Source: Mercenaria mercenaria (taxonomy: Eukaryota). From it: DNA of 64,000 nucleotides. The notes under the pieces were generated by a model. It was given only the letters and a program-made list of their open reading frames with translations, made no database searches and was not told the origin of the DNA. Below, piece by piece: positions 1 to 64,000 of this stretch (positions are counted from its first letter, which is position 1; every line of letters starts with the position of its first letter). Both the position numbers and the translations under genes were made by a program. The stretch spans positions 83,339,972 through 83,403,971 of the forward strand of contig NC_069364.1 of NCBI RefSeq assembly GCF_021730395.1, in the 5' to 3' direction.

Positions 1-345
1 AACCACAACACTTAGACCTTTGATATTTGGTTTGTAGCATTGTCTTATGGTCCTCAACCAAAATTTTTCAAATTGTACCCCTTGGGTGAAAAGAGGCCCT
101 GTCCTGGGGGTCCCAAGTTTTATATAGACTTATATAGGAAAAAGCTTTAAAATCTTCTTGTCTGAAACCATATGACCTAGGCTTTTGATATTTGGTATGA
201 TGCATTGTCTAATAGTCCTTTACCAAAATTGTTCAAATTATGCCCCTGGGGTTAAAAGAGGCCCCGCCCTGTGGTCACTTAGTTATTATGTGAGTTATAT
301 AGGAAAAATACTAAAAAATCATCTGATCCTATTTCCAAGACTGTT
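1..345. repeat. Satellite-like tandem repeat, about 170-bp unit x2 (truncated by the window edge). Same family as the array at 35060-35770, in opposite orientation.
   Basis: Positions 1-170 and 171-340 align to each other. The reverse complement aligns to the 35.0-35.8 kb monomers through the shared motif tcccctagggtcaaatatggccccgcccc...tatatagacttatatagggaaaaa. Confidence 0.6.
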
Positions 346-349
346 TAAT

Positions 350-816
350 TATAATTACCTGATGTCCCCAAGTAATATGATGTCATTTGACTGTGACCTT
401 GACCTACTGACCTACTTCCTATGTTTTAAGATACAGCCTTGAAATTTTGATGACATACACAGTTTTGCACACAAATCGTAAAACTGAATTTCATTGACCA
501 TGATTGTGACCTGCTGACTTTTCTGCTGTTTTCTTTTCTGATGACCGTATAAAGGTACTTTCAGCAGCTGACTTCATTAGGAACTTACAGACGTTATCGT
601 TTGCAAACTGTGTGATAACTAATAAAGAAATGTATAAAGATAAAGTATTTGTGATGTTTATTGTTTGAGAGCAATTAACGGTTTTGCAAAATTGAAACCG
701 GTTTTACCTAGTAATCATATCGGATCCGATTAACCTAGTAATCGTTCCAATCCTATTTGAAACATGTAGCTCATATTACTCGGGTGAGTGATCCAGGGTC
801 ATCATGACTTGTGTTT
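350..816 (-). mobile_element. Probable 3' portion of a truncated Helentron-like element. It ends in a degenerate CTCTTGTT-type terminus.
   Basis: 782-816 gggtgagtgatccagggtcatcatgacttgtgttt resembles the ggtgagcgatacaggaccatcatggccctcttgttt termini at 8300-8337, 11281-11318 and 14605-14640. Confidence 0.3.
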
Positions 817-978
817 AGCTATACATGTATTGTGTATTGTCTGAATGCATAGTACTGTGAATACAAATAAACTTGTTGATTTTGATGTGTACATAAACTA
901 TACATAGTAATTGTTCAAATTTTCAAATTTGAAATTATGTTTAGTATATCTTTAGATAAAGAAGAGTTTTTTTTTCAG

Positions 979-1093
979 AATGGGTTGTTAGTAGATCCAC
1001 CAGTGTATGAAGCATTAAGGACACCACATGTACTATCTGTGCTACAGGAGGGGTACACACAGGAACAAGTGATGGAAGCTTTTAGTAGATTTG
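979..1093 (+). CDS. Internal coding exon of an IAP/BIRC-like gene, possibly a UBA-like helical region. Starts in phase 0 and ends in phase 1.
   Basis: Acceptor tttttttcag|AAT at 976-978 and donor G|gtaaaat at 1094. It translates NGLLVDPPVYEALRTPHVLSVLQEGYTQEQVMEAFSRF and joins in frame to exon 2696-2877. Confidence 0.6.
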
Positions 1094-1338
1094 GTAAAAT
1101 ATCTAATTTTTTAATACTTTATGATTTGAAGCATTTTTCAAAATATTTATAATGTAAGGTCATACTCTGTACCTGCTATAAAGTCAGAAATGTTTTTGTC
1201 AGATTACATTTTGCTACATTTACATTTTTGATTATTTTGCAAATTTTGTCTAGTTTTATTTTCTTTTATGGGAAAATTTATCAGTTTACTGGAGATTAAT
1301 GTGTGTTTCAGCCTGGTTTTGCATTTCACAAGTAAATA

Positions 1339-1489
1339 CAGTCAGTTGCCTTAAGCAGCTAGTAAGCTACAACTGTGTCTGCCCGAATCAGCATTTTCTT
1401 CTAATTTCCACCTGACTGAGGCAGCCATCTTTCTTAAGCAGCCACATTGTGTCACTCTCTTGTCTAGCTGCTTTATACAGGTTTGACTG
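1339..1489. mobile_element. About 150-bp MITE (Tc1/mariner-like, Stowaway-type) in an IAP intron.
   Basis: TIRs CAGTCAGTTGCCTTAAGCAGCTAG (1339-) and CTAGCTGCTTTATACAGGTTTGACTG (-1489) are flanked by a TA/TA duplication (1337-1338 and 1490-1491). The same terminal motif ACAGGTTTGACTG recurs at 9117 and 22262. Confidence 0.5.
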
Positions 1490-2695
1490 TATATAGTGTT
1501 ATAGTTCCCTAATTCTACATACTTCCAACATTTAAATGAATCCCATCTGCCTTATGCATGAATTCCTTTTTAAACTTGTGGTTCGTGTGAAACCCTAGAA
1601 GTCTTATACAGTGATAACAATTTTCTCCAAGTTTTCTTGTCTGATTTATTAATGTAACAGTAATTCTTTACTGTTCCAATTTGAAAACACAAACTATTTC
1701 ATGAATTAAGTAATCACACTACATGTATATTGATGTTAATAATTCATTGATTATTCTTGTAGGTTAACTGATTGTACTGATGAAGTTCCCAGCAAGTATT
1801 CTCCTTGAACTATGGGGGTACATTCAGCTTACAAGTCTGGTCATGTAAAAAAAATGTACACCCCATGTCTCCTAAAGGGGTGACTAGAGCTTTGAATGTG
1901 TACACACATCTTTGCATCATATCCAACAGAAAGGGGAAAGGAGATATTTCTGGAAACAATGGAATTGACAGATACTTATCAAATTGTTTTGTGAGTTGTC
2001 AGTAAAGAATGTGCAGGCTATGTTTTACTGTTGCTACAGGCAACATAAAGAAATAACAATTCTACAACAGCTGTTAGGTTTAATGCACCTCCCACTACTG
2101 GACTTTTATTGCTGAGCAATGGTCTTGTTTAACATTTTTCCTTATATATGAGAAAATTGTCATTGGCTGTATTATGTCATTTCATTGTATATAGTTAGTT
2201 ATGTCCCCCACCTGTCAGTCTGTTGGTCAGTCAGTAGACCATTTGGCTTCCCATTCATAACAAGAGAATGCTTGGGCTTATGGGTGTCAAATTTCACATG
2301 ATGATTGCCTAAAGCTTACTGGGTCAGTACCTATAGGGTAAAGGTCAAAGTGACCTTGACATTGAAAATGGCTTGAAAATGTTTGGGCCTATGTTCTTCA
2401 GACTTCATGGAATGATTTGCCTGTAGTCGGTAGATGAGTAGGTCAATGATCAAGGTCACTGCATACAAAATGACATACTCAGTTACCTTTAACAGGTCAT
2501 CATTTTGGGGTAATGTGTGTTACAACTCCTTTTGAAAAATGTGATTGTAATAAAAAGATTATTTGTTCTATACTTAGAAATGCTGGTGTTCACGCCAATA
2601 TTTTGCTTCTAATGTCAAGCAGTATATCTGCAGCAGAACTTGTGCATATTTCTTGATGCAGATCAAATAATCTTAAAATATAAATAAATTTTCAG

Positions 2696-2877
2696 GCAGA
2701 GCAAATTTGGTAGATGCTCCTAGCATTAAACAGGCAATAGAGCACACAAAAAGAGAACGGGAAGCGATTCTGCGTGAAGCCAACAGAACAGCTGGTACCC
2801 AGGAGACAGCCTCACCAGTTACACTTCCAGACGACGATGAAGAAATGGAAGTGGAAGAAACTGCTCTACCTGCACAG
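2696..2877 (+). CDS. Internal coding exon of the IAP/BIRC-like gene (acidic linker).
   Basis: Acceptor ttttcag at 2694-2695 and donor CAG|gtattat at 2878. It translates (G)RANLVDAPSIKQAIEHTKREREAILREANRTAGTQETASPVTLPDDDEEMEVEETALPAQ. The phase-1 start is completed by the G that ends exon 979-1093. Confidence 0.6.
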
Positions 2878-3722
2878 GTATTATTGCATTATTCTGATAA
2901 AAGAAACCATGTTAATTTTTGAAGAAAAATGACATTAAAGTCAAAATAGCTTACTTGCTTTGACTAAGAAATGATGCTACCATATTTGATCTATTATTCT
3001 ACATACATGACATTGCAAAATGTATTTGAACTGAAGGAATATTTAGCAAAAGCATATCTGAATTAATTTAGACACTTTGAGTAGGTTACACACTGTGGTT
3101 AGGTCTAATTTCACTTGTAAATTCTCCGACTTCAAGTCACATGCCTAGAGCTCACTGATGTGGTTCAAAACCTACCTTTGGTTAAAGAATAGCTATTCAG
3201 CTGGAGTATGTAAAGTCAGTGCTTCTACCAGGTCCCCATCCTGGCCTGTAATAATGTCTGAATGGATATCTGTTGGTCTTCCTCCACCATTAAAGTCTGG
3301 ATAGTCAATATGTGACATATGATGGTGTCCCTGTTATGTTACACACAACGAAAAAACAAAATACTACTTAAATAGAAGTTGTTGAAGCTTCTTCTTTCAT
3401 ATAGATATACCAGAAAAAAATGTATGTTTAGATTTAATCTTATAGCTCAAGACATAAGCAAGGCTTGGAAATTTGAGGCTGGGTTAAATGTTGAATATCT
3501 TTACAACCAGAATATTTCTGTCTTACTAATTGTGACGTGTCTGTTTTATGTTTGATTGGCATGAATCATGTTTTCAGGCTTCCTGAGTTTATCTGAATCC
3601 TACATTCTCTTAAAGCAATGATATTTTCTTATCGAAAGATTTAACTCATTTTTCAGGCTGATGGTTCTTTAAAAGCAGTGCCTTTTTCCATATTTAATAT
3701 CTTATTTTCATTATTCATTCAG

Positions 3723-3828
3723 GGACAGAGTTCAGCGAATAAAACTGTTGACTCTAACAGACCAACTAGTTCATCTTCTAATAAACCTACAAGCTCTTCA
3801 TCTAGTACATCTAGCTCTAAAGATAAAG
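3723..3828 (+). CDS. Internal coding exon of the IAP/BIRC-like gene (Ser/Thr-rich linker).
   Basis: Acceptor cattcag at 3721-3722 and donor AAAG|gtattg at 3829. It translates GQSSANKTVDSNRPTSSSSNKPTSSSSSTSSSKDK, starting in phase 0 and ending in phase 1. Confidence 0.55.
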
Positions 3829-4529
3829 GTATTGTGATTTCTATTTATATCAGTTACCATTGTCTCAAGGCGAATGATTTCATTAAGGTAGTGGACCCAG
3901 AATTACAATTGACATACATGTATTCCACGGGATTACTTATTCTGTTTCTGTAACTTGGCATTATCTAGAAGCAAATATAGCTTAACATTTAAATGCCTTT
4001 CTGTCAAAAGCGGAGAATGCCTAAATCCCATATGGAGAATAGGCAGTTTGCTGGTTGCCATTAAATGGACCGTTGCCTAAAAGTTATTATTTTGTTAATT
4101 TTTTAAAGGTGTGGTTTGAGTTGAAAGTTCAAGCAATCTGTGTTTTATGAAATTGTAAAAACTGAAATGTGAAAGAAAATTACACAATATACATTTAGCC
4201 GTCTGTAACACATTGGCTTAGAACTTAATTTTTTTTCATCAGAATGATTATGTGATATTTTGTTTATGATAAGGTGTGGGAATAAAATCAAAATTTTTAT
4301 CCAGTTTTGAGAAAAAATAGTTTTCATACCCATATTTAATAGCCTATAAAACTGTTAGTAGATTGTTTTTGTTAAGAAAACTTGCAGATTCTTTTTATCA
4401 TAAGAATGTTTCACAACTTCAAGTGAGTTGATGAGTTTGTTGATTGATCTGATTATCAAAAAGTAAAAACCTCTTAATGTTGTATCTAGTAGTACCAGGT
4501 ATTTTTAAAATTTACTTTTCTAATTTCAG

Positions 4530-4726
4530 ATGTCGAGAGTGTCATGCAGGAAAATGAAAAGCTTAAAGATATGAAGCTTTGTAAAATATGTATGGATAAT
4601 GAACTCTGTATGACATTCTTACCTTGCGGGCACCTCGCCACGTGTGAAGACTGTGCACAGTCGGTGCAAGAATGCCCTATTTGTAGAAAGGGTATTCAAC
4701 AAAGAGTTAAAATATTCTGGGCTTAA
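4530..4726 (+). CDS. Terminal coding exon of an inhibitor-of-apoptosis (BIRC/IAP-family) protein, encoding the C-terminal C3HC4 RING finger (E3 ligase domain). Stop TAA at 4724-4726.
   Basis: Acceptor taatttcag at 4528-4529. It translates (D)[64 protein letters not shown], closely matching the IAP RING signature (compare XIAP ...[52 protein letters not shown]). It is in frame with the three upstream exons. Confidence 0.85.
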
Positions 4727-4834
4727 AAGTTAAAGTAAGCACATTGGTTTTAATCATCTTTTTATTATAGACAACGAAAATATAATTACATGGTTTGTTA
4801 AAATTAATGTAGCTTTGGTTTAATGGTATAATTT

Positions 4835-4840
4835 ATTAAA
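4835..4840 (+). promoter_or_regulatory. Candidate polyadenylation signal (ATTAAA variant) for the IAP gene.
   Basis: ATTAAA lies about 110 nt downstream of the stop codon. There is no canonical AATAAA between the stop and the repeat that begins at 4884. Confidence 0.2.
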
Positions 4841-4883
4841 AATAATAGTTTAATGGTATTTAATTATTGCCTTCCATGTTATT

Positions 4884-5661
4884 TTTTTATGCCCCCGAAG
4901 GGAGGCATATGGTTTTTGAACCGTCTGTCTGTCTGTCGGTCTGTCAGTCTGTCGGTGTGTCCGCAATTTTCGTGTCCGGTCCATATCTTTGTCATCGATG
5001 GATGGATTTTCAAATAACTTGGCATGAATGTGTACCACAGTAAGACGACGTGTCGCGCTAAAGACCCAGGTCCGTAGCTCAAAGGTCAAGGTCACACTTA
5101 GACGTTAAAGGTCATTTTTCATGATGTGCATTCGTGTCCGGTCCACATCTTTGTCATCGATGGATGGATTTTCAAATAACTTGGCATGAATGTGTACCAC
5201 AGTAAGACGACGTGTCGCGCGAAAGACCCAGGTCCGTAGCTCAAAGGTCAAGGTCACACTAAAATGTTAAAGGTCATTTTTCATGATGTGCATTCATGTC
5301 CGGTCCATATCTTTGTCATCCATGGATGGATTTTCAAATAACTTGGCATGAATTTGTACCACAGTAAGACGACGTGTCGCACGCAAGACCCAGGTCCGTA
5401 GCTCAAAGGTCAAGGTCACACTTAGACGTTAAAGGTCATATTTCATGATAGTGCATTGATGGGCATGTCCGGTCCATATCTTTGTCATTCATGCATGGAT
5501 TTTAAAATTATTGGGCATGAATGTGTACCACAGTAAGACGACGTGTCGCGCACAAGACCCAGGTCCGTAGGTCAAAGGTCCTAAACTCTAACATAGGCCA
5601 TAACTGTTCATTCAAAGTGCCATCGGGGGCATGTGTCATCCTATGGAGACAGCTCTTGTTT
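4884..5661 (-). mobile_element. Helentron-like non-autonomous element carrying a satellite array (165-bp unit x4). Same family as 41814-42259, inverted.
   Basis: Left end TTTTTATGCCCCCGAAGGGAGGCATA (a hairpin plus the reverse complement of CATAAAAA), then a (GTCT)n microsatellite at 4921-4965. The array runs 4970-5620 and the right terminus AGCTCTTGTT lies at 5651-5660. Confidence 0.6.
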
Positions 5662-6943
5662 TTGATTATTTTTTTCATGAAGAATTATTAATTTATATGC
5701 AAGAAGAACTGTCTTGCTACCAAAAACACCAGCATACTGCAGCCAGGCTATATGTCTTATATGGGGGTGTGCTATATTATCCTAGGCAAGTGTAAGATTT
5801 TGTAGTAAGTCAGTACATCAGATTTACAATGGGAAGCAGTGGTCTAGCAGATGGGTCATCACTTAACTAGAAGTGGTCTAGCTATTTGTTCTTATCATCA
5901 AGACATGGAGAAAAGTTTTTGTAGGCAATATCTTCATTTTCGAGGTTATCACCCACTCAAAAACATTTGTCTCTCTTTGGGTCACAAAGTGCACAGAGTG
6001 CTGAATGAATAAAACTACCTAGGCGGTGGAGGAGGGGGCAGGTTCTTATCAAGGTTTCGAGACACCTGCATCGTCAATGATGTCGGTTCTTATTTGTCCT
6101 GGAAACTGACCGAAAAGAGATAGAAAATATTTCATAACTATGCTTAATTGAATCAGTGTATTTTAACTAAAGCAAAAATACTGTTGGACTTTAGATTTCA
6201 AACTTCGAGAAGAACATAATTTTTGCGACTTTGAAAAAGTTGCAAATATTAATATGAAAACAAAATTCTGAAAACTCCAAGTAAATCACAAAATGTAATG
6301 CAAGATAAGGTATTTTTTGCTGTAACCTGCAATATTTACAAGTTTTATACTGGACCAAGTTGTTTAAAATCTTAACAGTTGATTTCAACATTTTAGATGA
6401 CTTGGTACAACATATCTATGAATTAAAAATTATGAATACTAAAAAAAATACAGTGTTCAATCAAAACATCCTACCAGTGTTTATTATGAAGGCTAATATT
6501 TTGAATCAAAATGTAACTGGTGGTTAGTTTAATAGTCAGTTAAAGTTTCGAATAACTGGGCCAAGTATGTCAAGTATAGATGAAAATAAGCTCCTTGATA
6601 CTAAAAAGAGCCAAAACAGTGTTATTGTAGATCCTTTGGTTCTTTATGTTTAGGGTGCACTCAAGTCCCTTGGTAGGGAGAGCCTAAAACTTGCAGTCTA
6701 CAGAAGGCAAAAATGATCCCAAGGTTAGGCGGAAGTCCTTTGTGGCAATTTGACACAAGACAAAATGGCTGAAGATGTTTGTCTGCCAAAGCTTGAGTAT
6801 TGGGGGAAGTTGTCTGTTGTATATGTTCTTATGAAAAAAAATTCTGACTTCTACTGTTGTAGAATTCCCTTTTCAGGTTAACTGACCAGCATTATGTAAA
6901 CGAAATATTAAAATACCAAACAAACATGCTTATTTTTAGCTCA

Positions 6944-8337
6944 CCTGAGCACAAAGTGCTCAAAGGTGAGCTTTTGTGATAGCCCTGTGTCCGTTGTCCG
7001 TTGTCGCCATGCGTCTGTCCGTCCGTTAGTCGTCCGCCATCAACAATTTGACTGTTAACACTCTAGAGGTCACAATTTTGGCCTAATCTTAAGGAAACTT
7101 GGTCAGAATGTTACCCTCAATAAAATCTTGGACGAATTCGATATTGGGTCATCTGGGTTCAGAAACTAGGTCACCAGGTCAAATCAAAGGAAAAGCTTGT
7201 TAACACTCTAAGAGGTCAAAATTTTGGCCCAATCTTAATGAAACTTGGTTAGATTCTTACTCTCAATAGAATCTTGGACATGTTCAATATCGGGTCATTT
7301 GGAGTTAAAAACTAGGTCACCAGGTCAAATCAAAGGAAAAGCTTGTTAACACTCTAGAGGTCACAATTTTGGCCCAATCTTAATGAAACTTGGTCAGAAT
7401 TTTACCCTCAATAAAATCTTGGACGAGTTCGATATTGGGTCAGCTTGGTTCAAAAACTAGGTCACCAGGTCAAATCAAAGGAAATGCTTGTTAACACTCT
7501 AGAGGTCACAATTTTGGCCCAGTCAGTGAAATTTAGTCAGATTGCTACCCTCAATAAAATCTTGGACGTATTTGATATTGGGTCATCTGGGGTCAAAAAC
7601 TAGGTCACCAGGTCAAATCAAATGAAAAGCTTGTTAACACTGTAGAGGCCACATTTATGACTGTATCTTCATGAATCTTGGTCAGAATCTTAATCTTGAT
7701 GGTCGCAAGGTCCAGATTGAATCTGGGTCATGTAGGATCAAAAACTAGGTCACCAGGTCAAATCAAAGGAAAAGCTAGTTAACACTGTAGAGGCCACATT
7801 TATGACCATATCTTAATGAAACTTAGTCAGAATGTTGATCTTGATGATCTATAGGTTAGGTTCAAATCTTGGTCAGGTAGGGTCAAAAACTAGGTCACTA
7901 GGTCAAATCAAAGGAAAAGCTTGTTAACACTGTAGAGGCCACATTTATGACCTTATCTTAATGAAACTTGGTCAGAATCTTAATCTTGATGGTATCAAGG
8001 TCCAGATTGAATCTGGGTCAGGTGGGATCGAAAACTAGGTCACTAGGTCAAATCAAAGGAAAAGCTTGTTAACACTCTAGAGACCACATTTAAGACTGTA
8101 TCTTCATGAAACTTAGTCAGAATGTTAATCTTGATGATCTTTAGGTCAAGTTCGAATCTGTGTCATGTGGGGTCAAAAACTAGGTCACCTGGTCAAATCA
8201 AAGCAAAAGCTAGTTAACACTTTAGAGACCATATTTATGACCATATCTTAATGAAACTTGGTCAGAATGTTTATCTTGATGATCTTTAGGTCACTAGGTC
8301 AGGTGAGCTATACAGGGCCTTCATGGCCCTCTTGTTT
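6944..8337 (-). mobile_element. Helentron-like element with about 9 copies of a 145-bp tandem array. Same family as 13480-14640.
   Basis: TTTTTAGCTCACCTGAGCAC..GTGCTCAAAGGTGAGCTTTTGTGAT hairpin end, then a (CCGT/TGTC)n microsatellite. Monomers start about every 145 bp (7063, 7207, 7354...8221). Right terminus GGTGAGCTATACAGGGCCTTCATGGCCCTCTTGTTT. Confidence 0.65.
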
Positions 8338-8935
8338 ATGTATGGGCATGTTCTGAGATTTATTAGAAGGCTATATAAGTTTTGTTCTTCATCAACCACC
8401 TATATTCCTACCAGTAATTAGGTGTCTTATAGGATACTTCTTACTCCCCTAACTCTTGATTCATGTGATCAAGTTATTAATGTTACAGAATCAAGGATTA
8501 CTGATTTGGTAAATTGACTGGTTCAAAGATAGCATTAATTCTACAAATACATCAGTAGATCACAAAATCAACAAAATGTAATTCAAGCTAAAAACTATTC
8601 ACCCATCAGTTTTCATATTGTCTAATTGATGTCCATGCTTATGGTCATAATGAAAATTATTTTTCTGCTGCTCATTTAAAGGATTGATCTTTTTATTTAT
8701 CTTCAAAAAAGTAAGAAAATGACAGTTCGGGATAATGAAACAAAAGTTTTGCTGATCCATTAAAATGTAGAAAATCAGTTCGCATAGGTAACTAGAGGCA
8801 TCTGGTGTACAATTTACCAAAATCTGTACATAATTAGCAGTCTGAATTTATTATAACTTATATTTAGTTATACTGTTGTATTTTAGAATATATATGTTTC
8901 GAAATGTTTTTAAATGTTGTATTTGTTTCAAAATA

Positions 8936-9117
8936 CAGTCACACCTATCATACAGAACACATGTTAACAGAGACCATTTGGCTCAAAAGGTATATGTCCC
9001 ATTCAAGAAATTTATTGTATTTTACCTTTTGAATATACACCACTTGTAAATAAAGGTCACAGTTTGACTTTCCCCAGAATGAAGAAACTATATTTATATA
9101 TTAAACAGGTTTGACTG
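8936..9117. mobile_element. About 180-bp Tc1/mariner-like MITE with a TA target-site duplication.
   Basis: Left end TA|CAGTCACACCTATCATACAG and right end ACAGGTTTGACTG|TA. The termini are homologous to those of the 1339-1489 MITE. Confidence 0.45.
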
Positions 9118-9193
9118 TATATGAAATCATTTTGTTGATGGTTTTCCTTTGAGCTATTGCTCTGTTATTTTTTCGTATTTTCATGAAAGATAA

Positions 9194-9586
9194 TTTTAGC
9201 CCGACTATTGAAAGAATATTCCAAGCTGTTCCACTCACCCTTCCCTGGCATCGACATTGGCATCACACTAAAGTCTAGCATGCAAGAAGGTATAGCTATA
9301 ATTTAAAGGCATATAGCTTTGAAACTTATTTTTTCTTTTTCTAGGTCAATAAACGGTCTCACAGGATCAAGTCCCATAACTCTGACATGTATTTTGGCCA
9401 AATTATGCCCCCATTTGTACTTAGAAAATCCTGGTTAAAGTTTTGCATGCAAGTTACTATCTCCAAAACTAATGCAGATATTGGATCAATACCCTATAGA
9501 TATTTTAACATTTAGGGTAATATTCCTGCTTCTGGGACAACAGTTCGAATAGTCAAGCATTGATTGTTTTATGGACATCTCTTGTT
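9194..9586 (-). mobile_element. Single-monomer Helentron-like element. Same family as 23079-24417, inverted.
   Basis: Left end TTTTAGCCCGACTATTGAAAGAATATTC (reverse complement of the GACTATTC..GAATAGTCGAGCTAAAAA hairpin end). The body is collinear with the reverse complement of 23085-23400 and the right terminus CATCTCTTGTT lies at 9579-9586. Confidence 0.55.
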
Positions 9587-9906
9587 GTCATTATTTCGAT
9601 TAAGAGAGCACAATTATGGAAAAGCATCAATAGAGGTAGATATATATGTAATATTGTATTTTTGTCATTTATCAGTGCTAGATACTTTGACAAGACAGTA
9701 TTTCAGAATTCATGAAAAAGTTTATGTCTATCTTATATTAGTTAAAAACGTGTTTATTTATAATTTACATGTTGCAAGAACAGTGCGAAGTACAGTATAT
9801 GGAATAATTCAAAGTTTCATTGTCATTTAATCAGTTCAAAAGAAGCCTGATTGCAAAGTAATCACAGAGAAAATCAGATTTATGAAATATACCCCAACAT
9901 TTTTCA

Positions 9907-11318
9907 TTTTTAGCTCACTTGTCACGTAGTGACAGGGTGAGCTTTTGTGATCGCCCTTCGTCCGTCGTCCGTCCACAATTTCTTGTCTGCACGATAGAGG
10001 TTTCATTTATGATTTTATTTTAACCAAACTTGCACACAACTTGTATCACCATAAGATCTCGGTTCCTTTCTTGAACTGGCCAGATCCCATTATGGGTTCC
10101 AGAGGTATGGCCCCTGAAAGGGCCAAAATTAGCTATTTTGACCTTGTCTGCACAATAGCAGCTTCATTTATGATTTGATTTTTACCAAACTGGCACACAA
10201 CTTGTATCACCATAAGGTCTTGGTTCCTTTTTTGAACTGGCCAGATTTCATTATGGGTTCCAGAGTTATGGCCCCTGAAAGGGCCAAAATTAGCTATTTT
10301 GACCTTGTCTGCACAATAGCAGCTTCATTTATTATTTGATTTTAACCAAACTGGCATACAACTTGTATCACCATAAGATCTTGGTTCCTTTCTTGAACTG
10401 TTGAGATTCCATTATGGGTTCCAGAGTTATGGCCCCTGAAAGGGCCAAAATTAGCTATTTTGACCTTGTCTGCACAGTAGCAGCTTCATTTATGATTCGA
10501 TTTTAACCAAACTTGCACACAACTTGTATCACCACAAGATCTTGGTTCCTTTCTTGAACTGGCCAGATTCCATTATGGGTTCCAGAGTTATGGCCCCTTA
10601 AAGGTCCAAAATTGGCTAGTTTGGCTTTTGCAGCCATATAGAGACTTCATTTATGGTTTTATTTGATACAAACTTCCAAAATAACTTCAACAACAAAATT
10701 CTTGGATTCCATGACAAATCAGATCCAAGCGTAGGTTCAGTTATTTTATATCTGATTACCTCCCCTGATTGTAATCAAAATGGATTTATATCAGTAAGTA
10801 CTTATAGTACTTATTTGAAATTTCATTATTGTCATTAGTTGGACTGAGCCAATCAGGGTAGATAACTATGGACTAATTTTATGTCAAATTACCTCCCTTT
10901 ATTTCAAATTAAAATGGGTATATCTCCGTAACTAATGAAGATACTGATCTGAAATTTCATTTATGTCAACAGATTTATTCGGCAGATCCTTCTTTTCTTC
11001 ACTTACAATAATTTTTTTTTTAATTACTTCCCTTTTACGTTACTATAAATAGCTTATTTTTAGTAACTTTTTTATTATTGGCCGTAGGGAAAAACCAAGA
11101 CCACTTTTCTGTGGTACAACATGGATGGTACCTCCAATTTGTAGGTGTATTTTGAATATTATCTGTACCTTGTAAGAATTTTTTTTTTCTTTTTGGTTAA
11201 ATTTCTTCCCTTTGTTGTTACTGTCCTTTGGAATTAGATATTTTTTCTGAGGACCTTCTTGTCCTCAAGTGCAATGATAACAGGTGAGCGATATAGGACC
11301 ATCATGGCCCTCTTGTTT
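9907..11318 (-). mobile_element. Helentron-like element with about 4.5 copies of a 160-bp array (9990-10620) plus an internal 290-bp repeat module.
   Basis: Hairpin end TTTTTAGCTCACTTGTCACGTAGTGACAGGGTGAGCTTTTGTGATCGCC followed by CGTCCGTCGTCCGTCC. Right terminus CAGGTGAGCGATATAGGACCATCATGGCCCTCTTGTTTT. The array recurs inverted at 51480-52060. Confidence 0.65.
10965..11262 (+). repeat. About 290-bp interspersed repeat (unclassified small element). Other copies at 19266-19558 (+) and 43858-44080 (-).
   Basis: The three-way alignment begins GGCAGATCCTTCTTTTSTTCACTTACAATAATTTTTTTT and continues through ..GGCCGTAGGGAAAAAC..CTGTGGTACAACATGGATGGTACC. Confidence 0.5.
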
Positions 11319-13479
11319 TAATTTACGTGTCTTGCTTGCTAAATATATCATAACGCCATCAGTAACAGTATCATCATTTTCAAAAAAAGGAAATCATTTT
11401 GCTTCCATATTAATAGTCAAAGAGTGACAATTTTGCCTGCCAGACAGTTTTATATCACTAAATTAAGTGTTTTTAAATGACATTCTTAGAATGTCAGAAT
11501 TTGTCTGGAGATGCAAAGTTCCATCATCATAATTATCGTGTTTATTCATGATTCATCAATGTCATGATTAATAAGCACATCACTAGTAAATTATATAACT
11601 AATGCTTAGTGTAATATCTGAAAGGAATGAAAGCGTACCTTTAACTGACTTCAATATTTCTACAAGTAAGTTACGGTAAAGAGTAAAACTTGTATATAGT
11701 TGACTCTTTGGGATCATTCTGTACATTTTTGTATCTGAATAGTGAACAGATCATGATATTATGCACAAACTGAATGGCTCGCAGGTCAATATTCAAAACT
11801 ATTGCCCTAGGTAAAAACTACTGACTGGAGATTTGTATCAGAAGTCGTGTAATAAATTAAATTGTTATTAATACACTTATTCAAGATATGTACAATGGAA
11901 ATTAATATTTTTATTGCATTCACTTACAATGTGATTCTATTTTACAATGAACTTTTCATATCTTTCCTTAATATTCAGAAGTACACTTCTACGTTTTTAT
12001 GATTTTCAGATTTTGTGGTATATATAATTCATAAATTGATATCATTTCCCATTTAATAAAAATAAAACGTGAACTTAATAAAAAAAAGTTTGAATTTATC
12101 ACATGATAATCATTTCTTTCATACTTTAGGTTGTTGTATTATCATAACAGCATTTTATTAATTTACTTGATTCTTTTTACTACCATTTTAACTGAATGTT
12201 AGGATGATATGTGCTGTGGCATATTCTTCCATTTCTTTAGTGCACATACCTTATTTAGTGCATTTAAACACTTATTTATTTGCTTTTTTTTTCTTAGTTT
12301 TTTCTTAGTTTGTGCTATTTCACACCCTAATAATCTTAAGTTTTGTGATAAGATCTATTGTAAAATCTTTGTTTCCAAATAACTTTGTTTGTTGACCCCC
12401 TCAAATTGTTTGGGTGGTGTGGGGGCACTTAGATTTGCCTTTGTCCAATTGTCTATCTGTCAGTCCATCTGCATTCGAGTCATACATAAAACTATTTGAC
12501 CTAGAGTCATCAGACCTCACAGGATTGATTCAGCATGTGAAATTGTGCATCTGGTGTTTTAATTGGGATTTCACACGTCAGACCAGTTATTGGTCCTTGA
12601 CTTAGTTGAAAATATGCATACAGTGACAGGACTGGGGGGCACCAGTGTGCTATAGACATACATTTAGTTGAATTTATTTGAAATAAAGAATGGCAATTAT
12701 ATAGGAGTGTATTTTGCTATATCCAAGTGTGCTGTATTTAATCTTGATTTTCTGTTGAGATGTGTATTGCAATGACTTTTTTCCAATGATTTGACTGAAA
12801 ACCTGAAAACTTTGCACCCAATTGTATCAGCCGTTTATTTGCTAGAAGTAGGGAAGTTTTTTAAAAGCTGCATGATTATGCCTGTAAAGTTCTTAAGTTG
12901 TTTTTTTCTGATCTTTAAAACAAGGACAAAGGTCCAATACAAATAGTCATGTCCCAAGAATGCAGCGACCCCAAAAGCAATATCATACATTAATGTCTGT
13001 ATGTATGTGTAAACGATTGGCATTTACACAAAAATATAAAGTAAGACGACAATAACTAAACATATGTAGTAACACAGTGGGGCACTGACTGCTGAGATTA
13101 GTTTGATTAGATACATGAATGGTATAATAATTATGTATCACAATATTAGAAAAATGCTATAAAGGACTTGTATGTTACTATATTATTCTTCTTTTAGGTG
13201 TTTACTATTACAACCATCTGTAATTATTGATTAGTAAGCAAAATGAATATTCCTAATTTGTTATCTAAAAACTTGTCACTATTTTGACATTTGACATTTG
13301 AAATGTTGAATCGAAAGCTTAAATTTGTGCTTTGTTTATGCTTATTTCCAATATTTAATCTGTATATGATGATAAGAGTTAAATCAAAGAAAGCCATTTG
13401 GTTTGATATTGATGATGCATCCTATGATGTCATCACAAATCTATTGTTATTTTATTTCTGTTTTATTATTATATTGTTA

Positions 13480-14640
13480 TTTTTAGCTCACCTGTGCTCA
13501 AAGGTTAGCTTTTGTGATCGCCCTTGGTCCGTCGTCATCCGTCCGTCGTCAACAATTTGACTGTTAACACTCTAGAGGTCACATTTTTGGCCCAATCTTA
13601 ATGAAACTTAGTCAGAATGTTACCCTCAGTAAAATCTTGGATGAGTTCGATATTGGGTCATCTGGGGTCAAAAAGTAGGTCACCAGGTCAAATTAAAGGG
13701 AAAGCTTGTTAACAATTTTGGCCCAATCTAATGAAACTTAGTCAGAATGTTACCCTCAATAAAATCTTGGACGAGTTCGATATTGGGTCATCTGGGGTCA
13801 AAAACTAGGTCACCAGGTCAAATCAAAGGAAAAGCTTGTTAACACTCCAGAGGTCACATTTTTGGCCCAATCTTAATGAAACTGTCGGAATGTTACCCTC
13901 AATAAAATCTTGGACGAGTTTGAAATTTTGTTCATCTAGGGTCAAAAACTAGGACACCAGGTCAGATCAAAGGAAAAGCTTGTTAACAGTCTAGAGGTCA
14001 CAATTTTGGCCCGATCTTAATGAAACTTGGTCAGAGTGTTATCCTCAATAAAGTCTTGGACGAATTTGATATTGGGTTATCTAGGGTCAAAAACAAGGTC
14101 ACCAGGTCAGATCAAAGGAAAAGTTTGTTAACACTGTAGAGGCCACATTTATGACTATAACTTCATGAAACTTGGTCAGAATGTTAATCTTGATGATCTC
14201 AAGGTCCATTTTGAATCTGGGTCATGTAGGATCAAAAACTAGGTCACCCGGTCAAATCAAAGGAAAAGCTAGTTAACACTGTAGAGGCCACATTTATGAC
14301 CATATCTTAACGAAACTTGGTCAGAATGTTAATCTTGATGATCTATAGGTCAAGTTCAAATCTGGGTCAGGTGGGGTCAAAAACTAGGTCAAATCAAAGG
14401 AAAAGCTAGTTAACACTCTAGAGGCCACATTTATGACTGTATCTTCATGAAACTTAGTGAAAATGTTAAACTTGATGATTTTTAGGTCAAGTTCGTATCT
14501 GGGTCATGTGGGGTCAAAAACTAGGTCACGGGGTCAAATCAAAGGAAAAAGCTGGTTAACACTTTAGAGGCCACATTTATGACCATGATGATCTTTAGGT
14601 CAGTAGGTGAGCGATACAGGACCTTATGGCCCTCTTGTTT
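13480..14640 (-). mobile_element. Helentron-like element with about 8 copies of the 145-bp array (a second copy of the 6944-8337 family).
   Basis: TTTTTAGCTCACCTGTGCTCAAAGGTTAGCTTTTGTGATCGCC followed by (GTCC/GTCG)n, then the array, then the terminus GGTGAGCGATACAGGACCTTATGGCCCTCTTGTTTT. Confidence 0.65.
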
Positions 14641-14920
14641 TTAAAACACTTTCTTAGGCTGTGGTGTAGGTCATGTAAGTTTATGTAAAAAATTGTATAA
14701 AATTGAGGTACATTATTTTGCACTGTTAAAAGTTGGAGGTACAAAACATATCTGTGGTGTTGTTGTCTTTTCTTCTATGCTGTAAATATTATGTGTTGTT
14801 ACACATGTATGGTAACATATTACGTAAATTGCTATTACAATCGCACCTGAACCAAGTGTTCAGGGTGATTTGTTAGTGTAAATGGATAGTCTTTTGTCTC
14901 TCAACCACCAATTTAGACTG

Positions 14921-15000
14921 CCAGCTTAGCTCAGTAGGGAGGGCGAAGATCTAAGGAATGCATTGTAGTGATTTCGATCCTCTGGTTAGGCGTATATTCT
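14921..15000 (+). other. tRNA-like sequence (degenerate A and B boxes), a possible SINE head or tRNA pseudogene.
   Basis: It carries TAGCTCAGTAGGGAG (A-box-like) and GTGATTTCGATCC (B-box-like). The acceptor stems do not pair. Confidence 0.2.
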
Positions 15001-16689
15001 CTGTGATGATTTCATAAAGACATTGTGTCTGAAGTCTATGGCCTCTATTTCTGTTTTGTTTGGGGTCAGTTACCAGTTACTTGCAGCGAACAGGTTTATG
15101 GTAGTACAGAATCCAGGAACACTGGTTAAATTAACTGCCTGCAGTAACATAACTGAAATACTGTGAAAAATGACATTTAACTTAAAACAAACAACCCAGG
15201 GCTTTTTTCCCCTATAAATAAGGAGGTAATCCCAAAGCAAAAAAGTATGTTTTTTTCCAATTCTGAATTCAAAACTCCCAAATGAGTGTTTTCTTTTAGG
15301 GTTTTGGCTGTTTTAAAATAGGAAATGCACTTTACATAGACCTTTCTAATGTTGTTTTCAACTGGTTCCATTTGACTTCACTAAGATGCAACCTGTGCTA
15401 TAAATAAAAATTCTTTAATTTACTTAAAGGTCAAGGTCAGATGATAATTGTTATTCTCCTAATGGGCATCATACACATCACGCTGTCTTAATTACATCTA
15501 TTCAAGTTTACAGAGAAAAATAAAAAGCACTGATTTTGCTTTGTATGTATTTTCTAGGTTTTGCCATATCTGGCAGTATGTAATTGTTATGATCAATACT
15601 ATAACTTTAAAAACTACTTTTTAATGTGATAAATTAAATTGCATGTGTGCAATACGTAGCTATGTAAATAAAGTAGTGCAAAAAATAGGTGTTCTTGATT
15701 CTTTCTTCTGAAATCTGATATCATATTGTAACCCGATTGAAAAACAAGGAATTATATAAAGCAAAATGAATGGAAAACTGTCGCATGAAAGAAAATGTCT
15801 TTGGAAAGCTTCGCACATGAACCAGGAGGTCTGCTGGCCCAGGGGTCTAGCTAGGTCCAATTTTTTGGGAGAAGTCACTTCTCCCTCAAGATGATTTAGG
15901 GAGAAGTGGGGAGACTTTAGTGATTCGAAAGGTGGCTGTAATTTTCTTGTTTCTAGATAAGAATCATTGATGTGACCATTCATTTTCTTAGTTAGATCAT
16001 TTCCCATGCAGTGGTTATTGTTTCATTACAAGATTATTAAAATAGTTGTTTTCAACATTTAATACGATGCTGTAAATTTAACCTGCCATTTTTTTGCTAT
16101 ATCTTGTACGAAGTGTTTATTATTAACACCGAGTCACCAACTCGGCGAACAGTATCTCACCTGAATAAAACTGAAGTAAACTGTGTAAACTAGAAATACA
16201 TATTCAAATCAAGTCATCGATGGAAGTCAATTTAATGTAGTTACATTACATGTCGTTCTTTTACCATAGACAACAACTAATCGCATGGTTAATGAGCAAT
16301 TTCTTCGTAAAACATTTTTTTTGCATTCGGACATGTTGACAATTAACGCAAAGTGTCAAAGATGTAATCTCGGTGCTAATTGGCTGAGCACAACTGACTT
16401 TGTTGTATCTGATAATTTAATTCGCTTTCACACTTCTCGTGGAAAATCTCGCAAGTACCTGAAGTAGACGGAGCTTAAAATTATGCTATCGGCGTGTGTG
16501 TATGTGTATTCGACACTCATTTTGACACCATGCAAATTGTCAAAAGTTAGGGTAGCGGTAATTAGCGAGTGTGGATATCAAAGAAAATCGGGCGACTTGC
16601 ATTTCACTTTGAGGTTAGATTTGAGTGAAGTTTGAAGTTCCAAAGCGACTATGTCGCTCAAGTCGCCCACTCGCGAGAGCCATGACTGC

Positions 16690-17560
16690 CCATTAGGACA
16701 TGTCCTTCGGAAACTGTCAGACATCAGAAAATGTCCCTAGAAAACTCGCACACATTATGACATGTCCCAGGAAAACTACTGCACATTAGGACAATTGTCC
16801 CTTTGAGAAAAGTCACAAATTTTGACATATCCTAGGAAAATTGTCACTGATTTAAAAGGTGTCCTTGAAAAGCTGTTGCAGAAATGGACATGTCCTTGGT
16901 AAACTATTGGGACAGAGAAATGTCAAACATCAAGGCATTTCCCTGCGGAAAATCATCACATAATAGGATATGTGTCCACAAAACTGCCCCTAGAAAATTG
17001 TTACAAATAAGGCTATATCCCATGGAAACTGCCACACAGTAGGACATGTCCCTAGAGGAATGTCACACATTACAATGTCATGTCCTTGAAAAATTGTTTC
17101 ACATGAGTATGTGTCCATGGAAAATTGTTAACATATTAATACGACCCTGGAATTTGTCACACAGGAAGTCCTTCCCTGGAAACTATCAAAACATTAGGAC
17201 ATGTCCCTAAATATTGTAATACATTAGTACATGTCCCTGAAAATTGTTACACATTAGGGCCTGTCTGCTGAAAACTGGTACACATAAGAACATGTCCCTG
17301 GTAAACTGTCAAACACAATTGGGCCTATCCTTGGAAAACTACCACATATTAGTACATGTTTCTGAAGAACTATCACATACCAGCATTATAATCGTGCCTC
17401 TTGAGAAATGTCACATGACCATTGGCAACTGTCCTACATAAGGACATGCCTGGAAAAGTGTTGCACTCTGATTAGTACACATTGCTTAAAACCACTTAAT
17501 ACCTGTCCCAGTGTAAGAACAGTCCCTGGAAAACTGTCACACTATTGGTTTAACACCTAA
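16690..17560. repeat. Minisatellite of about 38-45-bp units (roughly 20 copies). Each unit carries the palindromic decamer GGACATGTCC or a close variant.
   Basis: The unit ...ACATGTCCCTGGAAAACTGTCACACATTAGG... is iterated. The core matches the p53-type half-site consensus RRRCATGYYY. Confidence 0.7.
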
Positions 17561-17599
17561 AGGAAATTTAGTGGTCTGATACCTTATGAAAATTATGTA

Positions 17600-18170
17600 A
17601 GGTTGTCTAAGACCTAAAGGAAATTTAGTAGGTGGTATTGTAAACTGAATATTTCATAAAACACCACAAATTATGGGTCTTAATTTCAGTGAAAATCACT
17701 CTCATAATATTCCAATGATACACACAACTAGGCTTGGCACTGATCACTTGTGTGAAATTTGGTGTAATATAGGAGAAATTGCACAGACATAGAATTTGAC
17801 AAGTCAAGGGTCATAACTGTTGAAAATCATAGAACTGGGACATGCAAATGCTACCCTAAACTATGCTTCAGACTAATGTACCCTGTGTTCTGGTGAAGTT
17901 CAGCCCAATGATATACAGCAAGAAGTGTAAGCACTTTAAAAATATGACAAATCAAGGGCCATAACTCCTCTGAAAATGAATCGGATCCTGCCGATGATAT
18001 GCACAACTAGGCTTGGCAATGATCACTGTTGTAAAGTTTGGTGTAAATTTGCATTGTGGTGTCTGGGGAGTTTCATGGACAAACTTTGCGACATACTGAC
18101 AGACAAACAGACGGACGGCACTAAATCAATACATGTTATTCCATTTCTGGGTGGGAGAGATTAGTGTTGA
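17600..18170 (+). repeat. Degenerate element of the same superfamily: two roughly 280-bp units ending in a (GACA/GACG)n microsatellite. No clear hairpin terminus.
   Basis: The motif CACAACTAGGCTTGGCA(C/A)TGATCAC occurs at 17712 and 18000. The right end reads GACAGACAAACAGACGGACGG (18100-18122). The 5' motif recurs at 55905 and 56975. Confidence 0.4.
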
Positions 18171-18585
18171 ATATATGTTCATCAACATTAGGCAGACTTA
18201 TATTTTTTATAGGCCCGAAGGGACGTATTATGTCATACCCCTGGTGTCTGTCTGTCCGTCCATTAGCCATTTTGTGGCAGCTCTGTAACTCTTGAATCCC
18301 TTGAAGGATTTGAAAGAAACTTGACACAAAATTTATGTTCATCACACCAAGACGACATGCGTAGCACATGTTTTGGATGTCTCGCTTTAAGGTCAAGGTC
18401 ACATCAGTTTGTTTTGTGTCTGCTCTGTAACTCTTGAACTGCTTGAATGATTTCAAAGAAACTTGGCACAACTGTTCACCACACCAAGCTACGTGCAGAG
18501 CGCATGTTTGGATGACTCGCTTCAAAGTCAAGGTCACACTTAGGTCTCAAAGGTCAAATATGACTGCTTTGTGTATATTGTATAG

Positions 18586-19262
18586 GTGGGCCGGTGGTCT
18601 AGTGGTAACATGCTTGACTGCCAATCCAGAGGTCCAGGGTTTGAATCTTGGTCCAGGCACTGGAAATTTCTGAGATGCTCGGGCGCATTAAAGAACCAGA
18701 CTGTCTATTCGCAAAGAGCTAGCTTATTAGTTAGCCAGACAGTCCTGTATCTCTCTCTGTTCTGGGACCGCCTCGGTAGCCTAGTGGTAGAGCGTCCGCT
18801 TCGAGTGCGGGAGGCCGTGGGTTCGATCCCCAGCCGCGTCATACCAAAGACGTAAATAATGGTACTAGCAGCTTCCTCGCTTGATGCTCAGCATTAAGGG
18901 GATTGTGCTAGGACTGGTCAGCCCGGTGTCAGTATAATGTGACTGGGTGGGGTATCATGCCACGTGTCTACGGCGTGATATTCCAGTGAGGCAGCACTAT
19001 AAAGTTGGGCATTGTGCTCACTGCTACAAGTAGACACCGTCGTTTATATGACTGAAAAATTGTTGAAAAAGACGTTAAACTCGAACACACACACACACAC
19101 TCTCTGTTCTGGGGGCTTTATCTCACTCTGTCCCTCTGGTCAGATCGCTCTGTGTCTGTACTAGTAGAGGATGAATTTCGCGCCCTGTGCTATATGTAAA
19201 GCGCCTTTGAACGTGTTTATCATGAAAAGGGCGCTATATAAATCTGGTATAAAAAATCTCGT
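18586..19262 (+). mobile_element. tRNA-derived SINE (family 1), interrupted at 18767-19099 by a second SINE.
   Basis: Head GGCCGGTGGTCTAGTGGTAACA (A box) ... GGGTTTGAATCTTGG (B box). The body continues unchanged on the far side of the insert. Confidence 0.5.
18767..19099 (+). mobile_element. tRNA-derived SINE (family 2, about 330 bp with a (CA)n tail) flanked by a 14-bp target-site duplication.
   Basis: tRNA-like head TAGCCTAGTGGTAGAGCGTCCGCTTCGAGTGCGGGAGGCCGTGGGTTCGATCCCCAGCCGC and tail ACACACACACAC. The duplication CTCTCTGTTCTGGG lies at 18753-18766 and 19100-19113. A second copy lies at 33230-33545. Confidence 0.7.
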
Positions 19263-19265
19263 TTT

Positions 19266-19558
19266 TATTTGGCAGATACCTTTTTTGTTCACTTACAATA
19301 ATTTTTTTTGGAATTACCTCCCATTTATATTTCTATAAACAGCTTATTTTGAAACTTTTATACTTTTGGCCGTAGGGAAAAACTGTGACCCTTTTTCTGT
19401 GGTACAGCATGGATGGTACCCCCAATTTTTAGGTGTATTTTGACATACCTGTACCTGGTAAGGATTTTTTTGCGGACTTAAGATTTTTTTTGGAATTTCT
19501 TCCCTTTGTTGTTCCTGTCCTTTGGGCTTCAACAGTCTAGTTCTTTAAATTTTGCTCC
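19266..19558 (+). repeat. Copy of the 290-bp interspersed repeat.
   Basis: Aligns to 10965-11262 and to the reverse complement of 43858-44080. Confidence 0.5.
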
Positions 19559-20570
19559 CATCCTCTGATGTAACCCTTTGGGCGTATATTGCCCCACTTG
19601 GCGGAGCTCTTGTTTATAAAAGAAAATTTCATTAATGAATATCTGAATTATTTTATGCCTGCTAGAACAATCAAATTTTAGTCAATTCAGGGTTAGTATT
19701 TCAAAGGTCAAGGTCATGGTGAATGATCTTCGTCGTATGGCATTCACACATGGCAGAAATATTAGAAATGATCAGCAGACAACCTCACTGGTCTAGTTAC
19801 TGATATGAAATCATTCTGAAGGTATGGATTTATTATGGCTTTGACCTTTGACCAGAAACAAGTAGGGTCCATCTTCTCATCTAGGGCAATCTCCATTAAT
19901 TTTGAACTACATTCTATAAAGTTAATTGTGTTTGAGTGCTTTCTAGTAATCTCAGTTTTAAGGTGATTCTGAACTTGATCTTTGGCCTTATGGCCAAAAA
20001 ACCTAAATGGTTCATCAACAATCACCCTATTAAAGGTTTTATGATACAGTCATCTAACTGTAGTGCTATAACAAGACTTCTTATTCTTACTGTTGAACTT
20101 CAGAGACATAACAAAATACTAAGTAGCAACACTATGTATATATTATAACTGCCCCCCCCCACCCCCCCACACACAAAATTAACAGCAGGAAAGTAGAAAA
20201 TATTATCAAAGATAAGCAATTTTCAGTTGCAATTTTTGGTTACTGTAAAATCAGATATGTTCACAAATAATAAAATCTGGAGTGGTTTGCAAGGTAAAGT
20301 ATTCATGATGTGTGACAAATTTGTGACAATGTAATTTACATAAATAACAGCAATTTTGCAAGTATTTATTCCTGTGAATATCGAAAGTTGGCAAATAAAG
20401 TGAAAATAAATCCTTTGCGTGAATTTCTGATTCAACAGGTATGTATCAAAGCTTGACAGCACTTTTTGGTCCAGAAAGTGATGAAGTTGTATAGAAATGT
20501 ACTGACATCATGCATATGATAACATTTGGAAAGCATCACTGGCGTCTTGTAGGTTATACTCTTTCGTATA

Positions 20571-22262
20571 CAGTAAAACCTGTTTTAAGAGACCAGATAA
20601 GGGAGTGCAAAAAAGTGGTCTCATAAGACAGATGGTCTTTTAATACAGGTTCAATGTGTATGAAATGCACTGTAGAGGGACCTAAAATTAATGGTCTTAT
20701 AACACAGGTTTTTGCTTAATGCAGCCTACAGTGGTCTCTTAAGGAGGTAGGTTACCTTGTTACCAGGGTAAATTCAAATTAGTTGAACCGCAGCGATTTT
20801 TTGTATTTCGTGTAATTTAATATTTAACTGTTACAATCTCAGTTCCGTTTATCTCTGTCCCTTCAAGTATATTTTTTATCCGGGTTCGAAGTACATGACC
20901 CTCTTAAGGTATTTTATATTGAAAACAGAAGGAAAATACGGATATTTAACACTTTTTAGTGTAATTCGGTTTCATTTATATCCGTAGAAGTCTGCATAAT
21001 GAATATATTTACTAGTATGCGCATTAGCTTTCTAATAAAAGCTTAAAATATATATGTCGTGGGGCTCGTGTTTCCATGGTAACGCATTTTCTCTCATTTT
21101 CCCAACAATTATGTATGAAAACGAGTTTTTCAACGACTTCAGTGCCATTCTGTTATTGACCAACATAGATTATTTGGGCAATATAATTAGCAAAATACCC
21201 AGAACTTTACATGGTACTATGGTTTTTTTAAAGTTTAGAGTAACCATGGCAACAGAGATGTTTAAAATAGCTTATATGTTGCTTTTTATCATAATTTCTT
21301 ATATAAAATATTATATAAAATTATCTTTCTTGTTAATATAGCTTTAAAACATCTTATTTCTAACGTAAGTAATATTTTCGTATGAATGGGATTTATTTAC
21401 ACAAATTTCAGAGCTTTAAGACGTTACTTACAGCGGTGCCCATCGTCTGACATTTTTATTGAAAAATCGTTCTGCATGCTGCTATAATTCTCATGGATAT
21501 TGTAGAAATGAAAATAAAAAGCCGAAGCTGTGTTCCTTAAATAGACCAGTATCAACGCTTTTGAATTTTACAATTAGACATATAGGTCACGGGCTTCGTT
21601 TCCATGGAAACATCAATTTAATTCAAAACACCACAATTTTAAACTGAAATTTGAACAGTTTTAGAGCTTAGTTTTAGTATTTAAGTAACAAATTATGAAC
21701 GGAAACTGGGGAAAAGATATAACAAATCAAACTGTCCGATTTTTATTTGTAAATAGCCGTAATAAGTTACCTTTTATCAAGGTATATTCCCAATCACATC
21801 AGTTACCATCATCCATTTTCTTAAATTCCGCATAACATTTCAATATAATTACATAAAAGAAGCAAAATATTTATTATTATTCAGAGCAAAAGGCTAATAA
21901 AAAGTATTTCAGCAAATAATGCTTGTTTATAAATAGTTTAAAAAAAAGAAAATGCACAGAATAACGTACTTTTCAAATAAAAGCTATTAATTTTGCGCGG
22001 TAACTGACACGTAACGTCATGACGTCATTTTAAGGCAACAATGTTTTGAAGCGTTTCTGCGGCAATTCATTCATTATTTCTGCATTATTAAGCCATTAAA
22101 CATAAGATCAGAGGTAGGTTCATGATTTATTTCCAGAAGAATGGATATACAAACACATTTAGTTTGTCGTAAACGTCATAGTAAATCGTCACGTAAGCTT
22201 CCGGTTGGACATGCGCACATACAAAAATCAAGGTAACCTACCTCCTTAAGCTGGTTTGACTG
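20571..22262. mobile_element. 1.7-kb non-autonomous DNA transposon with Tc1/mariner-like termini and TA duplications. It contains an internal perfect 22-bp inverted repeat and clustered TGACGTCA/ACGTCA palindromes.
   Basis: Ends TA|CAGTAAAACCTG (20571-) and CTGGTTTGACTG|TA (-22262). The perfect inverted repeat is CTTAAGGAGGTAGGTTACCTTG at 20738-20759 and 22229-22250. TGGTCTNATAANACAGG subterminal repeats lie at 20600-20740. No transposase ORF is present. Confidence 0.5.
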
Positions 22263-22504
22263 TATTTGTAATTTTGTATCATTTAATAAAGACAATGATC
22301 AAAAACAAGATGAAAAAACTTCCAATTCAGAATCAAACTGATTTATGACTTGACAGTTACATTAACATGAAATTTGCTGGAACAAAACATGACACTTCCA
22401 TCAAAATGATGCATTCAAGAATTAGTCGAGTTAGACAATTCTTATAACCTAGATATAACATTAAAACAGAGTATTTTAGTGTTTCTACATAACTGTATAT
22501 AGGA

Positions 22505-25500
22505 ACAAGAGCTGTCACAGGAGACAGCGCGCTCGACTATTTCGATGTTGGATAGTGAAACTGGGCACATCTGAGGAAACTAGAGCTGTCACTGGAGTGT
22601 TTAATGACTCCAATTGTGGATGAAGATATTACACAATAGCCTGAGTCTATGTCAAAAATATCAACTTAAAGTAATAAGAGAGGTAAAAATAAAATCTATC
22701 AAAACACTATATAAGTATATCCTAAGTAAAAATGGGCATAATTCATTAAATATTGGTGCCAGAGTTATGTACCTTGTGTCATATGGTGTGGGTGATGATG
22801 TTGAACAACTATTTTAAGTTTGAATCAAATCCATTCAGTAATAACAGAGACAGAGTGAAAGTGCATCAAAACTTTAACCTAAAATTCTAAGTAAAAAGGG
22901 GAATAATTCATGAAAAATTGTGCCAGAGTTATGCATCTTGTGTCATATGATGTGGGTGATGATGCTGAACAACTATTTTAAGTTTGAATCAAATCCATTC
23001 ACTAATAACGGAAGTAGAGTGAAAGTGCACCAAAACTTTAACCTGAAATTCTAAGTAAAAAGGGGGAATAATTCATAAAACAAGAGCTGTCCGTAAGACA
23101 GCCAAGCTCGACTATTCGAAATATTGTCACAGAAGCAGGAAATTATTACCCAAAATGTTAAATATCAAAAGAGTTTTAAGTTCGAAACGGGACATAATTT
23201 GACCAAAATGCATATCAGAGTTATGGGACTTGATGCTATCAACTAGTTTAATAACCCCGAAGAAACATGTTAAGTTTCAATTCCATATCTGCATTAGTTT
23301 TGGAGATAGTAACTTGCATGTAAAACTTTAAGCAGAATTTTCTAAGTCCAAAAGGGAGCATAATTTGCTCAAAATACATGTTAAGAGTTATGGAACTTGA
23401 CCCAGTGAGGTTGGTAACTGACCTAGAAAAAGAATAAATAAGTTTCAAAGCTATATGCCTTTTGGTAATAGCTGTATGTACTTGCACGCAAAACTTTAAC
23501 CAGGATTTTCTAAGTCCAAAAGGGTGCATAATTTGCCCAAAATACATGTCAGAGTTATGGGACTTGATTCTATCAACTAGTTTTATAACCCGAAGACACA
23601 TGTGAAGTTTCAATTTAATATCTGCATTAGTTTTGGAGATAGTAACTTGCATGTAAAACTTTAACCAGGATTTTCTAAGTCCAAAAGGGGGCATAATTTG
23701 CTCAAAATACATGTCAGAGTTATGGGACTTGGCCAGTGAGGTAGGTAATTGATCTAGAAAAAGAAAAAATAAGTTTCAAATCAATATGCCTTTTAGTAAT
23801 AGCTGTATGTACTTGCACGCAAAACTTTAACCAGAATTTTCTAAGTCCAAAAGGGGGCATAATTTGGCCAAAATACATGTCAGAGTTATGGGACTTGACC
23901 CAGTGAGGTAGGTAATTGATCTAGAAAAAGAAAAAATAAGTTTCAAATCTATATGCCTTTTAGTAATAGCTGTATGTACTTGCACGCAAAACTTTAACCA
24001 AAATTTTCTAAGTACAAAAGGGGGCATAATTTGGCCAAAATGAAGGTCAGAGTTATGGACTTGGTGCTATCAACTAGTTTTATAACCTCGAAAGACACAT
24101 GTGAAGTTTCAATTCAATATCTGCATTAGTTTTGGAGATAGTAACTTGCATGTAAAACTTTAACCAGAATTTTCTAAGTCCAAAAGGGGGCATAATTTGC
24201 TCAAAATACATGTTAGAGTTATGGAACTTGACCCAGTGAGGTTGGTAATTGACCTAGAAAAAGAATAAATAAGTTTCAAAGCTATATGCCTTTAAATGAT
24301 AGCTGTATGTACTTGCATGCAAAAACTTAACCAAGGTGTGACGCCGACGCTGACGCCGACGCCGACGCCAGGGTGAGTAGAATAGCTAGACTATTCTTCG
24401 AATAGTCGAGCTAAAAATGGTACCAGAGTTATGCACCTTGTGTCATATGATGTGGGTGATGATGTTGAACAATTGTTTAAGTTTGAATCAGATCCATTCA
24501 GTAATAACAGAGATAGAGTGAAAGTGCATAAAACTTTAACCTTAAATTCTAAGTAAAAAGGGGAATAATTCATGAAAAATTGTGCCAGAGTTATGCATCT
24601 TGAGTCATATGATGTGGGTGATGATGCTGAACAACTATTTTAAGTTTGAATCAAATCCATTCAGTAATAACGGAAGTAGAGTGAAAGTGCACCAAAACTT
24701 TAACCTGAAATTCTAAGTAAAAAGGGGGAATAATTCATGGAAAAAATGGTGCCAGAGTTATGCACCTTGTGTCATATGATGTAATAACGGAAGTAGAGTG
24801 AAAGTGCACCAAAACTTTAACCTGAAATTCTAAGTAAAAAGGGGGAATAATTCATGGAAAAAATGGTGCCAGAGTTATGCACCTTGTGTCATATGATGTG
24901 GGTGATGATGTTGAACAACTATTTTAAGTTTGAATCAAATCCATTCAGTTATAACAGAGATAGAGTGAAAGTGCATAAAACTTTAACCTTAAATTCTAAG
25001 TAAAAAGGGGAATAATTCATGAAAAATTGTGCCAGAGTTATGCATCTTGAGTCATATGATGTGGGTGATGATGCTGAACAACTATTTTAAGTTTGAATCA
25101 AATCCATTCAGTAATAACGGAAGTAGAGTGAAAGTGCACCAAAACTTTAACCTGAAATTCTAAGTAAAAAGGGGGAATAATTCATGGAAAAAATGGTGCC
25201 AGAGTTATGCACCTTGTGTCATATGAAGTAATAACGGAAGTAGAGTGAAAGTGCACCAAAACTTTAACCTGAAATTCTAAGTAAAAAGGGGGAATAATTC
25301 ATGGAAAAAATGGTGCCAGAGTTATGCACCTTGTGTCATATGATGTGGGTGATGATGTTGAACAACTATTTTAAGTTTGAATCAAATCCATTCAGTTATA
25401 ACAGAGATAGAGTGAAAGTGCATCAAAACTTTAACCTGAAAATCTAAGTGAAAAGGGGGGATAATTCATGAAATATTGGTGCCAGAATTATGGCCCTTAT

Positions 25501-25690
25501 GTCAGATGATGTGGATGATGATGAGGAATAAGTATTTCAAGTTTGAATCAAATCCATCAAGTAATTACAGAGATAAGTTGAAAAAAGAGAAAGTGCACCA
25601 AAACTTTAACCAAGGTGGGGACGCGGAAAGACGCCGACGCCGGGGCGAGTAGGATAGCTCTCCTTATACTTCGTATAGTGGAGCTAAAAA
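22505..25690 (+). mobile_element. Helentron-like element with a roughly 155-bp array, split by the nested element at 23079-24417.
   Basis: 5' end AACAAGAGCTGTCACAGGAGACAGCGCGCTCGACTATTTCGATG. The array units ..GGAATAATTCATGAAAAATTGTGCCAGAGTTATGCA.. resume immediately after 24417. 3' end GACGCCGACGCCGGGGCGAGTAGGATAGCTCTCCTTATACTTCGTATAGTGGAGCTAAAAATC. Confidence 0.6.
23079..24417 (+). mobile_element. Helentron-like element (alternating ~170-bp array) nested inside 22505-25690.
   Basis: 5' end AACAAGAGCTGTCCGTAAGACAGCCAAGCTCGACTATTCGAAATATTGTCACAGAAGCAGG. 3' end (GACGCC)n CAGGGTGAGTAGAATAGCTAGACTATTCTTCGAATAGTCGAGCTAAAAA. The insertion sits inside an A-run of the host monomer (AATTCATAAA^...^TGGTACCAGAG). 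Confidence 0.65.
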
Positions 25691-25799
25691 TCAAAAACAA
25701 AATGTATCCCTATGTTCATGGCAAAACAAGTCAAAATTCAGCATTACTATTATTAGAGATATCTGCCTACATCATCATAATTGAGCTGGGCCATAAGAA

Positions 25800-26030
25800 A
25801 ACCAACATATTGCATTTGCGACCAGCTTGGATCCAGACCAGCCTGTGCATCCGCGCAGTTTGGTCAGGATCCATGCTGTTCGCTACTGGTTTCTCTAATT
25901 GCAATAGGCTTTGAAAGCGAACAGCATGGATCCTGACCAGACTGTGCGAATGCGCAGGCTAGTCTGGATCCGTGCTGCATGGTCACAAACGCTGTATGTT
26001 GGTTTTCTCATGGTGCGGCTCATATGTTAT
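25800..26030. repeat. Foldback (long-palindrome) element, copy A. It has roughly 55-bp arms around a 33-bp loop.
   Basis: Arms GCGCAGTTTGGTCAGGATCCATGCTGTTCGC / GCGAACAGCATGGATCCTGACCAGACTGTGCG and loop TACTGGTTTCTCTAATTGCAATAGGCTTTGAAA. Copy B lies at 58500-58745. Confidence 0.6.
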
Positions 26031-26374
26031 TGAGTAACCACCAGACAAAGTATTTTCAGAAGCAGCTCAACCATGCGTGAAAATACAAAATCTTGTATTT
26101 GCAAAAAAAGCAAGTTTAGATCTTATAAAAATATATATTAATATATATAAGATCAAGTTTGACCTTGTTATACACACATAATACATTTTATTTATACATT
26201 TTTCTTTTATTCAAATTGTTTTTAATTCAAATTTTACCATTAATTTTTACCCACACAAGATCATGTCACAAAGTTCAAGCTGGAAAGAGTATAATATTTC
26301 TATGAGATTTATAGACTTCATTTGTATTTAGATATGAAAGGGCACACAGTTTTAATTTCTTGGACGAAATTTTT

Positions 26375-27267
26375 ATTTTATTACCCGAAATTATAACCAG
26401 AATACAAGTAGCATTCACATTTTTACATGTTTATTTGTACATTTCAGATATGAATACAGTCACATATTTCAATTACCGGCACGTAAGATACTGTAAACAG
26501 TGCTAATTCAACCTATGAAATATTCCTTTCAATATAAAAGTTATTATCAATATTTTGGCAGAGTATGGCCACTCCAATGAAAGCTATTTGAAAAACCAGT
26601 CGACCGGAGGAGGAAACCAGACGTACTCGTAAAGCACCACGTTATTGCTCCACGTTACCTGTAGAGCAACAAGCGCGCACACGGACGCAAGGGATACCAC
26701 AGTACACCACAGTAAATTAACATCCCCAAAACTCGACGTTACCTGCAAAGCAATGAGGAATATTTAGCGGACCAACGGAGCAAGGCAACGTACTGTGGTT
26801 CTAAGCAACGAGCAAGGCTACAGTACACAACAATATTTAGCGGACCAACGGAGCAAGGCAACGTACTGTAATTCTAAGCAACGAGCAAGGCTACAGTACA
26901 CCACAATATTTAGCGGAGCAAGGCAACGTACTGTACTTCTAAGCAAGGCAAATACTATAATGAGCAAGGCTACAGTACACCACAGTAAATTAAATATTCC
27001 CCATAACTCGACGTTACCTGCAAAGTAATGAGGAACATTTAGCGGACCAATGGAGCAAGGCAACGTACTGTAATTCTAAGCGAGGCAAATACTATATGAT
27101 GAGCAAGGCTATGACATCAGCAAGGCTATGATACATTTAAGCAAGGCTAGTCAGATATTGCCAAGGCACTAGAGCAATACCTTTAATATACACCGTAACA
27201 TCCGTACCATCAAAACGTCCCAAAGCACGCCCGATCACCCCCACGGTCGACAGAATTCTTCCAGGCC
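26375..27267 (+). repeat. Copy 1 of an 890-bp direct duplication. It contains about 6 copies of a 60-bp internal tandem repeat (AGCAAGGCAACGTACTGT...).
   Basis: Near-identical to 27930-28823. The internal repeats lie at 26760-27100. Confidence 0.7.
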
Positions 27268-27621
27268 CTTACAATTAGGAGTGACATAAAAATAATTGTA
27301 ATATAAATATGGAAATGATTAAACTGGAATTTTAGTAATAAAAAATTATACATGTATTAATTCTAAATTGTCCTTTTGATTTCTCATAAAGCAACAATCC
27401 GGAAGAATGATATCCTTTTAGATTTGTCTGTTTCACAAATTGTTTTGTAGCCAGGAATCCGTTCAATTAATGCTGTGGAAAGTACATGGAGTCTGATCAC
27501 TTCCGGAGTTGGCACCCAATGGCAGCATATTATCTGCAACATAAATACTTCACAAAACAGTCAGATTGTCATAACAGAATTAAAGGTACAAAATATAATG
27601 AATTGTAGTATACAACAATTT

Positions 27622-27648
27622 TTATTATTATTATTATTATTATTATTA
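27622..27648. repeat. (ATT)9 microsatellite.
   Basis: ttattattattattattattattact. Confidence 0.8.
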
Positions 27649-27668
27649 CTGGGGTGTGGCGGGTGGGC

Positions 27669-27945
27669 AATTTAACATCGATCTGAAGCGCTAGCCAATA
27701 CACCTTTAGTTCAACTGAGAAGATTGCACGTGCTCTCGATTTAATATAACGCTCGAGTGGTTCCCTGACGAATAGGCGTTTATCATTAATCTGTTATGTT
27801 TAGACAAGGAACTAGAAAACTGGATTACTTGACAACGACGATAGTTTATAGCTAACACACCTAGCAACGAGATAGCCATAAATTTCGGGAAAAATAAAAG
27901 TAATTATTTTTAGGCAAAATAATTTTTATTATTTTATTACCCGAA
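27669..27945 (+). repeat. About 275-bp segment that is duplicated at 32704-32975.
   Basis: AATTTAACATCGATCTGAAGCGCTAGCCAATACACC...GGCAAAATAATTTTTATTATTT is shared between the two copies. Confidence 0.7.
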
Positions 27946-28823
27946 ATTATAACCAGAAGACAAGTAGCATTCACATTTTTACATGTTTATTTGTACATTT
28001 CAGATATGAATACAGTCACATATTTCAATTACCGGCACGTAAGATACTGTAAACAGTGCTAATTCAACCTATGAAATATTCCTTTCAATATAAAAGTTTT
28101 ATCAATATTTTGGCAGAGTATGGCCACTCCAATGAAAGCTATTTGAAAAACCAGTCGACCGGGAGGAAAACCAGACGTACTCGTAAAGCACCACGTTATT
28201 GCTCCACGTTACCTGTAGAGCAACAAGCAGCGCCACACGGACGCAAGGGATACCACAGTACACCACAGTAAATTAAACATCCCCCAAAACTCGACGTTAC
28301 CTGCAAAGCAATGAGGATATTAGCGGACCAACGGAGCAAGGCAACGTACTGTGGTTCTAAGCAACGAGCAAGGCTACAGTACACAACAATATTTAGCGGA
28401 CCAACGGAGCAAGGCAACGTACTGTAATTCTAAGCAACGAGCAAGGCTACAGTACACCACAATATTTAGCGGAGCAAGGCAACGTACTGTACTTCTAAGC
28501 AAGGCAAATACTATAATGAGCAAGGCTACAGTACACCACAGTAAATTAAATATTCCCATAACTCGACGTTACCTGCAAAGTAATGAGGAACATTTAGCGG
28601 ACCAATGGAGCAAGGCAACGTACTGTAATTCTAAGCGAGGCAAATACTATATGATGAGCAAGGCTATGACATCAGCAAGGCTATGATACATTTAAGCAAG
28701 GCTAGTCAGATATTGCCAAGGCACTAGAGCAATACCTTTAATATACACCGTAACATCCGTACCATCAAAACGTCCCAAAGCACGCCCGATCGCCCCCCGG
28801 TCGAACAGAATTTTTTCCAGGCC
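27930..28823 (+). repeat. Copy 2 of the 890-bp direct duplication.
   Basis: Aligns to 26375-27267 with only a few substitutions and indels. Confidence 0.7.
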
Positions 28824-30766
28824 ACAATAAATTTGCCAAAATTTATCCCCCAAAAATTTCTGTGCAACGATTTCTTAAATTCTAAAAAATACTATCTCAA
28901 CTTTACACAATTATATTTGTTCTTTAAAACCAAACTGGTTCATCCATATAACTTATAACATAATCGGATAGGCTATTTGAAAGACAAGTAGAGCAAATCC
29001 CCCAACATCACGTGATCACGTTTGTGCCAGTGTATGAAACAAGGAGCGGAAGGATTATCGTCTTGAGTGATTCGGATCATTTGTTCATCATCATGATGAT
29101 AATCTATAGTTCTATCTTTGAAAGAAATAACTAACTTAAATGCTTACCTAAAATATATTTGTTTGGATACACGTTTTATCTTAAGATTTATGTCCTAATG
29201 TAATTCAATTAAATTCAATTCCAACCATGTTGATATGTGCCCCTTCAAGGCTATACATCAATATCCAGAAAGACCATTATCCCTTTTATCCGCAAGCATT
29301 ATCCCTTTTATCCACAAGCATTATGTTGTTTACTGCATTTTGTTTAGCTTTTCAATGAGTTTACCAGGCCTCAATCGGGTCGGGTATGACAACACAATCC
29401 AATACACTACGGTACCAATTTAAACATAGTATAGATTAACTTGATACTAATTAAAACGACTGCATGTTTATACATTGTATTATCGTTTGCTTGTTATGGT
29501 TCTCATGCATCGTTGAACTCAGAAGATTGTCAATGAAAAAAGTTAAGTGCATACTGAAATGTTTTCTGTATTGAAACGTTTTAATGAAGAAAATCATAAT
29601 TATCAAACATTTTATCGTTTAAGTTACCGTGTGGGATTTATACATCAAGGCATGTCTGCCCTATTGATTTATAATAATACTGCGGTAGAATACCGAAGCT
29701 AGCGGATGGGTCACACATCCCTAAAAATTGTCGTGGGAATTATAATGTATTTATAAATGAATAGATCTACTGCGGAACTAGGTCGATATATTTATCAATA
29801 ACGTGTTAAAGTAGTTGTACTTCTGTCGAATCGTATATTAAAAGAAAACCATACTTTACTATGAAGACCTGAATAATCGACTTTTCCAATAATGTTTCGC
29901 TATCGCTTTTCTACTTCTAAATACGTAATCGTTCTATAAATAGATTGCGCTATACAGCATGAAATATGTCCAGATATTCAACTTACACGAAAACACAATT
30001 TCAACCTTATTTTGTAAATCTAATACATAATGACGTTAACATTATCTGTCTTCAGTAAATAATTTCGGCTTGGTTTGTCAAAGAAATTTTTTACTTAAAT
30101 ATTAAAAATCCGACTTTAATAATTTTATAACAAACCAACACTGATTTATGAAATCCCGGTTCCGGGCTAAGGTCAAAAAACTACAGAATTTCGTTAACAT
30201 GATTATAGTGCTACATGGGCTATTCGGAGAGAATTCACTTACTGGACAGGAGAAAAATTAAGACAACCAAAAAATTTCATTCATACATAACGTAACAACG
30301 ACTGGTAGTTTGTTACAGATTTCAACCAAATCCATGATAACCAGCTCTGAAGTTTTGCTCACTACACATACATACTCCAGTGATAAAATCATCAGTCAAG
30401 AGTGTTGTAATACAGTATGATGACTTCCAAAATTTTAAGAACCATTAATATGATCTGTGATATTGGATTCGGCTAAATATTGGCAGTATATCTTAACGCT
30501 ACATATTTACAACTATGATGACCTAATCTTACATTAGTTAGCTTCTAACACCAAACAAAAACGTGACACTATATAACGGGAAACCAAGTGCAAAACAGTT
30601 CTATCTATGCTCTTCAAGAATGGAGGAAATAAAAGAATCTATCTATATATCTAACTAAATACTATTAAGAATTAATGACAACCAATAAAATATCATAGGA
30701 AAGCTAGCCACATATACATGTATAAATTCAATCGATTTCTCTTTAGTTTTAAAAGTTTAGAATGGT

Positions 30767-30772
<6 letters not shown>

Positions 30773-30799
<27 letters not shown>
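30773..30799. repeat. Poly(T) tract of 27 nt. A second tract lies at 31185-31203.
   Basis: Uninterrupted T run. Confidence 0.8.
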
Positions 30800-33229
30800 G
30801 AGGCCGCAACTTGAATTAACAAAGTTTTCGTGATATCTTATTTGACTCTGGTAACAATAGAATCTATAATAATATAATAGAATCCGGTTCTGTATGGAAA
30901 ATAACAAAATATCTATTGTTTTTCAGCCTCTAAATTGACAGACATCACGATTCTGACCCCGTTTCTTCGAAAAATTCAGTAACAATGTGTTTCGGGAAAC
31001 GTAACAATCGTTTCAAATTTAATGTACGGAAAGTTGAGCTTCAACGAAACAGAATTTCCTCACCAAATTAACAAACGTAGTAGTGCAACAATTAACATCC
31101 TGAACACCAAACAAAGAACAAACTGCCCAACTAATACTGTTTAAAAACGTTTGAATCTTATTTTCATAATAGACCACGCGATTTTTTTTTTTTTTTTTTT
31201 TTTGTAAAACGTTTTGCGAGCATTTAGCCTAAAATAACAGTGAACGAGTTACATAAAATTTATCAACAACTTGCGTCACTCTATTTCAAAGATGCACTAC
31301 AAAGTAACGGTACTCTTTGTAATCTGTGATGACAACTCTACATGATTTGCATGAAAAATACATGAGGCACACAAGAATTTAGTTCAAAATTGACAGTGAC
31401 ATATTAAGCGAAGACAATGTGCATTGCATGAATTAATGTAGCGATATATATGTACGTCGGTGTGTTTAGTTAAATTTCAATCATATTTTGTTTCCCAGCA
31501 TAAGAAAATTATTCCTCTATACTTGACAAACTATGCTGAAAAGAGATTTAATAAATAAGTCTTCAGATAATGTTGCGAAAACACATTTATCAAAGGAAGG
31601 GCCAAAATTACCCACCTGACATGTACATTATACCTGTATTATACAACCTAGCAAGTTCAACATCTTTATTTATTTGGATTAAGTATTGTGGATCTTAAAT
31701 TTTCGATTCTATGGATGCACGTGTTCCCGTGCAGTGTATTTGAAGATCATTACCGAAACCAATCGGAAGAAAATGTAAGTACATCTAAGTCTAATATTGA
31801 ACCAGTGAATTTGTTAGTGATATTTGTTTATGATATCGAAAGAGTTAAATGACCTAACCTGATCCAACGTTAACAGGTGCTGATGCCTGCGTTTGCATGC
31901 CGACAGATTCTCCTGGTCATGTAAAACTTATCGCAAAGTGAGGGTCGTAATTAATAGTGTTGAGAAAACCTACTTAAATATCTTACAGTTGCGTCCTTGT
32001 ATAAATATTTTTCCTTACAATCTTTCTGGTTTCCATAACCCATCCGATCTTAATCCGTATACTATACCCTTGCAATACTAAACTATTCGACGGTCCCATA
32101 AAGGGGACATTAACGTAAAACACTCAAAAAAAATTTGCTATTTAAATTGCGGGAAGTAAATGAGCACAACAGTGTCACTGTCTTATGAAATGTGACGTCA
32201 CCGATGTTACTATTTACTTTGCGAGCACCATACGAGTAATAAAACGGAAATGCCCTATGTGAATCACGTGTATTGAAAGTACCACTGCCTGTCGGAATCA
32301 AGAAACTATTACGACAGTTGACTGAACTAGCAACATTATTGTTTTGGTTCGAATCTGTAAAATTATGAGAAATAGGGTCGCCACACCCCGTATTAAGTTT
32401 ACAGTTAATACAATACACAATTCATAATCGGTGCATAGATGTTAACGGGAAGAGATTAACTGTGTATAACTATTTACTGACGTAAGTACTGTCATTACCA
32501 AACTGCAGAATTAATTGCGACTCCTTCGAAATTTGTTCGAAATCAATAACAAACGTACCGGCATTTTGTCTGATGCCTGGAATTTCTGGCAAATCCGCCG
32601 TCTAGTTCGCCTTTCATTTCCTTCCCTTCATAATCATCTCGACAGGCTGGCTCGCCTCTACCTTTCAGGCGTGTTCTGCATCGACCACGTGGCATGGCTA
32701 TTCAATTTAACATCGATCTGAAGCGCTAGCCAATACACCTTTAGTTCAACTGAGAAGATTGCACGTGCTCTCGATTTAATATAACGCTCGAGTGGTTCCC
32801 TGACGAATAGGCGTTTATCATTAATCTGTTATGTTTAGACAAGGAACTAGAAAACTGGATTACTTGACAACGACGATAGTTTATAGCTAACACACCTAGC
32901 AACGAGATAGCCATAAATTTCGGGAAAAATAAAAGTAATTATTTTTAGGCAAAATAATTTTTATTATTTCCATGTCTTATTACTTTAGTACAAAACTATA
33001 TTTTATTATATACCTATATAAATTTTGTCAAAAATTTGCACTGTTTTTCACAAGTGATTATGACCAAGCAGAAAATAATTCTGTTTTGTACCTTGAGCAA
33101 AAGCTGGCACAGTTATATAAACAGCACAAACAAAAAACATCATTCATTTTGTTTTAACATTAACAAACGTTTAAGATTTTGTCCGATTACAAAACAACAA
33201 ACAAAAAGGTGGAAGCATATAATAAAAGG

Positions 33230-33545
33230 AGCCTAGTGGTAGAGTGTCCGCTTCGAGTGCGGGAGGTCGTGGGTTCGATCCCCGGCCGCGTCATACCAAA
33301 GACGTAAAAAATGGTACTAGTAGCTTCCTTGCTTGTTGGCGCTCAGCATTAAGAGGATAGTGCTAGGACTGGTCAGCCTGGTGTCAGTATAATGTGACTG
33401 GGCGGGGTATCATGCCACGTGTCTACGGCGTGATATTCCAGTGAGGCAGCACTATAAAGTTGGGCATTGTGCTCACTGCTACAAGTAGACACCGTTTATA
33501 TGACTGAAAAATTGTTGAAAAAGACGTTAAACCCGAACACACACA
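33230..33545 (+). mobile_element. tRNA-derived SINE (family 2) with a 14-bp target-site duplication.
   Basis: Head AGCCTAGTGGTAGAGTGTCCGCTTCGAGTGCGGGAGGTCGTGGGTTCGATCCCCGGCCGC and tail ACACACACA. The duplication CATATAATAAAAGG lies at 33216-33229 and 33546-33559. It aligns along its whole length to 18767-19099. Confidence 0.75.
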
Positions 33546-34303
33546 CATATAATAAAAGGGTCATTACAGCAGTAGCTAGATCTGGGATGCTGTATTTGGC
33601 TAAAGTGGATTTTGGCAGATCGGATCTCACGAGGCGCGCAATCGCAGAGTATGATCCATTCTTGCAAAATCCACTAGATAATATAATATCCCTATAATAT
33701 TACACTCTAGTTTTGTTAAGTATGTCAGATCCAATTATCTATAATTTCATACTCTTCCTCATTCAGATGTGATACCGAACAAGTAAAATTCTGGAATGTA
33801 ATCTATTATGTCAATCAAATAATGAGGATGTGTGAAATCATTTATCCTCTACCTCTAATTCATGTGGATAAGTTGTCAGTTTGTCAGTTACTTGTGGAAA
33901 ATGGGCAAGTAGTCTGGCACAGAATTGAGAAACTCTGGTTAGGTTATCCACCTGTCATTACATAACTGAATAACTCTGAAGTACATGTACTATTGAAAAA
34001 CTGCTAACACGTACCCCAACAAAAAAGAAAAAAGAAGAGTAAATCAAGAGTTGTCCATAAAACAGCACGCTCCACTATTTGGTGATTTGACAGTAAAATG
34101 AATTTATGTCTCATAAGAGACTTCTACTTTAAAGGGAAAATACACCAAGACATAAAAAGACCCTAATAATCAGAGGGATTAAAGGTCAAGTATGGAAGGG
34201 GTACTGACATTTTTTATTTCTTCTTTTTCTTCCAGAGAAGGTCAGGAGTCTAAAAGACAGTATTGTTGACCTAACTAGGGTGATGAAATTAAATTATATC
34301 AGA

Positions 34304-36005
34304 AACAAGAGATCACAGAGTGATCTTGGCGCCCACCATTTAGCCATTTTTGAATGTTCCAAATTTCAAGACTAGCTCAAGGTCAAAATCAGGGTCAAAT
34401 TTCATTTCGGTACAGAACACTGTGCATGTGGTCCATGCATGTGTTTCAAATTTTAAAGCTGTAGCTTGAGAAATGTTAAAGTAGGTCACTAGATCAATTT
34501 CAAGGTCAAAGTTCATTTTGGTACACAAAACTATGCATGTGCTTCAAATTTGGAGGCTGTAGCTTGAGAAATGTGAAATTAGGTACTAGGTAAAAATCAA
34601 TGTCAAATTTCAATTCAGAACACAAAAATATGCATGTGGTCCAAATTTGAGGCCTGTAGCTTCAGAAATGTGAAAGTAGGTCACTAGGTCAATCTCAAGA
34701 TCAAAGTTCATTTCGGTACACAAAACTATGCACGCGGTCCAAATTTGAAGGCTGTAGCTTGAAAAATGTGAAAGTAGGTCACTAGGTCAAAATCAAGGTC
34801 AAATTTCATTTCAGAACACAAAACTACGCATGTGGTCCAAATTTGAAGCCTGTACCTTCAAAAATGTGAAAGTAGGTCACTAGGTCAATGTCAAGGTCAA
34901 AGTTTGTTTCGGGACACAAAATTATGCATGCAGTCCAAATTTGATTTGAAGGCTGTAGCTACAGAAATGTGGAAGTAGGTCACTAGGCCAAGATCAAGGT
35001 CAACTCATATCAAGGTTTATCTTGCTTCTCAAAACTATACATGTGGTCCAAATTTGAATGTTGTAGGTTATCGATAAAAAGAAGTTTTTCCCTATATAAG
35101 TCTATATGAACCATGTGACCCCCGGGGCGGGGCCATATTTGACCCTAGGGGAATAATTTTAATAAACTTGGTAGAGAACCACTTGATGATGCTACATTAC
35201 AAATATCAAAGCCCTAGGCTTTGTGGTTTGAACAAGAAGATTTTCAAAGTTTTTCCCTATATAAGTCTATGTAAACCATGTGACACCAGGGCGGGGCCAT
35301 ATTTGACCCTAGGGGGATAATTTTAATAATCTTAGTGATGGACCACTAGATGATGTCACATACAAAATATCAAAGCCCTAGGCCCTGTGGTTTTGGACAA
35401 GAGGTTTTTCAAAGTTTTTCCCTATATAAGTCTATATAAACAATGTGACCCCTGGGGCGGGGCCATATTTGACCCTAGGGGGATAATTTGAACAAACTCG
35501 GTAGAAAACCACTAGATGATGCTACATTACAAATATCAAAGCCCTAGGCTTTGTAGTTTGGACAAGAAGATTTTCAAAGTTTTTCCCTATATAAGTCTAT
35601 GTAAACCGTGTGACCCTCAGGGTGGTGCCATATTTGACCCCAGGGAAATAATTTGAACTATCTAGGTAGAGGACCATTAGATGATGCTTCATACCAAATA
35701 TCAAAGCCCTAGGCCCTGTGGTTTTCAACAAAAAGATTTTCAAAGTTTTTCCCTATATAAATCTGTGTAAATTATAAAAATAAATAAAGGGCCATAACTC
35801 ACTCAAAAATTGTTGAACCAGTCTGATTTTCAGGGGGACACAACTAGGGTACAAATACATCATTCTGACAAAGTTTGGTCAAAATCCCCCCCAGTAGTTT
35901 CTGAGGAGATGCGATAACAAGAAATTGTTAACGGACGGAAGGACGACGGACCACGGACGCAGAGTGATTTGAAAAGCCCACCATCTGATGATGGTGGGCT
36001 AAAAA
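34304..36005 (+). mobile_element. Helentron-like element carrying two different tandem arrays (about 120 bp x6 at 34370-35050, and about 180 bp x4 at 35060-35770).
   Basis: 5' end AACAAGAGATCACAGAGTGATCTTGGCGCCCACCAT. 3' end GGACGGAAGGACGACGGACCACGGACGC ... AGCCCACCATCTGATGATGGTGGGCTAAAAACAG. The second array matches the window-start satellite (1-345) in reverse orientation. Confidence 0.6.
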
Positions 36006-36099
36006 CAGTCAAAGAAACTACATGCACATAAAGTATAAAGGATTTGCTAAACTCAAATTATATTTATACTTATTTTTTATTTATTTTTATTTATTATTA

Positions 36100-36757
36100 T
36101 AGCAGATGATGATGATAAAGATACATTTTAAGTTTCAAATCATTATCTTATATTGTACTAAAGTTATATCCAGAAAGCGAAGGTCGCCAAAAAACTTTAT
36201 GAAAAGGGCATAATTCTGTCAAAAATACAATTAGAGTTATGGGGATTGTAACCACACATGCAGATGATGATTATAAAGAAATGTTTTTAATTTCAAGTCA
36301 TTATCTTTTAAAGTACCAAAGAGATGTCTATAAACGAAGCTTTCGAAAAAATGTAACATGAAAATAATTCCAAGTATAACAAATTTGTGACCTTGACCTT
36401 GGGTATAATGGGCCCAGCCCCTGAAAATACTTTGTTTGTATGCTGGACAGTGTTTATGTGAACCTACAGTAAGATATAAGCAATAGTAACAAAGATATGA
36501 CAGAAAAACAAAGGTTGCCGAAAAACTTTAACCTTAAAATAACACCTTGGTGACCTTGACCTTGGGTATAATGGACCCAGGCCCTGCACATACTTCGTTT
36601 GCATGCTGAACAATGTTAATGTGAAGTAACAGTAAGATATAAGCAATAGTAACAAAGAAAAACAAAGGTTGCCAAAAAACTTTAACCAAGAAGGCTCATG
36701 CCGCTGCCGGAGCAAGTAGAATAGCACCCTTATTCTCCAAAATAGGGGAGCTAAAAA
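36100..36757 (+). mobile_element. 5'-truncated Helentron-like element (about 250-bp array x2).
   Basis: 3' end GCCGCTGCCGGAGCAAGTAGAATAGCACCCTTATTCTCCAAAATAGGGGAGCTAAAAATC. The units contain GTGACCTTGACCTTGGGTATAATGG. Confidence 0.5.
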
Positions 36758-37439
36758 TCATGTCAAATTCAATAAGACACTGTTGGAGATAGCAAGCGCT
36801 GTGGGAGGACACAAAAGCTGAATATTCACAAACCTTTCAATCCATTCCCACAAGTGGTTACCAAGATACCAGCTTACATACAAAAACTTGACCAAACTAA
36901 TACACAGGTGCCAAAACAGATGAAAGGTGAGTGCAACAGCTTCACTACTCTTTGAATGCTAAAGCAAAAAAATTAAAAAAGGCAGAAATACATCTGGTCC
37001 AAGCCGAATAATCCATAAACAATGACTATATTATATACAGTAATATGCACAACCTGTTAATTAAAGTTGCTTTTTTTAGAATATTTATAATATGTATTAT
37101 AAAGTACGGATTCAAACATTTAATTAAAAAGGAAAGGATTTAAACATATAAATAAAATAAAAAACTCTAATTCTCATTGAAGTGATAGCATTATATTCCT
37201 GAATTAGAAACATTTAAAAATGTGACGGAAATATGTAGAAATGCATTAAAATGAACTAAACAGAAACACATGGAAACACGTAGAAAAATAACTATCAAAA
37301 TTTAGGTATACAAAATTATTCTATCAAATAAAAAAGTATCACAATCACTTTTGATAAATTATTTAACACAGAAATTAATAAAAATTCAAATAATAATAAA
37401 CAAGGCAATCAGTAACACCAATGGATGCTCCCCAAAGCA

Positions 37440-38653
37440 AATATCTAAAATGGGGGCAATTCAAAAACAGGGTCATGGTTCTTAATTACTGCACTCCCCC
37501 TCAATGTGTTCTAGACTTTAAAGTTTGAAGAAGGTATCTCTTATACTTAAGGAGAGATGCTCTAGACAAAGTTTTTAACACAAAGGGAGCTAATTAAAAT
37601 GAGGCCAGCTAGAGTTATGGTTCTTACTTACTGCACATCCTCTCACTGATCTCTATAAATCTGTGAAGTATTGAGTCAATCATTTATATACTTTTCAAGT
37701 AATACACCAGAAATGTTTACAAACATAAAGGGAGATAATTCAAAAACAGGGTAAGAGTTATTGTTCTTTGACAATACACTCCCTCTCACTGATTTCTATC
37801 AATATGTAAAGAATTTAGTTAATCCCTCATATAGTTTTCAAGTTATGCTCTGGACAAGCTTTTTTTTTACACAAAGGGAGATAATTCAAAAATGGGGTCA
37901 GCTCGAGTTATGGTTCTTTCACAATACACATCCTCTTACTGACCTCTGCCTATATGTGTAGTATGAAGTCAGTCCCTTCCACAGTTTTGAACTTAGGCTC
38001 AGGACAAGCTTTTTACAGAAAGGGAGTTAATTCAAAAATGGGGTCAGCTCGAGTTATTGTTCTTTGACAATACACATCCTCTTACTGACCTCTGCCTATA
38101 TGTATAGTACGAAGTCAGTCCCTTCCACAGTTTTGGACTTAGGCTCTGGAAAAGCTTTTTACAGAAAGGGAGTTAATTCAAAAATGGGGTCAGCTAGAGT
38201 TATAAGTCCTGATTACTGCATTTCCTTTCAATGACATCTATATTTGTGCGAAGTATCAAGTCATTCTTTTTTATGATTTTCAAATTATGCTCAGGACAAT
38301 TTTTTTTTTCACACAAAGGGAGATAATTCAAAAATGAGGTAAGCTAGATTTATGGTTCTTTGAAACTGCACTTCCTCCCACTGACCTCTGTCAATACATC
38401 AAGTCAATCCTTTTCATAGTTTTGGACTTAGACTTTTTACAAAAAGGGAGATAATTCAAAACTGGGTCCACCTAGAGTTATGGTTCCTTATCACTGCACT
38501 TCCTCTCAATGGGCTCTATCATTGTTTAAAGTTACAACTTAGGTTCTTCAATACTTTCTGAGTTATGCTCCGGACAAGAAGTGTGACGGACAGACAGATG
38601 GCTGATGGACAAGGTGGCAGCTATAAGCACCTCCATTCAGGGAGCATAAAAAC
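37440..38653 (+). mobile_element. Helentron-like element with about 8 copies of a 150-bp array. The 5' end is unclear.
   Basis: The unit ..AAAGGGAGATAATTCAAAAATGGGGTCAGCTCGAGTTATGGTTCTTT..CTCACTGA.. is iterated. 3' end GTGACGGACAGACAGATGG...TATAAGCACCTCCATTCAGGGAGCATAAAAACAA (a degenerate hairpin plus CATAAAAA). Confidence 0.5.
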
Positions 38654-39691
38654 AATTCTTTATGAAACTGCAGCTTCAGTCGTTAAGAAGAACAAAAAGT
38701 ACACACAAAAAATTGCACAGATTTATCTTTAGATTGTTAAAACCAAAAACTATAAATAGAGAAATGTTCAATACATTTTTGTTTTCCATAATGTTCCTGA
38801 TCCACATAAACTTTCATAAGATTTTGCCTCCTTTTCCTTATCTGTTTTGATTAAGCATTTATAATGTCTAACTTTACAACATTAAAGAATTACAGCAAAT
38901 TATAATCAAAACTGCTATTAACCCTTAGCCTGCTGGTGGCGAGTTATTCTGCCTTTGCGACCCAAAAGCCTGGATCTGATATTTTTTAATCCATGTAGCA
39001 GTACACTTGGCACAAAATTTTCCCAATCTTAAGAATTGCAACAATAATTATTGTAATAATAAAATTTCATGTTCAGTACTACTGTGAAATCATTAATATT
39101 CATGGTTGAGACAATCCATGAAATTTAATCCCAACGAATTAGTAAAATTCCCATTCATTTTATGTTCAAAAGTTGAAATCCACGAATTCATATTCCCATG
39201 AAAATGCCGTTTTGACCAAAACCACGAAATTTCATGCCCACGAAATTAAATGATTTTACAGTATATTTCATCTTAAAGGGGCCCATCTTCAGATTTATAT
39301 TGCTCATTTTAATTTTTTTAATTCAAAAAGTATTTTATAATTTCAATTTTTAGTGAATTTTTGAACAAAAAATCAAAACAAGGAGAGTATGATTCTTCTT
39401 TAAGAACACTTATATGAAATTGTTTATGGCTTAATTAAGAAAAGCTCTCTACAGTTTTTTAGTAAGATAATATACATATAAATTCACAATAGTCTAAACA
39501 ACTTTAACCAAAAACACATATGATGCAATATTCTTTAATATCTCTAATTTCTACATTAAGTCGCTATTTACCAAATTATATGAATTGAATTACAAAAACT
39601 GCTCCCTTCTTCCAAAGCATATCAAAATTATTTCTTTCATCAACAGCCTATAATATATTTGATCATATGAAACCCGGGTATTAAGAGTTTA

Positions 39692-40089
39692 TACAAAAAT
39701 AGGCTGTTTAACATTTGGGCTTCTGAATTGAGTTGGTCCCTGCTTTTGTGGGCTCATCTCTTCAGTATGTAGATTCAAACTTCTTGCAACAAATTCGTAC
39801 CAGCTTGATCCCAGCTCAAGACTCGTACAAACCAGAGGATGCCGCTTATCAACCCAAACACAGTACTCAAATGCCATCTCTATGGCAACCTTTACTTTGT
39901 CCTTTTCTGTCCCTGCTGGTTCAAACTTTGTTACTTCAACTTTATCTGCAACCAACTTTACAAGCTCCTCCTCTTTGTCAGACAGTTTGCAGTTACGTGG
40001 AAAAGCCTGCGGTGCCAACAGCTTGAAAATGTACAAGAGGACGATGCTTGTAGAAACTATACGGATGATTTCTTCATAGCATTTCAAGC
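39692..40089 (-). CDS. Terminal coding exon of an unidentified - strand gene (132 codons plus stop TAA at 39689-39691).
   Basis: Acceptor (minus strand) ttctttcag|GC at 40090-40091. It translates (G)LKCYEEIIRIVSTSIVLLYIFKLLAPQAFPRNCKLSDKEEELVKLVADKVEVTKFEPAGTEKDKVKVAIEMAFEYCVWVDKRHPLVCTSLELGSSWYEFVARSLNLHTEEMSPQKQGPTQFRSPNVKQPIFV*. The phase-2 start is completed exactly by the phase-1 end of exon 41343..41244. Confidence 0.5.
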
Positions 40090-41243
40090 CTGAAAGAATC
40101 AAGACAACAAATTAAAAGCAAAATCAATATCTTGATGCTATTCCTTTACTTACTTTGTATTAGTTTTAACTATAAAAGTTATTCAACACTTTTTAGTGAA
40201 ACAGAGAATGGAAATTTGATGGTATGAAATATCTCATACTCATTAATCTAAAAATAGGTTACATATTTTATTGAATGAAAGGGGAATCAACAGTTGCTTG
40301 TTAAATATATTATGTCTCTCTAACATTCAGTTTTATGCTGGCTGTTAGTGTTACCTTGACCTTTTACCAGCTGACATACATTTATTGAACAGAAACCATT
40401 TTCAGTATAAAGTAGGCAGTTACCTTGACCATCAGTCCTTCTGGCCTCCAATATAACAAGGAAAGCCTACTAACCTATGGAGGTAAGCTGATGGTAGGCC
40501 AAAGCCTTTCCTAGTTATTTATCAGAAATCCTTCTCAGTTTCAAGGATATTGCACCTTTGACCTCAAATATGATAGGCAGACATCCTAGACGTAGTGTTG
40601 ACCAAAGCCTTTTCCAGTCTTTTATCGAAAATCATTTCAGTCTCAAGGTTACTGAAACCTTGACCTTTGACCTACTGCCTTCCAAAACACTAGATGTCAT
40701 CTACTGACCAGTACTCTATGCAATTTCACAGCTGTAGGCCTAAGAGTTCTCCAGCTACTGACTGGGAACCGAGGTACCAACCAACATATATATATATATC
40801 AAGTTTCATGAAGATCCATCAATGGGTTACTTTGTTAAGTGGGAATCACAAAATTAAAGGGCAATAACTCTGAAATTACTAAAGTGATTTTAATAAAAGT
40901 TGTGCATGCACCACTGTCCTATAATGTTTACATTTTCATGAGGGATTCATCAATAGGTTACTTACAACCACAGACAAAAAGCTGTATTTTTTACCAAATC
41001 AAGGAGAAATAGATTCTAATTTGCTTTTACTGGGTCAAGGGGGATAATACTAAATGCAAGCAAAAAATTACATAAAGTTGAGTTACTCTAGCTAAAATAC
41101 TTTCTAAATTGTAAGCATTTTTAATTTAATACGGCATGTACTCACTCACATGCACGGATGGACAGATGAATGAACAGCTGTACAGAAAATGCTATATACC
41201 TCAACCTTCAGTAGTATATAATATGATAGTTTCCTGTACTCAC

Positions 41244-41343
41244 CAAGAGATTTAAGGCCAGCTTTCTCCAAAACTGCTTTGCATATATCAAAGTCTATTC
41301 CCAGTAAATCCTGCAACACCTCATCCATATCCCAATAACCATT
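41244..41343 (-). CDS. Internal coding exon of the same unidentified - strand gene.
   Basis: Acceptor ttttttag|AATGG (reverse complement of 41339-41345) and donor CTTG|gtgagtac (reverse complement of 41238-41243). It translates NGYWDMDEVLQDLLGIDFDICKAVLEKAGLKSL(G). Confidence 0.5.
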
Positions 41344-41469
41344 CTAAAAAATAAACTCAAAATTTGTATCAATAGGTTAGTTCACAAGCACAACCTTCCA
41401 GCTGTTGACAAATTGTGAGATACTTACAAACCAGTAATATATAAGTTATTCCAAAAAACAAGTACCCTA

Positions 41470-42409
41470 CCGGGTCATCTAATGACCACAGGATATTATT
41501 CCTTGATGTTTTACTGTTAAAGGTTCAAGCATTTTCTGTACCAAGGCAACAAGGACTTTCTAAGTCTAAAATTGGGCATAATTTGGCTAAAATGCATGTC
41601 AGAGTTATTAGACTTGATGCTATCACCTAGTTCTATAACCCTGAAGACACAATCATGTGACATTTCAAATCAATATATCTGCATTAGTTTTGGAGGTAGT
41701 AACTTGCATCAAAAACTTCGACCAGGATTTTCTAAGTTCGAAAGAGCCAAAATACATGTCAGAGTTATGTGTCTTGACCCAGTGAGGCTGGTAATTGACC
41801 TAGAAAAGGAAAAAACAAGAGCTGTCTCCGTAGGATGACACATGCCCCCGATGGCACTTTGAATGAATAGTTATGGCCGATGTTAGAGTTTAGGACCTTT
41901 GACCTACGGAGCTGGGTCTTGCGCGCGACACATCGTCTTACTGTGTCACACATTCATGCATAGTTATTTTAAAATCCATGCATGAATGACAAAGATATGG
42001 ACCGGACATGCCCATCAATGCACTATCATGAAAAATGATCTTTAATGTCTAAGTGTGACCTTGACCTTTGAGCTACGGACCTGGGTCTTGCGCACTGCAC
42101 GTCGTCTTACTGTGGTACACATTCATGCCAAGTTATTTGAAAATCCATCCATCGATGACAAAGATATGGACCGGACACGAAAATTGCGGACAGACCAACA
42201 GACTGACAGACCGACAGACGGTTCAAAAACTATATGCCTCCCTTCGGTGGCATAAAAAGAAGTTTCAAAGCAATATGCCTTTAAATGATAGCTATACATA
42301 CTAGCATGCATAACTTAACCAAGATGTGACACGGATGCCAAAGCCAGGGTGAGTAAAATAGCTCACACTATTCAAAGTCAGACAATTTTTCGAATAGTCA
42401 AGCTAAAAA
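41470..42409 (+). mobile_element. Helentron-like element of the 23079-24417 family. It is 5'-truncated and split by the nested insertion at 41814-42259.
   Basis: Array units at 41530-41813. The 3' end resumes at 42260 with TTTCAAAGCAATATGCCTTTAAATGATAGC...CAGGGTGAGTAAAATAGCTCACACTATTCAAAG...TTCGAATAGTCAAGCTAAAAATAG. Confidence 0.55.
41814..42259 (+). mobile_element. Helentron-like element nested in 41470-42409. Same family as 4884-5661, in opposite orientation.
   Basis: 5' end AACAAGAGCTGTCTCCGTAGGATGACACATGCCCCCGATGGCAC. 3' end GACAGACCGACAGACGG...CTATATGCCTCCCTTCGGTGGCATAAAAAG. It is inserted in an A-run (GAAAAAGGAAAAA^). Confidence 0.65.
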
Positions 42410-42883
42410 TAGTGGTCATCAACTAACCATAAGACTAATTTCACCTAGTCACACAATATTATGGTCAATCTAATCTGATCAGACAATCATTCTTACAAGT
42501 TTGATATCATTAAACCCAAACTGTCTTCCACTTATTGAAAATAAATTTTTTTAAGTCATGAGGTCACAGTAACCTTTAACCTACTGAATCCCAAAATTTC
42601 ATCAACTATCCCACAGTTGGCAACAGTGTTCTTTAGTTAGTAACTAGAAAGTTCTTAAGTTAGTAACTAGAAACCATTTCCAGTCTTGAGATCAATGTCA
42701 CCTTAACCCATGTCCTAATGACACCAAAATAAACAAACTTGGTAATCTACTGACCACAGGATATCATCCTTCTAATGTTTAACAAAAGCAGGTCTAAGTA
42801 CTCTTCATAACTGACAAACAAGAGGGCCATAATGGCCCTATATCGCTCACCTGTCATCATTGCACTTAACGAGAAGAAGGTCA

Positions 42884-43837
42884 AACAAGAGCACCGCCTT
42901 GCGGGTGCTGACGCTCATCTGATTTTTCGTATAATAGAAATATTGTCCTACCAATGATTTTCTAAGTCTAAAAAGGGTCATCATTCTTGCAAAAAGCAGG
43001 ATAGAGTTATGTTTCTTGATGTACAGCGTCCGCTTATGATGGTGAAAAACTGTTGCAAGTTTTAAAGCAATAGCTTTGATAGTTTACGAGAAAAGCTGAC
43101 TTAAACATAATACTCAACCAAGAAAACACGGTCAGCTTATGATGGTGAACAAGTGTTGCAAGTTTCAAAGCAATAGCTTTGATAGTTTAAGAGAAAAAGT
43201 TGACCTAAACAAAAAACTTAACCAAGAAATCTGATATTTTCTAAGTCCAAAAGGGGCCATAAATCTTGAAAAAACCAGGATGGAGTTATGTTTCTTGCTG
43301 TTCAGGGTCAGCTTATGATGGTGACGAGTGTTGCAAGTTTTAAAGCAATAGCTTTGATAGTTTAGGAGAAAAGCTGACCTAAACATAAAACTTAACCAAG
43401 AAAACTGATTTTCTAAGTCCAAAGGGGGCAATAATTCTTGCAAAAAGCAGGATGGAGTTATGTTTCTTGATATACAGGGTCAGCTTATGATGGTGAACAA
43501 GTGTTGCAAGTTTCAAAGCAATAGCTTTGATAGTTTAGGAGAAAAGTTGACCTAAACATAAAACTTAACCAAGAAATCTGATATTTTCTAAGTACAAAAG
43601 GGGCCATAAATCTTGCAAAAAGCAGGATGGAGTTATGTTTCTTGCTGTACAGGGTCAGCTTATGATGGTGAACAAGTGTTCCAAGTTTCAAAGCAATAGC
43701 TTTGATAGTTTAGGAGAAAAGCTGACCTAAACATAAAACTTAACCAGGCAATGCCGACGCAGACGCCGACGCTGACACCGATCAAGTGATGACAATAACT
43801 CATCATTTTTTTTCCAAAAAATCAGATGAGCTAAAAA
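42884..43837 (+). mobile_element. Helentron-like element (about 175-bp array x5). It is preceded at 42816-42883 by a solo 5' terminus of another element.
   Basis: 5' end AACAAGAGCACCGCCTTGCGGGTGCTGACGCTCATCTG. 3' end (GCCGACGC)n ...CAAGTGATGACAATAACTCATCATTTTTTTTCCAAAAAATCAGATGAGCTAAAAATC. At 42816 lies ACAAGAGGGCCATAATGGCCCTATATCGCTCACCTG. Confidence 0.6.
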
Positions 43838-43857
43838 TCATAATCAAGATCAATCAA

Positions 43858-44080
43858 AAGAATCATGAGAAAATATAGTTGAAATTTTCCTAAAGGTACA
43901 GATATGTCAAAATACACCTATACATTGGAGGTATCATCCATGTTGTACCACAGGAAAGTGGTCTCGGTTTTTCCCTACAGCCAATAATAAAAAAGTTACT
44001 AAATAAGCTATTTATAGTAACATAAAAGGGAAGTAATTAAAAAAAAATTATTGTAAGGGAACAAAAGAAGGATCTGCCAA
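43858..44080 (-). repeat. Copy of the 290-bp interspersed repeat, in reverse orientation.
   Basis: Its reverse complement aligns to 10965-11190. Confidence 0.5.
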
Positions 44081-44082
44081 AT

Positions 44083-44475
44083 AACAAGAGCTGTCCGTAA
44101 GACAGCCAAGCTCGACCATTCGAAATATTGTCACAGAAGCAGGAAAATATTACCCAAAATGTTAAATATCAAAAGAGTTTTAAGTTCGAAAGGGGACATA
44201 ATTTGACCAAAATGCATATCAGAGTTATGGGACTTGATGCTATCAACTAGTTTTATAATCCTGAAGAAACATGTTACGGTAAGTTTCAATTCCATATCTG
44301 CATTAGTTTTGGAGATAGTAACTAGCATGTAAAACTTTAACCAGAATTTTTTAAGTCCAAACGGGGGCATAATTTGCCAAAAATACATGTTACAGTTATG
44401 GAACTTGACCCAGTGAGGTTGGTAATTGACGTAGAAAAAGAATAAATAAGTTTCAAAGCTATATGCCTTTAAATT
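44083..44475 (+). mobile_element. 3'-truncated Helentron-like element (23079-24417 family).
   Basis: 5' end AACAAGAGCTGTCCGTAAGACAGCCAAGCTCGACCATTCGAAATATTGTCACAGAAGCAGGAAAATATTACC. There is no microsatellite or hairpin end. Confidence 0.5.
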
Positions 44476-44779
44476 AGTCATAGCCTCTATGCCGTCTAAA
44501 CAGCTGATCGCATGTATTGAAATGCTGCCGTTTGACGTCATAGGCCACTCCTGTCAAAAAATGTCAATATAAGAAGGAGAATTTAGAATGTGCAATGCAA
44601 CTCCATGCAAGGATTTCGGAAAATTTTGTATAGAAATAAATAAACATAAATTGTCCTTTTTTATATTGAATACCATTTGAATCAGTGTAGATGCTTCTAA
44701 TTTGCAAGAAAAACGTTTTCTTCACCGCTGTAATTCTGTCATGTTTTCAAACAGCGGCCGCCATTTTAGGAATTTCTCT

Positions 44780-44812
44780 ACATTGTAATGACGTCACAAA
44801 TATGCAAATCAC
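44780..44812. promoter_or_regulatory. CRE palindrome (TGACGTCA) immediately followed by an octamer motif (ATGCAAAT). Candidate promoter or enhancer module.
   Basis: gtaATGACGTCAcaaatATGCAAATcactgg at 44782-44812. A second TGACGTCA lies at 44529-44536. Confidence 0.25.
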
Positions 44813-46239
44813 TGGGGTCAAACGTGCGGTTTCCCACGAGTTTCTTTCAAACTGTGGTGGGAAATGTCTGTTTGTTGTAGAACATAAAACCTTAACTTTA
44901 TTTCTAAAGATAATCAGAAAATAGTGATGAATGTTTTTTTTTAAATCTGTTGTGTTACTATCCGGGTATGGTAAAAGTGGCCGCTCTTGATTCTTAATTG
45001 ACCATAAATCAAAATGCCAGGGTCATAATTATGCGTGTAAAGAAAATGAGGCACTTAACGGGTTTATTGTTTACGATACGCATCTTACCAGTACCGTAAA
45101 TTTATAAACAACTGAGGGAAGCATGTAATTAATTTTTTTCATAATATACTAAGGTGTTAGTTAAAACAAATTTATTTGAACTCGATTTTGATAAAAGCTT
45201 CAAGTTTATTTGACCAACTCTCGAGTCCGCTTCCTGAAAAAGCATGTCTACTAGTGTCATATATGAGAAGATGCGGTCGTGACCTCAGTTGGGCTTGAAA
45301 CTATGAACTGCGACCGACACCTTAACCACTAGACCAGCCCCCCCCTTACGAAGATGTTGACATCAAGTTGTTTTCCATCAGGAGTTTGAGTAACATGATA
45401 TTAGAGCAGGAGCAAGCGCTGTGTGCTCAAACTTCATAACCATTGACTCTTCGAAATCGATGTCTACGGTTAGAAATATTATATAAATTTATATATATAA
45501 AGTAAATACAGAAATTGACATAACTCATCCCTACCAATTTATATCAAAAACGTAAAATTTGTTTCACCATTCACTTGTCTTAATGACAGTCAGATACGGA
45601 CTTGAGGCCCGGATCCAGCTCGTGCTCCCCCCTCCCCCAACCTCGTTGACTGAGAAGTGATCTATACTCATTATATTAACTCAAAATGCACCAAAGGCCA
45701 CCATTTCATGTCTGTATTTCAAAACTTCCAAGGGGAAGAGCCCCCTGATCCCCCTATAATGAGGGGGATGTCTCACCAGTCTGTATTAAAAAAATATATC
45801 CAGGCGAGAGATCCCCTAACCCCAAGCCCCTTATATGGGCAGAGGTCCCCTCCAATACCTACCGGCTGTCAGCGCTATGCGCCTCGACGGTGACATCTTC
45901 GTTATAGACTGGTGCGTAATTAATTGTAAATTGTGTTTACGAGACAGGAACGCTAATTTAAAGCATATTCGTCTGAGAGAAGCCGATTTTTTTTTAATAC
46001 TTCATCCAATACCAGAATAAGAGTAAAATTAAAACACATGTTTCCGTGTGTTAACATCTGCAGAATGTCTCATGGACTCGGACATAAACAATCCCTCGGG
46101 AAATTGCAAATAATATATATGTAATATGATTAGAATAAACTTGCTGCTTGCACTATCTCTATGGAAATTTCCGTTCTCTTAAAGTCATACTTGTATACTA
46201 ACATTTTCAAATTAGGACGGGAAAATCACATAAATTTAA

Positions 46240-46480
46240 AAATTAAATAAGCAGGCGGTCATTAACGAAGGGGTCGCATGGAAGACACGTACAGATTTGC
46301 CGCCAAAATTTTGAGGTAACCAATAGCTAAAACGGTACCAAGAATTACATGGCTCTCCCCATTCTATGAGCAAGACCATGTTGATCGTCAGGGAAAACAT
46401 ACGCCTCGCCCGGGACTCGAACTCCCGACCCCGAGATCCGGAGATCTGCGTTCTTCTCCCTATTGAGCTAGGCGGGCGGG
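46240..46480 (-). mobile_element. tRNA-derived SINE (a different family).
   Basis: On the reverse strand: GCCTAGCTCAATAGGGAGAAGAACGCAGATCTCCGGATCTCGGGGTCGGGAGTTCGAGTCCCGGGCGAGGCG, with A and B boxes. The six-frame ORF at 46236-46631 reads through it. Confidence 0.45.
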
Positions 46481-48467
46481 CTAACATCATGTTGAAGAAA
46501 AAATTTATATATGTGTGAAAATAGTGCAAGGTTCCTTGCCTCAAAGACGCAGAACTTTGAGGGAAAGTGAGCGTCCGGGCGTGTATATGTGTGTGGGTGG
46601 GGAGGGGGAGGGGAGTAGTCGTTAATATCACTGACTTAAGTGACTTCTGTTCAACATGAAAATAAGTTCAGCTGTACAGTAATTATTTTTTATAGTTTCA
46701 TTCTTAATAACCAAGACATTTATTCAACGTCCTAGATCTACAAGAAATTAAACATCGATGTTTACTTGTCCCTAAATTTTCATATTTTCATTTTTTAAAC
46801 CTTACTGACTCATAATTTATTATACTATGCACGTATGTGTAATATGTAATATTACGAGTCGAAAATTAAGTAAAGGCATGATAACGCATAAAAAATTGTT
46901 TCTGGTATCCCGACCTGCCTTAAATTTTTGGTCCGACCCTAAATGTTTTTATGGCCTTGGAGAATGCACTTTTTATGCTTTAAACATGTTCAGTGATGTT
47001 AGAAATCAATTTACTGATGCTGATACTCTAGCGGCATAACCCCATTATTTGTATTCATTTTTTGACAAAAAAAAAATAATTTCCGAAAAATCTCCCTTAA
47101 TAAAAAAAAAAATCCCAAACAAAAAATCCGACCTAGATCTACCTACCCTAATATTTTTAGCATGTTACCGGAAACAAATATGTTTCTTAAGGCCAAACTA
47201 TAAAATACAATTTCTTTATCAAGATGGACTGCTTCTTCAAAACGGAACTCGCCTCCTCTATTAAAAAGTGAGTTGTAATATATTTCTAGACAACTACGTA
47301 ACATGTCTATGTTACAAATAAACTGTCCGGAGAAAGAGCCCTGACAAATTGACAATGTATTGTAGAAGTTCAGTATACTGAGTACAACCCGAATGCGCCT
47401 CATGTAAATTTGCATGAAGCTCTCGGCCTTCTTACGTCATTTGTCTCATACGTCACCCGTTTCGGAGAAGTGAAACAGTATCAACAAGGACGCGAACATA
47501 GAGAATAACCATATTCTATTTATTTATTTATTAAAACTGTTGGAAAAATGATTGCTAAAGGAACTGGAAATAATTCAATAAGGATACTTAACTACAGGTT
47601 ATCTTTGAACCATGCTTTTGGAAATGATGTTGAATTCAATGAATCAACGTTTCAAGAGCATGGTGCGATCGGTGCCTGGATTTCATCGGGATGATCGACG
47701 AAGTCCGACTTATGATGTCGTCGAGGAGACAGACATTTAAAATGAAATTTGTTTGTGAATTGTAAATTTTGGAGGGATCACAACTTTGGAAGATTAACAG
47801 TGAGTCAGTTTACCTTATAAATGTTCATATAAATTTCTTTTTAAAATAACTTTTGTTTATTCAGAACAGGACAACTTCGCAACTATCAAAATTAGTTTCG
47901 AGCCGCTCGTGAGATTTGGAATTTGATTCATATCCCTTAATTATCCCGCGGCAATGTAATTACTTAACATTTTCATTGACCTACATAATTTGCATATTTC
48001 CCATGATACCTTGTAGTCAAATTCAACATGGCGTCCCGCATCGATTTGGATGCGCGATTGATACGGAAAAACACTACTAAAAGTAATCATCCGAACATTG
48101 CGGGAAGAGTCGACTTCATAGAAATGTAGAAAAAGTGGCAATCAGTTAGCGAAGTAAAAATTTTTTTGGCAAAATGCGTATATAGAACATACATTAGCTG
48201 AAACCTTATATTGCATATTTTTGAATGGAAGGGAATAGAGCTCTGACTGAGGCCCGATATGGGTAGCCGAATTCAGAGCTCTATGTATAGATCTACCTTT
48301 AAATGAGAGCTGTACTTGCATGCAGAAACTTAATGTTATGTGACTTGACCCAGTGAGCTTGGTACCGTAGATACCCATGTATAACGCACAGTTTTTTGAC
48401 CCCGGGACCACCCCCGAATCGTGGGTGCGCATAATACACAGGTATAGACAATTTTCCAACTTCAAAA

Positions 48468-49932
48468 CAACTTTGTGGTTATAACACACTAAATAGTTGT
48501 TGTTCTTTATTCTATATAAAATTGACCTATTTCCAATGACCGCAGCACACATCAGGACCCATTTTAAATTTCTGTAACTTACATTTTCTTGAAGAATATT
48601 GTCAGTGCTAACTAAAAATCAAAAGAAAAGTGGGGGTCATGTTTGATGCAAGAAAAATAATTTCAGTCAAACACACAAACTGCAAAATCAGCTAAAAAAT
48701 GAGACCGCAAATTATACTGGTGGTGTATGATCTAAGTTTCCATGAAAAATTTTGTCATGGTGTTATTTCATGATCAAAATGCTATCTTCATGTCAAGCAT
48801 AGATCTGTCATGTGATTTTACCAAAAAAAATGCAAAGAAAATAAGAAAAATAGCTGTACACAGCGAAAAAACTGAGGACTATTTGTATCCGCCATTATGC
48901 GACTACCATTTTTTTTCGCGCCATTTTTCTATTTAGTGTCTGTATGCCTATAAGAAAAACTTTTTTCTCTGACAGTGTGCCAATTTCATTTGAAATGTAC
49001 AAGAAACCCAAATGCATGAAGAAATACAAGGTTTTAGCTTGATATCAACTGTTTCCAAGTTTTTATGGCATTTTCAGTACCATAAGACAAAGCGTCAGAT
49101 TTTGTCAAAAATAGCTGTCGCGACATAATGTTGAAGCAGTTACCCTAAATTCAGCCTTGTTTTGCCCTGTTTTGACATTTTCTACTCTGATCTGCATGCA
49201 AATTACACATTTAAACTGTTATATATCTTCACTTTTACCTCTGATGGACAGAAAATAGCAGTCAGTAGCCTATAAATATGCAGTTTTTGAAAAAAATACA
49301 CCCAAAACAGTGAAAATGTGATATTTTTGGGTTTTATCCTCATTTTCAACAAAATTGCAATTAATTTGTCATTTTCTATCAGATTCTAATCAAACTAGCC
49401 CATTTCCACCATTATCTGGCCAGATTTCATTTTTTACCAATGTCATCTTATAGGTTATAACACACTAAATAGTTGTTGTTCTTTATTCTATATAAAATTG
49501 ACCTATTTCCAATGACCGCAGCACACATCAGGACCCATTTTAAATTTCTGTAACTTACATTTTCTTGAAGAATATTGTCAGTGCTAACTAAAAATCAAAA
49601 GAAAAGTGGGGGGTCATGTTTGATGCAAGAAAAATAATTTCAGTCAAACACACAAACTGCAAAATCAGCTAAAAAATGAGACCCCAAATTATACTGGTGG
49701 TGTATGATCTAAGTTTCCATGAAAAATTTTGTCATGGTGTTATTTCATGATCAAAATGCTATCTTCATGTCAAGCATAGATCTGTCATGTGATTTTACCA
49801 AAAAAAATGCAAAGAAAATAAGGAAAATAGCTCTACACAGCGAAAAAACTGAGGACTATTTGTATCCGCCATTATGCAACTACCATTTTTTTCGCGCCAT
49901 TTTTCTATTTAGTGTCTGTATGCCTTGTTACC
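48468..49932 (+). repeat. Tandem duplication of a roughly 978-bp unit, 1.5 copies (unit 1 48468-49445, partial unit 2 49446-49932).
   Basis: 48468-48958 and 49446-49932 are more than 97% identical, including the duplicated ORFs 48742-48936 and 49719-49952. Confidence 0.75.
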
Positions 49933-50574
49933 GATGTGCGCCATTTTGGTAAAGGGAAACTACTCCCCAGGCTTACTGTCACCGCTAAAATCTAAGATTG
50001 CCGTTACGTTCCGTAAATGATCGAATGGTTTATTTTTCTTTCAAACAAAATTAATTTCATATAAATTTAAAAGTATTTTGATGAAAGAAATGTTAATAAA
50101 TCACAAAAATTATGATACTAATTAAAGATCGAGAATTATCTTTAACCGAGATTAGACTGTGAACAACATAACTGACACGAGGTGACACGTTAATTGCCGG
50201 TAATTACTGGCTATTTGATCGTGACAAAAAGACTATCACACCTTTTGTTATTCAGGTTTGAATTGAGAAGCTCATGTCATTTTGAAAGATACCATTCCAA
50301 AATATTGAATCAGCTGCTGTTTATTTATTCAAAATAGTTAATTAAAAAGGTAAAACAACAAATAAAACAATATTTTACTGGTTTTATTTTCGAGAAAACA
50401 AAAATCGATAGTACCGCAAGACCGATGCTGCTCTCCACCGCGGAAATAAAATTTATTACCGGTGTCGATGTAAACTCTACTTTCGTTTTCCATCCACCTC
50501 AAAATTGACCAAAAATGTTTTTTTCCCAGGATTTTGGGCCAAAATCAGGAGTGTGCATTATACATGGGTGCACA

Positions 50575-51225
50575 TTATACATGGGTTTCTACGGTAATTG
50601 ATCTAGAAAATGAAAAAATAAGTTTCAAATCTATATGCCTTTAAGTAATACCTGTATGTAATTGCACGTAAAACTTTAACCAGGATTTTCTAAGTCCAAA
50701 GGGGGCAAAATTTGGCTAAAATGTAGGTCAGAGTTATGGGACTTGATGCTATCAACTAGTTTTATAACCCCGGAGAAACATGTTAAGTTTCTATTCAATA
50801 TCTGCATTAGTTTTGGAGATAGTAACTTGCATGTAAAACTTTAACCAGAATTTTCTAAGTCTAAAACGGGGCATAATTTGCCCAAAATGAAGGTCAGAGT
50901 TATGGGACTTGGTGCTCAACTAGTTTTATAACCCCGAAGACACATGTGAAGTTTCAATTCAATATCTGCATTAGTTTTGGAGATAGTAACTTGCATGTAA
51001 AACTTTAACCAGAATTTTCTATGTCCAAAAGGGAGCATAATTTGCTCAAAATACATGTCAGAGTTATGGAACTTGACCCAGAAAAAGAATAAATAAGTTT
51101 CAAAGCTATATGCCTTTAATTGACAGCTGTACTTGCATGCAAAAACTTAACCAAGGTGTGACGCCGACGCCGATGCCAGGGTGAGTAGAATAGCTAGACT
51201 ATTCTTTGAATAGTCGCGCTAAAAA
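50575..51225 (+). mobile_element. 5'-truncated Helentron-like element (23079-24417 family). First member of a head-to-tail run.
   Basis: 3' end GTGTGACGCCGACGCCGATGCCAGGGTGAGTAGAATAGCTAGACTATTCTTTGAATAGTCGCGCTAAAAA abuts the next element's AACAAGAGC. Confidence 0.55.
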
Positions 51226-52117
51226 CAAGAGCACTGCAATGCAATGCAAATGCAGAGCAATATACACACAAAACAAAGTATTATGACCTTTGACCCCTAA
51301 GTGTGACCTTGACCTTGAAGTGAGCCATCCAAAACATGCGCTCTGCACATCGTTTCAATGAGGTGAACATTTGTGTCAGGTTTCTTTGAAATCCTTCAAG
51401 GGGTTCAAGAGTTACAGAGCAGAAGGGAAATTGCTAACCAACAGACAGAAAGACAGACAGACACCAAGGCGATAACATAATATGTCGAGATCTTATGGTG
51501 ATACAAGTTGTGTGCAAGTTTGGTTAAAATCAAATCATAAATGAAGCTGCTATTGTGCAGACAAAGTCAAAATAGCTAATTCTGGCCCTTTCAGGAGTCA
51601 TAACTCTGGAACCCATTATGGGATCTGGCCAGTTCAAGAATGGAACCAAGATCTTATGGGGACACAAGTTTTTGTGCAAGTTTGATTAAATTCATATCAT
51701 AAATGAAGCTGCTATTGTGCAGACAAGGTCAAAATAGCTAATTCTGGCCTTATCAGGGGCCATAACTCTGGAACCCATAGTGGAATCTGGCCAGTTCAAG
51801 AAAGGAACCAAGATCTTATGGTGATACAAGTTGTGTGCAAGTTTGGTAAAAATCAAATCATAAATAAAGCTGCCATTGTGCAGACAAGGTCAAAATAGCT
51901 AATTTTGGCCCTTTCAGGGGTCATAACTCTTGAACCGATAATGGGATCTGGCCAGTTCAAGAAAAGAACCATAATCTTATGGTGATACAAGTTGTGTGCA
52001 AGTTTGGTTAAAATAAAATCATAATTGAAACCATTATCATGCAGACAAGAAACTGTGGACGGACGACGGACGATCACAAAAGCTCACCCTGTCACTACGT
52101 GACAGGTGAGCTAAAAA
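51226..52117 (+). mobile_element. Composite Helentron-like element. It has a 5' end, a 160-bp module with its own microsatellite and degenerate hairpin (18205-type), then about 4 copies of the 9907-11318-family array and a second microsatellite, hairpin and CTAAAAA end.
   Basis: The element reads ACAAGAGCACTGCAATGCAATGC..., then (CAGA)n CACCAAGGCGATAACATAATATGTCGAG, then the array (reverse complement of the 9997-10600 units), then GGACGGACGACGGACGATCACAAAAGCTCACCCTGTCACTACGTGACAGGTGAGCTAAAAA. Confidence 0.55.
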
Positions 52118-52960
52118 CAAGAGCACTGCCTTGCAGGTGCTGATGCTCATCTAATTTTGTTGTATAACAGAAATATTGTCCTACCCATGATTTTCTAAGT
52201 CTAACAAGACTCGACTTTTCTCAGTGCTTGACTCTGAATTAGAGCTTTGCCAGTAAAAAAAAATCCAGGTTAAAAAGGGACATAATTCTGTCAAAATTCA
52301 AATCTGAGTTATGGGAACTGTGTCTCCTAGTGTAGACTTTGATAGAAAATAGCTATTTTGAGTTTCAAGTCAAAAGCTTTAATAGTAACAGAGATATTTA
52401 ACTTTATAAAAAAAAAAAATAAAAAAATTCTAAGTTAAAAAGGGGCATAATTCTGTCAAAATTCAAATCAGAGTCATGGGGATTGTTTCTCCTGGTGTAG
52501 ACTTTGATGGTAAATAAGTATTTTAAGTTTCAAGTCAAAAGCTTTGATAGTAACAGAGATATTTGACTTTATCAAAAATTTTAACAAAAAATGCTATGTT
52601 GAAAAGGGGCATAATTCTGTCAAAATTCAATCAGAGTTGTGGGGATTGTTTCTCCTGGTGTAGATTTTGATGGTAAATAAGTATTTTAAGTTTCAAGTCA
52701 ATAGCTTTGACAGTAACAGAGATATTTGACTTTATCAAAAACTTTAACCAAAAATTCTAAGTTAAAAAGGGGCATAATTCTGTCAAAATGCAAATCAGAG
52801 TTATGGGGATTGTTTCTCCTGGTGTAGACTTTGATAGTAAACATCTATTTTAAGTTTCAAGTCAATAGCTTTGATAGTAACAGAGATATTTGACTTTATC
52901 AAAAACTTTAACCAACGCCGACGCCGGGGCGAGTGCAATAGCTCTACATTTTCTTCAAAA
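52118..52960 (+). mobile_element. Helentron-like element (about 175-bp array x4) whose 3' hairpin is fused directly to the next element's array.
   Basis: 5' end ACAAGAGCACTGCCTTGCAGGTGCTGATGCTCATCTAATTTTG. 3' end ACGCCGACGCCGGGGCGAGTGCAATAGCTC, followed without CTAAAAA by the array of the 42884-family. Confidence 0.5.
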
Positions 52961-53491
52961 AGGGCCATCATTCTTGCAAAAAGCAGAATAGAGCTATGTT
53001 TCTTGATGTACAGCATCCGCTTATGATGGTGAAAAACTGTTGCAAGTTTTAAAGCAATAGCTTTGATAGTTTATGAGAAAAGCTGACCTAAACATAAAAC
53101 TTATTTTCTAAGTCCAAAAGGGGCAATAATTCTTGCAAAAAGCAAAATACAGGGTCAGCTATTGATGGTGAACAAGTGTTGCAAGTTTCAAAGCAATAGC
53201 TTTGATAGTTTAGGAGAAAAGTTGACCTAGACATAAAACTTAACCAAGAAATCTGATATTTTCTAAGTACAAAAGGGGCCATAAATCTTGCAAAAAGCAG
53301 GATGGAGTTATGTTTCTTGCTGTACAGGGTCAGCTATTGATGGTGAACAAGTGTTGCAAGTTTCAAAGCAATAGCTTTGATAGTTTAGGAGAAAAGCTGA
53401 CCTAAACATAAAACTTAACCAGGCAACGCCGAAGCCAACCAAGTGATGACAATAACTCATTTTTTTTCCAAAAAATCAGATGAGCTAAAAA
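52960..53491 (+). mobile_element. Helentron-like element (42884-43837 family), 5'-truncated or recombinant.
   Basis: 3' end GCAACGCCGAAGCCAACCAAGTGATGACAATAACTCATTTTTTTTCCAAAAAATCAGATGAGCTAAAAAAG. Confidence 0.5.
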
Positions 53492-54789
53492 AGATATATA
53501 CCATATTTTGCAAGGCTATCACTTGTCCAAGCTTTGGGAACACCAGTCCAGATTTGCCTAGTTTCACTATAACTGGTATTTGTACTCCAATACCATACTC
53601 ATGTAACTTTGTTTCCCCTTTCAGACTTGCTGCAATAGAAAAACAAGCAATTTCAATTAATTTTGTATTCTCCAACAAATACGAGTAAGTTTTGTCCCTG
53701 CAGTGTTATAAAACTACAAATTGTTTTTAGCAAAAGCACATGTCTCCCTATACCACTTTTTTTAACCTGAAATGTTAATTGATAAGCAATATCCAGCCAT
53801 ATCAAAGATATTTTGCTATATAACTTCATTTTTTGCAAAATAAGAAGAAAATGTACAAAACTATGTAAGAAATTGTATGTAGTCCATATCAACAACAAAA
53901 ATTAAACAAAAACTGTTTGTAAACATGTATTCCCCAAATAGTGACCCCAGGAGTATTATAATTTACTAAGGTATTTAGTACACTGTCACACTGGCTTTGA
54001 TGCTCAAAGAATGTTCTTACGGAAAGACATACTGATAAGCCACATACAGGGAGACATAATTGTAGGACAGACTTAAGGTAAGACATGTTGATACTTTACC
54101 TTTAGCCTGCTAGCGGCAAGTGATTCTGCCTTTGAGATCAGTGCTAGCTGATCCATGCAGGCTGATCATGGTCTATATATACTGTTCACTATTCAGTCAG
54201 TAAACTTTAAGTGAACACCCTTCAAATAATAAATAGTATTGCCCAAAGTGAATGACAGACCAGTCTATTTTTGAAATTTTGCAGGGTAAAGGAATTTTAT
54301 AGAATGAACAAGACTTAAAACAGGAATAACTGATAGAGGCATTTGACTACTGACCTTATACTGTAACCTTGACCTTAAAATGACCCAGCAGCAATATAGG
54401 TTCTGCTAATTTATAATGAGGTGAACATTTTAACAGTAGGCCTTGAATACTGAAAGTCAACAATTACATTTCCAGCAGCACTATATACTTTTAGGCTAGG
54501 TTAAACCAGGTGTACTCTCATACTTGACTTTGAGTGCCAGGTGTATTCAATAAAGGAAACTTACACAAAATATGGGTATAAACAGCAGATATTTAAGAAT
54601 AAGGTTAGTATGTGTACATATAGCATTGTTACTCATATAAATATGTTAAACTCTCACAGCTTAAAATACAGAGACTGTTTGCCTTTTGTATATCAAAAAT
54701 GTTTTTTTACTCTTTTATGTTTTATTTCTTATACCTGGGTGAAATAAAAGTTTTGTTCTATTCTATTCTGTAATAGCTTTTTTTCAGTC

Positions 54790-55392
54790 ACATCTAACAA
54801 TGTTTGAAAAACTAGAAATGTGTCCATAGGACACAGATGCCCCCACTACATGACATTAGTCAGGGGCCAGAACTCCTACAATACTGAATGAATCCGGATG
54901 CGAAACCCCAGGTGCACAACTACACATGCTGACCAACATTCCTGAAAACTTTGGTGATTCTAGGTCAAATACTTTTGGGCTATGCGCGATACAACATTAA
55001 AATGACCAATTTTTTACTAAGTCAGGGGCCATAACTCCTACATGACTGGATGAATCCGGATGCGAAACCCCAGGTGCACAACTACACATGCTGACCAACA
55101 TGCCTGTAAAGTTTTGCACCTCTAGGTCATATATTTTTGGAGCTAGGCACGACACAACATTAAAATGACCAATTTTTACAAAGTCAGCGGCTATAACTGC
55201 TACATGACTGGATGAATCCGGACGCGAATCCCCAGGTGCACAACTACACATGCTGACCAACATTCCTGTAAAGTTTTGTGACTCTACGTCAAATACTTTC
55301 AGAGCTACGCGCGACACAACATTTTCGGAAGGACGGACGGACGGACGGACAAGAGCAAATCTATATGCCCCCCCCCCCCAAAGTGGGGGCAT
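54790..55392 (+). mobile_element. Element with a roughly 177-bp array (x2.6) ending in a (GGAC)n microsatellite, a hairpin and CATAAGAAAA.
   Basis: GGAAGGACGGACGGACGGACGGACAAGAGCAAATCTATATGCCCCCCCCCCCAAAGTGGGGGCATAAGAAAAC. ORF 54997-55410 is a translation artefact of the array. Confidence 0.5.
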
Positions 55393-55844
55393 AAGAAAAC
55401 AACTTAACAATACATCATAGTTGTGAATTACAAAATATTTACACTAAAGGTGAACATGGAGCAATAACACATGGGAGAGAGATCGAAGGTACTTCAGTAG
55501 TTTATTTAAAATTTTGAAAAAGGGCTCTCTGATGTTAAGCATGTATAATTTATATAAAAACCTGCCCCAGTGCCATTTTCTGGCTTTTATATGTCAGTTG
55601 GGAGTATAAGGAAGGATTCCACTAAAAGCAGGTAACATATAACTCGGGTTTTACTGAAACAAAAGAACCTCCTGCTGATGCCAATGCTCTGATAATCGGT
55701 AACCATAAGACAATATGAAACTACAACTATCACTGAAGGTGATGACTGTAACCCCTATTAATGACACTATACATTGCAATTTGACACACACAAGATTGCA
55801 TAATTATGTGGACTGTATGTATATAGACTCTATGTATATAGTAT

Positions 55845-56010
55845 AGTAACAAAAAACAAAGTCCTATAACTCTGTAGAATATGTATCTAAAAGAATGTAA
55901 CATGCACCATGCACAACTAGGGTTGGTACTGATCACTTGTGTGAAGTTTCAGTAAATTGTGTGCAAGGGTTCAGGAGACTAGGTGCGCATAAGATTGCAA
56001 ATGCAGACTC
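55845..56010 (+). repeat. About 160-bp dispersed repeat. A second copy at 56920-57110 flanks a long-TIR element. It is related to the 5' region of the 17600-18170 element.
   Basis: ATGCACCATGCACAACTAGGGTTGGTACTGATCACTTGTGTGAAGTTTCAG is the shared core. Confidence 0.45.
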
Positions 56011-56037
56011 TAGTTATATGGTATAGTAACAAAAAAT

Positions 56038-56900
56038 GGGTTTACAACCATTTGTCGAAAGATAAATGAAAGAATAAGACAATTAGTCAAATGGACAAAC
56101 TAAAGAATGGAAGAATTGTCGAATACGACAAATGCTTGAAACATATTTTAAAATATGACACTTCGCCGAATAATTGTTTGTGATATTTTCGACGTTGTGT
56201 CGCAGTCTGGTCTATTTGATTACTTAAAACACATTCAAGAATATGTTACACACAATTTGACCAATTAACTAGGTGAGCGAAAATCAGAATTACTCTGCGA
56301 GCATGTATACAAGCCTTCCAATACGTATATCCAGAAGCTACCATAGCAGCCTGTTTCTTTCACCTGGCACAGGCTCATTGGCGTAATGTTGGGGATCTGG
56401 GCATGAGACAACAGTATCTGGAGGAAGAGGAATTCGCAATTTCATTGCGCATATTTACGGAACTTGCATTTGTGCCACCTACCTAAGTCACAGATGTATT
56501 TGCAGAGCTATGCGAAGCCATTCCAAAAACAACACACGATTTCATACCATATATGGAGGAGACGTAGGTTTAAATCAAAGTCTAAACCTGATGGAACAAT
56601 GGTGTGTGCTCCAAACATAACAATAAATAAATAAATAAATTTCTCAGTCATTACTATTGTCATAACAATAAAAAACTAAATAAATAAATAGCACTACGTG
56701 TTATTATGTAGTTACTCAGTCATAACTCATTCTTTGCTTTTGATGTTTTGGACAAGTAATTTCGACAAGATTTCGAAAACTTTTCGACGAAATTCGACAC
56801 GTATATCATTTCTATCAAATATCCATTCTATCACTTGTCGTATTTGATCACATGTCCATTCTGCCAATTGTCTTATTCCATCATATGTCTTTCGACGTAA
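56038..56900. mobile_element. About 860-bp element with roughly 150-bp terminal inverted repeats (foldback or long-TIR MITE-like). It contains an (AAAT)n microsatellite.
   Basis: Left arm GTCGAAAGATAAATGAAAGAATAAGACAATTAGTCAAATGGACA... (56041-56200). Right arm ...TGTCCATTCTGCCAATTGTCTTATTCCATCATATGTCTTTCGAC (56745-56897). Confidence 0.5.
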
Positions 56901-57596
56901 TGTCATGCACTGACAAAAAACAAAGTCCCATAACTCTGCATTTTTTTTTTCTGAAAGAACCTAACATGCACCATGCACAACTACTGTTGTTACTGATTAC
57001 TTGTGTGAAGTTTCATTAAACTGTGTCAAGGGGATGAGGAGATATGATGCGCAAAAGACTGTGTCTACAGACAGATGGTCAGACAACCTGAAACCAGTAT
57101 ACCCCCGCTTACAACTTCATTGTTCGTATGGTACAATAAAGAATTATGACCCTTTGTAAACTCAATTATCTGATGATGCTGTCAATTTTTTAATTTTAAT
57201 TAATTTCCACTAAGAGTTTTCTAACTAATGGTTACGTATGTTTGGTGAGGAGGATGTATTAATTTCAGTCCAAAACATGTTGTAACTGTAATATTGCACA
57301 CAAAACTTTAATAAAATTTTCTAAATAAAAAGGCCCTTGAAATAATTCCAACCAAGGTTATCTTATTTGGCAGTGTATAAGAGTAGTCATAAGTGGTTTT
57401 AGACCAGTACAGTTAGTGGTTGCAGACCCACAGACGTGATGTCACTCCTAGGTCAAGTGATTCAGCCAGCCAATGAGAGATCAGTTCCATAATTATCAGC
57501 GACATTTTCTGTTAACATTGTTATTATTTATATATCCTTATGGATCTGCAGAAAAGCTTTCAGGAATTGGTCAAGTAAGAAGTGTTTGACATGTAT

Positions 57597-58310
57597 ATCA
57601 AGGGTGTAAAATTCCACTCGCCTGCTCGCATTGGCGAGTTAGATACTGGATAGGACAAGTGGACCTCGCTGTATACTCGACCGATCTGGCGAGTGCTTTT
57701 TACGTTGTAACTTTACCAAAATTCAGCAAAAATGTTTTGAATTACATCGTGAAAAACGATAACAAACTTTGCATCAGTAGATGCTTTGAAATTCAATCGC
57801 ATACTGATAATGATTGCGCGCTAGACTGTGATTATTATTATTATTATCATTGCACTTATTATTACAAGAAAACCATGTACCATAAGCCAGTCAAGATAAA
57901 CTTATTTATCCGAGTTAATGTTATTGTCATAATTCATTTTCCTGTACTTTGTCAAAGCATGGCAAATCAACATCCGTAGTTTATTTGGAGAGTGACCAGG
58001 TGGTGGAGATGACAAAAATACAGTGAAAAAAAAAGAGAAAAATGTCCCCTGTGAAAAGAAAATTTAAGCAGAATTAATATGATTTAAAAAGGAAACGTAG
58101 TGTACACAGGAATATTATTTGTCTACTGTGTGTTATATTTGAAAATTGTTGTACATAATGTTTCTTTTATAAAAGTGACAGTATTAAAAATGTCACCAAG
58201 ATAGTTGTAATTTTATTAGGGTGTGTGCACGTGACTATTCACTAAGGGCGAGCAGAGTTTACTGGCTACTAGTCCTGAAGGGCGAGTGATGTGAAAATCT
58301 TTTTACACCC
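57597..58310. mobile_element. About 700-bp non-autonomous TIR element with roughly 30-bp imperfect TIRs, subterminal GGCGAG repeats and a possible GTATAT target-site duplication.
   Basis: Left end CAAGGGTGTAAAATTCCACTCGCC and right end GGCGAGTGATGTGAAAATCTTTTTACACCCCCAG. GTATAT is found on both flanks. The internal ORF 57659-57979 has no recognisable features. Confidence 0.4.
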
Positions 58311-58499
58311 CCAGTATATGCTCTATTCTTGTTGTCTGACTGACTGCATTATATTTCATGGAATAGGCTCCTGTTTGGTGTAAACTTTCACTATACAAGT
58401 AAAGCTGATGACAAAATAGAAAAAGTGGAAACTCCACAGGTCGCTCAACACGACAAAAACGAAAATGTTGCAGGCTCGGTTTGATTGAACCTGTTCATG

Positions 58500-58745
58500 G
58501 ACAGTAGTGGAAATGCAGGCTACCCTGGTCCACGCCCAGTGAAAACAAGTGAATGAAGTATTGCCACCTCTGTGCAGTCTGGTCAGGATCCATGCTGGTC
58601 GTTTCAAAGCCTATTGCAATTAGAGAAACCATTAGTGAGCAGCATGGATCCTGACCAGACTGCACGGATGCGCAGGCTGGTCTGGATACACGCTGGAGTC
58701 GCAAACACACTATTTTGGTTTTATCATGGTGTGGCTTAAATGTAC
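58500..58745. repeat. Foldback element, copy B. Its loop is inverted relative to copy A.
   Basis: The arms GCAGTCTGGTCAGGATCCATGCTGGTCG / AGCAGCATGGATCCTGACCAGACTGC and the right flank align to 25830-26030 in the same orientation. The loop TTTCAAAGCCTATTGCAATTAGAGAAACCA is the reverse complement of copy A's loop. Confidence 0.55.
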
Positions 58746-60059
58746 AAAGTTTCAAAACTATAGCTCATATATTTCTGACAACTTGCAAAAAAAAATCAAA
58801 GGCCTGAAGGGCCTGAGTCGGCTAATGATTGATGTACTGACAGTATAGTCTACCAGTTTCAGTTTGTTTTTAGTTTTTTTCTTAAAATTTCATAACACAG
58901 CTCGATATTTACCCAAAATATTATATCCGGATACGATTACACTTTTCTCCAGTTTCAACAATATATCTTACAAATTGTGATAATACGAAGACATTTAGCA
59001 GCAATTGGCAGTATCTGACATTGAAGTTTATGGTTAAATTACCTCTTATTTAAATCTTTTCATAAAAAAGTTGTTTCGTTTCATGAAAGCAGCCAAACAT
59101 AGACGATCTACTTTCGATTTCAAAAACTACAAGAAAATACAATTTAATGTTTCGCCGATTTGTTTATTTCTCGAAAAATAAGAATTAAAATCATTTTTAA
59201 TATCAGTAGTAACTAAACAAACCAGTAAGAGCTTCTTCTTCCGATAATTTATCCGTTTACTGACTGCAAAATTCAACCCACGCAAAGTTTATAGAAATCA
59301 TACAATGCGTGTTTACGTTCAATGTGGGAGAATTAAGGCTGATCGGCTATGTTACCTAACACATCCAGACGATTCAGATTTTGTTTTTAAAAAAGCATTG
59401 TGTGCGTTTCTGTAATTTTATATACGTTTTTATACGCTTAGAAATTATTAGACATGCGTATTTGCATTATTTCTATACGTAATTTACGCTAATACGCATC
59501 TTATCTGGAGCCCTGTGGAACTATTTTTTGTCTTTCGCTGGATGTTACCCAAGTTTTGTAAGCCTGCGCAATTCTTAAAATGCACATTTATGCTTAATGA
59601 GTTACATTCGAGTATTGCACAATTACTAGTCATAAATATGACAGATTACATCGTATATTGGTCATAGCAAAGGGAATTGACACAACTTAACTTCATTCAA
59701 GCAGTGAACTGTTTGAAGTTTGAGAAATCTAATAGAACTACATCCCTTCACGTGTTATTCGGTCCATTTAGAGAATCGCTGAACAGCAAGGACTCGTCAA
59801 AAGGCTTTCAGCCTTTAGCCAACTCAAAAAAAAATGAATTTGACACAGTTCAGATTTAGGTTTTGTGTCACTAAGATCTTACCTTTACTATCTGATGTGA
59901 CAGGCCTCTGTTGTTGGACATCCTCATACTTGTCACAGTAAGACAGTTCACTCGCTCCCAACCTTCTTGAGCCTGAAATATTTCTTTACTTTTCAATTCT
60001 TGATTTTTTAAGTGTTCCAATCAACTTGAAGTTTATAGGCAATATGATTATGTACCTTA

Positions 60060-60840
60060 ACCTTTAGCCTGCTTGTGGCAAGTGATTCTGCCTTTGCAAC
60101 CAGTGCAGCCCTAAATGAGCCAGGTCTGCATAATTCAGTAAGTAAATTTTCATTGAAACCCCTTCAAATAATGTACAGTATTGCCCAAATTGAATAATGG
60201 ATGAGTCCAATTTAGAAATTATGCAGGCTTGAGGTTAAACTACAAGATGCTTTTGTAGAAAAGCTAATGTTCCCCCCACCCAAGGCGTAGTCATACAGGC
60301 AAGAAGTCAATAGGGGACAGGAGCCAAAGTCAAAGAGACACTAGTGGTTGGCTGCAATTGGGATCATCTACTTGGCATGTCCATTCATCCCACCACTACG
60401 TTTCAACACTCTGGGCCTAGTGGTTCTAAGTTATGAATTGGAAACAGTGGTTCTTAAGTCACTGACCGAAAATGGTTTTCCATGTTCAGGCTCCTGTGAC
60501 CTTGACCTTTAAAGAGTGACCCCAACAATTAATTTGGGTGGAATCTACTCTGCATGATCAATCATCCTGTGAAGTTTCAACATTCTGGGTCAAGTGGTTC
60601 TCAAGTTATTGACAGGAAATGGTTTTCCATGTTCAGACCCCTGTGACCTTGACCTTTGATAAAGTTACCTTCAAAAATAGGTCGTCTACTCCAGCAGCCC
60701 TACCATCCAATGAAGTTAGAAGGTTCTAGGTAAAATAGTTCTCCAATTATAGACAGACAGACAGACAGATGGACGGACAGAAGGACGGAGACAGACAGGG
60801 CAAAAACAATATGTCTCCCCCAGTGGGGGGAAGACACAAT
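60060..60840 (+). mobile_element. Helentron-like element (about 120-bp array x2) with a (GACA)n microsatellite and hairpin end.
   Basis: 5' region TTAGCCTGCTTGTGGCAAGTGATTCTGCCTTTG (also present at 38919 and 54097). 3' end TAGACAGACAGACAGACAGATGGACGGACAG...AATATGTCTCCCCCAGTGGGGGGAAGACACAATTC. Confidence 0.5.
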
Positions 60841-60905
60841 TCTATTCCAGAAAGAAGACTTTGATACATAATGCTAACATGATTCTCATCAAAGATTTAC
60901 AAAAA

Positions 60906-62808
60906 AACAAGAGGACCATGATGGTCCTGAATCGCTCACCTATCCCCACATGACCCAGTGTTGAACTGAGTATGACATCGTTATTTCTATTATTTGACAA
61001 AGTGACCTAGTTTTTCAGCACATGTGACATAGATATCATCAAGATAACAAATTCTGACCAATTTTCATGAAGATCCATTGAAAAATATGGCCTCTAGAGA
61101 GGTCACAAGGTTTTTCTATTATTTGACCTAATGACCTAGTTTTTGAAGGCACGTGACCCACTTTTAAACTTGACCTAGATATCATCAAGGTGAACATTCT
61201 CACCAATTTTCATGAAGATCTCGTGAAAAATATGGCCTCTAGAGAGGTCACAAGGTTTTTCTATTTTTCGACCTACTGACCTAGTTTTTGACGGCAAATG
61301 ACCCAGTTACGAACCTGACCTAGATATCATCAAGCTGAACAGTCTCACCAATTTTCATGAAGATCCATAGAGAAATATGGCCTCTAGAGAGGTCACAAGG
61401 TTTTTCTATTTTTAGACCTACTGACCTAGTTTTTGACCCCACGTGACCCAGTTTCAAACCTGACCTAGATATCATCAAGATGAACCTTCTGACCAATATT
61501 CATGAAGATCTCATGAAAAATATGGCCTCTAGACAGGTAACAAGGTTTTTCTATTTTTAGATCTACTGACCTAGTTTTTAACCCCACGTGACCCAGTTTC
61601 GAACTTGATCTAGATATCATCAAGGTTAACATTCTGACCAATTTTCATGAAGATCCATTGAAAAATATGGCCTCTAGAGAGGTAACAAGGTTTTTCTATT
61701 TTTAGACCTACTGACCTAGTTTTTGACCGCACATGACCCAGTTTCAAACTTGACCTAGATATCATCAAGATGAACATTCTGACCAATTTTCATGAAGATC
61801 CATTGAGAAATATGGCCTCTAGAGAGGTCACAAGGTTTTTCTATTTTTAGACCTACTGACCTAGTTTTTGATCCCACATGACCCAGTATCGAACTTGACC
61901 TAGATATCATCAAGGTGAACATTCTGACCAATATTCATGAAGATCTCATGAAAAATATGGCCTCTAGAGAGGTCACAAGGTTTTTCTATTTTTAGATCTA
62001 CTGACCTAGTTTTTACCCCCACGTGACCCAGTTTCGAACTTGACCTAGATATCATCAAGCTGAACATTCTGACCAATTTTCATGAAGATCCATTGAGAAA
62101 TATGGCCTCTAGAGAGGTCACAAGGTTTTTCTATTTTTAGACCTAATGACCTAGTTTTTGACCCCACGTGACCCAGTTTCAAACTTGACCTAGATATCAT
62201 CAAGGTGAACATTCTGACCAATATTCATGAAGATCTCATGAAAAATATGGCCTCTAGAGAGGTCACAAGGTTTTTCTATTTTTAGACCTACTGACCTAGT
62301 TTTTGACCCCACATGACCCAGTTTCGAACTTGAGCTAGATATCATCAAGGTGAACACTCTGACCAATATTCATGAAGATCTCATGAAAAATATGGCCTCT
62401 AGAGAGGTCACAAGGTTTTTCTATTTTTAGACCTACTGACCTAGTTTTTGACCCCACATGACCCAGTTTCGAACTTGACCTAGATATCATCAAGGTGAAC
62501 ATTCTGACCAATTTTCATGAAGATCTTGTGAAATATATGGCCTCTTGAGAGGTCACAAGGTTTTTCTATTTTTAGACCTACTGACCTAGTTTTTGATGGC
62601 ACATGACCCAGTTTCGAACTTGACCTAGATATCATCAAGGTGAACATTCTGACCAATTTCAAAGATCCCATGAAAAATGTGACCTCTAGAGTGGTCACAA
62701 GCAAAAGTTTACGGACGCACGCACGCACGCACGCACGGACGACGGACGACGGACGCCGCGCGATCACAAAAGCTCACCTTGTCACTTTGTGACAGGTGAG
62801 CTAAAAAA
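60906..62808 (+). mobile_element. Helentron-like element with about 14 copies of a 120-bp array.
   Basis: 5' end AACAAGAGGACCATGATGGTCCTGAATCGCTCACCTATCC. 3' end (ACGC)5 GGACGACGGACGACGGACGCCGCGCGATCACAAAAGCTCACCTTGTCACTTTGTGACAGGTGAGCTAAAAAACAGG. Confidence 0.7.
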
Positions 62809-62983
62809 CAGGTCTGGAATTTAAATAGAACATAGAGTGAAATCTCCCTAAATGAAGATGCTATCTTTTCTCTTTACTTAATGCGCTTTTAGGAGCTTGA
62901 TGTACTGTTCACATTGATATGTGATTTCATCACAAAACTGCCAGTTTCAATTCTGTTGTTTATTATTTCTGTGTTCTTACAAA

Positions 62984-64000
62984 GAACAAGAGGACCATGA
63001 TGGTCCTGAATCGCTCACCTGTCCCCACATGACCCAGTTTTAAACCGAGTATGATGTCGTTTTTTTCTATTATTTGATATTGTGACCTAGTTTTTGAGCT
63101 CATGTGACCCAGTGTTGAATCTGATCTAGATATCATCAAGATAAAAATTCTAACCAATTTTCATGAAGATCCACTGAAAAATATGGCCTCTAGAGAGGTC
63201 ACAAGATTTTTTATTATTTGACCTACTGACTTAGTTATTGAAGGCACGTGACCCAGTTTCGAACAAGACCTAGGTATCATCAAGGTGAACATTCTGACCA
63301 ATTTTCATGAAGATCCATTCAAAAGTATGGCCTCTAGAGAGGTCACAAGGTTTTTCTATTTTTAGACCTACTGACCTAGTTTTTGACCGCAGTTGACCCA
63401 GTTTCAAACCTGACCTAGATATCATTAAGATGAACATTCAAACCAATTTTCATATAGTTCCCATGAAAAATATGGCCTCTAGAGAGGTCACAAGGCTTTT
63501 TAGCTATTTGACCTACTGACCTAGTTATTAAAAACACGTGACCAAGTTTCGAACAAGACCTAGATATCATCAAGGTGAACATTCTGACTTATTTTCATGA
63601 AGATCCGTTGAAAAGTATGGCCTCTAGAGAGGTCACAAGGTTTTTCAATTTTTAGACCTACTGACCTAGTTTTTGACCACAGTTGAACAAGTTTCGAAAT
63701 TGACCTAGATATCATCAAGATAAAAATTCTGACCAATTTTCATACAGATCCCATTAAAAATATGGCCTCTAGAGAGGTCACAAGGTTTTTTTGTTATCTG
63801 ACCTACTGACCTAGTTATTGAAGGCACGTGACCCAGTTTCGAAACTGACCTAGATATCATCAAGGTGAACACTCTAACCAATTTTCATGAAGATCCATTC
63901 ACAAGTATGGCCTCTAGAGAGGTCACAAGGTTTTTCTATTTTTAGACCTACTGACCTAGTTTTTGACCGCAGTTGACCCAGTTTCCAACTTGACCTAGAT
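62984..64000 (+). mobile_element. Second element of the same family, truncated by the window end.
   Basis: 5' end AACAAGAGGACCATGATGGTCCTGAATCGCTCACCTGTCC, followed by the same roughly 120-bp array. Confidence 0.65.

Follow-up and report, generated by a model that had tools for sequence, protein, structure and literature searches.

What has filled this clam locus with satellite-like tandem arrays that lie between recurring end sequences, and to which class of mobile DNA, if any, do these units belong? The initial annotation proposed more than 25 Helitron- or Helentron-like elements that share one architecture and carry about eight unrelated arrays. We found the shared, repeated skeleton to be real. 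In the window, by which we mean the whole 64-kb stretch of DNA analysed, AACAAGAGS occurs 15 times against 1.55 expected, a count reached in 0 of 100 shuffles, and GAGCTAAAAA occurs 10 times against 0.35 expected. Tandem arrays with monomers of 98-196 bp are indeed present between the terminal motifs, and microsatellites indeed adjoin the hairpins (GTCY, GTCGGC and GCGT, the reverse complements of the motifs first described). Our census, fragments included, came to about 25 and not to the higher number proposed, with both ends present in 19 and at least 10 terminal families among them. Three elements or fragments, at 1-815, precede position 4884, where the series had been thought to start. Nor do the elements make up most of the window: our first annotation covered 23.1 kb (36% of the window, 39% of 4884-64000), and four pieces found later raise this to about 24.1 kb (38% of the window), just over a third.

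Relative to the orientation published for HINEs, non-autonomous derivatives of Helentron rolling-circle transposons, the 5' and 3' labels given initially were reversed. The supposed 3' hairpin plus GAGCTAAAAA is the actual 5' end (TTTTT-AGCTC..., a 5' subterminal inverted repeat, or subTIR, plus its complementary repeat), and what was taken for a 5' AACAAGAG is the 3' end read on the complementary strand (3' subTIR, palindrome and CTTGTT). Read 5' to 3', the order of modules is a T5 run, the 5' subTIR with an adjacent complementary repeat, a (GTCY)n-type microsatellite, a tandem array, the 3' subTIR, a short palindrome and CTTGTT. The 5' boundary is a run of five T, rarely six or seven, directly after which begins a 5' subTIR of 10-16 nt (AGCTC... 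or ATGCC... types). The complementary repeat follows immediately, and the single strand therefore folds into a hairpin. Directly after this hairpin come a GTCY-, GTCGGC- or GCGT-type microsatellite, a short spacer and an array of 1-12 monomers of 98-196 bp in one fixed orientation relative to the ends. The 3' subTIR, complementary to the 5' subTIR, stops 16-26 nt before the element end, and the terminus consists of a palindrome with a 5-8-bp stem, which for most families lies 4-11 nt inside the end, and then (C)TCTTGTT or a variant. The extreme termini, T5-A... at the 5' end and ...CTCTTGTT at the 3' end, are common to most families, although their subTIRs and hairpins are unrelated in sequence. 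The claim that all elements end in CTCTTGTT does not hold: type H ends in CCTTGTT, type I in TTCTAGTT and type J in TCTTGTAGTT. Similarly, the five hairpins originally listed all occur, but the set was incomplete, with at least six further terminal types (C2, F, H, I, J and K). The elements are listed below by terminal type as putative HINEs.

1..470, + strand: E0, 3' remainder of an eroded D-type HINE, monomers of 165 bp and 98 bp (arrays 74-78% identical to those of E9); 5' part outside the window
783..815, + strand: A-type 3' end remnant, GGTGAGTGATCCAGGGTCATCATGACTTGTGTT
4882..5660, + strand: E1, B-type HINE; T7 run, 5' subTIR ATGCCCCCGA, complementary repeat GGGAGGCAT, (GTCT)n, 162-bp array of 3.7 copies, 3' subTIR TCGGGGGCAT, terminus GCTCTTGTT
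6933..8336, + strand: E2, A-type HINE; T5 run, 5' hairpin AGCTCACCTG, GTCC-type microsatellite, 145-bp array of 8.6 copies, 3' subTIR CAGGTGAGCT, palindrome AGGGCCttcatGGCCCT, CTTGTT
9195..9586, + strand: E3, degenerate C-type HINE; monomers of the 167-bp family, ends of GACTATT type
9907..11317, + strand: E4, A-type HINE; 161-bp array of 4.3 copies, then a non-repetitive tail of about 640 bp
12385..12669, + strand: small degenerate I-type HINE with a single monomer; GACCCCC...GGGGGCAC, terminus ATTTAGTT
13480..14639, + strand: E5, A-type HINE; 145-bp array of about 7 copies
18203..19614, + strand: E6, F-type HINE (ATAGGCCCGAA...); two monomers of about 143 bp
22504..25690, - strand: E7, C2-type HINE (AGCTCCACTATACG...); 163/164-bp arrays; split by E8
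23079..24417, - strand: E8, C-type HINE inside E7; perfect 16-bp subTIR AGCTCGACTATTCGAA, (GTCGGC)n, 167-bp array of 6 copies
34040..36757, - strand: E10, K-type HINE; AGCTCCCCTATT..., 3' AATAGTGGAGCG...CTCTTGAT; split by E9
34304..36005, - strand: E9, D-type HINE inside E10; AGCCCACCATC hairpin, arrays of 165 bp (4.2 copies), then 98 bp (5.8 copies)
37399..38652, - strand: E11, H-type HINE; ATGCTCCC...GGGGAGCAT, 146-bp array of 5.6 copies, terminus CCTTGTT
41540..42409, - strand: E13, C-type HINE; 5' end and 167-bp-family monomers, no recognisable 3' end; split by E12
41814..42258, - strand: E12, B-type HINE inside E13; about 1.5 monomers of 162 bp
42817..52117, - strand: E15/E17, one E4-like A-type HINE cut by nested elements into three collinear pieces (52117-51488, 44084-43893 and 42882-42817)
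42884..43837, - strand: E14, E-type HINE inside E15; 15-bp subTIR GCTCATCTGATTTTT, 175-bp array of 3.6 copies
44083..51225, - strand: E16, C-type HINE inside E15/E17; 164/167-bp array
51224..51487, - strand: 5'-truncated F/G-type HINE fragment, abutting the E16 5' end head-to-tail
52116..53492, - strand: E18, E-type HINE; 175-bp units, then 164 bp (4 copies); 3' end abuts the E17 5' end
54810..55399, - strand: E19, I-type HINE; 5' end ATGCCCCCAC / GTGGGGGCAT, (GTCC)5, 162-bp array of 2.9 copies, palindrome TGTGTCCtatGGACACA, terminus TTCTAGTT
60238..60838, - strand: E20, J-type HINE; TGTCTTCCCCCCAC hairpin, (GTCT)n, about two 190-bp units, 3' palindrome GCTTTTctacAAAAGC, terminus TCTTGTAGTT
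60906..62808, - strand: E21, A-type HINE; (GCGT)n/(GTCC)n microsatellite, 145-bp array of 11.6 copies
62985..64000, - strand: E22, A-type HINE; 3' end and 145-bp array, cut by the window edge

All three pieces of E15/E17 are about 91% identical to E4, with order and strand conserved. We also observed other insertions within elements: E6 holds a tRNA-derived SINE, and the array of E16 is interrupted by a 6.0-kb non-HINE insert (44546-50572). E6 and E4 have a tail module in common.

The two ends of an element are matched to each other. The 5' subTIR, its complementary repeat and the 3' subTIR show three-way co-variation between families, and the complementarity score of the 5' and 3' subTIRs averaged 8.4 compared to 3.7 +/- 1.0 for shuffled ends. 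Scores of at least 8 occurred in 11 of 19 elements versus 0.26% of shuffled controls, and E1, E2, E8, E14 and E19 have perfect pairs of 10-16 bp. A hairpin was found at every 5' end examined, with z-scores of -2.1 to -7.1 when folded as single-stranded DNA. Folded likewise, 3' hairpins gave z-scores of -2.3 to -3.9 in six of the eight tested; the 3' hairpin was weak in B-type elements (-0.5) and modest in E-type elements (-1.5). The 3' hairpin of the A family is 88% paired, and three of its pairs are altered on both sides, as in the stems AGGGCC/GGCCCT, AGGACC/GGTCCT and AGAGCC/GGCTCT, which represent compensatory changes. Outside the A family, stems unrelated in sequence occupy this 3' position.

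Five elements in the window lie inside others, and two head-to-tail junctions occur. Four of the nested insertions are in T-runs, and those of E8 in E7, E12 in E13 and E14 in E15 sit in runs of five to six T. Comparison of these three pairs with uninterrupted paralogues revealed no duplicated non-T bases; these empty sites are paralogous proxies (uninterrupted paralogous monomers or elements) rather than orthologous or allelic sites, and an all-T duplication would escape detection. The flanks of 15 elements have only 0-3 adjacent bases in common, and the 5' T-run is exactly five long in 11 of these 15. When read in the initial orientation, AAAAA ends every element, as if these were SINE-like retroposons with a poly(A) tail. 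However, the fixed length of the run is not that of a variable tail, the run leads directly into a structured hairpin that co-varies with the opposite end, target-site duplications are lacking, and the elements' own sequence contains no tRNA, 5S or 7SL-like head, the sole tRNA match being the separate SINE within E6. A retroposon origin is thus extremely improbable. Canonical Helitrons start with 5'-TC, end with CTRR-3' and do not possess subterminal inverted repeats, and their insertion point lies between A and T. In the window, by contrast, elements run from T5-AGCTC or T5-ATGCC to CTTGTT, possess subTIRs and have inserted into T-runs. We therefore regard it as improbable that the elements are non-autonomous forms of such Helitrons (Helitron1 type) and not Helentron derivatives, even though a 3'-proximal hairpin and the lack of target-site duplication would fit and the oyster equivalents are filed in Repbase as 'Helitron-N' (PMC7492417, Supplementary Table S4). 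Of the initial double label, the anatomy supports the Helentron type but not the canonical Helitron type. The alternative originally named was that of cut-and-paste MITEs, which are non-autonomous DNA transposons that bear terminal inverted repeats, are moved by a DDE transposase and are flanked by target-site duplications. The elements are short and non-coding with inverted repeats near both ends, and pearl and DINE-1 were likewise first classed as MITEs, but these have since been reassigned to HINEs (PMC4067079; PMC7492417). Moreover, the two extremities (TTTTTAGCTC... and ...CTCTTGTT) do not form an inverted pair, and their terminal 8-10 nt are not complementary; the inverted repeats lie inside the ends and at unequal distances from them (position 6 from the 5' end versus 16-26 nt before the 3' end); and no target-site duplication was seen beyond the T-runs. 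These features make MITEs very unlikely.

The arrays themselves bear on whether discrete elements have moved at all. About 14 monomer families in the window form about nine groups without detectable mutual similarity, so that the early figure of about eight arrays was roughly right. Not all families are unrelated, however: five (146-175 bp) are significantly interrelated, with 65-71% identity over nearly the full monomer in the same orientation, and the 162-bp and 143-bp families are related to each other. All related families match in one orientation relative to the element ends. E9 and E18 are composites with two arrays, and E18 retains a remnant of a second microsatellite between them. Beyond the window, the A-type 5' end is present in more than 120 metagenome contigs, which include 30 complete elements of 215-4406 bp ending in CAGGTGAGCG-ACCCAGGGCCCtttGGGCCCT-CTTGTT. 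These A-type elements carry a 165-bp monomer, which in the window sits within D-type ends. One of the contigs (L068) is Mercenaria mercenaria DNA; its 5' end is 97% identical to that of E21 and its arrays are about 90% identical. One end module is found with different satellites in two bivalve genomes. A spread of the arrays by segmental duplication, by recombination or through extrachromosomal circles that reintegrate would be in keeping with their varying copy number and with the head-to-tail or composite arrangement of several of them. Yet similarity ends sharply at the T-run and CTTGTT with unrelated flanks between copies, the same sharp ends recur in the 30 complete copies from another organism, and identical ends occur with different arrays, which together render dispersal without transposition highly improbable.

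Our analyses support, with a probability of roughly 0.85, a reading of the window as intergenic or intronic bivalve DNA that has been repeatedly colonised by HINEs. The elements match the published HINE definition (PMC4067079, PMC7492417) on every feature testable here: subTIRs, a 5' hairpin repeat, a 3' palindrome, a microsatellite with a fixed-orientation array, T-rich sites without target-site duplication, and non-coding content. By that definition, subTIRs measure about 11-15 bp and lie a few nucleotides in from the 5' end but tens of nucleotides in from the 3' end, the 5' subTIR either has a complementary repeat nearby or is itself palindromic, and the autonomous Helentron encodes Rep/helicase, usually with an AP endonuclease. 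Such satellite-carrying HINEs in a clam window are typical of bivalve genomes and are not a new kind of element.

The window contains no ORFs of interest, and we detected no ORF for a Rep, helicase or endonuclease in the window or in 120 related contigs (419 kb). Because no Rep/helicase gene was found in either, we infer rather than observe rolling-circle mobilisation, and the tie between these elements and the Helentron enzyme is one of structural analogy. To our knowledge, elements of this sort have yet to be tied to an autonomous partner in any bivalve. For C. gigas, ten autonomous Helentron-type elements are reported, none of which could be connected with a Cg_HINE (PMC7492417). Going by established Helitron and Helentron biology, a Rep/helicase (plus endonuclease) supplied in trans would nick the 5' end, peel a single strand away and halt at the 3' hairpin and terminal motif. 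The peeled strand would then be pasted between two T, and the internal arrays would hitch-hike and be swapped among different end modules. It is conceivable, if unlikely, that a single promiscuous enzyme moves the HINEs of bivalves, reading only the terminal octamer and the hairpin shape, and that it is perhaps not a recognised Helentron Rep/helicase; a domesticated or as yet undescribed HUH-type protein could be a candidate. If so, the subTIR triplets would serve a different function, for instance in strand synapsis or in regulation specific to each family.

We regard the window as a compact, well-resolved example of HINEs scattering satellite-like arrays through bivalve euchromatin, with at least 10 end families, about 14 monomer families, nesting, junctions and two-array composites. 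These elements leave current understanding unchanged. Their use lies in the repeat annotation of clam genomes, and their end sequences are material for hunting the autonomous partner. In the M. mercenaria genome, about 646,000 pieces amounting to 10% carry the label 'satellite', and 25% is listed as 'unclassified' (PMC8905726).

The Helentron-associated, pearl-like architecture suggested initially agrees feature by feature with descriptions of Cg_HINE, pearl and DINE-1 elements. By description, Cg_HINE_1 to Cg_HINE_11_12 of Crassostrea gigas (Repbase name Helitron-N*_CGi; Vojvoda Zeljko et al. 2020, PMC7492417) have the same module order as the elements in the window: a 5' subTIR of 11-12 bp, a complementary repeat of 7-12 bp located 1-12 bp away, a GTCY, GTCC or GTCK microsatellite, a variable spacer, an array of 140-180-bp monomers in fixed orientation, a 3' subTIR and a palindrome. 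Both sets insert at T-rich or TT sites without target-site duplication, related ends can hold unrelated arrays in both, and some Cg_HINEs have two consecutive arrays, like E9 and E18. Unlike for Cg_HINE, the host here is probably a venerid clam, and at least 10 end families lie within 64 kb. When the supplements to PMC7492417 and PMC8268682 were searched for exact motifs, no match was found. The bivalve elements pearl (CvA, CvE and CvG of Crassostrea virginica), MgE (Mytilus galloprovincialis) and DTC84 (Donax trunculus) are short and non-autonomous, their conserved end modules flanking up to about six central repeats of about 160 bp, and were first considered MITEs and later HINEs (PMC7492417); their resemblance to our elements is drawn from published descriptions, not sequences. 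The DINE-1/HINE families of Drosophila, Culex and Metaseiulus (Thomas et al. 2014, PMC4067079) likewise have subTIRs (13 bp), a repeat adjoining the 5' subTIR, a microsatellite, central repeats, a 3' stem-loop, a TT insertion preference and element-owned strings of 2-5 T at their boundaries. Autonomous Helentron partners with 98% identical ends are known for DINE-1, whereas none was found for our elements in the window or the 120 contigs; the end sequences also differ, and the arrays in the window are longer and more diverse. Finally, the local HINE density of about 36-38% compares with a Helitron content of 9-12.6% in whole oyster genomes (PMC11136912) and with 4-4.8% rolling-circle elements in the M. 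mercenaria genome (PMC8905726).

The terminal motifs were far more frequent in the window than expected: AACAAGAGS occurred 15 times against 1.55 expected, a count reached in 0 of 100 shuffles, and GAGCTAAAAA occurred 10 times against 0.35 expected. Between these motifs lay about 17 arrays with periods of 98 to 196 bp (Tandem Repeats Finder), and the hairpins were adjoined by GC-rich microsatellites. On the strand of the convention for HINEs (non-autonomous Helentrons), these read (GTCY)n, (GTCGGC)n, or (GCGT)n, the reverse complements of the microsatellite motifs in the initial annotation. These findings support the skeleton of termini, array, microsatellite, and hairpin that it proposed as real in substance, and all five of its hairpin sequences were present. 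Published HINEs (Thomas et al. 2014, PMC4067079; Vojvoda Zeljko et al. 2020, PMC7492417) carry a 5' subterminal inverted repeat (subTIR) close to a repeat complementary to it; a microsatellite and the tandem repeats of the central part follow, and beyond these lie the 3' subTIR and a palindrome on the 3' side. This layout fits every element in the window when read on the strand opposite to that initially adopted. The initial orientation was reversed, with the supposed 3' hairpin and GAGCTAAAAA forming the 5' end of a HINE and the supposed 5' AACAAGAG being the reverse complement of the HINE 3' end. In the element E2 (6933-8336, + strand), the 5' part reads TTTTT-AGCTCACCTG-(loop)-AAGGTGAGCT followed by a GTCC-type microsatellite, the interior holds 8.6 copies of a 145-bp monomer, and the 3' part then reads CAGGTGAGCT-ATAC-AGGGCCttcatGGCCCT-CTTGTT.

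Searching the window by BLAST with a collection of left and right element ends, reading the sequence, and searching the unannotated remainder, we recovered about 25 HINEs or fragments, 19 of which have both ends, correcting the earlier count of more than 25 elements. HINEs covered 23.1 kb (36% of the window, or 39% of the interval in which they had been placed) and about 24.1 kb (38%) once four small pieces were added, making the claim that they occupy most of the window an overstatement. The ends sort into at least ten families, labeled A, B, C, C2, D, E, F/G, H, I, J, and K. These are of two broad types: families A, C, C2, D, E, and K begin T5-AGC(T/C)C..., and B, F, H, I, and loosely J have a T5-ATGCC-like start. 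Most elements terminate 3' in (G/C)CTCTTGTT; the corresponding termini of families H, I, and J are CCTTGTT, TTCTAGTT, and TCTTGTAGTT, respectively.

Other sequence in the window included two copies of a tRNA-derived SINE (18586-19110 and 33230-33547; 94% identical over 321 bp). The first lies inside the HINE E6, where its tRNA-like head (18770-18841) was called a tRNA by both ARAGORN and Rfam; neither found anything in the window beyond this head. A direct repeat of at least 400 bp (26600-27000 and 28155-28556; 97.8% identical, 1555 bp apart, with a 73-bp tandem array per copy) could have arisen by duplication in place or be the terminal repeats of a different element. Arrays of 30- to 31-bp (and 64-bp) units containing the palindrome GGACATGTCC at 16691-17371 had no link to HINE ends, and two copies of a dispersed repeat of about 190 bp (54094-54285 and 60056-60227; 72% identity, with a short third match at 38918-38960) sit just outside the HINEs E19 and E20. 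An exon-like 137-aa ORF (39689-40102, - strand), possibly a host exon, had a single database relative, a hypothetical protein of 145 aa (62% identity) on a JGI metagenome contig of 912 bp.

To score subTIRs, we took the 22 nt that follow the T-run and the final 60 nt of each element and determined where the two were most complementary, with shuffled right ends as the control. Complementarity averaged 8.4 versus 3.7 +/- 1.0 in the shuffled ends; 11 of 19 elements scored at least 8, as did 0.26% of controls, and 16 to 26 nt separated the 3' subTIR from the 3' end of the element. Between families, the 5' subTIR, complementary repeat, and 3' subTIR vary together:

Covarying end sequences of four HINE families
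Family A: 5' subTIR AGCTCACCTG; complementary repeat GGTGAGCT; 3' subTIR CAGGTGAGC
Family D: 5' subTIR AGCCCACCATC; complementary repeat GATGGTGGGCT; 3' subTIR AATGGTGGGC
Family C: 5' subTIR AGCTCGACTATTCGAA; complementary repeat GAATAGTCTAGCT; 3' subTIR TTCGAATAGTCGAGCT
Family E: 5' subTIR GCTCATCTGATTTTT; complementary repeat AAAAAAAATGATGAG; 3' subTIR AAAAATCAGATGAGC

When folded as single-stranded DNA, the 5' hairpins gave z-scores of -2.1 to -7.1 and six of eight tested 3' hairpins gave -2.3 to -3.9, the weaker ones being B type (-0.5) and E type (-1.5). Aligning 28 distinct A-type 3' ends, drawn from both the window and related contigs, showed 88% pairing in the 7-bp stem, compared with 14 to 64% when partners were slid, and three pairs were altered on both sides in a compensatory manner. 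Other families have wholly different stem sequences at this position. The elements had no coding capacity, with the longest ORFs (131 to 154 aa) in several cases crossing satellite monomers; an ORF across the 167-bp satellite had one match (57%), on a 548-bp ENA contig.

HINEs insert into TT or T-rich DNA without target-site duplication and leave T strings at their boundaries (PMC4067079; PMC7492417). Four insertions in the window are nested, and for three of them uninterrupted paralogous sequence served as a proxy for the empty site:

Nested HINE insertions
E8: within a 164-bp monomer of E7; compared with a paralogue
E12: within a monomer of the 167-bp family in E13; compared with a paralogue
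E14: within E15; compared with the intact paralogue E4 (9907-11317, + strand)
E9: within E10; outside the paralogue comparison

In all three comparisons, the insertion point in the uninterrupted sequence was a run of 5 to 6 T, and, with paralogues as the proxies, no non-T bases were duplicated there. Among 15 elements, the bases adjoining the T-runs had only 0 to 3 nt in common between the two sides, and the 5' T-run behaves as part of the element because its length is fixed at exactly 5 in 11 of the 15. We did not retain an excess of nesting, as about 5 of 25 elements are nested and HINE sequence makes up about 37% of the window.

This insertion pattern, in which a duplication of T alone is possible, matches Helentron and HINE behavior and argues against cut-and-paste MITEs, which would call for inverted repeats at the very termini and a target-site duplication. 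Canonical Helitrons do not fit the termini, the target site, or the subTIRs that are present. Sharp boundaries and unrelated flanks speak against segmental duplication, and the fixed length of the 5-nt run, with no accompanying duplication, speaks against retroposition. The elements are discrete, multicopy, and non-coding, and their ends have the HINE structure, are under structural constraint, and lie in T-runs without target-site duplication.

The arrays had been described as about eight unrelated satellites. We compared monomer consensus sequences all against all, with shuffled monomers as calibration (99th percentile, 26.8 bits; maximum, 28.3 bits). Five families form one superfamily, those of 164 bp (E7), 167 bp (E8 and E16), 175 bp (E14 and E18), a second 164 bp (E18), and, more weakly, 146 bp (E11), linked at 34 to 84 bits and 65 to 71% identity across most of the monomer. 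The 162-bp B-type and 143-bp F/G-type families form another (42 to 57 bits), and in every superfamily match the monomers point the same way with respect to the element ends. No significant similarity was detected in this calibrated comparison among the 145-, 161-, 165-, 98-, 162- (I), and approximately 190-bp (J) families. Candidate links of 145 with 161 bp, 161 with 162 bp, 98 with 145 bp, and J with B or F were rejected, at 27 to 31 bits being at or barely over the shuffled maximum. The roughly 14 families therefore fall into about nine unrelated groups, close to the original number, although some families are related.

Several elements are composite. An E4-like A-type element lies in three collinear pieces (52117-51488, 44084-43893, and 42882-42817), each about 91% identical to E4 and separated by E14, E16, and a 5'-truncated F/G-type fragment. 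A 6.0-kb non-HINE insert (44546-50572) in turn splits the array of E16; it has no long ORF, and a stretch of about 480 bp within it is directly repeated (48468-48949 and 49444-49925; 96 to 100% identical). Two head-to-tail junctions (51224/51225 and 52116/52117) read CTCTTG-TTTTT-AGC with the T-run common to both elements, and an unrelated metagenome contig, L006, has the same arrangement. All three junctions have five T in total, with the 3' TT overlapping the 5' T5 of the next element; they could have arisen when one element inserted into the T-run of another already in place, or through read-through beyond a 3' end. In both E9 and E18, one array is followed by a second, different one, an arrangement described for Cg_HINE_10_13 and Cg_HINE_11_12. 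The non-repetitive tail of E4 (10974-11231; E4 positions 1068-1325) recurs in the F-type E6 (19264-19525) at 81% identity, indicating that modules besides arrays have also been swapped between end families.

In a single scan, the A-type 5' hairpin pattern occurred in more than 120 JGI metagenome contigs, a minimum figure. These contigs (prefixes Ga0224511_, Ga0224510_, Ga0209567_, and Ga0182091_; L003-L122) come from environmental metagenomes rich in bivalve host DNA. Thirty of the contigs listed contain complete elements (215 to 1511 bp, plus one of 4406 bp) with sharp ends, T-rich flanks, and the 3' end CAGGTGAGCGACCCAGGGCCCtttGGGCCCTCTTGTT. The monomer in their interiors shares about 80% identity with the 165-bp family and often forms a higher-order unit of about 317 bp. 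In the window, the 165-bp family lies between D-type ends, whereas A-type ends hold 145- or 161-bp arrays. End modules and arrays have therefore been recombined between genomes, as reported for Cg_HINE group 2 and DINE-1. On contig L068 (Ga0182091), the A-type 5' end is 97% identical to that of E21 (60906-62808, - strand) and the 145-bp monomers are about 90% identical. An ORF adjoining this HINE sequence is 100% identical over 334 aa to a Mercenaria mercenaria KMT5A-like protein, a match that identifies the contig as M. mercenaria. The window itself therefore probably derives from this species or a close relative, although its exon-like ORF had no identical match in the databases.

By analogy with Helitrons and Helentrons, a Rep/helicase(-endonuclease) would mobilize HINEs in trans, transposition may proceed via a single-stranded intermediate, and the 3' hairpin with the terminal motif would act as the stop signal. 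Our inspection covered ORFs from 85 aa upward in the window and from 150 aa upward in the 120 contigs, with the cutoff lowered to 90 aa where an A-type 5' end lacking a 3' end lay upstream. Among the ORFs inspected in the window and 419 kb of related contigs, we saw host exons and low-complexity ORFs, and nothing suggested a Rep/helicase. The autonomous partner is the one point worth following up, along with the related puzzle of why many end families with unrelated subTIRs have the same extreme termini. In C. gigas, none of ten autonomous Helentron-type elements could be related to any Cg_HINE (PMC7492417).

Exact-sequence searches of literature and supplements with the end and monomer motifs returned nothing relevant. 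The initial interpretation was borne out overall, with four corrections (orientation, count, coverage, and array relatedness). The HINE density of the window is several times the Helitron content of oyster genomes (9 to 12.6%; PMC11136912) and well above the 4 to 4.8% reported for rolling-circle elements in M. mercenaria (PMC8905726). Together, our results support the idea that the window elements are clam families of a well-described kind, that of HINE, pearl, DINE-1, and the Repbase "Helitron-N" entries.

Follow-up and report, generated by a model that had tools for sequence, protein, structure and literature searches.

Helentron-associated elements insert into TT or T-rich targets, without target-site duplication (TSD) and with variable numbers of terminal T's, according to the accessible text of two reports (Thomas et al. 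2014, PMC4067079; Vojvoda Zeljko et al. 2020, PMC7492417), and the same text already documents their insertion into other repeats and transposable elements. Direct adjacency of elements is only anticipated in the available part of Thomas et al. (PMC4067079), by analogy with Helitrons. In the published canonical orientation, a Helentron reads T-run, AGC, subterminal inverted repeat (subTIR) with an additional inverted repeat (IR), microsatellite, repeats, second subTIR, stem-loop, CTCTTG, and TT.

We analyzed a nested arrangement in a 64-kb window, which is the whole stretch of DNA under study (Table 1). The region very probably consists of a non-autonomous Helentron-type transposon (HINE) of the pearl/DTC84 architecture known from bivalves, with a satellite-like 164-bp array, into which a younger, related HINE has entered in the same orientation, in an oligo-A tract at a monomer boundary. 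In both the inserted and the host element, all the structural hallmarks of non-autonomous elements associated with Helentrons are present. On the + strand the order of parts is (A)A-CAAGAG-palindrome-subTIR, tandem monomers with periods of 145-175 bp, and microsatellite-IR/subTIR hairpin-GCT-AAAAA. The canonical Helentron strand is the reverse complement of this, so A|A here corresponds to T|T there and the canonical-strand ends of these elements read TTTTTAGC...CTCTTG.

Table 1. Coordinates of the nested, host, and abutting elements in the window
Feature	Position	Strand	Description
Outer (host) HINE/pearl-like element	22505-25690	+	One non-autonomous Helentron-type element; 5' to 3': AA+CAAGAG 5' end, decayed palindrome and subTIR, unique spacer, 164-bp array, degenerate GACGCC-like microsatellite, decayed hairpin, GAGCT+AAAAA
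Host array left of insertion	22722-23076	+	164-bp array, ~2.2 monomers, terminating ...AATAATTCAT
Left junction A-run	23077-23080	+	4 A; could be host or insert
Inserted HINE core	23081-24412	+	CAAGAG, palindrome GCTGTC-CGTAA-GACAGC, subTIR, 167-bp array (333/499-bp higher order), (GACGCC)5, IR+subTIR hairpin, GAGCT
Insert terminal palindrome	23086-23102	+	Canonical 3' stem-loop of HINE, beside CTCTTG (other strand); -7.8 kcal/mol, z -4.1
Insert subTIR arm 1	23105-23128	+	24 nt, 88% complementary to 24389-24412
Insert microsatellite	24340-24369	+	(GACGCC)5
Insert IR + subTIR hairpin	24383-24413	+	Canonical 5' subTIR with complementary IR; -10 kcal/mol, z -4.5
Right junction A-run	24413-24417	+	5 A, the modal tail length of the family
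Host array right of insertion	24418-25600	+	In phase (TGGTACCAGAG...); 447-bp higher-order unit (164+166+117)
Second host	41548-42409	+	5'-truncated element, same family as first insert; last monomer split at 41815/42259
Second nested HINE	41816-42258	+	162-bp monomers, (GACAGACC)n microsatellite, hairpin TATGCC..GGCATA, 5 A
Element of same family as second nested HINE	5660-4884	minus
HINE in A-run of 340-bp repeat	42886-43837	+	175-bp array; repeat at 42819-44083; insert-free paralog 11318-10976, minus strand
Head-to-tail junction between two different HINEs	51221-51231	+	GCGCT-AAAAA-CAAGAGCAC
Second head-to-tail junction	52113-52123	+	GAGCT-AAAAA-CAAGAGCAC
Third nested HINE	52205-52956	+	164-bp array, both terminal structures truncated; inside element 52118-53492 at TCTAA^AAAGGG

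The structural features of HINEs recur one by one in the insert. The subterminal inverted repeats, which in HINEs measure about 11-15 bp and lie near both ends, correspond to the pair at 23105-23128 and 24389-24412 (24 nt, 88%), whose perfect core of 15 nt reads GCTCGACTATTCGAA. The short IR that pairs with the canonical 5' subTIR is present as two 14-nt arms (24383-24396 and 24400-24413) that are 93% complementary around a 3-nt loop, and in the second nested insert the IR/subTIR takes the palindromic form (z -3.2). The stem-loop near the canonical 3' terminus lies 5 nt from that terminus, a microsatellite stands by the subTIR+IR flank with central repeats in fixed orientation, and the boundaries, where HINEs are expected to show variable runs of 2-5 T's at TT or T-rich insertion sites, carry A-runs of variable length on the + strand. 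A palindrome follows CAAGAG in 12 termini belonging to at least six families, with stem sequences that differ; the hairpin sequence varies among families, yet it stays palindromic beside the invariant CAAGAG and GCT-A5. Counts of the terminal motifs, 8 and 16, exceed the 0.55 and 1.6 that chance would give. The subTIR pair of the outer element, as read from the sequence, is decayed but recognizable. As originally predicted, the insert is younger than its host, an order that follows from the nesting, and the hairpins differ in the same sense (z -4.1/-4.5 in the insert versus a decayed -2.0/-0.3 in the host).

The host array has a TRF period of 164 bp over 22722-23080, which corrects an earlier estimate of 155 bp, and a 447-bp higher-order unit over 24413-25565. 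The 447-bp units are 98.7% identical, and portions of the array may have expanded after the insertion. At the left junction the host reads ...GGGGGAATAATTCAT-AAAA (23077-23080), followed by CAAGAGCTGTCCGTAAGACAGCC... from 23081, and at the right junction the insert reads ...GAATAGTCGAGCT up to 24412 and AAAAA (24413-24417), followed by the host TGGTACCAGAGTTATGCACC from 24418. Both insert termini are complete, and the host is in monomer phase on either side.

To compare this filled site with empty paralogs, we built a chimeric empty site from 50 nt of left and 50 nt of right flank, with every A retained and the insert left out. It matched four neighboring monomer junctions at 94.5-96% identity over 100 nt with 1 gap and was in register with nine paralogous junctions, and the order of the higher-order variants (B then A) was the same on both host sides. 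The proposal that a second element splits the host array is therefore borne out, since both flanks belong to the same tandem array and, when joined, match neighboring monomers at up to 96%. The accompanying claim that the host resumes exactly stands for the phase, while at the nucleotide level the fit is exact only to within the variable A tract. The junction falls within the most variable tract of the monomer, between TTCAT and TGG, which is 6-8 nt long in the paralogs (GGAAAAAA, GAAAAAT, TAAATAT, GAAATAT) and holds 9 A's in the filled copy, where the GG seen in the nearest paralogs is missing. Relative to those paralogs, the host is 2-4 nt short on the assumption that five of the A's came with the element. 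The four GGAAAAAA paralogs do not count as independent, because they are recent copies of one another within the 447-bp units.

The comparisons of filled and empty sites place the insertions at A-runs, in line with the original prediction of an oligo-A target. The empty site carries an A-run of at least five at the insertion point in all four such comparisons, in cases 1 and 2 in only some of the paralogs, and the probability of this placement by chance is 1.6e-5 (product of per-host site fractions). On the canonical strand these sites are T-runs, so the TT preference expected for Helentrons agrees with the available text of PMC4067079 and PMC7492417. The absence of an obvious duplication held as far as bases other than A are concerned: the paralog alignment gave an in-phase host with no duplicated non-A base, and a search for a consistent multi-bp TSD, which had been named as the finding that would speak against the prediction, detected no flanking duplication with a base other than A in the 11 elements whose two ends could be delimited; an A-only duplication, which would give the same A counts, may be present. 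Left A-runs range from 2 to 7 and right A-runs from 4 to 7 with a mode of 5; two or more A's stand before CAAGAG at 11 of 12 5' ends, and an A5 tail follows 21 of 28 genuine 3' ends (window and metagenome contigs, with chance bacterial matches discarded by reading).

These terminal A's bear on the possibility that we are dealing with cut-and-paste MITEs, in which a DDE-type transposase would duplicate an AA target and the A's at the two ends would represent a 2-bp TSD. This was the original reading of pearl and DTC84, with AA proposed as the TSD in PMC3879986, and it accommodates both the A's ahead of CAAGAG and the A's that always follow the 3' end. Among 11 elements and 4 empty sites, counting A's fits an AA TSD plus AAA in the element as well as it fits no TSD plus five A's. 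As three models ('1+4 A's in element, target A|A', '0+5', and 'AA TSD + 3') predict identical A totals, the cut position within the A-run cannot be fixed from these counts. However, the inverted repeats are subterminal, set in by 24 nt at one end and by 5 nt at the other; the outermost sequences (CAAGAG versus GCT-A5) are asymmetric and unrelated and do not form TIRs. Moreover, the A surplus over empty paralogs at the three array-nested junctions is 1-3 in case 1, 5 at 41816-42258, and 2 at 52205-52956, and this variability argues against a fixed-length TSD. In other taxa, Helentron partners whose ends are more than 95% identical have been linked to the same architecture, and no TSD was found at empty sites, as the accessible text of PMC4067079 and PMC7492417 describes. 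We therefore did not class the elements as MITEs and regard AA duplication by a DDE-type transposase as quite improbable.

A further question is whether any insertion took place at this locus, given that array recombination, an assembly error, or a composite formed elsewhere and transposed whole might produce a similar picture. The window is packed with similar arrays, the interruption at 44473-50592 does break the monomer phase, and two-array composite elements are known in C. gigas. Against this stand the complete insert termini, the continued host phase and variant order, and three further independent cases of the same geometry in the window, which together make such an origin very improbable. 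A master copy may have acquired the nested element first and then been transposed as a composite, but the same insertion event would still be required, only earlier.

The second of the cases in the window, predicted at 41814, is real. Its junctions read CTAGAAAAGGAAAAAA (to 41815), then CAAGAGCTGTCTCC ... GGTGGCAT (to 42253) and AAAAA (to 42258), then GAAGTTTCAAAGC, and the second host array provides eight empty paralogs, CTAGAAAAAGAA(T/A)AAATAAGTTTCAAAGC. For the element at 42886-43837, the paralog at 11318-10976 was rejected as a clean empty site, as it matches on the left and its 55-80 nt on the right are too diverged for base counting. Exactly five A's separate the partners at each of the two head-to-tail junctions in the window, and three elements follow one another without a break. 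Unrelated contigs yielded additional nested and head-to-tail cases. Elsewhere in the window, we observed an IAP-like RING exon at 4527-4715, a (GTCT)n microsatellite at 4923-4961, and an (ACGG/ACGC)n microsatellite at 62711-62756; a single Logan contig matching the RING exon at 89% amino-acid identity had only that exon in common (79% nucleotide identity) and held no empty site for the neighboring element.

A SINE-like origin, with a short A-tail and integration at TT|AAAA-like sites through a LINE endonuclease, agrees with the 3' A-run, the A-rich targets, and the co-orientation with the A-run, but is barely credible, as the tail is fixed near 5 A rather than long and variable, the junctions have no 7-20 bp TSD, the 5' ends, which carry hairpins and subTIRs, are conserved and precise, and no element has a tRNA/7SL/5S-like head or Rfam match (ARAGORN and Rfam gave one tRNA-Ser only, elsewhere in the window).

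We thus return to the reading of a HINE inserted into an older HINE. Because the 64-kb window contains no Rep/helicase open reading frame (no ORF exceeds 154 aa), we infer rolling-circle transposition from the literature, and the link to a Helentron enzyme is suggested by structural resemblance together with published work. From what is established for HUH Rep/helicase rolling-circle transposons and from Thomas et al. 2014, the following mechanism can be proposed. Acting in trans, a Helentron Rep/helicase(/endonuclease) would recognize the subterminal inverted repeats and hairpins, nick in the terminal T-run, and peel off one strand as far as the terminus with the stem-loop and CTCTTG. The peeled strand would then be joined into a target T-run, where an unstaggered cut would leave no duplication, and a cut anywhere in the T-run would make the number of terminal T's or A's differ between copies. 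Resident elements would probably attract further copies, because they are A-rich on the + strand and themselves end in A5, leading to nested and head-to-tail arrangements. That insert and host share one orientation was not counted as independent evidence of strand-specific integration, since A-runs are about 4-6 times commoner than T-runs on the + strand of the hosts (35 versus 6 runs of at least 4 in the outer element) and co-orientation is therefore expected. It is tempting to speculate that elements preferentially reuse the exact old boundary between a resident A-tail and its flank and not just any A-run; we consider this unlikely, but if it were true, each resident HINE would provide, in its terminal tract, a self-made landing pad. 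Pads of this kind would build clusters of satellite-like arrays, a concrete way in which dispersed transposon arrays could grow into long satellite DNA.

The nested insertion is real, but it is ordinary, already published behavior of these elements, and our analysis adds little that is new beyond confirming, in what is probably a bivalve genome, that pearl/DTC84-type HINEs enter oligo-A/T tracts strand-specifically and without recognizable duplication. Nested copies in tandem arrays do, however, bring built-in paralogous empty sites with which the ends of Helentrons can be defined. Nesting and head-to-tail chaining through A-tails also indicate how elements pile up into satellite-rich blocks, which should be annotated as stacks of separate insertions and not as single long satellites. 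The accessible text of PMC4067079 and PMC7492417 holds no mention that we found of HINE-in-HINE array nesting or of A-tail head-to-tail chains, and a search of paper full text for the terminal sequences of the elements returned unrelated primer matches only.

Compared with canonical Helitrons, the elements share the apparent lack of a TSD, a hairpin set back by a few bases from one terminus, direct adjacency, and a vast excess of non-autonomous over autonomous copies. They differ in that canonical Helitrons have the form 5'-TC...hairpin...CTRR-3' and insert between A and T, whereas here the canonical-strand termini are T5-AGCTC... and ...CTCTTG-TT, subTIRs are present, and the target is TT or a T-run; assignment to canonical Helitrons was accordingly rejected. 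The likeness to HINEs and DINE-1-like elements (PMC4067079) and to Cg_HINE of Crassostrea gigas (PMC7492417), as far as the available text describes them, extends to the subTIRs, the IR by one subTIR, the microsatellite, the central satellite-like tandem repeats, the stem-loop at the other end, the T-run termini of variable length, the TT or T-rich insertion without a recognizable TSD, the use of other repeats as targets, and the fixed orientation of the repeats to the flanks. In contrast to the HINEs of that text, no autonomous partner was seen in our window. Among the C. gigas arrays compared (mostly CL1), monomer and flank sequences are unlike those here, and only short boxes such as AAACTTTAACC are common, too little to assign the window to a described Cg_HINE.

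The layout is also like that of pearl of C. virginica (Gaffney et al. 2003, as described in papers citing it) and of DTC84, an element of Donax trunculus (PMC3879986). In this literature, AA is taken as a TSD, the elements are named MITEs, and the core repeat sequence is not that of the elements here. The same literature nevertheless describes a left flank, core repeats of about 160 bp, an ACGG or related microsatellite, and a right flank in + orientation, with AA at both ends. DTC84 further shares an 11-bp inverted motif that is subterminal in the left flank and terminal in the right flank, and the 5' end at 42884-42897 reproduces its published left-flank primer (AACAAGAGCACCGCTGGGCG; AACAAGAGCACCGC) without a mismatch.

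We found that the element at 22505-25690, a pearl/DTC84-like non-autonomous Helentron-type element (HINE), carries a second complete element within its tandem array and that the host array is continuous across it, which bears out the element-in-element insertion of the original prediction, as the insert has complete termini and the host is in phase on both sides. The interior of the outer element consists of a unique spacer, the array, and a degenerate GACGCC-like tract. The 155-bp array period first proposed was imprecise, as TRF gives 164 bp left of the insert (22722-23080); to the right (24413-25565, 95% matches) it gives a 447-bp higher-order unit of 164-, 166-, and 117-bp monomers, the 117-bp unit being an internally deleted monomer. 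A chimera of the 50 nt left of the insert's CAAGAG and the 50 nt from its first tail A onward aligned through the joint with four nearby monomer junctions (94.5-96% identity, one gap), and in a MAFFT alignment nine paralogous junctions were in register with it. Moreover, the monomer variants flanking the insert ('B' before, 'A' after) match the order elsewhere in the array.

Exact resumption of the host holds for monomer phase but not for the junction itself, which lies in the monomer's most variable part, a tract between TTCAT and TGG/TTG that reads GGAAAAAA, GAAAAAT, TAAATAT, or GAAATAT and spans 6-8 nt in paralogs, whereas the filled copy has nine A's (four left, five right) and no G. Only 1-3 surplus A's are due to this insert, and if the element supplied five, as elsewhere, the host copy would lack 2-4 nt. 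Being copies of one another, the four nearest paralogs provide a single witness; neighbouring 447-bp units are 98.7% identical, which indicates a recent expansion of the outer array, possibly later than the nested insertion.

Coordinates of the nested elements and other features
Feature	Position	Strand	Remarks
Outer element	22505-25690	+	starts AA-CAAGAGCTGTCACAGGAGACAGC, ends ...GTATAGTGGAGCT-AAAAA
First insert	from 23081; GAGCT end 24412; AAAAA 24413-24417	+	second complete element within outer array
(GACGCC)5 of first insert	24340-24369		microsatellite
Second insert	41815/41816	+	host is a 5'-truncated relative of first insert
Third insert	52205-52956		164-bp-array element; 5' palindrome and 3' subTIR lost
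Fourth insert	42886-43837		in A-run of X repeat (42819-44083)
X repeat, ~340 bp	42819-44083		
X repeat	11318-10976	-	
X repeat	19615-19266	-	
IAP-like C3HC4 RING	4527-4715	+	terminal exon; ends ...LCKICMDNELCMTFLPCGHLATCEDCAQSVQECPICRKGIQQRVKIFWA-stop
tRNA-Ser (CGA)	18770-18841	+	sole Rfam/ARAGORN match in 64 kb

The first insert shows each of the structural features of a HINE: CAAGAG, palindrome GCTGTC-CGTAA-GACAGC, subterminal inverted repeat (subTIR), about six 167-bp monomers, (GACGCC)5, a 14-nt hairpin, GAGCT, and AAAAA, in this order. Its subTIRs (23105-23128 and 24389-24412) are 88% complementary over 24 nt, and its short inverted repeat (IR) forms a hairpin at 24383-24413. In the orientation published as canonical, subTIR, IR, and microsatellite form the left flank and subTIR and palindrome the right, so the + strand here is the reverse complement and a site between two A's corresponds to one between two T's. 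Both insert hairpins fold far better than shuffled sequences (z, -4.1 and -4.5), whereas those of the outer element have decayed (z, -2.0 and -0.3), which fits the predicted greater age of the host. Terminal motifs are enriched in the window (8 versus 0.55 expected and 16 versus 1.6 expected), and among at least six families stem sequences differ while palindromy is kept beside invariant CAAGAG and GCT-A5, the pattern expected if the enzyme reads structure plus a short terminal motif. The first 14 nt of the DTC84 left-flank primer from Donax trunculus, AACAAGAGCACCGCTGGGCG (PMC3879986), coincide exactly with the 5' end at 42884-42897, tying these elements to the pearl/DTC84 group, which was at first termed MITEs with an AA target-site duplication (TSD) (PMC3879986) and afterwards moved to the non-autonomous Helentrons. 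No open reading frame (ORF) in the 64-kb window exceeds 154 aa, and no Rep/helicase is present. Some boxes recur in the monomers of array families that differ in other respects (AAAACTTTAACC, TTCTAAGT..AAAAGGGG.ATAATT, and CAGAGTTATG; e.g., 22889-22912, 23343-23372, and 43240-43262), and C. gigas CL1 monomers include short versions of AAAACTTTAACC.

The pattern noted earlier at 41814 was confirmed against eight empty paralogs, which read CTAGAAAAAGAA[T/A]AAAT-AAGTTTCAAAGC; the filled site reads CTAGAAAAGGAAAAAA, the insert CAAGAGCTGTCTCC...GGTGGCAT-AAAAA, then GAAGTTTCAAAGC, a surplus of five nucleotides with the first host base changed from T to G. This insert belongs to the family of element 5660-4884 (-), whose tail has seven A's. 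As far as CTAAGTCTAA, the host of the third insert (52118-53492) agrees with the 5' region of element 42886-43837; it resumes at AAAAAGGGCCATCATTC, a surplus of 2 over the empty paralog TCTAAAAAGGG. In this insert CAAGA is joined straight to CTCGAC and ..CATTTTCTTC straight to AAAAA, both deletions taking out exactly the structured terminal parts. For the fourth, the empty paralog 11318-10976 (-) has AGAAAAAAT at the insertion place, its right side being too diverged for base counting. An A-run of at least 5 is present in empty paralogs at all four sites (in only some paralogs for the first two), and multiplying the shares of such positions in the four hosts gives 1.6e-5.

Directly seen are complete insert termini, the host in phase to left and right, A-run targets, no duplication with a non-A base, and variable A counts. 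In 11 elements with both ends identified (two coordinates set by eye), 2-7 A's stand left of CAAGAG and 4-7 (mode, 5) right of GCT/CAT, usually followed by T; AA precedes CAAGAG at 11/12 5' ends, A-poor context included. Of the 66 stretches matched in a metagenome scan for GAATAGTCGAGCTAAAA, some 30 are genuine 3' ends of homologous elements, in which both the hairpin and the microsatellite are present, and two contigs from one sample (L037 and L064) are nearly identical to the 3' end of the first insert. When genuine ends were judged by reading and chance bacterial matches discarded (n = 28), the pooled tails were A5 in 21/28, A4 in 2, A6 in 3, and A7 in 1, with T next in about 60%. The empty-site alignments agree with the predicted Helentron-like insertion between A's, and flank pairs in the 11 elements share only A's; a duplication of A's alone would give the same A counts. 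Three models, namely one 5' A plus four 3' A's with a target between two A's, five 3' A's, or an AA TSD plus three A's, all predict the host run plus 5, and none fits exactly, the surplus at nested sites being inconsistent (1-3, 5, and 2).

Judging from Thomas et al. (2014) and from what is established for transposons with an HUH Rep/helicase, a Helentron protein would act in trans, nick inside the terminal T-run, displace the strand as far as the stem-loop/CTCTTG end, and transfer it to a target T-run without staggered cuts. On host + strands A-runs are 4-6 times more frequent than T-runs, a sufficient cause for the co-orientation of all nested copies with their hosts.

Elsewhere, a 6.1-kb unrelated insert (44473-50592), in which no LTR, terminal inverted repeat (TIR), or convincing ORF was detected, interrupts the array carried by the element at 44085. 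Its flanks form a 52-bp direct repeat (44421-44472/50593-50644; 90% identity), so monomer phase is not preserved, and the interruption could have arisen by deletion or by a long duplication, or could represent fragments of two separate elements; within it lies a 976-977-bp tandem duplication (48468-49925). The X repeat has a HINE-type 5' end (AAA-CAAGAG plus palindrome GGGCCAT.ATGGCCC), no tandem array, and the end GCC[A/G]AATAA(A); it has its initial 40 nt in common with 5' modules of 145-bp-array elements at 8337, 14640, 60905, and 62985. HINE 4884-5660 (-) lies about 170 bp downstream of the RING stop codon, and the sole database relative of that exon is one Logan contig (89% aa).

Exact head-to-tail HINE junctions occur at 51221-51231 and 52113-52123, with five A's each between GCT and CAAGAG, in an unbroken chain (44083-53492) of an X repeat ending GCCAAATAA at 44084 and HINEs 44085-51225, 51226-52117, and 52118-53492. 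On metagenome contig L035, two copies of one family are joined head-to-tail via eight A's, the second without the CA of CAAGAG; on L022 (1-190), an ACGG-type HINE ends within the AAAA^CCTTAACC box of another; and L064 (937-1042) holds a mini-element in which the 5' module is joined to the 3' module, the array being absent. These contigs (L022, L035, and L064) hold close relatives and are probably invertebrate DNA in marine samples. The two junctions suggest, as a rather unlikely idea, a preference for re-using resident A-tails as landing pads, and satellite-rich clusters would be seeded in this way; of the readings considered, it alone is somewhat new. Helitrons are known to lie directly next to one another, and Thomas et al. 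(2014, PMC4067079) anticipated the same for Helentrons; PMC4067079 and PMC7492417 already describe T-rich/TT sites, no TSD, variable terminal T's, and Cg_HINEs inserted in other transposable elements and repeats. Our results support the nested elements as a further instance of this known kind, with the caveat of an A-only duplication, and the A surplus at nested sites is variable, just as the number of terminal T's is in the HINEs described there.

Follow-up and report, generated by a model that had tools for sequence, protein, structure and literature searches.

The 2.9-kb stretch at positions 50575–53491 of the 64-kb Mercenaria mercenaria sequence analysed here (the window) raises the question of how short repeat elements of different families came to lie head to tail, in part joined terminus to terminus and in part fused through what had looked like a chimeric junction. 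An earlier note on this DNA had described a run of four elements arising by rolling-circle read-through. The stretch is probably a nest of small non-coding rolling-circle transposons of the non-autonomous Helentron type (HINEs, like pearl, DTC84 and Cg_HINE), which inserted one after another, each independently, and were later eroded by small deletions; that sequence and that independence are what we infer from this one locus. Such pile-ups are ordinary for an element class already described, no new kind of mobile unit is involved, and the locus as it stands, an ordinary transposon nest, is mainly a correction of the first reading.

HINEs are Helentron-associated interspersed elements, including DINE-1 of Drosophila; like Helentrons, their published target is a T-rich or TT site, and they insert without target-site duplication (Thomas, Vadnagara & Pritham 2014, PMC4067079). 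They share with the present elements the lack of coding capacity, a subterminal repeat that forms a hairpin with its internal complement, a microsatellite, optional central tandem repeats, a second subterminal repeat, a short palindrome and strings of T (A on the other strand) at both boundaries. About 20 such copies make up about one third of the window sequence. Some 13 hairpin-side ends consist of microsatellite, hairpin and GCTAAAAA, and some 17 CAAGAG-side ends of AACAAGAG and a short palindrome with stems of 6–8 bp (e.g., GCTGTC..GACAGC or GGGCCAT..ATGGCCC). Of 12 further ends, 10 fold into a stable hairpin although the sequences are unrelated between families, with fold z-scores from -2.4 to -7.6 in most ends and T-less, GC-rich microsatellites immediately inside. 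Every intact element carries subterminal inverted repeats of 10–17 nt, placed 2–8 nt inside the A5 end and 21–28 nt inside the CAAGAG end, whereas non-cognate end pairs show only 6–9-nt inverted repeats at arbitrary offsets. In all copies one end has A5 (T5 on the opposite strand) and the other two or more A, and the plan of pearl, DTC84 and Cg_HINE is present throughout: L module, core repeats of ~150–180 bp, microsatellite, R module and AA ends. The stretch contains only short ORFs that run through the repeats, no Rep/helicase-like ORF was found among the window ORFs of at least 130 aa and the window holds no autonomous element. The first proposal, that rolling-circle elements lie here head to tail, holds, and feature by feature they are built like non-autonomous Helentrons as defined in print (PMC4067079; PMC7492417; PMC3879986). 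The orientation first used is that of pearl and DTC84; the Helentron convention, followed for the strands given below, places the elements on the minus strand, so the end earlier called 3′ is the Helentron 5′ end. Rfam and tRNA scans of the window returned only a tRNA-like SINE head at 18.8 kb, and protein searches gave a single metagenomic match each.

Five element-derived pieces of five families (A, F′, B, C and D), in a single orientation and all on the minus strand, make up the stretch, connected by two flush terminus-to-terminus joints, one nested element and one internal fusion. The head-to-tail order stands, and four clean elements do not: the supposed second unit is itself a fusion at 51486/51488, and the supposed third and fourth are a single D-type element with a C-type element nested inside. 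The A-type copy (50594–51225) had been taken to start at 50575; family homology begins at ~50590–50594, this first element lacks a CAAGAG/palindrome end, and a search upstream for ACAAGAG found none. Read on the plus strand it follows the pearl/DTC84 order L–array–microsatellite–R, with a 164-bp array (50658–51076 plus partial monomers), a GACGCC-type microsatellite (~51161–51178) and, at 51191–51225, a terminal hairpin formed by the subterminal inverted repeat and its internal complement and closed by A5 (-7.7 kcal/mol, z = -3.4); positions 51077–51225 are 87% identical to 24253–24417. The F′-type fragment (51226–51486) comprises CAAGAG and its palindrome (51226–51258, z = -2.0), one monomer and a CAGA-type microsatellite (~51441–51463), and 51258–51486 corresponds to 18580–18222 on the minus strand; its end module stops after ..ATAATATGTC, and ~19 nt are absent (CCTTCGGGCCTATAAAAAA in the full copy). 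The B-type element (51488–52117; full copy 11318–9907) starts within its 161-bp array (51488–52029) and lacks the ~620-bp CAAGAG-side module, continuing with an ACGG-type microsatellite (~52046–52069), a terminal hairpin (52081–52112, z = -7.2) and A5, with 89% identity between 52035–52117 and 9996–9907.

The D-type element opens with its CAAGAG-side module (52118–52204), made of CAAGAG, the palindrome AGCACTGC-CTT-GCAGGTGCT and the start of the first monomer, 15 nt that close with ..GTCTAA; 52118–52208 is 90% identical to 42886–42975, and the palindrome stem carries a compensatory T>C / A>G change in the 52118 copy relative to the 42886 copy. The rest of the element (52965–53492) holds a 175-bp array, a degenerate GCCGA microsatellite (53417–53443) and a terminal hairpin that ends in GCT-A6, with 88% identity between 53426–53491 and 43769–43837. 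Its subterminal repeat GCTCATCTAATTTT at 52145–52158 forms a 14-nt inverted repeat with 53472–53485, at the offsets of the full copy, so that the outer ends 52118 and 53491 are a cognate pair. Between the two parts, in the first D-type monomer, lies the C-type element (52205–52964) with a degenerate terminus, a 164-bp array (52254–52912), a GCCGAC microsatellite (52913–52926) and part of a hairpin. The terminus reads AACAAGA-CTCGACT, its palindrome deleted, and aligns to the A/E-type subterminal repeat CTCGACTATTC; the C-type end module is identical at 35/42 positions to 25631–25672 and at 37/50 to 36700–36747.

The two seamless junctions are confirmed. Joint 1 (51218–51231) connects the A-type end to the F′-type end and joint 2 (52110–52123) the B-type end to the D-type end, each as GCT-AAAAA-CAAGAG with an exact match to GCTAAAAACAAGAG followed by CAAGAGCACTG, and at both a microsatellite and a terminal hairpin stand upstream of the five A. 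Finding CAAGAG after at least 2 of 13 such hairpin-side ends has a chance probability of ~5e-6. To call the A residues shared, as had been done, is fair: solo ends carry A on either side (exactly five in 11 of 13 hairpin-side solo ends, at least two, range 2–7, upstream of 15 of 15 solo CAAGAG ends), and both joints have exactly five. The third case that had been listed with them, at 42878–42891, reads GGTCAAACAAGAGC with no CTAAAAA, and no two termini meet there: a complete D-type element (42886–43837), whose CAAGAG end this is, lies nested in the end module of another element, of which 67 bp (42816–42882, 91% identical to 11318–11252) precede the insertion. In the 64-kb window, no second copy of any heterologous joint or composite was found.

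How elements may come to abut in this manner is suggested by their A-runs. The hairpin-side run is constant at five and is therefore part of the element, whereas the run upstream of CAAGAG varies from 2 to 7 and is therefore host sequence. Elements would integrate at the downstream edge of an A-run, on the strand that has the hairpin end on the right, which would be the T-rich/TT target published for Helentrons, and a resident copy would then offer a target at its own boundary, in its terminal A5 as well as in the host A-run originally used. Under such a rule the A5 end of a resident is a strand-specific target, an incoming copy lands in the same orientation, and the two would meet seamlessly, head to tail, across exactly five A. 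It could likewise account for same-orientation nesting into A-runs inside array monomers: nested copies do lie in A-runs of host monomers without duplication, and at 41815, where A6 is followed by CAAGAG and the host resumes at 42259, a reconstructable host monomer places the whole host A-run to the left of the insert. Nested same-orientation architecture recurs at three other places in the window, an A-type element (23080–24417) lies within an E-type array, and all seven nested or abutting pairs share orientation (p = 0.008); the sense strand of the elements contains 511 AAAA and 312 TTTT. A preference for T after the A5 run was considered and rejected, the ~70% observed being no commoner than the ~50% background after A-runs, so that the definition of the target stays loose.

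The junction at 52930–52960 had been read as a recombinant or an aberrant termination product, in which GGGGCGAGTGCAATAGCTC runs into the array of another family without CTAAAAA. Both observations hold, and the simplest account of this "chimeric junction" is that the nested C-type insertion ends here on its right side. Both alignments cover 52957–52964, the 8-nt AAAAAGGG common to the second arm of the C-type hairpin and the resuming D-type monomer (..GTCTAAAAAGGG..), and a finer placement of the breakpoint is impossible. The D-type sequence is collinear with the full copy on either side of the insert, 52118–52208 with 42886–42975 and 52957–53101, the position-specific first monomer, with 42970–43114 (95% identity). 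The C-type hairpin remnant (52940–52964) keeps the first arm, the loop and 8 nt of the second arm and lacks GAGCT-A5; folded as it stands, this end forms no hairpin (z = -0.4). A slippage deletion of ~13–16 nt between two AAAAAGGG repeats, one in the second hairpin arm and the other made of A5 + GGG of the host monomer, would produce this edge. That two truncated elements had fused at 52957 where a flush joint was deleted was considered and dropped for nesting, since D-type collinearity extends to either side and a terminus of its own begins the C-type piece. Nesting is favoured and not proven because the D-type monomer offers a second alignment for 11 nt upstream of the breakpoint (ATTTTCTTC), in which case there would have been a short duplication.

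A true chimera, absent from the earlier note, lies instead at 51484–51491 (..GTC-G-AGATC..), where F′ and B meet without terminus motifs. The F′ homology (83/107 identity) ends at 51486 and the B monomer homology (70/73) begins at 51488, and no microhomology was found at 51487. Between the CAAGAG-side module at 51227 and the end at 52117 there is no cognate inverted repeat; within the stretch the subterminal repeats of an intact element are present in the D-type pair (52145–58 / 53472–85) and missing from the F′/B unit. The fusion would most simply represent a deletion of at least 640 bp across a former third flush joint, an account against which the missing microhomology counts. The exact breakpoint sequences in the stretch are TGCAATAGCTCTACATTTTCTTCAAAAAGGGCCATCATT and ATAATATGTCGAGATCTTATGG. 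A premature-termination origin for the copies without a CAAGAG end was also considered and rejected, their truncated edges having no preceding A-runs.

An origin of the array by read-through of one element is not supported, since adjoining units come from different families, each with another array, end module and subterminal repeats. Complete Helitrons set in tandem by rolling-circle amplification (Pritham & Feschotte 2007; Xiong, Dooner & Du 2016; relayed in PMC7492417) likewise have head-to-tail order and some copies truncated at one end, but in that account they repeat one element. Here adjacent units are not the same element and every neighbour belongs to another family, unrelated or only distantly related in its array, end module and subterminal repeats, so the array cannot be the product of one read-through or multi-round replication event. 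A weaker form, in which the transposase starts at the 5′ end of one element, ignores its terminator and stops at that of a neighbour, so that composites move ready-made and flush joints are inherited from a donor locus or a circle junction, is a possibility to which we give a minor share. This end-bypass model reportedly goes back to Feschotte & Wessler and to Tempel et al. Helraiser forms precise head-to-tail end joints in circles and passes weak terminators (PMC4778049), and compound Helitrons that combine one copy's 5′ end with another's 3′ end are documented (PMC4224331; PMC3288121). The C-type passenger lacks both terminal structures while the D-type host has intact ends, as expected if they travelled together, and the number of flush joints lies somewhat above what A-run targeting by itself would give: two among ~17 CAAGAG ends give p = 0.006 against a null matched on run length, p = 4e-4 for runs of at least two A and p = 0.09 for runs of at least five. 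Given this excess under most nulls, element ends may attract insertions through more than their A-run, or composites may have co-moved. Co-mobilisation nevertheless requires prior adjacency and leaves the origin of flush heterologous joints unaccounted for; the window holds no second copy of a joint or composite, the ends of the F′/B unit are non-cognate, and no further copies appeared in the external collections searched (metagenome, viral contigs and public assemblies). There, a joint 15-mer gave 89 chance matches in viral contigs with no extended similarity, and a D-type terminus 24-mer gave none in metagenome or viral contigs, with two chance matches inside GC-rich bacterial genes. A conserved hairpin-end 23-mer recovered five genuine related loci in metagenomes (L092–L096), none of which has the joints of this stretch; L093 reads GAGCT-AA-CAAGAG, with only two A, which counts against the A-run account, and a small palindrome with no clear element downstream. 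Junction-spanning and array ORFs were all absent from public assemblies by exact look-up.

Alternatively, the fusions at 51487 and 52957 could stem from exchange between HINE families by ectopic recombination or template switching, with microsatellites, hairpins and conserved monomer boxes among the possible sites, and we consider this rather improbable. Recombination of modules does occur in the class: DTC84 shows independent variation of its end modules, spacers and arrays (PMC3879986), B-type and G/H-type elements of the window have common end modules with different arrays, and the 52957 breakpoint falls within an 8-nt identity. Against this, 51487 has no microhomology, and the C-type terminus motif stands exactly where D-type homology stops, with the D-type sequence resuming collinearly afterwards, which nesting predicts and a single crossover does not. 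A mis-join or collapse during assembly seems very unlikely, even in a window that is about one third HINE and has a nearby array of 117-bp repeats that are 100% identical, the kind of sequence that assemblers mishandle. The joints link different families through unique sequence, the neighbours are only 87–95% identical to their paralogues, so that collapse of identical repeats would not create such joints, and the three further instances of nested same-orientation architecture speak against it; the real risk is limited to monomer copy numbers inside arrays.

The elements have close counterparts in bivalves. Cg_HINE of Crassostrea gigas (Vojvoda Zeljko et al. 2020, PMC7492417), pearl of C. virginica and DTC84 of Donax trunculus (PMC3879986) share the same modular plan: an end module, a satellite-like array of ~160 bp, an ACGG/GTCY-type microsatellite, a hairpin end module and 'AA' at both ends. 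They belong to other species and families, and similarity to oyster is at motif level only, one window array sharing a ~50-nt motif with the Cg170/CL1 monomer. Relative to HINEs in general, this lineage has its own arrays and, in the Helentron convention, its own termini (..CTCTTGTT and TTTTTAGCTC..), and with no autonomous partner in the window the link to a Rep/helicase/endonuclease is putative. Cg_HINE_10_13 and Cg_HINE_11_12 have two arrays per element, like 52118–53491 and 34303–36005 here; the oyster arrays are directly consecutive, whereas here parts of its own termini still accompany the inner array, which points to nesting as its source. Flush heterologous head-to-tail joints and nesting are unreported in PMC7492417 and PMC3879986. 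Multi-termini Helitrons of maize derive from nested ones (PMC3288121), and nested or compound Helitrons of maize and bats (PMC4224331) resemble the present case in same-orientation nesting or adjacency, in internal termini retained or degraded and in potential composite transposition from one outer 5′ end to another outer 3′ end. They are canonical Helitrons with an A|T target, TC..CTRR ends and gene fragments, whereas here the elements are Helentron-type with satellite-like arrays and the composite is known from one locus. With its intact cognate ends, the D-type element and its degraded C-type passenger could in principle move as a two-array composite.

As a worked example, the locus shows how satellite-like arrays carried on Helentron relics come to lie side by side, inside one another or fused, which could plausibly lead to the oyster two-array elements and to more complex repeats. 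More speculatively, and with considerable doubt on our part, element termini may be preferred, strand-locked integration sites where the hairpin of a resident beside its A5/T5 recruits the transposase, so that self-targeting enlarges the arrays and gives rise to two-array composites and, in time, to higher-order satellites. If element ends proved genome-wide to be struck more than other A-runs, this would indicate self-targeting by a eukaryotic rolling-circle transposase. In bacterial HUH transposons, strand-specific single-strand integration is coupled to the direction of replication or transcription; we know of no demonstration of such coupling for eukaryotic HUH-type elements. Strand segregation of elements may, on the same doubtful footing, reflect a coupling of this kind. 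About 16 element blocks in the window are fully segregated by strand, minus before ~20 kb and plus after ~22 kb.

The run at 50575-53491, described in the earlier note as four rolling-circle elements lying head to tail, is a nest of elements of a known class and nothing out of the ordinary. Its elements match the published architecture of the non-autonomous Helentron-associated interspersed elements (HINEs), whose inverted repeats, hairpins and palindromes were checked directly; the rolling-circle attribution was right. The window is AT-rich (GC 33-39%), contains no long ORF over its 64 kb and is crowded with tandem arrays of 145-175 bp period. Near the run, each array leads into a short, GC-rich microsatellite, then a hairpin and finally the motif GAGCTAAAAA (the A5 end); at variable spacing before the array come (A)ACAAGAG and a short palindrome (the CAAGAG end). 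All intact elements of the window carry an inverted repeat of 10-17 nt, set back from the A5 end by 2-8 nt and from the CAAGAG end by 21-28 nt; combinations of ends from different elements gave inverted-repeat matches at background level only. Most copies have a stable A5-side hairpin despite wholly different sequences between families. The CAAGAG-side palindromes also fold, and one of them differs between two copies by a compensatory change (AGCACTGC/GCAGGTGCT vs. AGCACCGC/GCGGGTGCT). Additionally, a ~50-nt motif in one array matches the oyster Cg170/CL1 monomer, which along with published work points to a likely bivalve origin. HINEs comprise a subterminal inverted repeat a few nucleotides from one terminus, paired with an internal complement, followed by a microsatellite, optional central repeats, a second subterminal repeat and a short palindrome, with T-strings at both boundaries, and they target T-rich/TT sites without target-site duplication (PMC4067079; oyster Cg_HINE, PMC7492417). 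The pearl and DTC84 elements of bivalves are an earlier description of the same elements in the opposite reading direction, with 'AA' at the ends (PMC3879986). By Helentron convention the run elements lie on the minus strand, hence the 3' end of the earlier note is the Helentron 5' end.

The reported run is largely real and was parsed wrongly in three places. It begins with a copy of the A-type family (50594-51225) that retains array, microsatellite, hairpin and A5 and lacks the CAAGAG-side module. An F'-type piece follows (51226-51486; CAAGAG, palindrome, one monomer and microsatellite), the end module of which is ~19 nt shorter than that of the full copy at 18.2-18.6 kb. The adjoining B-type copy (51488-52117) starts in mid-array, lacks a ~620-bp module of the full B-type copy (11318-9907) and ends in an excellent hairpin and A5. 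The F'- and B-type sequences meet at ..GTC-G-AGATC.. and, since neither terminus motifs nor cognate (same-element) subterminal repeats are found there, this fusion is a true chimera, which had been overlooked. The remainder is one D-type element in two parts (52118-52204 and 52965-53492), both collinear with a full copy (52118-52208 vs. 42886-42975, 90%; 52957-53101 vs. 42970-43114, 95%), with the cognate D-type inverted repeat at its outer ends (52118-53492) at offsets identical to those of the full copy. A C-type element (52205-52964) lies within the first D-type monomer, at GTCTAA|. It starts with AACAAGA-CTCGACT, an A/E-type terminus from which the palindrome between two CAAG repeats is gone, and ends with AGCTCTACATTTT-CTTC-AAAAAGGG, which covers the first arm of the hairpin, its loop and 8 nt of the second (35/42 and 37/50 identities to two full end modules).

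This right end directly adjoins the D-type monomer, and the earlier note had proposed a recombinant or aberrantly terminated junction at 52930-52960. The C-type sequence does pass straight into the D-type monomer, but with D-type sequence collinear on both sides the junction is better explained as the blurred edge of a nested insertion. Given a D-type host site of GTCTAAAAAGGG, ..AAAAAGGG-GAGCT-AAAAA would lie beside ..(A)AAGGG.. if the C-type insertion were intact, and a slippage deletion of ~13-16 nt between those direct repeats would give the sequence observed. We infer this deletion step rather than read it directly, as the 11 nt before the junction (ATTTTCTTC) can alternatively be aligned to the D-type monomer.

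The two seamless joints, where the A5 end of one element meets the CAAGAG end of the next, hold up: GCTAAAAACAAGAG is exact at 51218-31 and 52110-23, directly followed by CAAGAGCACTG in both (p ~5e-6 vs. chance). The third case at 42878-91 does not; it reads GGTCAAACAAGAGC, without CTAAAAA, and is where a complete D-type element (42886-43837) has its CAAGAG end. This element interrupts another element's end module after its first 67 bp; the module picks up again at 43893 and is interrupted a second time, by an A-type element, at 44084.

The hairpin-side A-run is exactly five in 11 of 13 solo ends, and the one before CAAGAG ranges from 2 to 7. In cases that allow the host to be reconstructed, its entire A-run lies to the left of CAAGAG; at 41815, for instance, an F-type element sits in a monomer of the A-type (A6|CAAGAG). 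Read most simply, the five A are part of the element itself, and a new copy integrates at the edge where a host A-run stops on its downstream side, which is the published T-rich/TT preference read from the opposite strand. The boundary of a resident element would coincide exactly with such an edge and, the target being strand-specific, a newcomer would share the resident's orientation, producing a seamless joint with five A, as seen twice (51218-31, 52110-23). The same rule accounts for same-orientation nesting, found in 7/7 nested or abutting pairs (p = 0.008); on the element sense strand AAAA occurs 511 times vs. 312 for TTTT. The excess of hits on element ends over other A-runs varies with the null (p = 0.006 for run-length-matched, 4e-4 with all runs of 2 A or more, 0.09 with runs of 5 A or more), and resident ends may exert a modest additional pull, or co-mobilisation may be involved.

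The earlier note derived the head-to-tail order from read-through past a terminus. For Helraiser, experiments showed circles with precisely joined head-to-tail ends as well as bypass of the terminator (PMC4778049), and compound or multi-termini Helitrons from adjacent or nested copies are on record (PMC4224331, PMC3288121). However, read-through multimers would repeat one element, while each neighbour in the run is from a different family and no joint has a second copy in the 64-kb window; this origin is not supported, and read-through could at most have moved a pre-existing composite. The best candidate for such a composite is the pair of D-type host and C-type passenger: the D-type outer ends are cognate and intact, and the C-type passenger lacks both of its own terminal structures. 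The pair resembles the likewise two-array oyster Cg_HINE_11_12. A scan of public collections returned five related loci only, none informative on composite mobility. Assembly artefact is unlikely at the joints since these connect diverged, non-identical families, although it may affect monomer copy numbers.

Other nests and composites occur in the window. At 22504-25690 an E-type array holds, within one of its A-runs and in the same orientation, a complete A-type element (23080-24417; 17-nt cognate subterminal repeat). Two pairs of 117-bp repeats in this array are 100% identical, and it has a higher-order period of 447 bp (95%), features that suggest either recent local amplification or a problem of assembly. 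At 41548-44484, with all pieces in one orientation, an A-type copy without CAAGAG end bears an F-type element (41815-42258), followed by a B-like end module (42816-42882, 43893-44084) bearing the complete D-type and then a truncated A-type (44084-44484). The element at 34303-36005 is single, with cognate ends (CGCCCACCAT) and two arrays unrelated to each other, a 98-bp one and a 165-bp one, the latter being the one with the Cg170 motif. About 100 bp past the A5 end of this element is a further copy in the same orientation without CAAGAG end (36110-36757), and a TCAAGAG-type end fragment lies at 34044. A full F'-type copy (18205-19615, minus strand) holds a ~1-kb interruption. Part of it, at 19264-19525, is related to the B-type end module; it also includes, at 18770-18841 on the plus strand, a tRNA-Ser-like sequence (39.5 bits to Rfam tRNA) that is probably a tRNA-derived SINE head.

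Two near-identical stretches of ~130 nt at 48691 and 49668, 977 bp apart and both containing ..CAAAATCAGCTAAAAAATGAGACC.., indicate a ~1-kb direct duplication or tandem repeat with no relation to HINE ends. An exon-like ORF at 39689-40102 (minus strand) has no domain found and shows 62% identity over 111 aa to one unnamed JGI metagenome-contig protein. Among the related metagenome loci, L093 (WLWI01036513.1, ~575-590, minus strand) carries a B/H-type hairpin end with two A only and then CAAGAG and a small palindrome (GAGCT-AA-CAAGAGACGTGGAAATTCCA), with no array visible downstream of this CAAGAG; it may be another seamless joint with a shorter A-run, or chance. AAAAAACAGGT follows both the H-type end at 62800-62815 and the related metagenome copy L096 (contig Ga0182091_1563060), 88-94% identical; either the element of this family reaches past the A-run or both copies lie in the same repeated target. 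Lastly, HINE-homologous blocks are on the minus strand in 8/8 cases in 1-19.5 kb and on the plus strand in 8/8 in 22.5-64 kb, as are the arrays at 37.4-38.6 kb and 54.8-55.4 kb; the switch falls at ~19.6-22.5 kb, and the sign of the AT skew flips to match. If the 16 blocks are independent, seeing no more than one strand switch has p ~5e-4; gene/intron orientation selection, a uni-strand small-RNA cluster or strand-specific integration are possible causes.
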